From a virus (lineage: Duplodnaviria > Caudoviricetes), in the IMG/VR virus record IMGVR_UViG_3300027956_000018, positions 1 to 42,283 of that record: 42,283 bases of DNA; one strand, 5' to 3'. Positions within the stretch are counted from its first letter, which is position 1. The number at the start of each line of letters is the position of its first letter. Shown one piece after another: positions 1 through 42,283 of this stretch. The notes below the pieces were generated by a model that worked only from the letters and a program-made list of their open reading frames with translations, did no database searches and was not told the origin of the DNA. The position numbers and the translations under genes are program-made.

Positions 1-147
1 CGTCCAGGAAGGTCTTCAGTTGACGACCTTGTCCCCGAAAGCGGCCCCCTTCGGTTGTCCCTGGGCGCGGAACTTCAGGGATCCGCCCTGATCGACCCTG
101 AAGGCCTTCTTCTTCCCGGCGACTTCCTTGATCATCATGTTATCGTA
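1..147. repeat. Terminal direct repeat, left copy (circularisation/assembly overlap)
   Basis: 1-147 equals 42136-42283 except one missing C (cagttgacg here vs cagttcgacg at 42157). The repeat lies inside one gene, so the contig closes into a circle of about 42,136 bp. Confidence 0.95.
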
Positions 148-1314
148 ACTTAGGCCGACGGCGTCCCAGTTCGAAAGCCAGGCGTCGGCCGCGAACCCGT
201 CCGCGACGCCTTCGACCTTGCTTGTCGTCAAAAGCGTTTTCGCTTTTTCAAGATCGTCTGTCCATTTCGAAAGAACGGTTCGCTTCCCGTCTTTCCTGAC
301 GAAGTCGACGACGGGCCGGTCTTCAATCCTGGCCAGGCCATAAAGCTTATTTGCAAGAACTTCATTATGGGCGTGATCTTCGTCGACAAACTTCAGATAG
401 AACTTTTCCCCGGCCTTGTTCGCGACCTGTTCGCCTGGGTTCGATCCCAGTTGCGGCCCGACGTTCGTAAAATCCGAATAGTCCGGTTCGACGGCGGCCG
501 AAACGATCGCCTGGGACTGGGCGACTTCGGCGGCCGGTGCTATGACGACGACCGGCGGATCCGGCGTTATGAAGGAAAAGAAGGTCTTCGGAAGGTTCCC
601 GAAGGTGTCGACTTGCTTCTGGGCGCCGTTCGAAATAACCTTGAAGGATCCGACCCAGTCTTTATCGGCCAGGGGAAGAACGATATTTTCTTTCGCGACG
701 CCCTTCGCCGTCTGTTCGGCGATCGCCCTGGCCGTGATCTCTTTATCCGTCAGGACTTCAAGCCCCATTTTCTTGACCTGTCTTTCGGAAACCGACCGGG
801 CGACGCATCTACAATTATGACCGTTCGGCGGGTAGTTCTTCGCCCAGAAGGGATCGTCGAAGGGCGCGACCGTCCCATTCATGATCGCGTGATTCGGGCG
901 AACCCGTTCGTCGCCGAAGGTGACGTATTGAAGGAAAGGCCGGATCGCCTTTACGAAATCCTGCTGATCGAATCGGCCGGTTTGATAAGCGAAATTGATC
1001 GCGTTCCGATAGACGACTTCGGGAACGACGATATTGTTCAAAACTTCAGGCGTGATCATTCGCTTGAAGGCGGCGAAGTCCGTTCCGTTTTCGATCGCGG
1101 TGTTTGCGGCCTTCTGGATCGACAGGATCGCCCGGTTCGACAGGTCGCCCGAAACCGTCCAGGAAGTCAGTTTGTTCGCGAAGTCCTGGGCGTAAAAAGA
1201 AGCCTTGTCCATGACGACGCGGGAACGGGCGCGCGCGATCGAATCCTTTAAAACCTTCGTCATGAAGGTATTTTTGAAGCCAGTCGTCGAAAGCGGCTGA
1301 GTTTTAACGGCCAT
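1..1314 (-). CDS. MuF (Mu gpF / SPP1 gp7-like) head protein fused to an atypical kinase domain; 5' part of a gene continuing across the junction to 39914
   Basis: MuF motifs YRNAINFAYQTGR, GDERVRPNH, FWAKNYPPNGHNCRC. Kinase-like motifs GPQLGSNPG, FYLK, NEVLANKLY, DAWLSNWD, DN, RVDQGGSL. Likely ATG at 1314 after GGAAAGGG. The stop at 16-18 results from the 1-nt deletion in the left repeat copy. Confidence 0.9.
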
Positions 1315-1534
1315 TATCGGCCCTTTCCTGGCCGTTCCCGTTGTCTGCAAAAACATGAAAGACTTGATTCGGAAGAAGGGAAAGCTTGATCCGTTGATAA
1401 ACGTCGCCGTTCCCGTCGTCGCGGAAGGTAAGAACTTCCCCGACCCGATAATAGACCCGGCGCGGCGGATCGCCTGGGCGCCCCTTGTCGACGACTTCGA
1501 CGGAGCAGATCTTTTCTTTCTTCAGAAGCGCCAT
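1304..1534 (-). CDS. Small hypothetical protein between portal and MuF
   Basis: ORF preceded by TCGAAAGG; fills the portal-MuF gap and overlaps the MuF start. Confidence 0.6.
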   Translation of the reverse strand: MALLKKEKICSVEVVDKGRPGDPPRRVYYRVGEVLTFRDDGNGDVYQRIKLSLLPNQVFHVFADNGNGQERADNGR

Positions 1535-1552
1535 AATCAAGCGCCTTTCGAA

Positions 1553-3250
1553 TTAAATCAGTCCTTTTCGAACCCCGTCGTCGCCGACATAATAGGCGAT
1601 ATTGAGGGAATCGGAAAACATTTTCGCGAAGGTCGAAGCGTCGATCACGTTATTTAAGGTCGCCAGGCGAACCGTCATTTCTTCATAGGTTTCCGACGTC
1701 TTCAGGATTTCGGAGATCTTCGCCTTCAGGTCGTCGGAAAGATATGACATTCTTTCGATCGACCCGTCGATAAACTTGTCGATCCCCTTCTGAAGGGTGA
1801 AAGCTTCCCCGAATTCCTGGGCGCCCCCCTTGTCCTGGAAGGTAGATCGGCGACCCTGGGCGCCTTCCCGTTCGGTCTGGGCGGCCCCTGGCGAAGGCCT
1901 GGCGGCCGGTTCCCGGTCTTCCCCTTCGCCTTCCCCGTCCCCGGCCGGGAAACCCTGTCCCAGGGCGCCGGGTGCGGCCGGTTCGACGATTTCGAAGTCG
2001 TCTTCCTTCAGACGATAGGCGCGCGCGATATAATCTTCCGTGAAACGAACCCCGATTTTCTCCGTCAAAAGGCCGTCCCGTTCGGCCAGGTCTTTGTTTA
2101 ATTCCTTTTGATCGATCAGGGACATTACAGGACAAGCGACTTCGACCCCGAAATTCAGGTCGGTAACGATCCGGCCGATCTTCTTCAGCGTCCGTTCGAC
2201 CATTGCCCGGTCTTCGTCCTGAATTGATTCCAGGACGGTTAAATGGGTTTCGGTCGCGGCTTGGGATCCGCTTTCGGAGTTTTCGATCGTCAGGGTTTCC
2301 CCCAGGATCGCCTTCGAAATTTCGATATTCATTGAATTTTTATATGATTTATAGGCGTCGGTCGAAGACGCCTTCCCATTCGCTTCAATGACGTCGATCG
2401 TTTCGTCGCCTTCGGAACGGGTGACGACGACCCCGTTTCGGATCATTCCGGCCAGGTCGTTATGAAAATTCGTCAGGTCGGTATCGGAAGCTTTCGAATT
2501 CATCTTTCCGCGAAGAAAAGGCATCCCGTATTTTTCCAGGAATTCGGCCCAGAAGCGAAGGCCGCCCTTCTTGAATTGATACGGCCAGAAACACCTTTTC
2601 GCGGCCCGTTCCCCGTATGGGTTCCGATAGCTTCCTTCATTGACGACGGCGACGAACTTGTTCGGCGGAAGGTCGACAAGGTCGAACCCCCAGGATTGAT
2701 TGACCGACTTCGCCTTCAGGATCCCGTCTTCGTTATAGACGAACCATTCGAAGGGCTTCGCCATGACGTTTTGAAGAACGATCTGGCCGTTCGGCCGGTC
2801 GGAAGTGATCGGAAGGCGGTTGTAAAAAAGTTCAAGATAGGTCGCCCCGTAAAAGGGCGCGTCAAGAATTTCGTTGACGACTTCAGGAAGGCGTTCGATC
2901 TTGCTGAATTGTTCTTCGACCATGTCGCGCGCGGCGTCCGCCTTCGCGTCGCCCGGCTTGCCCGACAGGATCGTCAATTTCATTCGCTTGACCCGGCTTT
3001 TCCGTTGCATGACGGATCCCGCGACATGAGAATCGGCCATAAGATCGTAGTATGTCGCGGCCGTCAGTCCGGCCTTCTGAAGGACGACGTCGGGATCGGG
3101 AAGAAGGCCATTCAGGAAGACCGTGAAAAGTTCCATGTCCTTCATTTTCAGGAAATGTTCATTCGCCTTCCCCGAATCGGAAGCGCGCGCGTTTCTTTCG
3201 CCCGAAAGTTTTGTCTGAAGCGATTTCCAGAAATCATATAAGGCCGACAT
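1553..3250 (-). CDS. Portal protein, Mu gp29/DUF935-like
   Basis: Motifs ILDAPFYG, NPYGE, FWAEFLEKYGMP, ISKAILGETLT; directly downstream of the terminase. Confidence 0.9.
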   Translation of the reverse strand: MSALYDFWKSLQTKLSGERNARASDSGKANEHFLKMKDMELFTVFLNGLLPDPDVVLQKAGLTAATYYDLMADSHVAGSVMQRKSRVKRMKLTILSGKPGDAKADAARDMVEEQFSKIERLPEVVNEILDAPFYGATYLELFYNRLPITSDRPNGQIVLQNVMAKPFEWFVYNEDGILKAKSVNQSWGFDLVDLPPNKFVAVVNEGSYRNPYGERAAKRCFWPYQFKKGGLRFWAEFLEKYGMPFLRGKMNSKASDTDLTNFHNDLAGMIRNGVVVTRSEGDETIDVIEANGKASSTDAYKSYKNSMNIEISKAILGETLTIENSESGSQAATETHLTVLESIQDEDRAMVERTLKKIGRIVTDLNFGVEVACPVMSLIDQKELNKDLAERDGLLTEKIGVRFTEDYIARAYRLKEDDFEIVEPAAPGALGQGFPAGDGEGEGEDREPAARPSPGAAQTEREGAQGRRSTFQDKGGAQEFGEAFTLQKGIDKFIDGSIERMSYLSDDLKAKISEILKTSETYEEMTVRLATLNNVIDASTFAKMFSDSLNIAYYVGDDGVRKGLI

Positions 3251-3286
3251 TTTGACCCCTTTTGTTGACGTCTTTTGAAATATAAA

Positions 3287-5065
3287 TTAAAATCCCCTGG
3301 CTTCAAAGCGCCGAAGACTTACCCTTTCCGGCTTCCCGATCGGCTTTTCCCTGGGCTTCCCGCCCTGGCGCGCGGCCGTCTGGGCGATCGCAAGCGACAT
3401 GACGCGATCGTCATGATTGATCCCAGTCGATCCCAGTTTCCCGTTATTGTTTTCATAGGTCGACAATTCCGTGAAATGGTTAAGACTTTCCGTTCGAAGT
3501 TCGCCGTTCCGAAGGGCTTCGTCAAGGTCGCCCGTTAGGGTGAACTTGTTTGAAGCGGAAGTCAGCCATCCGTCTTTTTTATCATGACCCTTGAAAAGAC
3601 GGTGATATTTGAAACGGTTCTTCAGATCCAGGATAACCCCCAGGCCGTCTTTGTTCCGTTCGATCGCCAGTTCGGCCCCGTCGTCATACCACAAGGCCAG
3701 GAGAAGGATTTTATATCCGAAGACGTCGGGCGAAAAATGGCCGTGAAGGGCGGCCGCATGAGTTCCGGCGACGCCCGTCGGATCCCGAAGGATAACGTCG
3801 GCCGATGAATAGTCGCCCCTTTCCAGGCCTTCGGCAAGGTCGACCCCTATAAAGGAACGGTTTTCCCAGACCGGCTTCGTCGGAAACGCCCAGACTTCAA
3901 GTTCGTATTCGGCGCCCTTGTCGACTTCAATGAAACGCGGCTTCGGATCGTCTTCGTCCCCGTCGTTCACAAGATAGCCCCGTATTCCGTCCCGCGTCGC
4001 GGCCGAACCGGCTTCAATCATGGAAGCGTCGAAGCGACAGAAACCCGATCCTAAATAATTTATATCAAGTTCCTGGGCGACTTCGCGCGCGGAAATATAG
4101 GAAAGACATTTTCCGTCATACCAGGGCGACCGAAGCTTCGATTCCGTTACCTTCCCGGCCGCGTCTACAAGATAGCCGTTTTTACTGATCCGGCTTTCTG
4201 GAAGGTCTGGACATTCGACCCTTTCGCCTTGCGGACTGAAATAATAAAGGTCTTCCCGTTTCCCTGGGATCCGCGTCCAGTGGAAAGTATGAATTCGACA
4301 AAGACCGCGATCGCGAATTGCCTTGAACAGGTTGATCCCCTTCGGCGTCGAAACCCTTTGAATAGTGTTTGTCGTTTCCTGAAGGGCCGTTTCTATCCCC
4401 TGAATTATTCGGGCGTTTACTGAAGCGTGTTCGTCTACAAAGACGGCGGTCTTCCGGCCCGATCGCCCGGCGTCCATCGTCGTCGCCTGGCCGACGATCG
4501 AATTCCCGTTGTCTGGGTTCTTCAGCGTCATATACTTTGAATGACGGCGCGGATCCCATTCGATCGGCCGCATCCAAAAGGGAAGGCGATCATTCATATA
4601 CCGAAGCTTTCCAAACATGGACGACGGCGTCGGATTGTCGACTTCGTCTTCCTTCATGGAAAGAAGAAGGGCTTCGAACGATTCGCCGAATATGAATTCA
4701 TGAAGATAGGTTCCCAGGATCAAATAAGTGACCCCGGTTTCCCGCGACTTCTCCGTCAGGGATCCGATCCCGATCTTTATTTCTTCAAGGTATGAAAGGA
4801 TTAATTCGGCCTGGAAATCATAGGGAATAAATGGAAAGTGATTCGGTTCAATCTTCGGGTTATACGTCCAGAGAAGATATTTAAAAAAGAAGACGATATC
4901 CCGGCGCGCCAGGTTATAGACTTCCCTTTGAACGGCCGGGTTCGTTTCCGCTTCGGAAAGGAATTCGATCCGGCGGTCAAGGTTCTTCTTGAAATCAGTA
5001 GGAAGCCAGGACGTTCGCGAGATCGCGCGCGCGTTTTGCGGCGTCGTCTGGGGTGTCGTTTCCAT
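3287..5065 (-). CDS. terL: Terminase large subunit
   Basis: Q-motif PYDFQ, Walker A EKSRETGVT, Walker B VFVDEHA, STPKG, RNase H-like GVDLAEG and HDDRVMS. Confidence 0.92.
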   Translation of the reverse strand: METTPQTTPQNARAISRTSWLPTDFKKNLDRRIEFLSEAETNPAVQREVYNLARRDIVFFFKYLLWTYNPKIEPNHFPFIPYDFQAELILSYLEEIKIGIGSLTEKSRETGVTYLILGTYLHEFIFGESFEALLLSMKEDEVDNPTPSSMFGKLRYMNDRLPFWMRPIEWDPRRHSKYMTLKNPDNGNSIVGQATTMDAGRSGRKTAVFVDEHASVNARIIQGIETALQETTNTIQRVSTPKGINLFKAIRDRGLCRIHTFHWTRIPGKREDLYYFSPQGERVECPDLPESRISKNGYLVDAAGKVTESKLRSPWYDGKCLSYISAREVAQELDINYLGSGFCRFDASMIEAGSAATRDGIRGYLVNDGDEDDPKPRFIEVDKGAEYELEVWAFPTKPVWENRSFIGVDLAEGLERGDYSSADVILRDPTGVAGTHAAALHGHFSPDVFGYKILLLALWYDDGAELAIERNKDGLGVILDLKNRFKYHRLFKGHDKKDGWLTSASNKFTLTGDLDEALRNGELRTESLNHFTELSTYENNNGKLGSTGINHDDRVMSLAIAQTAARQGGKPREKPIGKPERVSLRRFEARGF

Positions 5066-5558
5066 TCGAAAGGCGTTCCTTCAATTTCCTGAAGTCGACG
5101 CGGCCTTCGACTTCATGGACGTTTTTAAATTCGCCTGAAATTTCGAAGAAGGTTTTGACGTCCAGGCCGTTCGGGTTCGGCCGCATGACCCGACGGGCGA
5201 AACGACCGGCGACGACTTCGCAAGCGACCCGAAGCCTTTTCCGCCATTTCGAAAAGTCGAAGTCGTTTAAATGGCTTGAAACCGCGTTGACCGAAAGTTT
5301 TATTCCGTTCGCCTGAAGCTTCCTGGAAATGGCGACAGACGAAGGAATGACGCCCCGTTCGTCGACAATGGAAACATAAGCGGCGACAATGTATTGGTGA
5401 TTCCGAAGCCAGTCCTTCCGCGCGTCTTTGGGGACATTCAGAAAGTCGTCTTCGGCGAACTGAAGAAGCGAATTCATGTCGGCGTAATTCTTGTTGAACT
5501 TCGCCTTCTTGCTTTCTTTCTTCTTACAGGTTTTTACAGGTTTTGTTTTTTCGGCCAT
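4995..5558 (-). CDS. Putative terminase small subunit
   Basis: Immediately upstream of and overlapping terL; basic and helical, with its own SD and promoter. Positional call. Confidence 0.55.
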   Translation of the reverse strand: MAEKTKPVKTCKKKESKKAKFNKNYADMNSLLQFAEDDFLNVPKDARKDWLRNHQYIVAAYVSIVDERGVIPSSVAISRKLQANGIKLSVNAVSSHLNDFDFSKWRKRLRVACEVVAGRFARRVMRPNPNGLDVKTFFEISGEFKNVHEVEGRVDFRKLKERLSNGNDTPDDAAKRARDLANVLASY

Positions 5559-5578
5559 GCCCGGCCCCTTTCGAATAT

Positions 5579-5606
5579 AAGATAGATAAAATCAATGAAT
5601 TGTCAA
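5579..5606 (-). promoter_or_regulatory. Sigma70-like promoter for the packaging/head operon
   Basis: TTGACA-N16-TATCTT upstream of the terS candidate. Confidence 0.55.
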
Positions 5607-5621
5607 AACCGGCTTCGCCCT

Positions 5622-5801
5622 TCAGTCTTCAAGTTCTTCGGCCAGGCGTTCCCATATCCGGCCCAGGCCTTCGCGTTCAAGGCTTTCCGTGACCCGTTCG
5701 TCCTGTTTATTCTCCGTCAGGACAAGATAAGCCAGGGCGGTTTTAAGCTTCTTCGCTTCGTCTTTCGTCAGGAAAAGGACGACTGAATCTTCTTTCGGCA
5801 T
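5622..5801 (-). CDS. Small hypothetical protein (59 aa, MPKEDSVVLFLTKDEAKKL...)
   Basis: Translated by hand, below the ORF-track cutoff; fills the gap with genome-typical codons. Confidence 0.6.
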   Translation of the reverse strand: MPKEDSVVLFLTKDEAKKLKTALAYLVLTENKQDERVTESLEREGLGRIWERLAEELED

Positions 5802-5804
5802 GAT

Positions 5805-6293
5805 CTAAAGATAAATGTTTCCGGCGCGATCAAGGTATATAACCGGAATCCCAATTTCCTTCGCGATCGCGATCTCCGCGTTGACCCCTTTTGAAATTTT
5901 CCATCCTGGAAGGCGAAGGACGAATATTTGCGAACAGACCGAAAGATAGGCGCGATCGATCTTCTCCCAAAATTCCCAGGACGTCGGAAGCTTCCCGGCT
6001 TCGGCGATCGGGTGAAAGTGAGAGATCGGAGAAAAGACGACGTAACCGGCGTTGACCATTTTCGCGGCCATTTCGTTCGCTTCAAGAAAACGGGCCGTCA
6101 TAACAAGCGGATTCGGATCCGAGTAAGGACAAGCTAAATAGACAAGCGGCTTCTTTTTCAACGGTTCGCCCTTCTTTTCTGAAGTCTGAAATCCGGCTTC
6201 GATCGCCATTTTCAAAAGGCGCCTATATCCCGGCGAAACTTTGTTCGCCTGGCTTAAAGCTTCCAGTCTTTCAAGGGCTTGTTTCTTTTTCAT
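5805..6293 (-). CDS. DUF1937 / nucleoside 2-deoxyribosyltransferase-like protein
   Basis: Motifs VYLACPYS, VFSPISHFHP, LPGWKISKGVNAEIAIA; start chosen after an AAAGGG SD. Confidence 0.75.
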   Translation of the reverse strand: MKKKQALERLEALSQANKVSPGYRRLLKMAIEAGFQTSEKKGEPLKKKPLVYLACPYSDPNPLVMTARFLEANEMAAKMVNAGYVVFSPISHFHPIAEAGKLPTSWEFWEKIDRAYLSVCSQIFVLRLPGWKISKGVNAEIAIAKEIGIPVIYLDRAGNIYL

Positions 6294-6858
6294 GGGTTTC
6301 CCTTTTTTTGAGTTCTTCATGAAGTTCGCGCGCGATCCTTTTCAAAGACCAATGTTTCGCATGGATCGAATTCAGGAACTTCGAATAATGATCCGGCTTC
6401 GCTTTTTCCTTGTGAAGTTTCGGCGCTGTTCTTTCGATCCTTGCGGAATAGTGTTCGTTTATGATTATTAGCCCGGCGTATTTCGGAAGGTCTTCGGGCT
6501 TTATGACGCCTTCAGGACAAGCATAATAGAAATAGTTCGGCCTGGAAATGGCGTATTTCCCGCGTTCGTTTAGTCCGCGTTTCCAGTATTCGCCCCCGAT
6601 TGAATGATTGATCATTCTCAATTCGTTTTCCGACGGTTCGCGTTCGCCATGTTCAAGCCCCAGGTGTTTTTCGGCCTTCTTGAAATCGGCGCGGAAGTCG
6701 GCCCTTGAAATCTTGATTTCAATTTCGGTAATATATCCGGCCCTGGAAACGACAAGAAGATCCGATTCCCAGGGATAGATATAAATATTCGGGAAAAGTT
6801 GATAACCCTGAAGGTAGTAATTATAAAGGATTTCCTGGATCAGGGATTCGTCGATCAT
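6271..6858 (-). CDS. PD-(D/E)XK nuclease-like protein (MmcB-like)
   Basis: ESDLL..EIEIKISRADFRADFKK, PNYFYYACP, LPKYAGLI; ATGA overlap at 6855-6858. Confidence 0.7.
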   Translation of the reverse strand: MIDESLIQEILYNYYLQGYQLFPNIYIYPWESDLLVVSRAGYITEIEIKISRADFRADFKKAEKHLGLEHGEREPSENELRMINHSIGGEYWKRGLNERGKYAISRPNYFYYACPEGVIKPEDLPKYAGLIIINEHYSARIERTAPKLHKEKAKPDHYSKFLNSIHAKHWSLKRIARELHEELKKRETHEKETSP

Positions 6859-7028
6859 CCGATCGGCCTTCCGTCGGTCGAAGCTTTTGTCGGCTTCGCG
6901 ACGTTGTCGCCTTCGCAATTAGGACAACCGTATTTCCCCAGGGAAGCGGGAAAAATTGTCCCGCATTTACATTTATAATCTTCGGCGACAGGTTCGACGC
7001 CCAGATTCCGGCCGGGCGCCTTCTTCAT
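6855..7028 (-). CDS. Small zinc-ribbon protein (57 aa)
   Basis: Hand translation MKKAPGRNLGVEPVAEDYKCKCGTIFPASLGKYGCPNCEG..., containing CxC and CPNC; overlaps both neighbours. Confidence 0.65.
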   Translation of the reverse strand: MKKAPGRNLGVEPVAEDYKCKCGTIFPASLGKYGCPNCEGDNVAKPTKASTDGRPIG

Positions 7029-7552
7029 AACGAGATCCGTTCCTGGGCCGGATCGGCGTCGGGCGTCATTGAAGAAGCGGCCGTCGGAAGGCCGAAGGGT
7101 TTCGCCTTCGAAAAGTCTTCCCTTGTCCCGTCCAGGACGACAATCATGGAATCATGCATACCGCATTTATTTTCGACGAAGTCGCCCTTCGTATTGCGGC
7201 CGGAAAACTTCAGGCGGCCGCGAATGAAGCGGATCGCCGTCGCCCAGGGAAGTATTTCTTCATGAAAGATTTTCGTCGAAGTCGAAACGGGAAGAAGAAG
7301 GACACACAAGGCGCCCCCCTTCGCTTCGGCGATCGCCCGGCGAATGAAGGCTTCTTTCAATAGCCTGGAATAAGGCGGATTGATGAAATTGCGTTTCCCC
7401 CAGGGGATCCGAAGGCCGTCGTTTTCAGGAGTGATCGGCGTCGACGACAGAGGACAAGGATCGAAGTCGAATTGAAATTCCCTGTCAAGCATAAATAGGA
7501 AATCTTTCGGCGTCGCCCAGTTGTCGGAAGCTTCAAGGTTCCGGTCTTTCAT
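7025..7552 (-). CDS. Phage DNA N6-adenine methyltransferase (phage Dam-like family)
   Basis: DNWATP, FDFDPC, catalytic FINPPYS, IRFIRGRLKF. Confidence 0.88.
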   Translation of the reverse strand: MKDRNLEASDNWATPKDFLFMLDREFQFDFDPCPLSSTPITPENDGLRIPWGKRNFINPPYSRLLKEAFIRRAIAEAKGGALCVLLLPVSTSTKIFHEEILPWATAIRFIRGRLKFSGRNTKGDFVENKCGMHDSMIVVLDGTREDFSKAKPFGLPTAASSMTPDADPAQERISL

Positions 7553-7642
7553 GGCTTTCCTTTCGAAGAAGATTTTTGAATTTTCCAGGCCTTCGCCTGA
7601 AGTAGAATATAAAAGATTAAATAATCATATCGATCGGCCGTG

Positions 7643-7795
7643 TCAATTCTTTTCCGATTCTGACGGTTCTTCAATTGCCTTCCATATTCGTTTCCATAGG
7701 TCGACGTCTTTTTCGGCGATAACTTCTTCGACTTTTTGGCCCAGACCCAGGCGGAAATAAAATACCTGTCTTAATAAAAACCTTAATTCGTCCAT
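7643..7795 (-). CDS. Small hypothetical protein (50 aa)
   Basis: Hand translation MDELRFLLRQVFYFRLGLG...; TGATG overlap with the upstream gene. Confidence 0.5.
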   Translation of the reverse strand: MDELRFLLRQVFYFRLGLGQKVEEVIAEKDVDLWKRIWKAIEEPSESEKN

Positions 7796-7986
7796 CAATC
7801 TACCTTTCGAATAGGGTTTCGAAGCTTAATGGCGGTTCGTTCTTCCTTTATCTCTTTTCTTAGGGCGACGCCTTCTTCGTATCTTGTCGACTTCCATCCA
7901 TGTGATTCGGCATAGGTAACGACTTCATTCAATTCGTCCTGAAGAAGTTCTATATACGAATCAAGAAGGCCGACAAGTCTTTTCAT
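7795..7986 (-). CDS. Hypothetical protein
   Basis: ORF in a tightly coupled minus-strand gene string. Confidence 0.65.
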   Translation of the reverse strand: MKRLVGLLDSYIELLQDELNEVVTYAESHGWKSTRYEEGVALRKEIKEERTAIKLRNPIRKVD

Positions 7987-8213
7987 TTGTCCGGTCTTTT
8001 TGCCGTGATCGTCCGTTCGAAATATTTAGGCGGATAGCAATCGACCCGAATGATCGCGTCGTCGACGGCGCCCCTGACGTAGATTTGAGGAGAGAAACCG
8101 GCTTCCTGACATTCTTTGCAAGCGGCGATCACTTCCGCGCGCGTCATTTCTTTAGGGAGAAACGGCTTGCAAGCGGCCAGGAGAAGGATCGCGAACAGGG
8201 CGGCGGCCTTCAT
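7983..8213 (-). CDS. Small predicted lipoprotein
   Basis: Signal peptide II-like N-terminus MKAAALFAILLLAAC (lipobox LAAC). Confidence 0.65.
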   Translation of the reverse strand: MKAAALFAILLLAACKPFLPKEMTRAEVIAACKECQEAGFSPQIYVRGAVDDAIIRVDCYPPKYFERTITAKRPDK

Positions 8214-8569
8214 AGCGAACCCCTGAAGGCCGTTCGAAGTGCGTCGATCGCTTCGTCTATTGCTTTTATGTCGACACTGAAAAGGCCTTCTTCGTTTTCG
8301 GCGTCGGAAAGGGCGACGTCGATCAGGCGTTCGTTTTCCCGAAGTTTCTTCCTGAAGGAAAGCAAAACCTGGGCGGCCTGGCTTTCAAAAAGCTTTGTAT
8401 CAACAAAATCGATCGCCTTCGCTTCGGGTTCGATCTCCGACGGCTGAAGGGCGACCGACTTTTCCTTCAGCCTGGGCGGCCCGACAAGCGTCGGCCCCCC
8501 GAAAGGTTCTTGAATTCCGACTTCGATTTCTTCGACTTGCTTCATTCGATTAAGCCTGTCTTCGTCCAT
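8210..8569 (-). CDS. Hypothetical protein
   Basis: Coupled ORF with typical codon usage. Confidence 0.65.
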   Translation of the reverse strand: MDEDRLNRMKQVEEIEVGIQEPFGGPTLVGPPRLKEKSVALQPSEIEPEAKAIDFVDTKLFESQAAQVLLSFRKKLRENERLIDVALSDAENEEGLFSVDIKAIDEAIDALRTAFRGSL

Positions 8570-8802
8570 TAGATCGCCCCTTCCTTGATTAATCTGAAAA
8601 GCGCCCGGCCGGTTTCGGTATTTAGTCCCTTTATGAAAAACAAAAGATCTTCTTCGATCAAGCGATTAGCGGCCCGAAGGGCGTCGTTCATGTCAAGAAG
8701 TTCGCGAACGACGGCCAGGGCGAAGCGCCTATCTTCAGCCCGTCGACATTCAGGACAATATCGGCGAAGCGAAAGCGTCTTGTGTTTTAAACAAAGCTTC
8801 AT
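8569..8802 (-). CDS. Hypothetical protein with possible Zn-binding CxxH...CxxC
   Basis: CLKH...CPEC at the N-terminus; coupled ORF. Confidence 0.6.
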   Translation of the reverse strand: MKLCLKHKTLSLRRYCPECRRAEDRRFALAVVRELLDMNDALRAANRLIEEDLLFFIKGLNTETGRALFRLIKEGAI

Positions 8803-9233
8803 TCGGCCAGGCGCGCGAAGACCTTTCCGTCGCCCCTTATGAATTCAATCTTCATTTTCTCCGACGCCTTGATCGAAGCGACCGCGACTTCGACGGATAT
8901 TTCCTTCGACTTGAAGGCGCCCAGGACATGAAGAAGCCCCTTGAAAACAGAGAAGACCAGGGAAGCGTTTTTAAGTTCGGTCGCCGTCTGTTTATATCCG
9001 GTCTGGGACTGAAGTTCCTGAAGAAGTCTTGTGATTTCTTCTGTGTTTGAATTCGGCGCGGCCGCCGGGAAGTCCAGGTCGCGGATCGTCTGTTCGGGCG
9101 CGCCTTTCTTTTCCAGGCCTTCGACTATTCGATTCAGGCGTTCGACCGACTGTTGAAGCGTCGGATCGGTCGGCCTGTTTATCGGTTGCCGGATCCGAAG
9201 GGCGCCGGTTGATTGACTTTGTCCGTCGGGCAT
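8799..9233 (-). CDS. Hypothetical protein
   Basis: ORF preceded by AAAGGGG and coupled to its neighbours. Confidence 0.65.
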   Translation of the reverse strand: MPDGQSQSTGALRIRQPINRPTDPTLQQSVERLNRIVEGLEKKGAPEQTIRDLDFPAAAPNSNTEEITRLLQELQSQTGYKQTATELKNASLVFSVFKGLLHVLGAFKSKEISVEVAVASIKASEKMKIEFIRGDGKVFARLAE

Positions 9234-9862
9234 TGTTCCCCCTTTTTCTGTTCGTCTGTTTTCATGATCTTCGCAATCTTTAGGATCTCCATGTCGCCGA
9301 CGACGCGGCGGCGAAGACGTTGAACGATTTCGCGCGTTACCTGAATATCTGATTTCGGATCGTGCGGGATATGGTCGATCCCCAGGGCGCGCGCGATCGT
9401 TTCAAGTTTATAGTCGGGTAACTTGTAGATCCCCAGATAGTCAATGAAAGAAAAAATATACCTGGGATCAATCGGTCGGCGCCGGTCGATATAAGATCCG
9501 ATCCCGTATTTGTCGCCGTTCTTCCTGAAGAAGGCGTCCATAAAGTCGACGTCAAAGTTCACGTTAAACCCGGCCGGAATGAATTTATCTTCGCGATCCA
9601 TTTTGTCGACGAATCGATCGAATAGGTCGACAATCATTCCGAAGGCGTCTTCGGCCGGAACGAAGGTCGCCAAAACCGCATGAGTGATCCCGTTTATTTT
9701 CAGGGCTTCGTCTTCGACGACGTCGTTCTGGAAAGGCTGAATGTTAAAGACGGCTTCCTGGACGACTTCGCCCTTGACTTCGATAATAACGGCCAGGCGG
9801 ATCAGGGCGTTCTTCCTGGGATCAAGGCCGGTCGTTTCCGTGTCAAAATACAGGACTTTCAT
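9179..9862 (-). CDS. DEDDh 3'-5' exonuclease (DnaQ-like)
   Basis: ExoI YFDTETTG, ExoII GFNVNFD, ExoIII HDPKSD. Confidence 0.9.
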   Translation of the reverse strand: MKVLYFDTETTGLDPRKNALIRLAVIIEVKGEVVQEAVFNIQPFQNDVVEDEALKINGITHAVLATFVPAEDAFGMIVDLFDRFVDKMDREDKFIPAGFNVNFDVDFMDAFFRKNGDKYGIGSYIDRRRPIDPRYIFSFIDYLGIYKLPDYKLETIARALGIDHIPHDPKSDIQVTREIVQRLRRRVVGDMEILKIAKIMKTDEQKKGEQCPTDKVNQPAPFGSGNR

Positions 9863-10155
9863 AATCGATCCCCTGGGTTCGGCATGGCCCGAAGGACGAC
9901 GGAAGCCTGAAGCGTGTCGCCCGGCTTCGTAACGATCAGGAAGCCCCCGTCGGAAGCCGGGGATCCGGCCGGAAGGATAAGGTTTGAAATCCCGACCCTG
10001 AAAAGAACCGTCCCGCCGTCGGGCAAGGCCTTCCAGAGAGAAACGATCGCTTCTTCGATCGCGGCCAGGCGCGCGTTTATTTCATTGCGCGCGGCCTGTT
10101 CGTTTCCGTTCCGTGAATTCTCATATCCAAAGAAACGATAGATTTCAGCCTTCAT
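9859..10155 (-). CDS. Hypothetical protein
   Basis: Coupled ORF. Confidence 0.6.
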   Translation of the reverse strand: MKAEIYRFFGYENSRNGNEQAARNEINARLAAIEEAIVSLWKALPDGGTVLFRVGISNLILPAGSPASDGGFLIVTKPGDTLQASVVLRAMPNPGDRL

Positions 10156-10462
10156 TTTTATTTTCCCCTTGAAACATACTTAATTGTTGATCTTTTTCAA
10201 TCTGTTTTATGGCTTCCTTCCAGACCGCGACCCCTTCCCCGAACCGCTTCGGAAAGATCCCCAGGGTATTTTGAACATACCGACGGATCCGCGTGATCGA
10301 TTCGAAGGTATAATCTTCCTTCCCGTTGTATAGCTTCGCGAAGGCCTTCAGAAAGTCGTCGTTCGACAGATCCCGCGTGACCGGGAAGTCTTTCAAGATC
10401 GTCGCGATCAGGCGGTTTAACTTCGTCAGTTTTTCGTAAATCTGTCTTTCCCTGTCATTCAT
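10145..10462 (-). CDS. Hypothetical protein
   Basis: Strong TCGAAAGGA SD; FESITRIRR motif of a kind seen in small phage proteins. Confidence 0.7.
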   Translation of the reverse strand: MNDRERQIYEKLTKLNRLIATILKDFPVTRDLSNDDFLKAFAKLYNGKEDYTFESITRIRRYVQNTLGIFPKRFGEGVAVWKEAIKQIEKDQQLSMFQGENKNEG

Positions 10463-10537
10463 TTTTGAATTTCCTTTCGAAGATAAAGCCGGGCGGCCCG
10501 TCGCCCCTTCATTAACGACAGGCGCCCGGCCCGGCGA

Positions 10538-10699
10538 TTATCGCCGAAGTTCTTTCAGTTCGACGTTCGTCGAAACTTCGACCCCGTCGACCTTGACCGG
10601 GATCGAAACCGATTCGGGAACTTCGACCGTTTCGACGACTTCGAAGAAATAGGATTTCTTCTTCGGCGCCTGAAGTCCGCCTTCTTTTTCGTTCGCCAT
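10538..10699 (-). CDS. Small hypothetical protein (53 aa)
   Basis: Hand translation MANEKEGGLQAPKKKSYFFEVVETVEVPESVSIPVKVDG...; SD AGGAAGGG. Confidence 0.6.
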   Translation of the reverse strand: MANEKEGGLQAPKKKSYFFEVVETVEVPESVSIPVKVDGVEVSTNVELKELRR

Positions 10700-10702
10700 T
10701 TT

Positions 10703-11020
10703 TTAGCCCTTCCTTTTTGAGTTTATGGTTTCTTCCCCGGCGGCCGCCGTTTCGATTATCGAAACGCGATCTTCGTGGGAAAGGTCTGTCATTGAACGAA
10801 TATCAACCCCAGACTGGGAAAGAAGCGCCAGGACTTTGAACGAAGGATAGACCTTCCCCTTCGTTAAGTGGTTGTAATGTTCCGGCGTGATCCCCAGGCG
10901 CGCGGCGAATTCAGTCTTCGTCGACTTCATTGAAAGCCGGATCGCTTCAATCATGTCGGCGACTTCGGCCTTCGATTTAATGTAACGGATCGCGCCTTCC
11001 GTGTCGATCATTTTAGGCAT
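10703..11020 (-). CDS. XRE-family helix-turn-helix regulator
   Basis: TKTEFAARLGITPEHYNHLTKGKVYPS matches the XRE HTH pattern. Confidence 0.8.
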   Translation of the reverse strand: MPKMIDTEGAIRYIKSKAEVADMIEAIRLSMKSTKTEFAARLGITPEHYNHLTKGKVYPSFKVLALLSQSGVDIRSMTDLSHEDRVSIIETAAAGEETINSKRKG

Positions 11021-12071
11021 TAGCGGCGGCCCCCTTTCTTTCGATTATTTCCTGAAGGTGTTTCGATTGTTCGATTATTGAAGCCTTGTCGGCGTCGTCA
11101 ATGAAGGCGATCTTCTTCCGCCAGGCGCCTTTAGCGTCGGCCTTGCCGGTAACGTGGAATTTACCGACGATCATGTTTTCGACGTTTCGACATTGCCCTT
11201 TCAAGGTTTCATTCAGATCGTCGTATTGCTTCGCGAAGTTTTCCAGAAGGAAGAACTTGTCGATCTTCGCTTCGAAGCCGGGATCGTCTTTGATCTGAAG
11301 CGGAGATCCGAAGTCGATATCGGGAAGACATAGGCCTTTGAAGTCACACCCCCGACATTCGTCGCGGTCGTTTAACCTGGGCGGAAGGATCCCTTCCGCT
11401 TCCTTTTTGTCGACAGGGAAAAGCATTTCGCCGGACGGCCCGAAGAACTTTCCGACGCATTGATTGACCCGTTTCGCCTTTTCGAAGATCGCGTCAAGAT
11501 AGGGGACGTTCGGATCAAGGTCGACGAAGAACTGAAGAAGACGGCCGTTCGCCTTGTTTTTGAAAAGAATAATCCCGGTCGGAAGCGCCTTGAAGAAACA
11601 ATAGATCAAAACCTGGGCCGGGTATTTCTTCAGCCAGGGATAAATTTCGCCCAGTTGCTCCATTGCCTTTATATAGTCTTCCGGCCCGTATTTCGCCAGG
11701 GCGTCATAAATGAAGGGCGAACAGGATTTAACTTCCAGAGGAAACAAGGCGCCTTCGACTTCGACGACCGCGTCCAGGTGTGCCGTGATATTGGTTTGAC
11801 GATCAATAAATGCGATCTGTTGTTCGATAACCTTGACCCCGGCCTTCTGAAGGTCGACCATGATCGCGCCTTCATGAAGGTTTCCTTCGTCGAAGTTTAA
11901 CTGGCGTTCGATCGTCGGGCGTTCGGCCTTGTCCCAGGCGATCCGCCGATAGACAAGCGACCTTTCACAAGGATCGCCGATCTGGGAAGCCCGGTTCGAA
12001 TGGCAGGGCGAAAGCCGGATCCCCTTCGCGCGAAGATCATATATTTGCGAAATCAGGTTCGGTCGATTCAT
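11013..12071 (-). CDS. Cas4-like / PD-(D/E)XK exonuclease with probable Fe-S cluster
   Basis: ASQIGDPC, GNLHE, HLDA, LEVKS, QVLIY and C-terminal CRGCDFKGLC (1+3 Cys arrangement). Confidence 0.82.
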   Translation of the reverse strand: MNRPNLISQIYDLRAKGIRLSPCHSNRASQIGDPCERSLVYRRIAWDKAERPTIERQLNFDEGNLHEGAIMVDLQKAGVKVIEQQIAFIDRQTNITAHLDAVVEVEGALFPLEVKSCSPFIYDALAKYGPEDYIKAMEQLGEIYPWLKKYPAQVLIYCFFKALPTGIILFKNKANGRLLQFFVDLDPNVPYLDAIFEKAKRVNQCVGKFFGPSGEMLFPVDKKEAEGILPPRLNDRDECRGCDFKGLCLPDIDFGSPLQIKDDPGFEAKIDKFFLLENFAKQYDDLNETLKGQCRNVENMIVGKFHVTGKADAKGAWRKKIAFIDDADKASIIEQSKHLQEIIERKGAAANA

Positions 12072-12118
12072 TTATTCCCCTTTTCGTTTCGGTCTGTTTT
12101 GTTGTTTCCCTATAACAC

Positions 12119-12156
12119 AAGATAACTTATTTTCGGCATTAATGCAAATAAGTTAT
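12119..12156 (-). promoter_or_regulatory. Sigma70-like promoter overlapped by a nested palindrome (candidate operator)
   Basis: TTGCAT-N17-TATCTT; inverted repeat ATAACTTATTT/AAATAAGTTAT (12122-12132, 12146-12156) around GCATTAATGC. Confidence 0.7.
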
Positions 12157-12158
12157 GG

Positions 12159-13424
12159 TTATTTTTTCAGGGCGCCGTCTTCGATAAAGAACCCGACTTT
12201 CCCGGTTTCGTCGACCCTTTCGATCCAGACCTGGAAGTCGTTCTTCTCCGTCATTTCGGAAATAATCTTCATGGAATCCGAATCAAGAAGCGATCCGTCG
12301 GTTATGCGAAGAACCCGAAGTTTCGGATTCAAGGCCATACTGATCGCCAGGCCGACGCGGATCTTCTGGGCCGAAGAAAGTTCGGGAACGGTGATCCCGT
12401 TGAACGTGACCGCTTCGGCCGTAAACCCCAGGCCTTCGATCGGAAATTTCGCGGCGTCGATCGCGGCCTTCTTCTTCGCTTCGACAGCGTCGATTTTTTG
12501 CGAAAGTTCGGTCGCCCTTTTCGACGCCTTGATGAAAGCGGCCTTCAGTTCGGCCGCCTTCGCGTTCGCTTCGACCTTCGCGTTCGTCGCTTCCGCTTCT
12601 TCGATCTGCTGACTGAAGACGGCGATCTTTGTTTCGCAATCTTCCTTTTCCTTTTCCGTCTTGATATTGACTTCGGCCTTCGCGATCGCTTCCGTTAATT
12701 TTTCCCGACGATCTTCCATATTCCGAAGGCTTTCTTCAAGGGCTTTTATTTTCGCCTTGCAATCGGCGATCAGGGTTTCGCCCTGCCTGAGTTCGATCTT
12801 CGCGTCTGAAAGTTTCGCTTCCCTGGCGGAAAGTTCGCCCTGTTTCGCCCGAACGGATTCAAGCGACTTCAGGATTTCGGAAACGACGACCTTTTCAGAA
12901 GGCGCGCCTTCGAAGGTCTTCGCGGCCGTGAAGACGGTTTCGGCCTCCTTCGCCTGTCTGTTTATGACAGTTCGTTCCGAATAGAGTTCGGCCCGTTCAA
13001 GATCGAGAGCGTCAAGATCAAGGCCGGTGAATTCAAGAAGGATTTCCCGTTGTTTTTTCGGTTCGGCATTGATGAATTGAAGCGGATCGAAGGAAATAGA
13101 TCCCATTATTTCGTCAAGAAACTTCTGGGGACTTTTCCTTTCGAACCCGTCCTTCGTTTCGATCTTCAGATATTGATTGTCCGCCGTGAAAGATCGGATG
13201 ATTGTAAAATCCCCCATGTCCAGGGAAACCCGGCCCTTTTCTTCGCCCTTCTTCAGGGTGTCTTTCCGACCGGCCCGGCCCTTCAGGGCGGCTTCGATCG
13301 CGTCCAGGACTGAAGACTTCCCGGCTTCGTTCTTCCCGGTGATCTGGACGACGTTTCCGTCGGGCGTTATTTCGACGGCCGAAAGCTTCTTGAAGTTTTC
13401 AGCCTTCAGGCTAATGATTTTCAT
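12159..13424 (-). CDS. SbcC/Rad50-like coiled-coil ATPase
   Basis: Walker A GKNEAGKSS, long coiled coil, signature LSSAQ, degenerate Walker B LRITDGSLLD. Confidence 0.85.
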   Translation of the reverse strand: MKIISLKAENFKKLSAVEITPDGNVVQITGKNEAGKSSVLDAIEAALKGRAGRKDTLKKGEEKGRVSLDMGDFTIIRSFTADNQYLKIETKDGFERKSPQKFLDEIMGSISFDPLQFINAEPKKQREILLEFTGLDLDALDLERAELYSERTVINRQAKEAETVFTAAKTFEGAPSEKVVVSEILKSLESVRAKQGELSAREAKLSDAKIELRQGETLIADCKAKIKALEESLRNMEDRREKLTEAIAKAEVNIKTEKEKEDCETKIAVFSQQIEEAEATNAKVEANAKAAELKAAFIKASKRATELSQKIDAVEAKKKAAIDAAKFPIEGLGFTAEAVTFNGITVPELSSAQKIRVGLAISMALNPKLRVLRITDGSLLDSDSMKIISEMTEKNDFQVWIERVDETGKVGFFIEDGALKK

Positions 13425-14341
13425 TTCTGGCCCCCGTTCCCCTGGGCGGCCTGGGCGTTTCCGGCGGCCTGGCCGTCTTCCTTTTCCAGGCGGTTCTTTA
13501 TCGAAGTGATCGCCTTCTTTAACATTTTCGGGGAAACCTTGTCAACGCTATAATAACCGGCGAAGGCCGTCGGCCCTTCCCCGAAGGCCGTCGCGTCCTG
13601 AAGGATCTGTTCGGGCTTCCGATCCAGGTCGTTCGCGGCCTTCGCGACAAGGTTCTTCAGTTCAAGGCGAAGCGCCTTTTCGTCGACCGTGTCGGTCGTC
13701 CCGCCCTGGCTTCCCTTCGCGAAGTCGACCTTTCCCTTCGGTTCGATCCCCAGGACTTTCAGTTCGTCCAGGGAAGGCCGAAGCTTTAAGACCATATCAA
13801 GAAGCCGGTGTTGAAGATTTGTGACGGCCTTCTTCCTGACATTTTGAATATCGACTTCGTCGTAGGAAAGGATCTTGTTTTCCCCCCTTTGACAGAAGAA
13901 CTTGTCCTTCGTCGTCCCGGTTCCGACGTTGACATGGACGCGACCCATAAAAGAGATCTTTCCGACGGCCGTAAAATATCCGACCTTGCGGCCGTCCGCT
14001 TCGTGGCGGACTTCTTCGTCCATCGAAACGTCGAAGATTGAAGCGCCGACGATCTGAAGAACGTTCTTCACACCCGTTTCCAGAAGATAGGGCTTGTCCC
14101 CGAAAAGCGCCCAGTCAGATCCGTTCGTCGCTTTTAGGGCGACGGTTTTGATTCGGTTCGTAAAAGCGACAAGGGCTTCCGCTTCGTCGACAAGGCGTTC
14201 AATGTTCGCCTTTGTAACCTTTTCCAGGGCGACGACCTGGCGCGGGGAAAGAAGCGCCGGATCCTGGAAGATATCGTCGGCGACGATCGGCATGAGTTCG
14301 GCCGCCCGGTCGGCCGCCGTTTCGTTTTTCTGTCTGGACAT
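13421..14341 (-). CDS. Putative recombination / ssDNA-annealing protein
   Basis: First gene of the ATPase + exonuclease module; size fits phage SSAPs. Family not recognised with certainty. Confidence 0.45.
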   Translation of the reverse strand: MSRQKNETAADRAAELMPIVADDIFQDPALLSPRQVVALEKVTKANIERLVDEAEALVAFTNRIKTVALKATNGSDWALFGDKPYLLETGVKNVLQIVGASIFDVSMDEEVRHEADGRKVGYFTAVGKISFMGRVHVNVGTGTTKDKFFCQRGENKILSYDEVDIQNVRKKAVTNLQHRLLDMVLKLRPSLDELKVLGIEPKGKVDFAKGSQGGTTDTVDEKALRLELKNLVAKAANDLDRKPEQILQDATAFGEGPTAFAGYYSVDKVSPKMLKKAITSIKNRLEKEDGQAAGNAQAAQGNGGQK

Positions 14342-14402
14342 GGAAGATCCTTTCGATTAAGTTTTTTGTTTCGCCGGTTTGACCCGGCCGTCCCATGAAA
14401 GA

Positions 14403-14431
14403 AGTATAATTAATTTTCGTCTTCAATGCAA
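14403..14431 (-). promoter_or_regulatory. Sigma70-like promoter, same family as the 12.1 kb promoter
   Basis: TTGCAT-N17-TATACT; shares TTATTTGCATT..CGAAAAT..TTAT with 12119-12152. Confidence 0.7.
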
Positions 14432-14511
14432 ATAATCTTTAAAGTTGCCCCGTCGCCCAGGGAGTTTTTCGGCCATACCTAATAGACAGGCCTGGGCGAC
14501 AGGACGTTTTT

Positions 14512-15423
14512 TTATAACGCCATGAGAAGGCTAAAGGCGTTTTCCTTGACGGTCTTCGCGGATCCGATCATGGACGCCCGTTCGGCGCGCGCCATGTCGT
14601 TATTAAAACGGTAATGATCCAGATATTCCGTGACCGCGTTATAGGCATCCCAGGCCGATCGGCCGAAGTTCCCCAGGCCTGAGAAGAACAGATCGAAGAC
14701 CTGGCTTCGAACCTTCTTTGTTTGCGTCGGAACTTCGATCGCGTCTTCCGTGACCCCGGCCGCGCGCGCCTTCCTGGCTTCGGGCGTATTAACCGGGAAG
14801 ACTTCGGAAATAAACCGCTTGACCGCTTCGGCGTCCATGATCTTCCGATCCAGTTCGCGCGCCAGTTCAAGCGACCTGAAAAGATAGGCGTCGACCTTCG
14901 CGTAAACCTTCAGGGCTTCCGCGATCTTCGCTTCGGCCGAAGCGACATGACGGATCGAAAGGCGACCGATTTCGGCGTCATGGCGAACCATTCCGTTCGA
15001 ACAGACGACGACGTCGAACAAAGGCGCGATCCGAAGGGCGCCGGATCCGTCGAAGCAATTCAGGATCCGAAGGCCGGTCTGGATCTGATCGCCCCGATTC
15101 CTGACAGTCCAGGATGTCGGCGTCGGAAACCGCATCGTCAAAGCGACCTTCGATCCGCCTTCCCAGGCCGTCGCCTTCTCAAAATATCCGCCGTTGTCGC
15201 GCGCCAGGACGTCGAAGAAAGAAAAGGCGGCCGTATTCTGGACGGGGAAATAGCGTTTCCCGACGACGCCCAGGATCCCGCCGTTGTCGGAACGGATCAG
15301 GGCTTTATGAGATTTGATTTCCCGGCCGTCGGCCGTCAAGATTTCCCGTTCTTCAGCCTTCCAGGCCATACCATAAGCTTCGATCGCTTCGGCGGCCCGT
15401 TCGAATTTTTGCGTCGTCGTCAT
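14512..15423 (-). CDS. DUF932 family phage/plasmid protein
   Basis: ILGVVGKRYFPVQN, NCFDGSGAL, VVCSNG, SAWDAYNAVTEYLDH. Confidence 0.85.
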   Translation of the reverse strand: MTTTQKFERAAEAIEAYGMAWKAEEREILTADGREIKSHKALIRSDNGGILGVVGKRYFPVQNTAAFSFFDVLARDNGGYFEKATAWEGGSKVALTMRFPTPTSWTVRNRGDQIQTGLRILNCFDGSGALRIAPLFDVVVCSNGMVRHDAEIGRLSIRHVASAEAKIAEALKVYAKVDAYLFRSLELARELDRKIMDAEAVKRFISEVFPVNTPEARKARAAGVTEDAIEVPTQTKKVRSQVFDLFFSGLGNFGRSAWDAYNAVTEYLDHYRFNNDMARAERASMIGSAKTVKENAFSLLMAL

Positions 15424-15447
15424 TGTTCGATCCTTTCGATTAAGGGT

Positions 15448-15672
15448 TTATTTGATGAAAACAAGATTTCCGTTTTTGAGCATGACGAACAGGCGATCGG
15501 CCGCGACCTTGACCAGATTCCCGTCGTAGATCCGCTGAAGATAGACGGCCGGATCGCGGCCGGTGTCAATTCCGTTGACCTTGTAAATGAAGGCGCCTTC
15601 GCCCCTGGACTGGAAAGTCATTCCGAACTTCATGTCCCAGATTGACGTCGGTTTCATGGTCGTCTTTTCCAT
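15448..15672 (-). CDS. Hypothetical early protein
   Basis: ORF in the early gene string. Confidence 0.65.
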   Translation of the reverse strand: MEKTTMKPTSIWDMKFGMTFQSRGEGAFIYKVNGIDTGRDPAVYLQRIYDGNLVKVAADRLFVMLKNGNLVFIK

Positions 15673-15674
15673 TG

Positions 15675-16019
15675 CTATTTCCCCGCGACTTCGCGTTCCA
15701 AAAGTTCGAAGGTTTTCTTTATAGACATTGCCGTCACGGGGACAAGAACCGTAACCCTGGAAGAAAGCGACCCGTCACCCAGAACGACGCCATTCTTCTT
15801 AACCTTCAGGCTTTTCGCCATGTCGGGATAATTTTCGACCTTGAATTCCTGATCGTCCCAGACCCTTTTAATAGTCCTGATAAAATAGACTTCCTGGACA
15901 TTGTCGACCGATTCGACGACGCCTTCGAAGTAAAAGTCGGAAGGCGTGTTTCCGTCGAAGATTCTGACCGTGTCGCCCTTCAGGACGACTTCAACCATTC
16001 GCGCGTTTTTCGTTTTCAT
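15675..16019 (-). CDS. Hypothetical early protein
   Basis: Start re-assigned to the ATG at 16019 after TCGAAAGGA. Confidence 0.65.
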   Translation of the reverse strand: MKTKNARMVEVVLKGDTVRIFDGNTPSDFYFEGVVESVDNVQEVYFIRTIKRVWDDQEFKVENYPDMAKSLKVKKNGVVLGDGSLSSRVTVLVPVTAMSIKKTFELLEREVAGK

Positions 16020-16075
16020 TTTCGTTTTTCCTTTCGAAGGTAAAGGGCGCCCCGAAGGCCAGGGCGCCCGGTGAA

Positions 16076-16462
16076 TTATGCGCCGATATTGTTGTAGTAA
16101 CCGGCGTTTCTGGCGACGATGAAAAGGGTTCCGTCTTCGATCTTCGTCCCGATCAGGGTTTCCCCGCCGACATGGAAGGAAACGCAAGAAGCGATAAAGG
16201 AACGAATTGAAGGCGCCCCGCCGACGTTCGAAGGAATGAAAGGCGCGACCCTGGAAAGGGCGACCTGGGATTGAACGGGGAATTTCCAGTTTTCTTTGTT
16301 CGCGAAAAGGTCGAAGATTTTCGCGACGACCGAATTCATGGTTCGGTATTCCCGGCCGTCGACCGCGACGGAAACGGGATAGTCTGCTTCCAGGGCTTCG
16401 GCGACCTTCGCTTCGACGTTCCGGTCGATCCGCTTCAGGGCGATTTCAAGTTCCAGGCTCAT
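16076..16462 (-). CDS. Hypothetical protein, first gene of the early operon
   Basis: Start re-assigned to the ATG at 16462 after CGAAAGGA, downstream of a strong promoter. Confidence 0.7.
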   Translation of the reverse strand: MSLELEIALKRIDRNVEAKVAEALEADYPVSVAVDGREYRTMNSVVAKIFDLFANKENWKFPVQSQVALSRVAPFIPSNVGGAPSIRSFIASCVSFHVGGETLIGTKIEDGTLFIVARNAGYYNNIGA

Positions 16463-16505
16463 TTTGATTTCCTTTCGTTTCAGGTTTCTGTCTTGCTTCC
16501 CTAAA

Positions 16506-16534
16506 AATATAACCAATAAATTTTTCAAAGTCAA
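16506..16534 (-). promoter_or_regulatory. Strong early sigma70-like promoter
   Basis: TTGACT-N17-TATATT in an AT-rich intergenic region. Confidence 0.75.
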
Positions 16535-16747
16535 GAAATATTTTGCCGTGAATGAAATTTAATTCAGGCCGAAGGCCTTAATTCAAGCGAAAAACGGCTA
16601 TATGGCGAAATCAAAGAAATTTAAGCGAAAGATATTTCGGGCGGCCGCGTAGGAAGCCCCAGGATCGGGCCGGTCAAAATCCGACATGGACGTCGGCGGG
16701 AAGGTCGATCCCCCTGGCGCCGGGCGCCTGGCGAAGCCGGTCGGCCA

Positions 16748-16793
16748 TAAAAAGGGAAAGGTCGCGGCCAGGACGGATCCCGGCGGCGACCTT
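16748..16793 (-). terminator. Putative intrinsic terminator ending the late/lysis operon
   Basis: AAGGTCGC...GCGACCTT stem followed by TCCCTTTTT, just after the holin candidate. Confidence 0.5.
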
Positions 16794-16816
16794 AAAAAGG
16801 GAACAGGGTATTTTGA

Positions 16817-17140
16817 CTATTTTCGAAAAATCGACATAACCTTCGAAGTCGTCAGGTTAAACTTCTTGATCAGATCGTGAATGACTCCGATCCCCAGGAC
16901 GCCAGACCCGACCCCGACCCCGACCTTGACCGGAACGGGAAGACTTGAAGCGACGACTTCGGGCGGAAGTTCGACGCCCGTCGGAAGGTCGACGTCGAAG
17001 AAATACTTCGCGGACGCCCAGGCGATCCCCAGGATATAGACGCCCAGTTTCGTTTTCCCCGAAAGGAAGGTCTTCAGGAAAAACGGAAGTCCTGAAGTGA
17101 TCGCGATCTTTAGAATTGCCTTTTTGTCGTCGGCGTCCAT
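16817..17140 (-). CDS. Putative holin
   Basis: Small protein with hydrophobic segments and a basic C-terminus, adjacent to the endolysin. Confidence 0.6.
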   Translation of the reverse strand: MDADDKKAILKIAITSGLPFFLKTFLSGKTKLGVYILGIAWASAKYFFDVDLPTGVELPPEVVASSLPVPVKVGVGVGSGVLGIGVIHDLIKKFNLTTSKVMSIFRK

Positions 17141-17155
17141 GCGGCCCCCTTTTTG

Positions 17156-17584
17156 TTAAATGGTTTCGAAGTGATCCAGGTCTTTGAATTTTTCTTCGGC
17201 CAGGCGGCCGTCTTTGTCCCAGTCCCCGCCCCATTTGATCGCCCGACTGATCCTTCCGGCCAGGAGAAGGCGATCGGCCGTCGCCATGACGTAACCGGCG
17301 AAATAGGCGAAGCGCGGAGCGTCCGCCCAGTCGATCGGATAAGGCGCGACGTCGACCGCTTCGACCCTTGTTCCCGGCCGCGACCCAGGCTTCAAGTTAT
17401 GCTTTGAAAATGGGAAGACAAGCTTCGACTTCCCGGCCTGGACGGCGGCGTTTTGTTCCGCTTCTTCCCGGCGGCCGCATAAGATCGAACAGTCGAAAGT
17501 TTTGACGACTTCCATGAAGACGATCTGAAGATTCAGATCGACTTCGGCCAGGCGCGAAAGTGACGTCGCGGAAAAGGAAGGCAT
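17156..17584 (-). CDS. Endolysin, M15 family (L-Ala-D-Glu peptidase-like)
   Basis: GRREEAEQ, SKHN, AVDVAP, WGGDW, DLDHFE zinc-peptidase motifs. Confidence 0.9.
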   Translation of the reverse strand: MPSFSATSLSRLAEVDLNLQIVFMEVVKTFDCSILCGRREEAEQNAAVQAGKSKLVFPFSKHNLKPGSRPGTRVEAVDVAPYPIDWADAPRFAYFAGYVMATADRLLLAGRISRAIKWGGDWDKDGRLAEEKFKDLDHFETI

Positions 17585-17587
17585 AGA

Positions 17588-18319
17588 TCAGGCCGTGAAA
17601 AAGAACCGCGTCTTTCCGCCCTTGAACAGGAAATCATAGGTTTCGGTTCCGCCGGTTCCGACCCCTGGGAACGAAGCGAAAAGAACGGCAAGAAGCGGCG
17701 TCCCGGCCGCGACGGCCGTCAGGTCGAAGGTTCCCGTCCTGAAGGTGTTTCCGTCGCCGATCGTCGCGGCCGCGATCCTTAATCCGTCGACCCGGTCGAC
17801 TTCCAGGTTCGCCCCGTTATCCCATTTCACGATCGCCAGAACGACTTCGGCCTGGGCGATCTCTTTTGGGGAAGATCCGGCGTAATTCGTCGACTTCGCG
17901 GCGAACTTATAATTAAAGGTGTTATAACGAAGCGGCTTTTTGAAATTCCATTCGGCAAGCTTGAAGGCCGGGTTCGTTCCCATTATCGTCATAATATTTA
18001 AAACATAATCCTGGAAGTCGGCGACCCAGGGCGACCCTTCGCCATAATAAACCGCTTTCGAAATCTTGAAATCATGCGGCGTCGATCCGTTCGCGTCATA
18101 AAATTCCAGGACTTCGCCAGAAAGGAATTCCGGTTGCTCGTGAATGTCGACCGACGCCTTCAGATAGCCGGTTCGGTTTCCCAGGGCGACGCCCTGTTTA
18201 TTCGCGTCCCCGGCGTTCGGATCGCTTCCCTGGACGGATCCGCGAACAAGATCCGAAGTGACGATCGACGGAACGGTCGCGGGAAAAGTTGATCCTGGGA
18301 TTGTTAGGTCTTGCGCCAT
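17588..18319 (-). CDS. Short tail fibre / baseplate-attached protein
   Basis: ANKQGVALGNRTGYLK resembles the N-terminal motif of myovirus tail fibres; follows the gpI-like gene. Confidence 0.6.
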   Translation of the reverse strand: MAQDLTIPGSTFPATVPSIVTSDLVRGSVQGSDPNAGDANKQGVALGNRTGYLKASVDIHEQPEFLSGEVLEFYDANGSTPHDFKISKAVYYGEGSPWVADFQDYVLNIMTIMGTNPAFKLAEWNFKKPLRYNTFNYKFAAKSTNYAGSSPKEIAQAEVVLAIVKWDNGANLEVDRVDGLRIAAATIGDGNTFRTGTFDLTAVAAGTPLLAVLFASFPGVGTGGTETYDFLFKGGKTRFFFTA

Positions 18320-18331
18320 GACGGCCCCCTT

Positions 18332-18898
18332 TTAAGGAACGATGTTTTCGATCAGGTCGATAATTGAAGACGCCCGAATGATCGGCGTTACCGCATTTCG
18401 AATAATTGCTTCCTGCTCGACAGTCGGCGCGGACGCCTGGACAAGTTCGATCGAAAAGGAATTCGGCGTCGGCGTGTCATAAAGAATAGTTCCGTCGAAA
18501 GAATAGGTTCCGTCGAACCTGGCGACGCCCGTCGCCTGAATAAGAAGATTGAAGGATCCGGCGCCCCCGGCCGTGTCGCCCTGATCGAACGAATTAAATG
18601 TATATCCCAGGCTTTCCATGATCGCGATAATGGAAGGCGCGTCCCCCTGGCCGACATTGCGTTCCCAGGCGTCGGATATTCGCGCGCGGAAGGTCGCTTC
18701 GCTTTCGCCCGTCAGGCGCGGAAGGTTCCGGTCGCGGCCGATCCGTTCAAGATAAATTCCGTTCGCATAACCGACGAAGGAATTCAGGACAAGGTTTCGA
18801 ACCTGATCCTTGAAAGACAGAAGAAGAACGGCCATCGATCGAACGACGTTCTGGGTTTCGTCAGTTGTAATATTAGGCATAAACGACGTTCCCGACAA
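18332..18898 (-). CDS. Baseplate wedge protein (P2 gpI / Mu gp48-like)
   Basis: ANGIYLERIGRDRNLPRLTGESEATFRARI, and FDG/YD repeats (RFDGTYSFDGTILYD). Confidence 0.7.
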   Translation of the reverse strand: MSGTSFMPNITTDETQNVVRSMAVLLLSFKDQVRNLVLNSFVGYANGIYLERIGRDRNLPRLTGESEATFRARISDAWERNVGQGDAPSIIAIMESLGYTFNSFDQGDTAGGAGSFNLLIQATGVARFDGTYSFDGTILYDTPTPNSFSIELVQASAPTVEQEAIIRNAVTPIIRASSIIDLIENIVP

Positions 18899-19202
18899 AA
18901 TTCATTAATCGAAGGTAGTATTCCGCGACGTCGTCAGGGACGGTCGGATCCAGGACTGGGCCGGGCGTTTCGACCTGGACAAGGTTTCCGCCGGTCGCGG
19001 CGACGTCGTTTCCCAGGATCGTGACTTCGCCCAGGGCGACTTCTTGATCTTCGATCAAGGGGTTCCCCAGGAAATTCATTAAAAGAAGATAATAGTTCGT
19101 TATGTCAATCGAAAGGTTCCCGGTCGGAGAATACCAGACGTCGGTCTGGATCGTCTGATCCTGCCAAATATCCGACCTGATTAAAGTCGAATCCAGGATC
19201 AT
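18873..19202 (-). CDS. Hypothetical tail-region protein
   Basis: Coupled ORF with an internal repeat YYL(L/R)LMNF(L/V)GN. Confidence 0.6.
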   Translation of the reverse strand: MILDSTLIRSDIWQDQTIQTDVWYSPTGNLSIDITNYYLLLMNFLGNPLIEDQEVALGEVTILGNDVAATGGNLVQVETPGPVLDPTVPDDVAEYYLRLMNFVGNVVYA

Positions 19203-21784
19203 AAAACTTCTTCCTTGGAAACCTTTTCGACGCCTTCGACGGAAGTATAGGTCGCTTCAACAGTTTTTTCATTCGCCCCGGTTCCGACTTTATAGGTCTT
19301 CGGGTTTCCGGCCGAAGTCCGCGTCAGGACTTCTTTATTTAGGTTGTCTTCAAGCCCGGCGAACCTGGGCGCGATTGCAGTATCGATCGACTGACAGGCG
19401 TTCGCCCCGATCGCCATGACCGTAACATTGTTATTGACCGCATCCCAGGCGCCGGATCCGTGGGCGGCCGTAAGAACGACATTCGCGTCGTTCGCCAGGC
19501 GGCCATTATTTTGAATAAGATTCGGGATAGTTCCGGCCGTCCCGGTTTCCAGGACGAAGTCGGCGTCGGCGAATCCATAAGCATTATTTACAATCGTAAC
19601 GCCCCGGCCGGGCCGTAACTTGATCGCGTGATAAGTCGAAGCGACCTGAAGGAATGAATTATTTTTGATATTCGTAAAGGCCGAAGTCCTGACTTCAAGA
19701 TCGATCGTGTCCTTAACGAACGAATTGAAAACATTGTTGTCAATGAAAATCTTTCCGAATCCCGATCCGTAATCGGTTCCGATCGCGTGATCGATTGTTC
19801 CGCCCCCGGCCAGGCCGTAGTTATGATGAATCCGACCGCTTGTAATGTCGCGGAAGTTGATAAGAAACTTCGTCCCGGCGTCGCCGACGGGCGGCGTCCC
19901 GATTCCGTAACAACGTGTAATTTCAGAATCTTCGGCCATCCAGACGATCGAATCAAGAAGATTGTTGAAGCTTTTTCCTAACCATACTCCGGTCATTCGG
20001 GCGCCTTCTTTAAGGCGAATGATCGGCGTCGTCTGGCTGACATAGGTTCCGTAAATTTTCGGAAGTTCGCCGTTTTCGTCCGGTTGCGATCCCGGTTCGT
20101 CCTGGGGGACGCCTATTAATTCAAGCTTTGCGGGGACGACGATATTTTCATTATAGGGATTGAAGACATATCCGACAACGATCAACTGTCCGCCTTCGAA
20201 GTCGACAAATTGCGCCGTCCCGCCATTAACGCCCGAAATAGTTTTCTTCGCAGTAAGCCTTGTCTTTCCGTCGTTCGCGTCATTACCGGCGACCGTGTCG
20301 ACCCATATCCGCTTCATAGGAAGCGTCCGCCGAACGATTTCGTCGACCTGATCGTCGACAGTCGCGACGGAATTCAAGATCGAAGTTGTGTCCTGTTTTA
20401 TTTCGATCGCCTTCGCGGAAATACCGTCGACTTTTATCTGAAGATCGTCGACCCCGACCTGGACGGCGTCGACGTCCGCCCCGACGGAAACGAGTGTCGC
20501 TTCTTTCGCGCCCAGGGAAAGGATCGAAGTCGTCGCCTGTTCAATCGAAATGACGTCCGATCCGATCGCGTCGACCTTGTCGTCGACAACTTCGACCGCG
20601 TCGCCGACGGCTTCGACGGCCGCGTCGACAGAAAGGACGGCCGCCCCAACAAGGTTGACCGTCGCTTCTTTCGCGCCGTTCGCCAGGATCGAAACGGTGT
20701 CCTGTCTGATTCCGACCGCGTCCGCCGAAATCCCGTCGACCTTGATATTGATCTGATCGATCGCGGCCCCGACGGTTGAAAGGGTTCCTTCTTTCGCCCC
20801 GACAGCCAGGATTGAAACCGTATCGGCCTTGATTCCGACGGCCAGGACTGAAATTCCGTTTACCGTTGTCTGAATATCGTCGACCCCGACGGCGACTTCG
20901 TCCAGAGTTGCGCCTTCGATAAAACCGTCAATCGAAGACGATCCCGAAACCGTAATTTCGTTATGACCGCCCCCGCCTTTGATTGTAAGGACGCCAGAAA
21001 CGGCCCCGCCGAAAAGATAGCCGAAGCAACCGTAAAGATTTGCGTTTATAACTTCATGATTTAACTGAAGGACGCCCTTCAGGCCGCGAACAGTTAGGGC
21101 CGTGACGTTGTATGAAACATTTCCGTAAATAACGACTGAACCTTCGAAACCGTCGACGATTATATTCGCGTTCCCGGCCCCGCATTGATTGTCAATATAG
21201 AGAAATCCGCGACAACCCCGAATATAGAGATTAACCGGCCCCCCTGAAAGCGTGATCGCCTGGCCGTCGTCGAAGGTTCGATCGGCGAATATCTTATCCG
21301 TCGTTACGGTTTCGGCCTGGACGACGTCGAAAAGAAGATCCGTCTTCGCCTTAATGGAAACCGTGTTTTGCTTTATCAGGATCGCGTCGGCGGAAATACC
21401 GTCGACCTTAATCCCGATCGCGTCGACCTTCGCTTCGACGTCGCCGTAGGTGAACGGAAGTTCGGCGGCCGCGTTCCCGAAGGTAATGAGTTCGACCATT
21501 TGATCGACCCATAATTTCGTCGCCGTCTGATCGACAATCTTCGCCTGAATTTTCTTTCCCGTCATTTCCCCGGCCGACAGGGTTAAGCCCCAGGTCTTCG
21601 AAGTAATGTCGCCGACCTGAAAGGGAAGATTTGCGGCCGCGAAGTTCGTCGTCCCGTCGACGGAAATCTTGACGTCCCCGGCCGCGAACCCGCCGATTAT
21701 GGTCGAAGCGAAATCGGTCGTCCCGAAGGCCGACAGGGGGAAATATATTTCGGTCGCCGTGGCATATTTGCGAAGAAGTTCCAT
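19199..21784 (-). CDS. Large tail fibre/spike with coiled-coil repeats and a beta-helix domain
   Basis: Repeats KVDGISA..I(K/R)QDT.SIL..GAKE(A/G)T; WVDTVAGNDANDG..TAKKTI motif typical of pectin-lyase-like beta-helices; Asn-ladder segments. Confidence 0.7.
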   Translation of the reverse strand: MELLRKYATATEIYFPLSAFGTTDFASTIIGGFAAGDVKISVDGTTNFAAANLPFQVGDITSKTWGLTLSAGEMTGKKIQAKIVDQTATKLWVDQMVELITFGNAAAELPFTYGDVEAKVDAIGIKVDGISADAILIKQNTVSIKAKTDLLFDVVQAETVTTDKIFADRTFDDGQAITLSGGPVNLYIRGCRGFLYIDNQCGAGNANIIVDGFEGSVVIYGNVSYNVTALTVRGLKGVLQLNHEVINANLYGCFGYLFGGAVSGVLTIKGGGGHNEITVSGSSSIDGFIEGATLDEVAVGVDDIQTTVNGISVLAVGIKADTVSILAVGAKEGTLSTVGAAIDQINIKVDGISADAVGIRQDTVSILANGAKEATVNLVGAAVLSVDAAVEAVGDAVEVVDDKVDAIGSDVISIEQATTSILSLGAKEATLVSVGADVDAVQVGVDDLQIKVDGISAKAIEIKQDTTSILNSVATVDDQVDEIVRRTLPMKRIWVDTVAGNDANDGKTRLTAKKTISGVNGGTAQFVDFEGGQLIVVGYVFNPYNENIVVPAKLELIGVPQDEPGSQPDENGELPKIYGTYVSQTTPIIRLKEGARMTGVWLGKSFNNLLDSIVWMAEDSEITRCYGIGTPPVGDAGTKFLINFRDITSGRIHHNYGLAGGGTIDHAIGTDYGSGFGKIFIDNNVFNSFVKDTIDLEVRTSAFTNIKNNSFLQVASTYHAIKLRPGRGVTIVNNAYGFADADFVLETGTAGTIPNLIQNNGRLANDANVVLTAAHGSGAWDAVNNNVTVMAIGANACQSIDTAIAPRFAGLEDNLNKEVLTRTSAGNPKTYKVGTGANEKTVEATYTSVEGVEKVSKEEVL

Positions 21785-21787
21785 TTT

Positions 21788-22195
21788 TTATTTTCCCCCT
21801 TTAGACGTTATGCAAAAATTAAGCGGGATTTCGTTTTCTAAAATAGCTTTCGGTCGATCACATTGGAAGATAAAAGCTTCGCGCGTTTCAACTATGTCGA
21901 CGACTTTCGACGAAAAGCTTTTTCCGTTCCTTTTAAAATAGATAAATTTCCCGGTTTCGTAAATAGGTTTTTCCAGGCCGATCCGTTCGATAATAAAAAA
22001 GGTCTTCTGATTTTTCGAAAGGTAGACCCCAGACTGGCGATCCGCTTTCGGGTTTCCGCCGATCGTCCTGGCGACGACTATTCGAAGGTCTTCAAGGAGA
22101 TCGTCGGGAAGCCTGGAAGGCTTCGGATCTGCCTTCAGGCGTTCCGCGATCGAAGGCGTCAGTTTATGGTTTATCCGGCCGACGTTCGCGACCAT
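21788..22195 (-). CDS. Hypothetical protein
   Basis: Coupled ORF between two beta-helix genes; AT-rich 3' half. Confidence 0.55.
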   Translation of the reverse strand: MVANVGRINHKLTPSIAERLKADPKPSRLPDDLLEDLRIVVARTIGGNPKADRQSGVYLSKNQKTFFIIERIGLEKPIYETGKFIYFKRNGKSFSSKVVDIVETREAFIFQCDRPKAILENEIPLNFCITSKGGK

Positions 22196-23178
22196 TAGCG
22201 ACCCCCCCGCATGATCCCGCGACCGACCCCGCGAAGGATTGCGGCCAGGTCGCCAGAAGGAAGATATTCGAAGGCGCCGATCGTCGGCGTCGTCGTCGAC
22301 CGCGTCCGCCCTGCGATATCGGTCAAAGGAACTTCCGCGTCGGATCCGCTTCCTATTCCGGCGTTGATCAGATCGGATCCGACCTTTACGTCGAAATCGT
22401 TTCCGGCAATATTTTTGAACTGATTCGAAGCGGTCTTATTTATTTTAGAATTCGAATGATATTCGACCGAATCGTCCGAAGAACAGTTGTTCTTCGGATA
22501 AGTTCCCGGTTGCGTTCTTGTATGGTGTGAAATATCTTTGACCGCGCAACCCATGACCGCGCAATTTTTAACCCTTGTCCTTTGATAGTTTCCGAATTCC
22601 AGACCCCCGGCCGAAAGGCTTCCTGAATTGCAATTATAGAAAGTGCAATTCACGAATTTAAAATTCGTTGCATAGTCAAGATAGGCGGCCCCGGCGTTGT
22701 CCAGAAAAAGGCAATTCAGGGCGAAGCCGTAACGTGAATAAGAATGAAGATACCTGTTCGCATTAGTAAGGCCATAAGCGATCACCCGTTCGACATTGTT
22801 GTAAAAAGATCCGCCCAGGTTCGCGTAAAAAATCCTTGTAGTATCGAATTCAAGGTCTTTGATATTGAAGCTTTTTCCGGCCGCGTTAGAATCGGAGAGA
22901 AAGCTATTGTTCGCGGTCGTCGCCTTTATGACGATCCCGGCGCCCTTTACTCCATTATGCTTTTTCGAAGCGTGGGCGCGGAGTTCGAAATATCTTGTCT
23001 GATCCGTGACCCATGAATTCGAAACGGCTATTGTCGCGACAGACAGAAAGCTTTCGTAAAGTTCGGCGATCCTGACTTCGTCCAGGGTAACAAGATCGGC
23101 GACTTCCCCGGCGAACCATAAAGCCGGTGTCGCGTAATCCTTTCCGCTTCCGACGGACTTAATTCTTTCGGTCGCCAT
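22195..23178 (-). CDS. Beta-helix (pectin-lyase-like) virion protein
   Basis: N-terminal VGSGKDYAT, repeated NC(L/T/A)F/V motifs, C-terminal TDIAGRTR..TPTIGAFEY. Confidence 0.7.
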   Translation of the reverse strand: MATERIKSVGSGKDYATPALWFAGEVADLVTLDEVRIAELYESFLSVATIAVSNSWVTDQTRYFELRAHASKKHNGVKGAGIVIKATTANNSFLSDSNAAGKSFNIKDLEFDTTRIFYANLGGSFYNNVERVIAYGLTNANRYLHSYSRYGFALNCLFLDNAGAAYLDYATNFKFVNCTFYNCNSGSLSAGGLEFGNYQRTRVKNCAVMGCAVKDISHHTRTQPGTYPKNNCSSDDSVEYHSNSKINKTASNQFKNIAGNDFDVKVGSDLINAGIGSGSDAEVPLTDIAGRTRSTTTPTIGAFEYLPSGDLAAILRGVGRGIMRGGR

Positions 23179-23179
23179 T

Positions 23180-23542
23180 TCAGGCCGCCTTGTCCGTTAT
23201 GTCGGATAGTGAAATACTGGGGATCAAATACGAATCGGATCCGGCGACGTCATTCAGGACTGAAGCCGGAAACTTTGCTTCGAAATCAAAAAGGAATTGA
23301 GAAGCCTTAATCTGAAGCGGTTCCCCGGCCGGATCGGTCAATGTCTTTGAATAAAGCGGCGTCAAAAGAAAAAGAAGGTCTTCGCGCGATCTGTTTTCGG
23401 CGCGGACGATCAGGAACTTCGGAAGATAGACTTCGCGGCCGACGATCCGTTCGACGTCGACGCCTTCGTCCAGGGCTTCGATAATGTCGCCCCGGTCGCG
23501 GTCTGAAGACGGATCCCCCGCCCAGAGAACAAGAAAGGCCAT
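23180..23542 (-). CDS. Hypothetical protein
   Basis: Coupled ORF upstream of the beta-helix gene. Confidence 0.65.
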   Translation of the reverse strand: MAFLVLWAGDPSSDRDRGDIIEALDEGVDVERIVGREVYLPKFLIVRAENRSREDLLFLLTPLYSKTLTDPAGEPLQIKASQFLFDFEAKFPASVLNDVAGSDSYLIPSISLSDITDKAA

Positions 23543-23850
23543 TAAGATTCCAGGCCTTCGATCTTTCTTCCCATTCCGTTCAAGTCGTTCCTTATGGCTT
23601 GAACGTCGGCTTCTTGCTGATCGCGGTATATTTTACAGATTTCCTTAGTCTGGCCTTCCTTGAAGGTTTCGTCGACCTTCTTGAAACGGTTCGCCAGATC
23701 GGCCTTCATTTCTTCGTTTCCGCGAATGACTTCGGCCGACAGTTCTTCGATCCGCCTTTGCGTTGATCGCTGATTTGAGGTCGCCAGGGCAATGATTATA
23801 ACGACGGCGACATTCGTTATAATTCCTATTATGGCGATCCAGTGTGTCAT
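23542..23850 (-). CDS. N-terminally anchored membrane protein with coiled coil
   Basis: Hydrophobic WIAIIGIITNVAVVIIIALA followed by a heptad-rich helix. Confidence 0.65.
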   Translation of the reverse strand: MTHWIAIIGIITNVAVVIIIALATSNQRSTQRRIEELSAEVIRGNEEMKADLANRFKKVDETFKEGQTKEICKIYRDQQEADVQAIRNDLNGMGRKIEGLES

Positions 23851-23852
23851 GA

Positions 23853-25559
23853 TTAGGCCTTTTCTGTTATTGTGATCGTCCCGATTGAAAAAACCTGATC
23901 GTCGTCAAGATCCGTGTCGCCGTCGTTCGTCCCTGGATCCGGCGTTGTAAAAGTGAAGTCCGCGATCCCGTCTGTATTCGCGGCGATCTTGTTTAGCCTG
24001 GAAAGAAGAAGTTCTTCCCCGACCTTCATTATTTCGACGTCGTCGACGGTTCGTTCGACAAGGAACAGGGCGCGAAGGCGTTTCAAAAGATCCAGTTTTA
24101 CGTCGTCGAAGACGAAGCCTTCGATCACCTTGACTTCGACGGCTATATTGAAGGCGACTTCTTCGACTGAGAAAAGATAGATCATGTCCGTTAAGGGCGC
24201 GCGCGCGCGAATATATTCATGAGCCTGGATCCCGACAAGGGCCGGGATTCCCCCGGCCGTCCCGTCGTCTGTATAAAGCGAATCAAAATTGTCGTTCGGA
24301 TAGACCTTGACCCCGATCGCGTTCGCCAGGTTTCGGCTTCCAGGCGGCCCAGAAAGAACTATCTTGACGTCGGTTTCCAGGTCGCCTTTATAGGCGTTCG
24401 CGTCGTAAACGGCCGGGGAAGAAGACCGGGCGAAGTTAATATAGGCGTCCCGCGTGGATCCGCGCGCCAGTTCTTTCCATCTGTTCGCGATCCTGATCCG
24501 AAGTTCGGCGTCGACTTCTTCGTCCGCCCCTGGGACAAGGTCTTCGCCGTTCGAAACGACTTCGTCGACGCCCGTAAAACCTGAATCAATTTCGAATTCG
24601 ACTTCTTCGCCGTCGCGGCCCAGAAGGACTTCGATATTGTTATAGTCCGCCCCGGTCTGATTCGCTTCGCAAATAATAGAGATTTCAAGATCGGGCTGAA
24701 GCTTGTATTCGTCCCCGACAAGCCAGGACGTTCGCGAACCGCCCGTCATGATCGTTCCCAGGGTTTCTTCTCCGATTGAAGAAATTATTCCCTGGGCGCC
24801 CGAAGTAATATTCCAGATCTTTTGGCCGATCTGAATTGGTTCAAGGCGGAAGTCGTCTTCGGAATTGTCCGTCAGAAGCGCCCCGGCTAAGTCTTCGACG
24901 TCATTGTCCGCCGTTCTGGAAGTGAATTCCCCGGCGATCGAAGAAGGCTTCTGGGTTTTATAGGCGTCGCCGACCGTCCATGAATTCAGGGCGCCCCCGA
25001 TCAGGACGACCTTTAAAACGGTCGCCTGAACTTCGGTTATTTGTCCATAAGATCCGTCGGTTGAATTGAAAAGATATGTCCCGACCGCGACCCCTTCGTC
25101 GATAAAGTTCGCGGTTGTATCGACAAGATCGACGCCCGTCGCTTCGGCCGTCCCGGTTTTGTCGACCATAGATCCGGCGATCGCCCTGAAGCGAAGTTGA
25201 CCCCTTGAAGGAACGACAGGACTTTTCAGGACGTCGCCGACCGGGATCTGAAGGACGCCCGAATCGGAATCCCGCCGACAGATAAAAACTTTGTTCGTCC
25301 TGGAAGCTTCTTCCCTTTCCAGGCCGACGGCCTGGGCGTGGAGATCCAGGAAGGCGCCGGTCGCGGTCGACGGGAAGACCTGATCGATCGACGATTTTAA
25401 AACCTGATAAGCGTCTGAAAGCATTAAAACCAAAACGCGGATCTGAAGATCATAAGCCCCGCCTTCCTTGCGGTTCGTAAGTTGCGAACCGAAGTCGATT
25501 AATTTCTGTTCGAATTCGGCCTTTAGGTCTTCAAATGTTTTGATGATTAATTCATTCAT
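23853..25559 (-). CDS. Baseplate J / Mu gp47-like protein with inserted duplicated domain
   Basis: STATGAFLDLHA..GLER, GADYN, GADEEVDAELRIR, GSTRDAY. Confidence 0.88.
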   Translation of the reverse strand: MNELIIKTFEDLKAEFEQKLIDFGSQLTNRKEGGAYDLQIRVLVLMLSDAYQVLKSSIDQVFPSTATGAFLDLHAQAVGLEREEASRTNKVFICRRDSDSGVLQIPVGDVLKSPVVPSRGQLRFRAIAGSMVDKTGTAEATGVDLVDTTANFIDEGVAVGTYLFNSTDGSYGQITEVQATVLKVVLIGGALNSWTVGDAYKTQKPSSIAGEFTSRTADNDVEDLAGALLTDNSEDDFRLEPIQIGQKIWNITSGAQGIISSIGEETLGTIMTGGSRTSWLVGDEYKLQPDLEISIICEANQTGADYNNIEVLLGRDGEEVEFEIDSGFTGVDEVVSNGEDLVPGADEEVDAELRIRIANRWKELARGSTRDAYINFARSSSPAVYDANAYKGDLETDVKIVLSGPPGSRNLANAIGVKVYPNDNFDSLYTDDGTAGGIPALVGIQAHEYIRARAPLTDMIYLFSVEEVAFNIAVEVKVIEGFVFDDVKLDLLKRLRALFLVERTVDDVEIMKVGEELLLSRLNKIAANTDGIADFTFTTPDPGTNDGDTDLDDDQVFSIGTITITEKA

Positions 25560-25569
25560 GGGATCCGCC

Positions 25570-25950
25570 TTATAGTGTTACGGTCAACGGGAAAATATTT
25601 CCATTAATAAAGAGAGAAGCAAGAAGCGAAACGTCGTCGTTTATCGGATCGGTTTGAACTTCGATTTCAACGTCTTCAATCCGGTCGTCCAGAAGGATCG
25701 CGTTCTTCATTTCAGAGATCAGTTCTTCGACAGACGAATCCGCGATCGCTTCCTTTATTTTCGAAAGGTAATTCCATCCAAAATCATTAAGCCCCATTCT
25801 TTGAACCGTCCCGATCTGGGTTCGAAGCCGGATCGCGGCGTCCTGAATGACGACTTCTTCGTTCTTGATTAGCATAGCGTCGCCGGTCGTTTCGTCGATA
25901 TAGGTTCGACCCGACTTCAGATCGATCTTAACGTCCAGGGTGTCGGCCAT
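25570..25950 (-). CDS. Baseplate wedge / sheath initiator (gp25 / Mu gp46-like)
   Basis: RLRTQIG, FGW, LLDDRIEDVEI; sits between the spike and J genes. Confidence 0.7.
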   Translation of the reverse strand: MADTLDVKIDLKSGRTYIDETTGDAMLIKNEEVVIQDAAIRLRTQIGTVQRMGLNDFGWNYLSKIKEAIADSSVEELISEMKNAILLDDRIEDVEIEVQTDPINDDVSLLASLFINGNIFPLTVTL

Positions 25951-26285
25951 TATTCGACAAGTCCTTTCCCGTCGTTCGATTGTTTCGCGGAAACATTACC
26001 GACGGTCGCCGTGACCGAAAGATTCGTCGGCCCGGGCGCGTGAACCCCGCCCAGGGAATCCGTTCCCGCCCCGTTGCCGGTAACACTATCCGAATCAAGC
26101 GAAGTTTCGACGCCCTTGATTTCGATCTGGGCGACGATATATTCCATGATTTTCTGACAAAGGGTTTTAACCTGGGCGACGGCCGCGTTCCTGGCGGCGA
26201 CCTGGGCGGCCGAAGCCCCGCCAGGCGCGGCCGGAACGATCGCTTCGGCCAGGGTTGAAAGTTGTTCGTCGACGACAAGCGCCAT
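25950..26285 (-). CDS. Hypothetical baseplate-region protein
   Basis: Start re-assigned to MALVVDEQ at 26285, immediately after the spike gene stop. Confidence 0.6.
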   Translation of the reverse strand: MALVVDEQLSTLAEAIVPAAPGGASAAQVAARNAAVAQVKTLCQKIMEYIVAQIEIKGVETSLDSDSVTGNGAGTDSLGGVHAPGPTNLSVTATVGNVSAKQSNDGKGLVE

Positions 26286-26286
26286 T

Positions 26287-26898
26287 TTATAGGATCCCTG
26301 TTTTGAAGTCGGCGTCGACGATCGGCGGAATTGAACCAGAAACGGCGGAAGTCGGCGCCCCCATGTTTCCCAGGTGTGTATGAAGAAGGAACTTCGCGAC
26401 GATCGTTTCAAGATCCGTGTTAAAGTCCTTCGACTTAAAATTAATCTTTTCGCCTTTAATTTGCAAGATAACCCCGGCCGGTGTTTCGATCCTGAATTCG
26501 TCCGCCGTCCCGTCTGGGAACTTCAGGCCTTCGCCAGTCAGGCCGACGATATAGGGGAACGACGGATCCGAATACATGAAACCCAGGCGGACGATCGATC
26601 CGGCCTTCGGAGTGCAATAAACGACGCCCCCATTCCCGAAGGTTCCGACGACAAGAGGAACGTCGATTATTTTGTCGAAGGAAGTGTCGGGCGACATATC
26701 CTTCAGAAGCGGTTGAAGATCGGCCGAAAAAGCCTTCCCCGCGTCGTCGACCGATCCGCCCCTGAAGTTGACCTTGATGATCCTGGCGAACAGGACGCGG
26801 TCGAACTTCCCGAAGGCCGGTTCGATCATGAAAAGCGCCCGGCGGATAACCGCTTCAAGCTTTTTCAACGGAGATAATTGATTTTGATTTGTTTCCAT
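26287..26898 (-). CDS. Baseplate central spike (gpV / Mu gp45-like)
   Basis: OB-fold-like N-terminus (PKAGSIVRLGF..DPSFPYI) and C-terminal HTH tripeptide (HxH metal-binding motif). Confidence 0.75.
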   Translation of the reverse strand: METNQNQLSPLKKLEAVIRRALFMIEPAFGKFDRVLFARIIKVNFRGGSVDDAGKAFSADLQPLLKDMSPDTSFDKIIDVPLVVGTFGNGGVVYCTPKAGSIVRLGFMYSDPSFPYIVGLTGEGLKFPDGTADEFRIETPAGVILQIKGEKINFKSKDFNTDLETIVAKFLLHTHLGNMGAPTSAVSGSIPPIVDADFKTGIL

Positions 26899-27589
26899 CT
26901 ACATAAATCCGGTGTGTGTTTGCAACGTATTTCTGATCAAGGATCGTGAATTCGGAATAGACTTCAAGTTCGGGAATAAAGAAGGTTTCCAGGATCCCGT
27001 TTTCGAAGCGAGTGAAATCTTTTCCGTTGAATTCGACGTCGGTCTTCTTCTTGTTTTGAACCGATGTCTTCAGGACAAGTTTTCCGTCTTTATCAAACCA
27101 AGGCGCGAACCCCAGGCCAAAGAAATGATTCGCCCGAATAATTTCTTCGTTCGCGGATCCCCCGGCGATCAGGTAGGTATGACGGCGAACCGGCGCGACG
27201 TTTCCCAGGGAATAAGAAAGCCCGGTTCCTTCCAGACAGTAGCGAATGACGTCGGCCGCCCCGACTTTATTGAAGCTTTTCTTCAAGGGTTTTGTCTTCA
27301 GTTTTTCGGCGTTCCCCCGAACTTTTAAAATGACGATCGTCGATTCGAAGACTTCATAAACGACGCCTGTAAAAAAGCGGGAAGGTTCGGATCCCAGGGA
27401 AAAATCGGCCGAAAAGAATTGACCCTTCTTGAAGGTGTCGGAGAATCGGCCGTCGGCGTTCGCCAGTCTGACTTCTCCGTATTGCATAAAGGAAGACGAA
27501 GTCGTCAGGTCGATCAGGCGGATCAGGTTCTTCGAAGCGTCGTCTTCGATTTCGGTCGATCCGACCTGAAGAAGCTTTCTGATTTCCAT
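26855..27589 (-). CDS. Baseplate hub (Mu gp44 / P2 gpD-like)
   Basis: FFTGVV motif; position upstream of the spike. Confidence 0.6.
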   Translation of the reverse strand: MEIRKLLQVGSTEIEDDASKNLIRLIDLTTSSSFMQYGEVRLANADGRFSDTFKKGQFFSADFSLGSEPSRFFTGVVYEVFESTIVILKVRGNAEKLKTKPLKKSFNKVGAADVIRYCLEGTGLSYSLGNVAPVRRHTYLIAGGSANEEIIRANHFFGLGFAPWFDKDGKLVLKTSVQNKKKTDVEFNGKDFTRFENGILETFFIPELEVYSEFTILDQKYVANTHRIYVDGNKSKSIISVEKA

Positions 27590-27590
27590 T

Positions 27591-28376
27591 TTAAGGCGCG
27601 ATTATTGGAACGGCGACCGGGTTTGAAGGTTCTTCGATTTTAGCTTTTTCCCTTCCGCCCCCGGCGCCCTTCTGTTTTGATTTTGGGTTTTCTGGTTCTT
27701 TTTCTGTTAAGAAAAGGTTGAACTGTTCGAAGTTGAAAGACCCGTCGATCTTGCCTTCGATCCCGGTTCCCATATTGCATTTAAAATCAGGAATCATGAC
27801 ATAATTGATATTGAACGGCCGACCCTTCCCGATCAGAAGCGACCGAATTTTGAAGACCTTTTCGATCGGCTTGTCGGATCCTAACATTGACATTAAATCT
27901 TCTGAAGCTTCCCCGCCCTGCCATCTTGTTACAATTCTTACGAATTCTTTCGCCTTCTGGACGGCCGTCGAAAAATTGTCGTCAAGAAAAGTGAAGTCCG
28001 CCCGGCCAGTGATCGGCTTCGTCCCCCGGTTCACTTGATAAACCTGGACGATTTCGTTTCCGCCGGTCTTGACTTTTGAAGTCTTGATCGGCTTGATCTC
28101 CATTTTGTCTTTGTCGAACTTTTCGACATTTATTCCGCCGTTTATTTCGAACCCCTGGAAGATACCCGGGATCCGGCGGCCATTAATGAAGACGAAACCT
28201 TCGGCGTCCCGGCCTTCCTGAAGGCTTGAAGCATAAGTCAGAGGGTTCGACAGGATCGACTTGAAGCGATTATATTCGCCATTCGAAAAATTCTTTGTAA
28301 AACTTCCCAGAAGGATCCCGGCCGTCGAAGGAAGTTGAGAAAAATCTTCGTTCCGCGAATTGATATAGAAACCCAT
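27591..28376 (-). CDS. Tail tube initiator-like protein
   Basis: Position directly after the tape measure gene; positional call only. Confidence 0.45.
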   Translation of the reverse strand: MGFYINSRNEDFSQLPSTAGILLGSFTKNFSNGEYNRFKSILSNPLTYASSLQEGRDAEGFVFINGRRIPGIFQGFEINGGINVEKFDKDKMEIKPIKTSKVKTGGNEIVQVYQVNRGTKPITGRADFTFLDDNFSTAVQKAKEFVRIVTRWQGGEASEDLMSMLGSDKPIEKVFKIRSLLIGKGRPFNINYVMIPDFKCNMGTGIEGKIDGSFNFEQFNLFLTEKEPENPKSKQKGAGGGREKAKIEEPSNPVAVPIIAP

Positions 28377-28388
28377 AAGCGCCCCTTC

Positions 28389-30371
28389 TTATCCGACCCC
28401 GAAACCCAGGGACAAGTTTTCCAGATCGGCGGCCAGGTCTTCGCGGCTTCCGACGTTCGGAAGCGTGATCGATCCGATCGTGACGTTTCTTGAAACGCCC
28501 TTTCCGCCAGACCCGACGGCCGCCTTGATCGCGTCGGTCGCGAAACCATTGTCTTCGATCAGGCTTCTTTGACGTTCGGAAGCGAAAATATCGATCGTTT
28601 CAAAGGTCTTCTTCGCCCCATTTTTGGCGGCCGCGTTCATGTCTTCCCAGAAGCGATCTTCGGCCGAAAGCGTCTTCTTGTTCGCGTCCTTCAGGGCGTT
28701 CGCCTTGATCCCGGCCGCCTTCTTCGCGGCTTCGGCGATCTTGATTTCGGCCTTCGTCAGGCCGGTCGCGGGAAGGACGATCCCAGAGTTTAAGACCGGC
28801 CCGGCGCCTGGAAGAAGACCGGCTTCAAAGGTCGCGGGATTGATCCCCTTCGCCTTCAGGGCGGCTTCTTGAAGGGCGCGCGCGTTCGCGGCCCGAAGGT
28901 CTTCGCCTTTGTTTGCTTCCATCCGGTTCGCCAGTTTTTGACGATCATAAACAAGCTTTCCGATGAAAGCGGCCGACGCGGCCAGGGCGACGGGCAAGCC
29001 CCCGCCGATCCCGACGATCGCCATAATGGCGACCCGAAGGGCCGAAAAGACCTTCAGAAGCGATCCGCCGGTCTTCAGGATAACCCCCAGGGCGAAGTTC
29101 AAGGATCCGGCCCCGATCAGAAGCGGCCCGGCGATCGTCGCGCCTTTAATAAGCGATTCGAAAAATTCTTTATTCTTTCCGATCCCGGCGCCCAGTTTCG
29201 AAAGCCAGGGCGTCAGGCTTTCGCCCAGGGAAACAAAGGCCGGAAGGGCGGCCATTCCGACAGTTAAGATCATGTCGTCCAGGCGCGCCTTCATGACCTT
29301 CATTTTTTGGGCGTTGCCTTCCTGGGCTTTCCCGTATAAACCCAAAGACTTCGCCCCGGCCGAAGTCGCCGTTTCCATCTTTTTAACGGTTTCATTAAAG
29401 GTCGCCGATTGCGCGTCAAGGGTTCGAAGGAAGGTCGCGGCCCGTCTTTCGTCGCCGACAAGCAATTGAACAGACCTTGAAGATCCTTTTGTGACCTTCT
29501 GGAATCGTTCGAACCATTTCTGAAGCCCCATTTTTTGCATGGCGGTTATTGAAAAGATCAGCTTGTCCGGCCCGGCCAGTTTTTCGTTAAGGCGATCCAG
29601 TTCGTCGGCGGCGTTTTTCGAAGGCGAAGCGATCGCGTTCAATAACGCCTTTAGGCCGGTGAAGGCTTCTTCCGTGTTTCCGGTGACTTTCGTAACCGTT
29701 CCGATCGAAGCCAACATTTCCCCCGTTGAAACCCCGAACTGGGCGGCCGTCGCGGCCGCGTCGCCGACAGACGCGGAAAGCTTTTGAAGGTTCGTCTTTC
29801 CGACGTCGTTCGCGATCTGAAGTTGATCGGTTATCTTCAAGACTTCGGTCGTCTTCATTCCGTAACCATTTAGGACGGCCGTCGCCCCGTCGACGACGGT
29901 CGAAACGTCCGCGAAACCGCCGACGGCCGCCTTCGCGGATTTAGTAACGAATTGCATTGCTTCGCCCTGGGAAATTCCGGCCGAAATAGAATCATAAAGC
30001 GCCTGATTAAGTTCGGCCGTCGAAATCCCGGTTTCTTTTGAAAGGGCGCGAATGTCCCCGCCGAACTTATCAAGGGCGGCCGTCGCCGGGCCGTCCATCA
30101 TGGTCGCGACCTTCGCCAGGCCTTCTTCGAAGTCGGCCGCCTTCTTCGCGGCGAACCCTAAAGGCGCGGTTATAGCGGCCCCCGCGAAAGTCATGGACGT
30201 TCCGATTTCCTTCAGGCGCGACCCGGCCTTCGTCATATTGTCGGAAAGGTTCTTTATTCCGCCGATCTTCTTCTGGATCTTTTCAAGGTCTTTAACGACT
30301 GAGTTCGCGGCCGAAGTGACAAGGTTTGTCGCCTTGATCGGAAGTGAAACGGTGTAAGATCTTCCGGCCAT
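28389..30371 (-). CDS. Tail tape measure protein (TP901-type core)
   Basis: AAKKAADFEEGLAKV, LYDSISAG, ANDVGKTN..LSAS; Ala-rich with a hydrophobic C-terminal segment. Confidence 0.92.
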   Translation of the reverse strand: MAGRSYTVSLPIKATNLVTSAANSVVKDLEKIQKKIGGIKNLSDNMTKAGSRLKEIGTSMTFAGAAITAPLGFAAKKAADFEEGLAKVATMMDGPATAALDKFGGDIRALSKETGISTAELNQALYDSISAGISQGEAMQFVTKSAKAAVGGFADVSTVVDGATAVLNGYGMKTTEVLKITDQLQIANDVGKTNLQKLSASVGDAAATAAQFGVSTGEMLASIGTVTKVTGNTEEAFTGLKALLNAIASPSKNAADELDRLNEKLAGPDKLIFSITAMQKMGLQKWFERFQKVTKGSSRSVQLLVGDERRAATFLRTLDAQSATFNETVKKMETATSAGAKSLGLYGKAQEGNAQKMKVMKARLDDMILTVGMAALPAFVSLGESLTPWLSKLGAGIGKNKEFFESLIKGATIAGPLLIGAGSLNFALGVILKTGGSLLKVFSALRVAIMAIVGIGGGLPVALAASAAFIGKLVYDRQKLANRMEANKGEDLRAANARALQEAALKAKGINPATFEAGLLPGAGPVLNSGIVLPATGLTKAEIKIAEAAKKAAGIKANALKDANKKTLSAEDRFWEDMNAAAKNGAKKTFETIDIFASERQRSLIEDNGFATDAIKAAVGSGGKGVSRNVTIGSITLPNVGSREDLAADLENLSLGFGVG

Positions 30372-30374
30372 GTT

Positions 30375-30599
30375 TTATTTTCTTCCGAAGGCTTTCGACA
30401 GGGCCGAAAGTGTCCCCTGTTCGATTTCTTGAACTTTAAATCTGAAGATCCGGTTCGCCCGGTCGATCGCGTCCATGATGGATTCCCCTTCGTCCTGTTT
30501 TTTCAGGGCTTCTTCGATCAGGTCTTCCCCGGCGTAAACCCTGGCGAAGTCGATCAGGTCGGCCAGGGTGTGAACCCCGCCGACTTCAATTACAAAGGG
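30375..30599 (-). CDS. Tail assembly chaperone, -1 frameshift extension (lambda gpGT-like)
   Basis: Slippery C CCT TTG (30593-30599) just before the chaperone stop; the -1 frame is open (FVIEVGGVHTLADL...KAFGRK) to TAA at 30375. Confidence 0.8.
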   Translation of the reverse strand, partial: PFVIEVGGVHTLADLIDFARVYAGEDLIEEALKKQDEGESIMDAIDRANRIFRFKVQEIEQGTLSALSKAFGRK

Positions 30600-30940
30600 C
30601 GTTTTCTGGCTTCGTTCGCGAAACCGTGTCCTTCGATTAACTTCGGCGCGATCGCCAGGGAAAGCGCCGGAAGATCTTTAAGGAGTTCGAAGTATTGATC
30701 GCGGGAAGGTGTGACAATACAGTCCAGACAAAAGGCGTCATGATGCTTTAGGCCGTCGCGGCCCTTGTTCGAATTCGCTTCCGAAACATAGCGGGAAACA
30801 AGGGCGTTCGTCGGGCGCCTGAAGATCGCTTCGAAGGTTCGGCCGTCGTCCAGTTCGACCGTGACGATCTCCATTTTGAGATCGGGGAAAGCCTTCTTTG
30901 CTTCGGCGATCTGTTCTTCCGTGATCGGCTTGAAGTCCAT
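30590..30940 (-). CDS. Tail assembly chaperone
   Basis: Between tube and tape measure genes; AIFRRPT motif; frameshift site at the 3' end. Confidence 0.8.
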   Translation of the reverse strand: MDFKPITEEQIAEAKKAFPDLKMEIVTVELDDGRTFEAIFRRPTNALVSRYVSEANSNKGRDGLKHHDAFCLDCIVTPSRDQYFELLKDLPALSLAIAPKLIEGHGFANEARKRPL

Positions 30941-30998
30941 GATAAACCCTTTCGATTAAGTGAAGGGCGCCCAGGCCGGGCGCCCCGGTTTGAATTTT

Positions 30999-31433
30999 TT
31001 AGAGAACGGGGACGCCATTCAGGATGATCGGATCCAGGACGTTCAACGTCAGGCGCGCCTTCCTGATCTCCGTGTCGCCTTGTGTCGCGTCGGTTTCTTT
31101 CCGCGTGATCGAACAGGAAGGAAGGACGTCGACGCGGGGAATTCCGCGATCGGAATTCGAATAGGAAACCGTGATCGGGAAAGGCTTGATATTGAACAGA
31201 CCCCCGGCGACGGCCGCGTAAATCATAAGCGTATCGAAGGATCCATAGGGAAGTTCGATCGAAGCTTCCTGGACAAGGTTTCCGCGACCGAATCCCCTGG
31301 GCGCGCGGCCGCGACCGTAAACGGCTTCGGTCGGGCTTTCGGTCGAATATGAAACGGCCAGGATTTCCAGATTCAAGCCCCAGACGGTGTCGATCCTGAT
31401 CGATTCCCAGTCGAAAGTTCTTCCGTTAATCAT
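30999..31433 (-). CDS. Tail tube protein
   Basis: MINGRTFDWESI, VYGRGRAPRGFGRGN; follows the sheath gene. Confidence 0.85.
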   Translation of the reverse strand: MINGRTFDWESIRIDTVWGLNLEILAVSYSTESPTEAVYGRGRAPRGFGRGNLVQEASIELPYGSFDTLMIYAAVAGGLFNIKPFPITVSYSNSDRGIPRVDVLPSCSITRKETDATQGDTEIRKARLTLNVLDPIILNGVPVL

Positions 31434-31472
31434 GGTATAATTTCCTTTCGGTTTTAGGTTCGTTCGTTTTCG

Positions 31473-32909
31473 TTAGGCGCGAAGGGGATTCACAAGGCCG
31501 ATCGTGATCCCGATGAAAGAAGCATGACCGTAAGGAATGATCCCGACTTCGACGAGAATTTCTTCGGTCGTCAAAATGTCCTGATCGGCCGGGATTTCGA
31601 CGGAAGCCTGGACGATGTCGCGATCGCCGACCATGACATTCAAGGCGCCCTGAATATTGTCCTTCAAGGCCTTCGTCGAACCCTGGACGTCGGCCGGGTC
31701 GACTTTCATCTTCAGGAAGGACAGACCGGCCAGGCGCGCCAGGTTCGAAGCCTTGTCCAAGATCAGGCGCCAGGCGCATTTCTTGACGTCGCTGAAGGGA
31801 TCGATCATCCATCCGTTTGTCGGGCGCCATCCGGCGACGCCCTTGAACTTCCTGACAGTGACGGCGCGAAGACCGTCAAGATCTTCGATCGTGGTGTCAG
31901 TCCATCCGGTTCGGGCGGATTCGACGTTCGGCAATTCCCCGGCGGAGAAAAGCCCCAGGTCGTCGGAGATCGCCAGGGCGGAACGGCGACCGGCGACAAG
32001 GCCGATCACGTTTCGCGGCTGAATGTCGTTCGCGTGATTCGGCCGGTAAAGATTCAGTTCGGAAGCGACGACCTGGATCCGGTCGGAAGAAACGGCGGCC
32101 ATGACGGACTGACAGGCGACGATCATTCCGGCGGCCGAAGCGGAAATGGCCGGTCTGACCATTCCGTAACAATAACGGAAGTTCGGTTTCGCTTCGGCGG
32201 CCAGGACTTTCGCTTTCACGGATCCGACAAGGGCGGCCCCGGCCGGGTTCGAAACGACGATCGCGTCCAGGGTTTCGTCGGAAACAATGAAGGCGTCGAC
32301 GGCGCCTTCGATCTTCGCGTCGGTAATGACGGGTGCGGTAACGGCGGCCGCGTGAGTGTCGCCGTCTTCGAAATAGACCGCCCCGGCGCCGGGAACGAAG
32401 GTCGCGACGATGTTTGTTCCCGGTATGGTATAGGTTCCGGCGGAAGGGATCAGGGTTTCGGGTGAATAGGTTAATCCGCCGTCGGTCGAATACTTGAATT
32501 TTCCTTCGCCCAGGCTTCCGCTTTTTGTGATTTCGAACTTCAGGGAAAGCGCGCAGGGGATCATTTTTGATCCGTCTTCCAGAAGCGTAATCGTTCCGGT
32601 CGAAGTCCCGACCCGTGTCGGAGTGACGGCGCCGATCGTGCCTTCAGTTGTCGGAACAATCGGATAAGCCAGGGCGCGACGGCCCCCGGCCTGGAAGAAG
32701 TCGATCAGATCGTCGGCTAAGTTGCCGTAACCGATTTTTTCGCGAACTTCATTCAGTCCGCCGACGGTGACGATCGATTCGGCGGTTTCGCTTCCTTCGA
32801 CCGCGATCCCCGCGAAGGCGAAGATCCCCGACTGGGAAACGGGCAACATTCCCAGGTTTCGGTTATTGATATCGACATAGGCGTTCGGAAGGATCGGCTT
32901 GTTAGACAT
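31473..32909 (-). CDS. Tail sheath protein (DUF2586-like)
   Basis: FKYSTDGG..YS insertion domain, sheath-like C-terminus EIPADQDILTTEEILVEVGIIPYG; precedes the tube gene. Confidence 0.85.
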   Translation of the reverse strand: MSNKPILPNAYVDINNRNLGMLPVSQSGIFAFAGIAVEGSETAESIVTVGGLNEVREKIGYGNLADDLIDFFQAGGRRALAYPIVPTTEGTIGAVTPTRVGTSTGTITLLEDGSKMIPCALSLKFEITKSGSLGEGKFKYSTDGGLTYSPETLIPSAGTYTIPGTNIVATFVPGAGAVYFEDGDTHAAAVTAPVITDAKIEGAVDAFIVSDETLDAIVVSNPAGAALVGSVKAKVLAAEAKPNFRYCYGMVRPAISASAAGMIVACQSVMAAVSSDRIQVVASELNLYRPNHANDIQPRNVIGLVAGRRSALAISDDLGLFSAGELPNVESARTGWTDTTIEDLDGLRAVTVRKFKGVAGWRPTNGWMIDPFSDVKKCAWRLILDKASNLARLAGLSFLKMKVDPADVQGSTKALKDNIQGALNVMVGDRDIVQASVEIPADQDILTTEEILVEVGIIPYGHASFIGITIGLVNPLRA

Positions 32910-32981
32910 TGAATTTCCTTTGTTAAGGGTTCCTTATGGTTTTAAAATACCTTTTTTTCAATTCGTTCGCATTATTTTTCT

Positions 32982-33797
32982 TTAGTTGCCGACAGACAGG
33001 AAAACGTCGGGCGAAATCCAGTCAGGATCGATCGATATTGCGCCGGTATAGGGATCGGGAACGACGAAGATTCCGCCTTCGAATTCGACTTCGACTAAAA
33101 CCTTTTGATTAAGTTCGGGAAAATATTGATTGTCGCCCCATTCGACCGGCCCCAGGTTGACGGCGATCTTATTCCCCCGCGTGTCGGCTTCGACCGTGAC
33201 CCCGTCCAGGATATAGGCTATTTGGCCGTCATAAATGAATTTTCCGATATTCCGAATGAAGTTCCTGAAGTCCGCGTTCGCGGCCGTCAGGTTATGGTTA
33301 GAAAATTCGACGACAAAGGTAATTTTTTCGATCGCCTTTAACTGGCGACGACGTTCGCGTTCCTTCCCGTTCTTCGGCGCAATCCTGAAGGCGACTGAGT
33401 TCGCGGCGATCGCGTCGGTTATCGTCAATGATTTTCCGTCGGTCGCGACGGTAACGACTTTCGACCTTCTGTTTGAAACATTGTCGATATAATAATCGTC
33501 GACGACAACCCCGTTCACGTTGAAATTTCCGGTCAAACATTTAACCGTTGTCCCGGTGTTGCCCGTCGCGTCGGTTGTCCCAGAAAAACGGGCCGGGTAT
33601 TTATCATGCGGATCCGTGTAATAGCGGATCGTTTCCTGTTGCTTTGTAAAATCCTGGGCGACCGAACCGCGCGTCGGCATGGAGAAGACCCGGGCTTCGC
33701 GCGCGCCTGAAGCCTGGCCCCGCGTGAAGGAAACATTTGTGATCCCAACCCTGTTCTTCAGGACGTCGACAAGGTAGTTCCGGCAAATTTCAAACAT
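32982..33797 (-). CDS. Putative tail terminator / neck protein with inserted beta domain
   Basis: Between the virion morphogenesis and sheath genes; central TTDATG..GNF..NGVVVDD segment. Confidence 0.55.
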   Translation of the reverse strand: MFEICRNYLVDVLKNRVGITNVSFTRGQASGAREARVFSMPTRGSVAQDFTKQQETIRYYTDPHDKYPARFSGTTDATGNTGTTVKCLTGNFNVNGVVVDDYYIDNVSNRRSKVVTVATDGKSLTITDAIAANSVAFRIAPKNGKERERRRQLKAIEKITFVVEFSNHNLTAANADFRNFIRNIGKFIYDGQIAYILDGVTVEADTRGNKIAVNLGPVEWGDNQYFPELNQKVLVEVEFEGGIFVVPDPYTGAISIDPDWISPDVFLSVGN

Positions 33798-34282
33798 TAC
33801 GCGACCCCAGAAACGGGAAGGGCTTTTTCAAGATAGCCTTCGATCGTATCAAGAAGAGTGTCGACGTCGTCGTCGCTTTCAACCCCCATGAATTCGCGAA
33901 GCGGCATAATCTTTCTTTGTCCGCCGTTGTTCGAAGGATAGTCGGAATGATATTTCGCGTATGTCTTCGGCGTTCCGACGACGACTTCTTCGGCGGAAGC
34001 GTCATAAGAAAAGGACTTGAAAAGATCCAGAAGCTTCAACGGCCGATCCCTGGGCGTTCGCCATCTTCGCCAGGACTGATTAAAATAGGTTTTTATCTTC
34101 GGCCATTTTTCGCCCTTCGGGCCGACCGACCGATCAAACCTTAACGCGATTATATTTAAAAGGTCTTCGCCCAGGGACGAATGAATTAAAAAGAAATCAA
34201 GCGCCTGGAGTTTTTCAAGCGCCTGGACGGCCTTCTTTGCGCGGAATTGAATGTCGACTGAAATCATTTCGCCGACCCTCAA
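33797..34282 (-). CDS. Virion morphogenesis / tail completion protein (Mu gpG, P2 gpS-like)
   Basis: RFD..GPKGEKW, VVVGT..YAKYH, MPLREFMG. Confidence 0.85.
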   Translation of the reverse strand: MRVGEMISVDIQFRAKKAVQALEKLQALDFFLIHSSLGEDLLNIIALRFDRSVGPKGEKWPKIKTYFNQSWRRWRTPRDRPLKLLDLFKSFSYDASAEEVVVGTPKTYAKYHSDYPSNNGGQRKIMPLREFMGVESDDDVDTLLDTIEGYLEKALPVSGVA

Positions 34283-34725
34283 AATTTGTCAAGGGTTTCC
34301 TGGCTGAAGATCGCGTCGGGATAAGAAGCGACGACGTTCGTCGCGGGGACGGTCGCCCCGGTTCCGCCGGTCGCCCCGATCGAAATCTTGCCCTGGGAAA
34401 TCTTTTCGTATCGCATTTTGATCGCGTCTTGCCCGGCATTATAAAGGGCTTCGTCGGGCGTGTTTTGAAGATATCCCTTCCGCTGAATCAAAAGCATGAT
34501 CGCGATCGTCATGCAGTCGACTTCAAAATAGGGCGGCGGCGTCGGGTAAGGTGTCGGGTATCTTTCTTGAATGTAGCCGTCGATCAGGTCGGAAGCGTCG
34601 TCAAGGGCGCCTTCCAAAACCGAATCGGTGATCGCCGTGAAGGCGTCGACGCCTTCAAAGTTCGTCAGGCGGATCAGAAGTTCGCTTGAATATTTCGCCT
34701 TTGTCCCGGCGACAGTTGCATACAT
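34279..34725 (-). CDS. Head-tail adaptor (Mu gp36/DUF1320-like)
   Basis: MYAT..., ALDDASDLIDGYIQERYP, KISQGKISIG. Confidence 0.85.
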   Translation of the reverse strand: MYATVAGTKAKYSSELLIRLTNFEGVDAFTAITDSVLEGALDDASDLIDGYIQERYPTPYPTPPPYFEVDCMTIAIMLLIQRKGYLQNTPDEALYNAGQDAIKMRYEKISQGKISIGATGGTGATVPATNVVASYPDAIFSQETLDKF

Positions 34726-34736
34726 TTTAACCCCAG

Positions 34737-34796
34737 GAAAAAGTCGAAGGGCCGACGGCCGGGCGCGGGATGATTCGCCAGGCGCGCCGACCCTTC
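34737..34796 (-). terminator. Stem-loop / putative terminator after the major capsid gene
   Basis: GAAGGGTCGGC...GTCGGCCCTTC stem followed by GACTTTTT. Confidence 0.45.
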
Positions 34797-34821
34797 TGTA
34801 TTTGCTTCGTCTTCTGGCCGG

Positions 34822-35742
34822 TTATGCAATGCAAGCGGAAAGGTGATAGCCGAAGTCTTCGGCGATCAACTTTTCAACGGACTGGTGTTCGACCTGGACG
34901 ACGCGGCGGCCGCCGACGCCTTTGGTCGGATCGTCCCATTTCCGAACCTGGAAAGTCGCGGATCCGGCGATCTTCTTCGCGAACAGGGCGCCGAAGGCGG
35001 GTGTCTTCAGTCCCAGGGCGCGGGGAACGTAGGCCAGGACGCAGGACTTCCCCCAGACGTAGGACAGGGAGGGATCCTTCGGAAGCTTCGTCGAAGACTT
35101 CCTGGCCCCGGCGACGACGACCCTTTCCAGGCCGAAGAGTTGCGCGACCATTGCTTCGGTCGCGATCTTCAGTCCGGTGAAACCCCCGCCGATCGCGGCG
35201 AGAATGTTCGCGTTGAATTTCAGGGCGTCCCAGACCGGCCGGGAAACGACCATGACGTTCGGGCGAACGAACATGGCATTGGCGGCGGCTTCAATGTCCG
35301 TGATCGGCGTTGAAGTCGTCGACCATTTCGTCGAAACGGCGGCCGTGTTTGTCGACATGGCGGCGACGACGGCGGCCGCGCGGATTTCCCGGCCCAGAAG
35401 GATCGCGTCCGTCAGGGCTTCGGTTTCTTCCATTTCCGGCTTCAGGGGATCGTCGGCGTTGTCGATGTCGTCCTGGGTGATGAAACCGCGAAGACCGTAA
35501 TCCTTCACGGAATAAGTGTCGGTTGTCGTCGCGAACTGGAGTTCGTGCGCGTCCGCGTTCTTCGAAAGCTTGTCGTCGACGACCTGGAAGGCGTTCCCCT
35601 TCTTGTAGATCGTGTAGAGATCGGCGCCCTTGGTGACGGGCCGTTCGGGAAAAAGAACCTGGGCGACGAAGGCGTCCTGGCGGTACGCGATTGAAACGTC
35701 CGTCAGGCGCTGATCGATATGGCCGAGCTTTGTTTCCGACAT
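34822..35742 (-). CDS. Major capsid protein (HK97 fold)
   Basis: IDQRLTDVSIAYRQ, RPNVMVV..VWDALK; position after the protease and decoration genes. Confidence 0.88.
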   Translation of the reverse strand: MSETKLGHIDQRLTDVSIAYRQDAFVAQVLFPERPVTKGADLYTIYKKGNAFQVVDDKLSKNADAHELQFATTTDTYSVKDYGLRGFITQDDIDNADDPLKPEMEETEALTDAILLGREIRAAAVVAAMSTNTAAVSTKWSTTSTPITDIEAAANAMFVRPNVMVVSRPVWDALKFNANILAAIGGGFTGLKIATEAMVAQLFGLERVVVAGARKSSTKLPKDPSLSYVWGKSCVLAYVPRALGLKTPAFGALFAKKIAGSATFQVRKWDDPTKGVGGRRVVQVEHQSVEKLIAEDFGYHLSACIA

Positions 35743-35780
35743 GGTATAATTCCTTTTTTGTTAAGGTTCGCGGTTTTGTG

Positions 35781-36158
35781 TTACGGGATGACGACTTCGT
35801 CCGTGGTGACGACGACTTCGATCGCTTCGTCGGGATAACCGTTGTCCAGGGCGATCGCGACCCGTTTCGCCAGAGTGGAAACCCCCATGACGGCCAGCTT
35901 TCCGGCCGAATCGGATCCCAGAAACTGACCGGCGGTTGCGGTTGTTCCCAGGATCGCCAGGGTGACTTCTCCGATCATGGCGTATGAAGCGTGTTCGCCG
36001 ACGGCGAAGCTTTCTTCCTGGGCGACGTTGCCTTTTGTGATCCCCAGACAGTTCGCGTCGGCGGTTCCGATCACGATCCCCTTTTCGGCGGATCCCTTCT
36101 TGACACAGTAACCGGCCTTGATTGCGGCGGTTTCGACGACTCCGGTTTTGCAAGACAT
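35781..36158 (-). CDS. Capsid decoration/cement protein (DUF2190-like)
   Basis: Small Gly/Ala-rich beta protein (AGQFLGSDSAGK, VAIALD) between the protease and capsid genes. Confidence 0.75.
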   Translation of the reverse strand: MSCKTGVVETAAIKAGYCVKKGSAEKGIVIGTADANCLGITKGNVAQEESFAVGEHASYAMIGEVTLAILGTTATAGQFLGSDSAGKLAVMGVSTLAKRVAIALDNGYPDEAIEVVVTTDEVVIP

Positions 36159-36191
36159 GGAATTTCCTTTGTTAAAGTTTCGGGTTCGGGT

Positions 36192-36755
36192 TTACTTCTT
36201 CGCGGACTTGATTTTCGCGCGCGCCTGGATCAAGGCCTGGCCGAAGGTGAGTTTCGAATCGGCCTTCATGATCTTGTCCGCTTCGGCGCGTTCTTCGGAA
36301 TAGACGGCTTCGTCGCCCTGGGCGCCCTTGTCGTTCGTTCCGCGATATTCCCCGGCGGGTGCGGCGACGATATTCGCGACGAAGGATTTCATGGCGGCCA
36401 GGAAGGTCTTCTTGACCTGGGCGTCTTTGCCGTCGGCGCCCTTCTCCGTGAATTCGATTTCTTTTGCGGGATCGGCGGAAAGAAGAACCGGGCGAAGGAT
36501 CGCGACCTGGGCGGGTGTGACCTTGTCGCCGAATTCCTTGATCGCGGCTTCGACGTCGGCGGAATAGGCGGCGACCTTCTGGGCGTCGGCGGCCTTCTGG
36601 GCGAATTCCGCTTCGGTCGCGGCCTTCGCGTCTTTCGCGGCCTTGTCGGTCGCGGTCTTCAGGGTTTCGGCGAACTGGACGTCGGCGGCCTTCTTCGCGG
36701 CTTCGGCGGCCTTGTCCTGAATTTCCTGGATCTCTTTTTCAGTGTATTCTTTCAC
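36192..36755 (-). CDS. Nested in-frame scaffold protein (Mu gpZ-like)
   Basis: Internal AAGGGGA SD followed by in-frame GTG at 36755, at the protease/scaffold boundary. Confidence 0.6.
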   Translation of the reverse strand: MKEYTEKEIQEIQDKAAEAAKKAADVQFAETLKTATDKAAKDAKAATEAEFAQKAADAQKVAAYSADVEAAIKEFGDKVTPAQVAILRPVLLSADPAKEIEFTEKGADGKDAQVKKTFLAAMKSFVANIVAAPAGEYRGTNDKGAQGDEAVYSEERAEADKIMKADSKLTFGQALIQARAKIKSAKK

Positions 36756-37235
36756 GGGATTCCCCTTCGGGTTAAGGTTAAAATCATATTCCTTCTGGGT
36801 TTCGAAATGATCGGCGGAATAGGCGCCCTGATAAACGTCCTGAAGACCCTTGACGGCCGGTGTCGCGGCCCCCAGGAAAGCCAGGTGATGTAAATAAAAG
36901 CGACCTTCTTCGTCGGCGCGGATCCCGATTGACCGCTTTTTAAAGCGGCCTTCGCGGACAAGGGAATCGAAATCGGTCGCGACTTGCTTCAGTTTTGCGT
37001 AAAGCGTCGAACCGATCCGCTTCAGGCCGGAAACCCAGGCGGCCGCCGGGCGGTCGTTATGATCTTCGCGGATATGTCCCAGGGTGACGGGCGGTTCATG
37101 ACTGGCGGGATTGAAGGTCGAAACAAGATCGTCGAAAACTTCTTCGGTTAAGTCGCCTTGCGGGAAGGTTCCGGTCTTCGCGACTTCGAACCAATCTTCC
37201 AGGGCCGAAAATTCTTTCGCCGGGTTCTTTTTCAT
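36192..37235 (-). CDS. Prohead protease + scaffold (Mu gpI-like)
   Basis: PVTLGH, PAAAWV, GRFKKRSI, LHHLAFLGAATPAVKGL; Ala/Lys/Glu-rich C-terminal scaffold. Confidence 0.88.
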   Translation of the reverse strand: MKKNPAKEFSALEDWFEVAKTGTFPQGDLTEEVFDDLVSTFNPASHEPPVTLGHIREDHNDRPAAAWVSGLKRIGSTLYAKLKQVATDFDSLVREGRFKKRSIGIRADEEGRFYLHHLAFLGAATPAVKGLQDVYQGAYSADHFETQKEYDFNLNPKGNPVKEYTEKEIQEIQDKAAEAAKKAADVQFAETLKTATDKAAKDAKAATEAEFAQKAADAQKVAAYSADVEAAIKEFGDKVTPAQVAILRPVLLSADPAKEIEFTEKGADGKDAQVKKTFLAAMKSFVANIVAAPAGEYRGTNDKGAQGDEAVYSEERAEADKIMKADSKLTFGQALIQARAKIKSAKK

Positions 37236-37243
37236 TTATTGGA

Positions 37244-37272
37244 AATTTAATCATTTTTAAAATATTCGGCAA
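37244..37272 (-). promoter_or_regulatory. Putative late promoter, probably giving a leaderless protease mRNA
   Basis: TTGCCG-N17-TAAATT ending 8 nt before the ATG at 37235; no SD. Confidence 0.5.
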
Positions 37273-37283
37273 GTTATTTTTTT

Positions 37284-37670
37284 TCAGGCCGGAACTTTGA
37301 CCCGTTCAAGATCCTGTTTTTTTATCGACCGAAAGTGATTCGGCGCAATCTTTCGCCCGGCCGCGACGGCCAGACCGGCGACGCAATTACAGGGGACAGT
37401 CGTTCCCAGGCGGTCATAAATCGATCCGGTCGACTTCCGGTAATGACGATAACCGGGGATCGGAAACATTCGAACCGGCCCAAACATGGATTGAAATTTC
37501 CAGTCCCTTTCGGTTCCGTTCCCTTCCTTCCAGTCGGTCGGAGTAAGGATCCCCATGTCGGGCGGTTCGCCCTGGGCTTCCTTCATTCCGTCGACGTAGT
37601 AACAACAATTTTCACAATGTTCCTTTTCTTCGTCGGGAAGGCCGACTTCAGCCGTAAAACCTGGATTCAT
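37284..37670 (-). CDS. Hypothetical Cys-containing protein coupled to the initiator
   Basis: ATGA overlap with the initiator stop; CENCC and CNC motifs. Confidence 0.55.
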   Translation of the reverse strand: MNPGFTAEVGLPDEEKEHCENCCYYVDGMKEAQGEPPDMGILTPTDWKEGNGTERDWKFQSMFGPVRMFPIPGYRHYRKSTGSIYDRLGTTVPCNCVAGLAVAAGRKIAPNHFRSIKKQDLERVKVPA

Positions 37671-38425
37671 TTTGTCCCCCTTCTTTCCCATACCTGATTT
37701 TGTTTCATAGACAGGGCGTTCGAAAGCGTCGCCTTTAGGTCGATCGACGCGGCCCGTTTTTTCTTCTTGTGTTTCCATCCGGCTTCAGTCCCCCAGAAAA
37801 GATTCATAGCCTTTTCCAGAGAAAGGCGAATGTCCAGGCCGGGATTATATTTTTTCATTTCGGCCATCCATTCAGGATCCTTCATGATTTCCGTCCATTG
37901 CCTTTTTAATTCGGCCGAATAGACGGCGAAGTCTTCCTTCCAGGTCTTCGGTTTCCCCCCAGTCCCCCCTTCCCCTCTTTCTTCTTCTTTGTCTTTAAGA
38001 TTTAAAGAATCCTTATCCTTATCCTTATCCTTAACGGTATGACATACCGTATCGGGTAGAGTATGGGATAGGGTATCGAATACAGTATCAAGAAGGGAAA
38101 GGTCGGAAAGGCGTTTTTTTACGTTATTATGAAACTTTGATTCCGTCAGGTGTCCATATTGAAATTTTATAAAGTCGACGACAAAAAGATAGTTTCCAGG
38201 ATCGACCGCAAGAAGGCGGACTTTTTTTCCGTTAATTTCTTCGACGATTTTATTGTCGACGACTGTTCCGATCTGAAAAGAAGCCAGGCCGAAATCTACC
38301 TTCCAGATCCCGGCAAAGTCGCAATTATCAAGAATGTATTTCCAGAAAAGTTTTCCGACCGGCGAAAGTTCCCTATACCATTGATCGGCCCAGATTGTCG
38401 TTTCGGAAAGTCGCTTCGCCATCAT
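37667..38425 (-). CDS. Phage replication initiator (replisome organiser / lambda O-like architecture)
   Basis: TIWADQWYRELS..KLFWKYILDNCDFAGI wHTH-like N-terminus; repeat-coded linker and KDKDKDKD; helical C-terminus. Confidence 0.8.
   Translation of the reverse strand: MMAKRLSETTIWADQWYRELSPVGKLFWKYILDNCDFAGIWKVDFGLASFQIGTVVDNKIVEEINGKKVRLLAVDPGNYLFVVDFIKFQYGHLTESKFHNNVKKRLSDLSLLDTVFDTLSHTLPDTVCHTVKDKDKDKDSLNLKDKEEERGEGGTGGKPKTWKEDFAVYSAELKRQWTEIMKDPEWMAEMKKYNPGLDIRLSLEKAMNLFWGTEAGWKHKKKKRAASIDLKATLSNALSMKQNQVWERRGTK
38037..38096. repeat. Five 12-bp-period iteron-like repeats (putative origin) inside the initiator gene
   Basis: GTAT at 38037, 38049, 38061, 38073 and 38085; adjacent (TTATCC)3 and an AT-rich tract. 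Confidence 0.65.
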
Positions 38426-38546
38426 AAAACCCCTTCAGAAAAGGGCCGTCCCAGGCCGGGCGACCTACGAGAGAAGCCCGACCTGGGAACAGTTCCGCCA
38501 TGAAGACGAAACGGCCGATTATTTTAAAGGTGGTTTCGTAGGTCGC
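38426..38546 (-). promoter_or_regulatory. Structured 5' leader of the initiator gene
   Basis: Two overlapping inverted-repeat pairs plus a hairpin over the SD. Confidence 0.55.
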
Positions 38547-38550
38547 TTTT

Positions 38551-38579
38551 AATATAGCGAAAGCATTTCAAGAAGTCAA
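38551..38579 (-). promoter_or_regulatory. Sigma70-like promoter of the initiator gene
   Basis: TTGACT-N17-TATATT, the same hexamers as the 16.5 kb early promoter. Confidence 0.75.
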
Positions 38580-38618
38580 TACGCAAAATATAGGGCTTCG
38601 CGCGCGCGCGGCCACAAG

Positions 38619-38780
38619 TCAAAAGTCTTTCCGTGAAAGTTCACAGTTCAAAAGTGAATTTACCAGGAAGAAGTCGGCCATGATCGGATCTTCCCTGGGC
38701 GCCGGGCGACCTGTCTTCGCGTCCCCGTCGTCCCTGGCCAGGGCTTTCAGGAATTTATAGACGAAGGTTTCTTGAAACAT
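38619..38780 (-). CDS. Small hypothetical protein (53 aa)
   Basis: Hand translation MFQETFVYKFLKALARDDG...; TAATG overlap with the upstream gene. Confidence 0.4.
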   Translation of the reverse strand: MFQETFVYKFLKALARDDGDAKTGRPAPREDPIMADFFLVNSLLNCELSRKDF

Positions 38781-39232
38781 TAAAAGGCCTTGAAGGTCTG
38801 AAGGCCGTTGATCCGCTTCAGAAGGTCGGCCGCGTCCTTCCCGGTTTCCATTTCTACAAGGACATTTCGGCGGACGACGACAAGACAGAAGACCGGCCCC
38901 CGGTTGTCGGGTATGAAACCGAAATAGTATTCGACGACAGTTGTTTCGTTCGTCGCCTTGTCCTTCTGGAAGTCCCGCCAGACCGCAAGTGGATCCAGGA
39001 CGATCGCGGCCGCGACGTCCATTTTCTTTTCATTTTCCAGGGCGCCCAGAATCCGAGATCCGAAGGTCGTCGGATAAGCGTCGATCGGCTTCAAGGTCGC
39101 CCGGTTAAGGTTTGGCGACGCGGCCATATAGTTTGATTTTACAAGAAGGGGAAGGGCGTCAAGAAGTTCGACGATTTCTTCGTCCCTTTGTTGACTGAAG
39201 TTCAAGGGCGCGGTCTTCGTTTCTTCGGCCAT
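38780..39232 (-). CDS. Hypothetical protein (third gene after the MuF fusion)
   Basis: Start re-assigned to MAEETK at 39232 after GAAAGGGGG. Confidence 0.7.
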   Translation of the reverse strand: MAEETKTAPLNFSQQRDEEIVELLDALPLLVKSNYMAASPNLNRATLKPIDAYPTTFGSRILGALENEKKMDVAAAIVLDPLAVWRDFQKDKATNETTVVEYYFGFIPDNRGPVFCLVVVRRNVLVEMETGKDAADLLKRINGLQTFKAF

Positions 39233-39551
39233 TAAGTAACCCCCTTTCCTGATATTTTCGCATTTCGATCCAGACGTCAAGGCATGATGATTTATAATCT
39301 TCGTCCGCCGTTATTGCGCCTTTAAAGCCATCGTAATTTATTTTTTCGATTTGACCGATCATGAATTTTCTGAAGTCGTCGCGGCTAATTACCGCCCTGA
39401 ATTGATAATCGGCAAGGCGCGTTTCTTGAATGTCCGCCAGTGGAAAAAGATCTTGAAGGTGTGTATGGCTTCGGGATCGAACAAGAAGAAGAGTGTCAGA
39501 CCGGCGGAAGGCGACGACAGAAATAAAACCTTTGACAGTAAAGATCCACAA
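39159..39551 (-). CDS. Conserved-type hypothetical protein (MWIFTxxGFISVV...ADYxFRA...YDGFK)
   Basis: GTG start after TCGAAAGGGGG; resembles a recurrent uncharacterised phage/MGE family (from recollection, not a search). Confidence 0.75.
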   Translation of the reverse strand: MWIFTVKGFISVVAFRRSDTLLLVRSRSHTHLQDLFPLADIQETRLADYQFRAVISRDDFRKFMIGQIEKINYDGFKGAITADEDYKSSCLDVWIEMRKYQERGLLNGRRNEDRALELQSTKGRRNRRTS

Positions 39552-39569
39552 GTTGAACCCCCTTTCGAA

Positions 39570-39917
39570 TTAAGCCTTTCGAAGATATTCAAGGGCTTTC
39601 GCGTGTCGTTCCGGCCCCTGTTCAAGATAGTTATAAAGCGGTTCTTCCGCCCAGATTTCTTTTTCGGTCGGCGGTCTTAATATATAGATTTTGTTCTTCC
39701 AGGTCAAGGCGCCGGTCTTCTGGAATTTACCCTTGATATTCGAAACCCTGGGCCGGTCGATATAATCATTCGGCGCGTCCCAGTCCCAGGTAAAAACAAA
39801 AACTTCATTCAGTTTTTCCACAAGATCCGCGACGACTGTTACCGCGTTGTTTTCCGTGTTTTCGATCACAAGGCCGTCGATCAGGGCGGCCCGTTCAAGT
39901 TCGGTTAAGGGTTTCAT
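39570..39917 (-). CDS. Hypothetical protein translationally coupled to the MuF fusion (candidate immunity)
   Basis: ATGA overlap at 39914-39917 with the MuF fusion stop. Confidence 0.7.
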   Translation of the reverse strand: MKPLTELERAALIDGLVIENTENNAVTVVADLVEKLNEVFVFTWDWDAPNDYIDRPRVSNIKGKFQKTGALTWKNKIYILRPPTEKEIWAEEPLYNYLEQGPERHAKALEYLRKA

Positions 39918-42283
39918 TTATAGCCTGTCTTTGGATCGAAGTTTATTTCCTGGCGAAGTTTGACGACGTCGCGAACCTTGCGGCCGCCGGGAAGGGTTTC
40001 TTCGTAACCGTGTTTTTTAAGGACGGCGATCACTTTTTCTTTTATTTCGTTGGATTCTACCGTGATATAGCGAAGACCTTCAAAGAAGTCGACCGACCCC
40101 TTGAAGTTCGTTTCGTTATCTGAAGAAATATCCGCGAATCGTTTATATTCGGGCGTCGAACTTTTTCTTTGAACGATATTCGCCTTCTTCACGTTTCCCC
40201 AAGAATCCCCGAAATAACTGACCGCGTCCAGGCGGCGGATTTTGTCGGGATCGTAAATAATCCCGGTTCGCGGAAGATTAAGGGCGTGTTTTATCCGAAG
40301 GAAGCAATAATTTCCCCCGCCTGTTTTAACGTCTGAATTCGGAGAGATCCCGAAGGTAACGATTCCCCGGTCGATCCTTTCAAGTGTCGAAAAGTATTTC
40401 CCGCCCGACGAAAGAATCCGATCTATAACGACGTCCCAGACTTTGTCTTTATCTCTCTCTATTCCGTTTACTTCGGTCGTCCCCAGGGCTTCATGAGTTA
40501 GACTATGGGTTCGACTGAAGTCGTCGAAGTCCTGGCCTAAATCGGTTTCAAGGCGTTTCGGCGCCATGCGGACGATCGCGCCGTCGCCCTTCGCGCCTTC
40601 CCTTCTTCCGATCGGGTTATAGTCCGGTTCTTTGTCGACGACGAAGTTTTCAAGCCCCCGGCGTTTCCCGATCAGGTTGACGTTATTTTTCAGAAGGGCG
40701 ATCCGTCCTTCCTGATCCTTTATTTTCGCGGCGTCTTCAAGAAGCCGGTCGACATTCGCGGGATCGAACTTCGCGATCATTTGATTTAGATAAAGTTCTT
40801 CGACGTCGGCGAACTTCGGCGCGGTCGTTTCGATTCCCAGATCGTCGATTATGTCCATGATCTTTGTCGTTGCCCGACTGGCCGGGCCTTCGACCCTGAC
40901 GGAAACCCGGCCAGTATAGGCGAAGGCGTCCTTATCCGTGACAAGTTGGATCCGCGATCCCTTGTAATTCGATTCAAGAATAATGTCCATCGGTTTGACG
41001 TTTGCCCCCAGGGCGACTTTGTCCGTTTCAAAAACTTCGCCGTTTTTGAATTCGGAAATCCTGGGAACAAGTTGCTTTTTGTGAAACTTCATTCCGGCCT
41101 TCGCGGTCGGTTCGGGCTGAATCGGCGTCGGCAAAACGTGACCCTGGAAAAGGCCTTCTTTCTTGAAGACCGGCGCGATCTTCTTTTCCAGGGAAGGCTT
41201 CAAAGCTTCTTCCATAGCGTCGATCCAGGATTTATAAAAGACCGAAAAGTCCCTGGCGACCTGGGCCGGATAGTTCCCCAGTTTGACCATTTCAAGAAGC
41301 GTCGATTCAACGGCCCTAAATCTTGTTTTCGCTTCTTCAAGCCATCCGTTCGCGATCGTCGTTCCCAGGGAATTGCCGTTTCGTTCGGCGACCTTGATCT
41401 TCCGAAGGGAAGCCAGAAGGGATTCGTTCAACGGAGCAAGATCGGGCGCGTTTATCGGTTCTTCGGCGCTGATATCCCTGAATAACTTCTTCCAGTATTT
41501 TTCGCGAAGCTTGAAGGTCGCGGTCGTTACCTTCTGGCCGGAAGGATCGAAGGTTTCCCTGAAATTGATTTGCTGATCTTCGATCGCGCCTTTGTCGCCT
41601 GGGACGTTATAACCGACCGACTTCGATTCCGTGATCTTCGCCTTGTCCTTCGCCGTGACCTTCTGGGCGCCCCGTTCGAAGTCCCGGGCTTCCTGGCTTT
41701 CTTTCTTCAGGCGTTCGAAGACTTCGTTCGAAGTCGTCGCGGCTTCTTCCTGGGCGGCCTTGTCGGCGGCCTTCAGGGCGTCTTTCTTCGCCTTGTCCTG
41801 GGCGGCGGCTTCCTTCTGGGCGGCGATCGCTTTATCCTTCGCGGCCTTGTCGGCGGCCGTCTTTGCCTTCTTCGCTTCGGCGGCGGCGGTCTTCGCGGCC
41901 TTCTGTTCAAGCTTCCCGGCGGCCTTCTGTTCGGCGGCCCAGGCTTTAACGTCGTCCCGACGGGCGATCAGTTTATCGGCCAGGGCTTTCTTTTCGGCGG
42001 CCGTCCCGTTCGAAAAGGCGTTCACAAGTTTCCGAATGTCGGCCGACTTGATCTTCCCGACCCGTTCGGCGCCGGGTAAAAAATCGGCCGTTGAATAGTT
42101 CCTGAAGACTTCGAAGGCCTGTTTATTAGCGCCTTCGTCCAGGAAGGTCTTCAGTTCGACGACCTTGTCCCCGAAAGCGGCCCCCTTCGGTTGTCCCTGG
42201 GCGCGGAACTTCAGGGATCCGCCCTGATCGACCCTGAAGGCCTTCTTCTTCCCGGCGACTTCCTTGATCATCATGTTATCGTA
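39914..42283 (-). CDS. 3' part of the MuF-kinase fusion: kinase C-lobe, Ala/Lys linker, unknown middle domain, C-terminal ADP-ribosyltransferase-like domain
   Basis: In frame with 1314-148 through the terminal repeat (about 1,178 aa total). C-terminal LTH..RILSSGGKYFST..YCFLRI..NE.NF..LRYITVES pattern. Confidence 0.85.
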   Translation of the reverse strand, partial: YDNMMIKEVAGKKKAFRVDQGGSLKFRAQGQPKGAAFGDKVVELKTFLDEGANKQAFEVFRNYSTADFLPGAERVGKIKSADIRKLVNAFSNGTAAEKKALADKLIARRDDVKAWAAEQKAAGKLEQKAAKTAAAEAKKAKTAADKAAKDKAIAAQKEAAAQDKAKKDALKAADKAAQEEAATTSNEVFERLKKESQEARDFERGAQKVTAKDKAKITESKSVGYNVPGDKGAIEDQQINFRETFDPSGQKVTTATFKLREKYWKKLFRDISAEEPINAPDLAPLNESLLASLRKIKVAERNGNSLGTTIANGWLEEAKTRFRAVESTLLEMVKLGNYPAQVARDFSVFYKSWIDAMEEALKPSLEKKIAPVFKKEGLFQGHVLPTPIQPEPTAKAGMKFHKKQLVPRISEFKNGEVFETDKVALGANVKPMDIILESNYKGSRIQLVTDKDAFAYTGRVSVRVEGPASRATTKIMDIIDDLGIETTAPKFADVEELYLNQMIAKFDPANVDRLLEDAAKIKDQEGRIALLKNNVNLIGKRRGLENFVVDKEPDYNPIGRREGAKGDGAIVRMAPKRLETDLGQDFDDFSRTHSLTHEALGTTEVNGIERDKDKVWDVVIDRILSSGGKYFSTLERIDRGIVTFGISPNSDVKTGGGNYCFLRIKHALNLPRTGIIYDPDKIRRLDAVSYFGDSWGNVKKANIVQRKSSTPEYKRFADISSDNETNFKGSVDFFEGLRYITVESNEIKEKVIAVLKKHGYEETLPGGRKVRDVVKLRQEINFDPKTGYK
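42136..42283. repeat. Terminal direct repeat, right copy
   Basis: Matches 1-147 with one extra C at 42157, which keeps the reading frame open. Confidence 0.95.

What the first reader, a model, noticed from the sequence alone, without database searches (positions are those of the whole stretch)
1..42283. Extreme both-strand depletion of GAG/CTC, CAC/GTG and GCA/TGC, with enrichment of short palindromes
Seen: bases 1-738 contain no GAG or CTC (first CTC at 739) although about twenty would be expected by chance, and by eye they stay several-fold to ten-fold rare throughout. CCTC/GAGG, CTCG/CGAG, GCTC, GCAC, CCAC, CAGC, GTAC and CTAG are very scarce, whereas TCGA, GATC, GGCC, CCGG, GCGC, CCWGG, GTCGAC, CGATCG and GGATCC are abundant. 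Because both a word and its complement are missing in a genome coded on one strand, simple codon preference is an unlikely sole explanation. Phages usually avoid palindromes; this one shows the opposite. Inference: long-term selection by host systems recognising asymmetric motifs (Type I/III/IIG R-M, BREX-like, PAMs), a repair or mutation bias around host-methylated palindromes, or, speculatively, purging of the target motif of the phage's own nucleic-acid-modifying enzyme.
Basis: partly seen in the sequence, partly recalled or inferred. Interest (0 to 1): 0.75.

Follow-up and report, generated by a model that had tools for sequence, protein, structure and literature searches.

The report
Phage purges Type I restriction half-sites
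This phage has lost about 90% of the DNA word GAG/CTC and most copies of several other short adenine words on both strands, and the surviving copies avoid a partner thymine 6-9 bases downstream, the spacing that Type I restriction enzymes read, so the pattern is likely a genome-wide escape from many host restriction enzymes of a class that a large survey found phages do not avoid.

Summary
The depletion is real: GAG/CTC 140 against about 1,385 expected, CAC/GTG and GCA/TGC down 2-5 fold. It holds on both strands, out of frame, between genes and after synonymous shuffling. The palindrome enrichment is mostly a by-product. Only GATC and CCWGG are favoured, and many palindromes are absent.

New result: the depleted words behave like Type I R-M half-sites. 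Surviving copies avoid a convergent T-word at A-to-T distances 6-9 only (0.58 of expected, z -10; divergent 0.93). That is the methylation interval of Type I enzymes. Relatives in this uncultured myovirus clade purge different word sets with the same geometry. T7, JBD67 and E. coli DNA do not.

The scan noted a GAG purge earlier in the PA73 family. PA73, KL1 and RcTitan show the same 6-9 signature here. A 2018 survey reported no Type I site avoidance in phages.

Limits: partner-less GAG is still 7-fold depleted, so contiguous m6A sites or an unknown GAG reader also contribute. The host is unknown. The phage's DarT-like domain does not explain the pattern.

The parts
1..42283 (.). Whole genome of an uncultured ~42.1-kb myovirus (Mu-like head, HP1/P2-like contractile tail), genes on the minus strand; genome-wide purge of GAG, CAC, GCA, GTA, CTA, CCAA, CATC, CAGC, GCAG, TAAG and of convergent A-word/T-word pairs at 6-9 bp
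   Evidence: both halves of the gene set give 0.58 and 0.59
22..147 (.). Terminal overlap with 42158-42283 (126 bases identical, plus about 20 more with a 1-base difference); the genome is circular or terminally redundant
   Evidence: a contig in run X1 is circularly permuted relative to the window
7025..7552 (-). Phage Dam-family N6-adenine methyltransferase (PF05869); target not determined; a possible contributor to the GATC excess
   Evidence: no match in G001, which still favours GATC x1.7
16..1356 (-). N-terminal part of a MuF head protein that continues across the terminal overlap into 39914-42274
   Evidence: homolog L001 encodes the downstream part of MuF and the C-terminal region in one frame
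39914..42274 (-). C-terminal part of the MuF fusion; its last ~200 aa are predicted to fold like DarT DNA ADP-ribosyltransferases; not the cause of the word purge
   Evidence: absent from GAG-purged L057

Best explanation
The genome lacks most copies of several 3-4-base adenine words, and the remaining copies avoid a convergent thymine word 6-9 bases away; this is likely the cumulative result of selection by many host N6-adenine restriction-modification systems, above all Type I (and geometrically identical Type IIB) enzymes. Shown: the word depletion, its independence of codon usage, and the orientation- and distance-specific pair depletion. From established knowledge (Loenen 2014): each Type I site is two inverted half-sites read by exchangeable recognition domains, with 6-9 bp between the methylated adenines. 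Inferred: facing a host pool that keeps recombining these domains, the phage gains most by deleting the reusable half-site itself with silent changes (GAG to GAA, CTC to CTT, GTG to GTC). Contiguous asymmetric sites (Type IIG/ISP/III, BREX-type) that share the same cores likely add the partner-independent part. Ordinary Type II enzymes likely account for the hard zeros (GGWCC, GCCGGC, CCGCGG, CTAG, GTAC). GATC and CCWGG are likely Dam/Dcm-type methylated, unrestricted words that absorb the displaced sequence.
For: Convergent pairs at spacers 4-8: 42 of 687 have z < -2.5 (null 2.3), against 4 of 709 divergent and 6 of 1,276 tandem. A-to-T distance profile: 5:1.01, 6:0.61, 7:0.43, 8:0.76, 9:0.67, 10:0.97, matching Me-intervals of 6-9 in Loenen Table 1, whose half-sites include GAG, GCA, CAC, CCA, CCAC, GCAC and TAAG. 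The more a word is depleted alone, the more its survivors avoid a partner: Spearman 0.79, n=19; no correlation for divergent pairs or spacers 9-11. Partner T at 6-9 is penalised, but T at 10-13 and G at 6-9 are not. Relatives purge different words with the same geometry: G001 keeps GAG (1.6) but purges GAAG, the window's second most enriched 4-mer. Controls: 0-7 low pairs in each of 20 outside loci against 42 of 550; T7 0.96, E. coli 45 kb 0.97, JBD67 1.00. The unrelated phages PA73, KL1 and RcTitan replicate both the GAG purge and the 6-9 window. GAG survives where it can be neither kind of site: Glu GAG is 6 of 36 in A/T-flanked partner-less contexts against 1 of 245 in G/C-flanked partnered ones.
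Against: Pairing alone explains only about 2-fold: GAG with no T at 6-9 is still at 0.14 of base-composition expectation, and 0.04 in PA73; PA73 has 0 of 29 even in the most permissive context. No single bipartite site stands out: the best pair is z -4.2 among 15,477 tests, so the signal is aggregate. The word-versus-pair correlation is weak in L057 (0.40, p=0.09), and the L058 lineage shows no pooled signal. Divergent pairs are also in excess at spacers 2-3/9-11 (17 of 715). Some known Type I sites are abundant (GAA N6 RTCG 121 copies), so the summed count of 37 Table 1 sites is 235 against 251 expected. Weak signals in T1, L017, L037 and L110 (0.74-0.86) show the effect is not unique. No host, no methylome and no restriction assay.
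Confidence: 0.78

Rival explanations
1. An unidentified host defence reads the bare trinucleotide GAG (and perhaps CAC or GCA) on DNA. Type I selection adds only the pair effect on top.
For: Partner-less GAG is depleted 7-fold here and 25-fold or more in PA73 and RcTitan. Every 4-mer containing GAG is at or below 0.24 of expectation. GAG is the word purged in two unrelated phage groups, one of them on three host genera.
Against: In this clade GAG recovers to 17-33% of Glu codons in A/T-flanked partner-less contexts, near the 31% of a non-purging relative. Residual GAG shows the Type I geometry. No such system turned up in the paper searches.
Confidence: 0.12
2. Mutation or repair bias (VSP-like T:G repair at Dcm sites, or CG-favouring repair) created the signature without selection by restriction.
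For: CCAG/CTGG 1.9x, CTAG 0, CCAA/TTGG 0.18, CG 1.58 and CA 0.58 resemble the VSP signature as recalled from E. coli; CCWGG is favoured x2.5.
Against: CAAG/CTTG is favoured x1.8 rather than depleted. L001 avoids CCWGG yet still lacks CCAA. No local repair bias predicts a deficit confined to A-to-T distances 6-9 in one orientation.
Confidence: 0.04
3. The phage only mirrors a host-wide compositional signature.
For: The host is unknown, so this was not directly excluded.
Against: Close relatives switch words on and off: GATC 3.6 against 0.04, GAG 0.06 against 1.6, GAAG 4.0 against 0.1. PA73 has the signature and JBD67, also a Pseudomonas phage, does not. Rusinov 2018 states that only orthodox Type II sites are avoided in prokaryote genomes.
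Confidence: 0.03
4. The phage purged the target of its own MuF-fused DarT-like ADP-ribosyltransferase, or a CRISPR PAM.
For: The domain is predicted to have a DarT fold (Z 10.4); L001 has both the domain and the GAG purge.
Against: L057/L002 purge GAG without the domain. TCTC is 80 against 41 expected, and TTTC and TGTC are normal; TNTC/TCTC as DarT targets is recalled. AAG and GAA/TTC, recalled as the common type I PAMs, are enriched. Neither idea predicts a 6-9 bipartite deficit.
Confidence: 0.03

Closest known systems
Restriction-site avoidance in dsDNA phages (Rusinov et al. 2018, PMC6286503; abstract, first fifth of the text and passages seen, supplements not opened)
   Same: Silent removal of R-M target words; zeros at orthodox Type II palindromes.
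   Different: That survey reports no avoidance of Type I or IIG sites. Here the strongest effect is on half-site-length words, with a Type I spacing signature that emerges only when many pairs are pooled.
Type I R-M recognition architecture (Loenen et al. 2014, PMC3874165; section 6 with Table 1, and passages with Tables 3-4, seen)
   Same: Two inverted half-sites with adenines 6-9 bp apart; half-sites GAG, GCA, CAC, CCA, TAAG; domains that reassort.
   Different: It describes the enzymes, not a genome-wide phage response. Type IIB enzymes (BcgI, CspCI, PpiI, TstI) share the geometry and cannot be told apart here.
Loss of one Type I motif from the first-injected region of murciaviruses (PMC12455610; abstract and outline only)
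   Same: Phage escape from a Type I system by losing its site.
   Different: One motif, one region. Here many words are purged evenly over the whole genome.
GAG/CTC purge in PA73, KL1 and RcTitan (earlier AI note e1-3410703; recomputed)
   Same: GAG at 0.01-0.02 of expectation and, newly shown here, the same 6-9 convergent deficit.
   Different: Unrelated siphoviruses that lack GATC and keep GCA; GAG there stays absent even in permissive contexts.
MuF-fused effector ARTs (PMC9503650; passages seen) and DarT1/DarT2 (PDB 8baq, 7omu, 7omv)
   Same: A predicted head-protein (MuF) fusion with a C-terminal ART; DarT-like fold.
   Different: [quoted passage not shown] Only 11-14% identity to DarT; activity untested.

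Membership tests
Selection by Type I (or IIB) R-M | Target made of two short half-sites separated by a spacer | tested here: met
   Pair deficit peaks at spacer 6 and is gone at 9-11
Selection by Type I (or IIB) R-M | Inverted orientation: A in the 5' half, T in the 3' half | tested here: met
   Convergent 0.58 against divergent 0.93; 42/687 against 4/709; a G partner is not penalised
Selection by Type I (or IIB) R-M | 6-9 bp between the methylated adenines | tested here: met
   Deficit at 6, 7, 8, 9; none at 5 or 10 in the pooled set (Table 1); GAG and CAC also dip at 5
Selection by Type I (or IIB) R-M | Accounts for the whole single-word depletion | tested here: not met
   Partner-less GAG, CAC and GCA are still at 0.14, 0.26 and 0.28
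Selection by Type I (or IIB) R-M | Host encodes such enzymes and the phage DNA resists them | not testable with these tools
   Host not identified
Orthodox Type II palindrome avoidance | Specific palindromes eliminated | tested here: met
   CTAG 0/15, GTAC 1/18, GGWCC 0/71, GCCGGC 0/48, CCGCGG 0/24, ACCGGT 0/15
Contiguous asymmetric m6A sites (IIG/ISP/III/BREX) | Asymmetric 5-6-mers eliminated | tested here: inconclusive
   GAGAC 0/20, GACTC/GAGTC 2/17, GCCCGC 0/17, TCCGGG 0/24, CTGAAC 2/20; not matched to named enzymes with a database
VSP/Dcm repair signature (recalled) | CCWGG up; CTAG, TTGG and CTTG down | tested here: not met
   The first three fit, but CAAG/CTTG is favoured x1.8
Self-purge for a DarT-like ART | Domain co-occurs with the purge, and TNTC/TCTC is depleted | tested here: not met
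   L057 lacks the domain; TCTC 80/41, TTTC 925/985
DarT family (39914-40573) | DarT fold | tested here: met
   Model pLDDT 84; Z 10.4, rmsd 3.8, 160 aligned to DarT1 8baq; next unrelated hit Z 6.2; Foldseek best E 9e-3
DarT family (39914-40573) | ADP-ribosylates DNA; paired with DarG or NADAR | not testable with these tools
   No activity data; no DarG or NADAR hit among the scanned ORFs

The most novel reading that the evidence does not exclude
Besides Type I half-site selection, a widespread and still unidentified bacterial DNA-reading defence targets the bare trinucleotide GAG. It would have driven unrelated phage families (this sediment myovirus clade, and PA73, KL1 and RcTitan) to delete GAG even where it cannot form any known site.
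Probability: 0.15. Interest if true: 0.88.

Novelty: new variant of a known kind. Interest (0 to 1): 0.68.

Why it matters
A survey of several thousand phage genomes concluded that phages do not avoid Type I sites because those enzymes change specificity too fast. This genome suggests the opposite strategy exists: delete the reusable half-sites, which works against a whole shuffling repertoire. The signal appears when pairs are pooled by orientation and distance rather than tested one site at a time. The A-to-T distance scan is a cheap, database-free test that can be run over all phage genomes. The lineage-specific word lists would be a readable record of the host's recognition-domain pool, usable for host prediction. 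The same signature in cultured phages (PA73, KL1, RcTitan) makes the idea directly testable and may bear on their host range.

Tried and rejected
Host identification failed. The genome-collection scan gave one distant Bacteroidales locus at 32% identity. Cultured phages are 30% identical or less in the capsid protein, plasmids gave only partial terminase hits, and the Atlas gave only 'Uroviricota'. Laying contigs of three runs showed no clear CRISPR spacer. Run X3 (share 0.05) holds a roughly 85-93% relative, but only 40 of its differences on that stretch were listed, so no substitution spectrum was made.

Single-site bipartite scan: no individual 3+3 pair is significant after 15,477 tests. 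Counting 38 published Type I sites gave 23 with 0-1 copies (JBD67 7 of 38) but a summed ratio of 0.93 (90), so it was not used as support.

No Ocr, ArdA or DarA-type anti-restriction gene was hit in PHROGs or Pfam (56 ORFs) or in PADLOC or NCBIfam (22 ORFs); this does not show absence. No tRNA genes.

An mRNA-level cause was rejected because CTC on the coding strand and intergenic DNA are also purged. Hairpin avoidance was rejected because divergent pairs are near normal. The phage Dam gene as sole cause of the GATC excess was rejected because G001 has no match yet favours GATC and CCWGG.

Controls were 20 of the longer loci outside the clade, not all that were fetched. Paper searches found no description of half-site purging or of the GAG purge. 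The library is open-access only, and supplements (such as Rusinov's per-site tables) were not opened and may contain single cases.
Full report
What the window is. It is a complete phage genome of about 42.1 kb and 53% GC, with a terminal overlap and genes on the minus strand. It has a Mu-like head module, an HP1/P2-like contractile tail, a Dam-family methyltransferase and no integrase hit. Cultured phages are 30% identical or less in the capsid protein. Near-identical pieces occur in a second freshwater-sediment run, X2. The host was not found.

The observation. GAG/CTC occurs 140 times against about 1,385 expected; GCA/TGC 266 and CAC/GTG 272 against 688 and 588 under a Markov model. Glu is GAA 881 to GAG 23, and Leu is CTT 510 to CTC 36. 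The deficit persists out of frame after a shuffle that keeps protein and codon usage (GAG 8/125 and 2/60; CTC 36/60 and 27/228) and in intergenic DNA (5 against about 99). A model of synonymous choice given the protein puts the per-site factor at 0.04 for GAG, 0.09 for CAC and CCAA, 0.07 for CAGC and 0.17 for GTA/TAC. The palindrome claim mostly fails. TCGA, GGCC, CCGG, GCGC and CGATCG sit at expectation, and 12 of 36 testable six-base palindromes are under half, several at zero. GATC (x5.9) and CCWGG (x2.5) are the real excesses.

Relatives. Alignment-based scans found clade members at 50-74% protein identity. Each has its own word list. GAG is at 0.03-0.11 in L001, L002/L057, L056, L061, L062, L085/L086, L128, L130 and L131. 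It is 0.5-0.65 in the L058 group, 1.1 in the short L060 and 1.6 in the complete genome G001. G001 and L058 instead purge GAAG, which is 4-fold enriched in the window. GATC and CCGG are abundant in some members and near zero in L001, L056 and L062, and GGCC is near zero in L001 and L062. Such on/off switching fits changing restriction repertoires better than one mutation bias (inference).

The decisive test. Type I enzymes read two inverted half-sites with one adenine each, 6-9 bp apart, through domains that reassort; GAG, GCA, CAC, CCA and TAAG are among the listed halves (Loenen 2014, Table 1). I fitted all words up to 4 bases (plus selected 5-6-mers), resampled synonymous codons from that model, and counted spaced pairs. 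At spacers 4-8, 42 of 687 convergent (A-word then T-word) pairs fall below z -2.5, where the null gives 2.3. Divergent pairs give 4 of 709 and tandem pairs 6 of 1,276. G001 gives 45 of 722 and L057 21 of 605. By A-to-T distance the ratio is 1.01 at 5, 0.61, 0.43, 0.76 and 0.67 at 6-9, and 0.97 at 10. With a fixed word set the pooled value is 747/1,278 = 0.58 (z -10.3), divergent 0.93, and each half of the gene set gives 0.58-0.59. Words most depleted alone are those whose survivors most avoid a partner (Spearman 0.79, G001 0.78, L057 only 0.40). A joint model penalises T at 6-9 but not T at 10-13 or G at 6-9.

Controls. Twenty loci outside the clade have 0-7 low pairs each against 42 of 550, although L017 and L037 show a weak pooled effect. 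T7 (annotated with Ocr) gives 0.96, 45 kb of E. coli chromosome 0.97 and JBD67 1.00; T1 gives 0.86 and L110 0.74. An earlier AI note pointed to a GAG purge in PA73, KL1 and RcTitan. I recomputed it (GAG 0.01-0.02) and found the same convergent deficit at 6-9 only, for example PA73 0.23, 0.58, 0.55, 0.25 with 1.29 at 5 and 1.16 at 10. PA73 and JBD67 are both Pseudomonas phages, which argues for a phage adaptation over a host-wide bias.

What Type I pairing does not explain. GAG with no T at 6-9 is still at 0.14 of expectation, against 0.06 with two or more. In the window GAG does recover where it is A/T-flanked and partner-less: 6 of 36 Glu codons against 1 of 245, while non-purging G001 has 8 of 26 in that context. 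This fits added pressure from contiguous m6A sites that end in or contain GAG (BseRI GAGGAG, BpmI CTGGAG, NmeAIII GCCGAG in Table 4). In PA73 that context is 0 of 29, so a bare-GAG reader is not excluded. No single site is individually significant, and some known Type I sites are plentiful (GAA N6 RTCG, 121 copies), so the purge is selective.

The ART idea. The MuF gene runs across the terminal overlap. Its last domain belongs to a family of 551 clusters and is predicted to fold like DarT (Z 10.4). But L057 purges GAG without it, and TCTC is the least depleted CTC context, so it is a side finding.

Comparison with print. Rusinov 2018 reports no avoidance of Type I or IIG sites and attributes this to fast specificity change (abstract, first fifth and passages seen). 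A 2025 paper shows regional loss of one Type I motif (abstract only). The BASEL paper notes that Type I systems perform poorly because their sites are rare (passages). Nine searches found no account of half-site purging; closed-access papers and supplements were not seen.

Verdict. Real, selected at the DNA level, and most likely driven by host m6A restriction systems. A Type I-type spacing signature is shown, while the enzymes and the host are inferred. It is a new variant of restriction-site avoidance; interest 0.68.

Noticed in passing
window 16-1356 joined to 39914-42274 (-): MuF head protein of about 1,190 aa with a kinase-like middle region (read by eye, no family hit) and a C-terminal domain predicted to fold like DarT1/DarT2 (Z 10.4). 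The domain has 551 related clusters, mostly at the ends of long proteins. Relatives carry different C-terminal domains on MuF (G001, L057, L058).
   Followed up: partly
aligned proteins, window against L057, L058 and G001: His is lost relative to relatives that keep more CAC/CAT (13 against 34, and 20 against 42 at differing positions) but not relative to G001, which also avoids CAC (31 against 34); Trp and Gln trend the same way. The purge may reach the protein level; 20 tests per comparison.
   Followed up: partly
L082-L084 (PA73, KL1, RcTitan): Cultured phages with a strong Type I-type 6-9 pair deficit; in PA73, CAG is normal without a partner (1.03) and 0.13 with two or more.
   Followed up: yes
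L017, L037, L110, L136 (T1): Weaker convergent 6-9 deficits (0.74-0.86), with mild GAG depletion in the three loci but not in T1, suggesting a graded and more widespread effect.
   Followed up: partly
G001 = L079:8541-9146 (+): A methyltransferase-like ORF with a DPPW motif (MT-A70-like by eye, not scanned) in the relative that lacks the window's Dam gene; G001 also avoids GAAC/GTTC (x0.12).
   Followed up: no
L102 (5.5 kb) and the L058 group: GAAG/CTTC almost absent (0.03-0.11) in a distant terminase relative as well as in the L058 group.
   Followed up: no
window 14512-15423 (-): DUF932 / TIGR03299 gene at the start of the replication block; a role against host defence is possible but untested.
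   Followed up: no

What the first reader, a model, noticed from the sequence alone, without database searches (positions are those of the whole stretch)
39914..42283. Hidden ~1,180-aa MuF head protein carrying both a kinase and a DarT-like ADP-ribosyltransferase domain, split by the contig ends
Seen: the 446-aa and 786-aa ORFs share MMIKEVAGKKKAFRVDQGGSL... and join through the terminal repeat into one gene (1314 to 148, then 42283 to 39914). Domain order is MuF, Pro/Ala linker, kinase-like domain (Gly loop GPQLGSNPG, Lys in FYLK, Glu in NEVLA, catalytic-loop-like NWD...DN, Mg-binding-like RVDQG), Ala/Lys helical tether (about 41740-41940), an unknown domain of about 350 aa, and a terminal domain (about 39950-40510). 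The terminal pattern (LTH, IL.SGG...S, YCFL, NE, I.V....KEKV..VL) resembles DarT/DUF4433-type ART folds. Known: MuF proteins are minor head components thought to be delivered with the DNA, and some carry C-terminal toxin domains, usually one. Inference: this is a virion-delivered dual-enzyme effector (phosphorylation plus ADP-ribosylation) acting before phage gene expression, for host takeover, anti-defence or competition.
Basis: partly seen in the sequence, partly recalled or inferred. Interest (0 to 1): 0.88.

Follow-up and report, generated by a model that had tools for sequence, protein, structure and literature searches.

The report
Phage head protein carrying kinase-ART pair
A gene cut in two by the contig ends encodes one 1,178-residue phage head protein with a predicted kinase and a predicted DarT-fold ADP-ribosyltransferase, a pairing found across many phages, that is likely injected with the DNA to chemically disable host molecules and likely held in check by a small neighbouring protein.

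Summary
The contig ends overlap by 147/148 nt. A separately assembled circular contig (probably the same sample) spans the join and carries the base missing from the start copy, so the gene is one 1,178-aa ORF: MuF, kinase, Ala/Lys tether, middle domain, ART.

A relative's kinase (47% identical over the aligned N-terminal part) folds like CtkA/CotH/PI4K-II/HipA (Z 15.8). K308, E318, D384, N392 and D408 are invariant. The C-terminal domain's only ART matches are DarT structures (Z 7.3-8.6, moderate), with a conserved H986-Y1048-E1113 triad.

It is not a one-off. The C-terminal module has about 2,000 relatives at 50% clustering. The kinase shares a polypeptide with an ART in 40 of 56 viral and 57 of 79 genome loci, usually of the R-S-E class. 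A small coupled downstream gene tracks the DarT-like ART (15 of 17 versus 1 of 62 loci), suggesting immunity.

The concept (MuF toxins, polyvalent head proteins with kinases and ARTs) is published; I did not find these two domain families or their pairing in the libraries or papers searched. Packaging, activity and targets are untested. New variant of a known kind.

The parts
148..1314 (-). 5' part of the gene (residues 1-389, Met at 1314; the upstream ATG at 1356 lies inside the purine-poor stretch and lacks the GGA-rich site seen before 1314)
799..1119 (-). MuF (Phage_Mu_F / SPP1 gp7-type minor head) domain, residues 66-172
   Evidence: Pfam PF04233 E 1e-19; PHROG 220 'minor head protein and DNA pilot' E 4e-39; TIGR01641
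148..483 (-). kinase N-lobe and catalytic loop: Gly loop, K308, E318, D384
   Evidence: fold of relative L003
1..147 (.). redundant start copy of the terminal overlap, lacking one C after position 21 (assembly-end error)
41945..42283 (-). kinase C-lobe: N392, D408 (RVDQG), FRAQG, helical remainder (residues 390-502)
41702..41944 (-). Ala/Lys-rich tether, residues 503-583 (36% Ala, 23% Lys)
40661..41701 (-). middle domain: beta-sheet with inserted helical bundle (41117-41458); conserved D619, E624, D625, K647, R649; weak CYTH/TTM-like signals
39938..40540 (-). DarT-fold H-Y-E ADP-ribosyltransferase domain (H986, Y1048, E1113; also invariant or near-invariant D1040, R1052, R1073, D1075, D1082)
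39570..39917 (-). 115-aa ORF overlapping the stop codon (ATGA); candidate immunity protein of the ART
39159..39551 (-). about 115-130-aa conserved ORF of no known family, linked to kinase-bearing head proteins
1553..3250 (-). portal gene directly upstream (terminase at 3287-5065 beyond it); head protease 36192-37235 and major capsid 34822-35742 lie downstream

Best explanation
This is one intact MuF head-protein gene whose product likely rides in the capsid at the portal and is likely ejected with the DNA, carrying a predicted CtkA/HipA/PI4K-type kinase and a predicted DarT-fold ADP-ribosyltransferase that would modify host molecules before phage genes are expressed, with the coupled downstream 115-aa protein likely neutralising the ART. 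SHOWN: the gene is intact; MuF is present; the gene lies between portal and protease/capsid; both catalytic residue sets are conserved; the kinase is paired with an ART across the family; the small gene tracks the DarT-like ART. PREDICTED: both folds. INFERRED: packaging, ejection, activity, immunity. My split on the ART target is nucleic acid about 0.45 (DarT is the nearest fold; many invariant Arg/Tyr/Asp), protein about 0.35, NAD consumption about 0.2. The kinase most likely phosphorylates host proteins (Ser/Thr), as HipA, CtkA and T7K do (HipA and CtkA activity recalled). The most likely purpose is to blunt host defences or take over the cell in the first minutes, with immunity protecting the producing cell during assembly or lysogeny.
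For: Join. MuF and head-module position. SPP1 gp7 is in the capsid at 1-2 copies with the portal (PMC5576092, passages); 80alpha minor capsid gp44 is an ejected DNA-end-binding protein (PMC7290940, abstract). The kinase also fuses to other head carriers, portal PF06381 and DUF2213. Kinase model pLDDT 97; VIA CtkA Z 15.8 (rmsd 3.2, 206 aligned), CotH 14.3, PI4KIIa 14.1, MavQ 13.1, HipA 12.2; Foldseek CtkA E 2.5e-7. K, E, D, N, D are invariant in 90 of 90 rows where present and intact in the window. C-terminal model pLDDT 89.5, pTM 0.86. Four DarT entries match model residues 382-588: 7omv Z 8.4 (rmsd 4.3, 162 aligned), 8baq 7.7, 7omu 7.5, 7yk3 7.3; 7omw 8.6. H/Y/E conserved at 91/91/100% of 151 rows and in 35/35/36 of 36. 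Kinase plus ART in cis: 40 of 56 viral representatives, 51 of 56 in the locus; 57 of 79 genome loci. Downstream 99-175-aa ORF in 20 of 20 loci. A profile trained on viral loci hits 15 of 17 genome loci with this ART and 1 of 62 without. In Jamet et al., 89% of MuF toxin genes have such an ORF, against 25.5% of short MuFs (PMC5576092, passages).
Against: No experiment shows packaging, ejection or activity for any member; Pan1 mass-spectrometry calls are only in a figure I could not see. The kinase fold was predicted for a relative (L003), not for the window's protein. The DarT match is moderate: Foldseek E 0.21, probability 0.84; Z 7-8.6 lies in the range the tool calls possibly a common arrangement; no sequence profile reaches DarT. 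The window's copy has Asp1027 where 35 of 36 relatives have Arg, and Glu295 where 88% have Gly in the Gly loop, so this copy might be weakened. By spacing, DarT's thymidine-locking H119 corresponds to an aromatic residue here. The window's 115-aa protein matches the downstream family only weakly (rank 7 of 2,001 against shuffles) and lacks its conserved His. No integrase was found among the ORFs scanned, whereas MuF toxins were reported on temperate phages.
Confidence: 0.6

Rival explanations
1. Competition toxin: the protein is packaged, but its job is to kill or arrest non-immune cells hit by the virion, or to bias lysis versus lysogeny, as proposed for MuF toxins; lysogens are protected by the small downstream gene.
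For: Toxin-plus-immunity layout. 17 of 79 genome loci carry the module, in Endozoicomonas, Halomonas, Methyloversatilis, Thalassotalea and others. Model in PMC5576092 (passages). Bxa is a precedent for a prophage ART with two immunity proteins (PMC11699363, abstract).
Against: No integrase was detected in this complete genome. Killing the infected cell before immunity is made would abort the phage's own infection. The persistent pairing with a kinase, Nudix and Acb1 domains looks more like a counter-defence kit.
Confidence: 0.2
2. Self-protection: the ART marks the phage's own incoming or packaged DNA, or DNA-bound proteins at the genome ends to which MuF tethers it, to shield it from nucleases; the kinase switches the ART or nearby nucleases on or off.
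For: DarT acts on ssDNA (PMC9967889, passages). A minor capsid protein binds and protects genome ends (PMC7290940, abstract). The middle domain and ART form one compact unit (pTM 0.86).
Against: DarT-type adducts block replication (PMC9503650, passages), and no DarG/NADAR/ARH-type eraser was found among the window ORFs scanned. The same kinase pairs mostly with R-S-E ARTs of the Alt/VIP2 type, which modify proteins.
Confidence: 0.1
3. The domains are largely inactive cargo or act late: the protein is a structural head component, or the enzymes work in the producer cell during assembly, and this copy is decaying.
For: D1027 and E295 depart from the family consensus. There are no virion data. 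Kinase-less and MuF-less versions exist.
Against: All core catalytic residues are intact and strongly conserved across distant relatives at 25-45% identity. The ORF is open and has phage-typical codon-position GC.
Confidence: 0.1

Closest known systems
MuF polymorphic toxins (Jamet 2017, PMC5576092; Zhang 2012, PMC3482391)
   Same: N-terminal MuF, C-terminal enzyme, small downstream ORF, position in the packaging module; 14% of their 191 toxins are ARTs.
   Different: Two catalytic domains plus a conserved middle domain; neither enzyme is recognised by Pfam. Their Table S5 labels four deltaproteobacterial MuFs of about 1,525 aa 'Kinase' without a type, which I could not compare. This phage shows no integrase.
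Polyvalent proteins (Iyer 2017, PMC5512222)
   Same: Large multi-enzyme phage proteins predicted to be injected, including ARTs and kinases.
   Different: Their kinase lacks the whole C-terminal subdomain and has His and Asp in the loop; this one keeps a full helical C-lobe and has NWD-x7-N with no His. Their ART is H-Y-D; this one is H-Y-E with DarT as nearest fold.
DarT toxins (7omv, 8baq, 7yk3; PMC9967889)
   Same: Predicted fold; H, Y and E at matching positions by range and spacing; Arg1028 lies 20 residues before the Tyr, as R51 does before Y71.
   Different: No sequence-level match; fused to a head protein instead of standing in a bacterial anti-phage TA pair; partner is a small non-macrodomain protein; H119 is not kept; substrate unknown.
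T4 Alt and MuF-fused Alt/VIP2 ARTs (PMC9503650, section 3.7.1)
   Same: Head-packaged ART delivered with the DNA.
   Different: R-S-E class there; an R-S-E profile does not match the window protein, although that class is the kinase's usual partner elsewhere.
CtkA / HipA / CotH / PI4K-II / MavQ atypical kinases; T7 kinase as functional analogue (PMC13645617, passages)
   Same: Kinase fold and catalytic residues; T7K shows that a phage kinase can disarm defences broadly.
   Different: Below Pfam HipA_C and HipA_2 cut-offs; protein versus lipid or small-molecule substrate is unresolved; T7K is an early expressed gene, not a head fusion, and I did not compare sequences.

Membership tests
MuF toxin | N-terminal MuF domain | tested here: met
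   PF04233 71.8 bits, cut-off 29.6
MuF toxin | gene in the terminase-portal-head module | tested here: met
MuF toxin | C-terminal enzymatic domain followed by a small ORF under 150 aa | tested here: met
MuF toxin | temperate phage or prophage | tested here: inconclusive
   no integrase among scanned ORFs; relatives lie in bacterial genomes
MuF toxin | toxicity neutralised by the downstream protein; presence in virions | not testable with these tools
   needs bench work
Polyvalent-protein kinase (Iyer 2017) | loss of the C-terminal subdomain; His and Asp with an insert between them | tested here: not met
   C-lobe helices present, aligned over 1-232 with CtkA; no His in the loop
Polyvalent-protein ART (Tox-ART-HYD2) | H-Y-D triad | tested here: not met
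   Glu at the third position in 151 of 151 rows; no Pfam hit
H-Y-[EDQ] ART clade | ART fold with His, Tyr and Glu on the core strands | tested here: met
   register with DarT inferred from aligned ranges and spacing, not from coordinates
DarT (PF14487) | profile match | tested here: not met
   no hit (the control genomes also gave none)
DarT (PF14487) | R51 and H119 equivalents | tested here: inconclusive
   Arg1027/1028 conserved in the family (window D1027, R1028); aromatic residue at the H119-like place; placed by spacing only
DarT (PF14487) | adjacent DarG macrodomain or NADAR antitoxin | tested here: not met
   neighbours have no such Pfam/NCBIfam/PADLOC hit
DarT (PF14487) | ADP-ribosylation of ssDNA | not testable with these tools
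   needs an assay
HipA/CtkA/PI3-4K-like atypical kinases | fold plus Lys, Glu, catalytic Asp/Asn and Mg-binding Asp | tested here: met
   relative L003; window residues
HipA_C / HipA_2 Pfam families | score over the curated cut-off | tested here: not met
   32 of 90 and 8 of 90 rows hit weakly at E <= 0.1, best E 8e-5; cut-off not reached where shown
CYTH/TTM (middle domain) | tunnel fold with ExExK motif | tested here: inconclusive
   VIA Z 5.8 and 5.7, HMM E 0.2; K647-x-R649 kept but the two Glu of the recalled motif are absent

The most novel reading that the evidence does not exclude
Phages have turned the bacterial anti-phage weapon around: a large, uncatalogued family of DarT-fold enzymes is packaged in capsids and ADP-ribosylates host or rival DNA/RNA on injection. 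It works as one module with a dedicated head-borne kinase (and possibly a third, CYTH-like site in the middle domain), and is blocked by its own new family of immunity proteins.
Probability: 0.27. Interest if true: 0.85.

Novelty: new variant of a known kind. Interest (0 to 1): 0.62.

Why it matters
Two enzyme families sit unannotated inside many phage 'minor head' proteins. The kinase is in an estimated 830 IMG/VR stretches and 20 records of cultured phages. The DarT-like module is in about 2,000 clusters. Their near-constant pairing, with the ART class exchanged several times, points to a general injected phosphorylation-plus-ADP-ribosylation kit. It names catalytic residues, a candidate immunity gene and cultured carriers (Pan1, DSL-LC01, Dolphis, Gordonia phages), which makes the long-standing untested idea of MuF-delivered effectors directly testable. 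A virion-delivered nucleic-acid ART would be new.

Tried and rejected
Single-sequence searches found no usable match: IMG/VR scans, PDB phmmer (13, 14; best E 1.4-2.1), the ART homologue search and the junction pattern. Relatives came only through the kinase search and profiles. ESM Atlas gave unnamed clusters for the ART (18) and nothing for the middle domain. Foldseek against viral models gave no match at E<=0.001; the top rows were uncharacterised giant-virus and phage proteins. Helical-bundle hits at Z 8-9 map to residues 80-195 of the model and are generic. ESMFold2 co-folding of the window ART with the 115-aa protein gave no verdict (score 0.01, mark 0.32). The 115-aa protein has no close homologue; a profile-profile comparison failed to run. 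A DarT family search of the own genome found nothing, and neither did its controls. The first genome scan with the narrow ART pattern was empty. An hrp-box motif scan (motif recalled) upstream of three Pseudomonas kinase-Nudix genes found none, so their identity with HopAG1 stays unverified. Earlier-findings look-ups were empty. Rejected: a true frameshift or split gene; an R-S-E ART in the window; membership of the polyvalent kinase and HYD-ART clades.
Full report
OBSERVATION. The window is a 42,283-nt phage record that IMG/VR classes as linear. Its first 147 nt repeat its last 148 nt, with one C missing after position 21 in the start copy. Reading the minus strand 1314->148 and then 42283->39914 gives 1,178 codons and one stop. 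A Logan contig of run X1 is 42,166 nt long (the 42,136-nt unit plus 30). It covers both ends in one piece, shows the C, and maps window 147 and 42283 to the same record position. X1 may be the source sample, and the three other runs laid do not cover the join. A kinase profile made without the window row spans the join (2-221 of 225 positions, 239.7 bits). Intact relatives have the same order of domains. The split is therefore an assembly artefact. Residue numbers below start at Met 1314.

CONTEXT. The gene lies after terminase and portal and before protease and major capsid genes, in a phage with a Baseplate_J gene and a DUF2586 gene (sheath role recalled). MuF scores well over its cut-off. 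No integrase or transposase appeared in Pfam scans of 18 and 30 ORFs or a PHROG scan of 15; together these included all minus-strand ORFs over 300 aa.

KINASE. The window's kinase is split between the contig ends, so I folded the same domain of relative L003 (same architecture; 47% identical to the window's N-terminal kinase part) with 90 rows (pLDDT 97). VIA ranks CtkA Z 15.8, CotH 14.3, PI4KII-alpha 14.1, MavQ 13.1 and HipA 12.2; Foldseek agrees. K308, E318, N382, D384, N392 and D408 are invariant and present in the window; Glu295 replaces a Gly found in 88% of rows (where the printed window numbers run two too high; checked). Pfam gives only weak HipA_C (32 of 90 rows) and HipA_2 (8 of 90) hits. 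The family is common: 576 of 601 scanned IMG/VR stretches were confirmed, with about 830 estimated; 168 of 194 in GTDB genomes; 20 phage records, including Pseudomonas phage Dolphis and Gordonia phages. The nearest folds include protein and lipid kinases, so the substrate is open.

ART. Residues 584-1178 were folded with 101 rows (pLDDT 89.5, pTM 0.86). For model residues 382-588, the listed matches are DarT structures: 7omv Z 8.4 (rmsd 4.3, 162 aligned), 8baq 7.7, 7omu 7.5, 7yk3 7.3 and 7omw 8.6. Foldseek gives 7omy probability 0.84 but E 0.21. These scores are moderate, only 50 rows are shown, and other H-Y-E families are not excluded. H986, Y1048 and E1113 are kept in 91%, 91% and 100% of 151 rows. 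DarT uses H13, R51, Y71, H119 and E160 (PMC9967889, passages). By spacing, R1028 fits R51, while the H119 position is aromatic. The window has Asp1027 where 35 of 36 rows have Arg. No Pfam, NCBIfam or PADLOC model hits the C-terminal half, and PHROGs gives only a weak tail-fibre hit on the tether. A four-sequence profile of the pre-ART and ART region finds 2,006 clusters at E<=0.001 and 1,249 at 1e-10. Among the best 150, 114 carry the kinase (104 of the 113 that are 900 aa or longer), and 52 carry MuF by a narrow profile; that ranking is biased, because the seeds were kinase-bearing. Kinase-less versions exist (L016, L018-L023, Pan1 gp15, a Streptomyces plasmid).

MIDDLE DOMAIN. It is a beta-sheet with an inserted helical bundle. 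The bundle also occurs alone and in R-S-E proteins, and is not detected in Pan1. D619, E624, D625, K647 and R649 are 72-100% conserved. Three weak signals point to CYTH/TTM folds (CYTH label for 1yem, 2dc4 and 2een recalled): VIA Z 5.8 and 5.7, a low Foldseek row and an HMM hit at E 0.2. This is a lead only.

THE PAIRING. From 86 kinase ORFs in 80 IMG/VR loci I kept 56 complete cluster representatives (68 clusters, 12 incomplete dropped). Of these, 40 carry an ART in the same polypeptide and 51 in the locus (own profiles). Pfam alone finds an ART in 22 of the 51 scanned. In genomes, 57 of 79 loci have both in cis, 17 of them with the DarT-like class. The carrier varies (MuF, portal PF06381, DUF2213), as do extra domains (Nudix, WGR, Acb1, topoisomerase IB). 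On a FastTree tree of 75 kinase domains (all 30 HYE, 45 of 89 RSE at random), ART class changes at least 6 times against a shuffled mean of 24. The classes cluster but were exchanged more than once; support is weak in places. So the window's architecture is one version of a recurring kinase-ART cassette.

NEIGHBOURS. In 20 of 20 loci examined (19 of the 23 IMG/VR loci after dropping four near-duplicates, plus Pan1), a 99-175-aa ORF starts within -13 to +71 nt of the stop. A profile from these viral ORFs hits 15 of 17 genome loci with the DarT-like ART and 1 of 62 without; that one, L116, shows a kinase ORF ending early. The window's 115-aa ORF overlaps the stop (ATGA) and matches the family weakly (2 of 500 shuffles scored higher; rank 7 of 2,001). 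The next gene (39159-39551) belongs to an unnamed family found in 35 of 77 kinase loci with at least 2 kb of room, against 1 of 9 without a detected kinase, and in 15 of 17 and 15 of 62 genome loci.

MECHANISM. Shown: intact gene, MuF, head-module position, conserved catalytic sets, pairing, linked small gene. Predicted: folds. Inferred: one or two copies bind at the portal through MuF and are ejected with the genome; the tethered kinase and ART then modify host targets before transcription; the small protein inhibits the ART in the producing cell. I give this 0.6. Rivals are a competition toxin (0.2), marking of the phage's own DNA (0.1), and inactive or late-acting cargo (0.1).

LITERATURE. 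MuF toxins with ART domains and downstream small ORFs are described (PMC5576092, passages and supplement rows; four MuFs labelled 'Kinase' without type). Polyvalent injected proteins with kinases and ARTs are described, but with a C-lobe-less kinase and an H-Y-D ART (PMC5512222, passages and the ART section). MuF-fused ARTs are mainly Alt/VIP2 and N4 types, and the DarT-related viral family named is ORF28 of arthropod viruses (PMC9503650, passages, section 3.7.1; supplement search negative). I also saw PMC3482391, PMC13645617, PMC9837993, PMC11760712 and PMC4981494 as passages, and PMC7290940 and PMC11699363 as abstracts. Ten searches showed no paper on this kinase family, this ART family or their pairing. 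Figures, the FTP file of Iyer 2017, one scanned supplement of Jamet 2017 and most subscription journals were not seen and could hold them.

VERDICT. Real and correctly read by the first stage. It is a new variant of MuF/polyvalent effectors, built from two uncatalogued enzyme families that are widespread and paired. Interest 0.62; 0.85 if the ART proves to be a virion-delivered nucleic-acid modifier (probability about 0.27).

Noticed in passing
window 39159-39551: Unnamed family of about 115-130 aa, strongly linked to kinase-bearing head proteins (also Dolphis gp120), sometimes on the opposite strand; candidate kinase antidote or partner; no Pfam or PHROG hit.
   Followed up: partly
L153:6140-8287, L155:6140-8290, L179:6074-8341: Pseudomonas syringae-group genomes carry the same kinase fused to a C-terminal Nudix domain (715-755 aa), which recalls the effector HopAG1 (Nudix noted in PMC4981494; identity not verified, no hrp box found).
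   Followed up: partly
L040, L047-L049, L105 (Dolphis): N-terminally long kinase-ART gene followed by a 157-167-aa gene and a Nudix or Nudix-kinase gene: a repeated cluster in phages of about 90 kb.
   Followed up: partly
L130, L146, L147, L161, L181: Giant ORFs (2,500 to over 4,800 aa) with this kinase, one with six R-S-E ART matches and two kinase matches, in actinobacterial, Dehalococcoidia and related genomes.
   Followed up: no
L116-L126: Several Endozoicomonas prophage copies of the full MuF-kinase-middle-ART module; L116 and L126 end early, and a stand-alone helical-bundle gene follows in four loci.
   Followed up: partly
L186:4219-6483 (Streptomyces mirabilis plasmid): The DarT-like ART ends a 754-aa plasmid protein followed by small genes, with an ADP-ribosylglycohydrolase gene about 5 kb away; 9 Streptomyces plasmids match.
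   Followed up: no
L027, L034: Nudix-kinase proteins fused to a topoisomerase IB domain; L057 and P0029 carry Acb1 with Nudix, kinase and ART.
   Followed up: no
window 11013-15423: Cas4-like exonuclease, SMC-like ATPase, a 306-aa unknown and DUF932 form a recombination-type block; a Dam methylase lies at 7025-7552 and a DEDDh-type exonuclease at 9179-9862.
   Followed up: no
window 37284-39280: Three ORFs (166, 252, 164 aa) without credible family hits sit between the effector locus and the head protease; none has homologues in the fetched viral loci.
   Followed up: partly
window 19199-21784: 861-aa ORF at the end of the tail module with no Pfam or PHROG hit.
   Followed up: no
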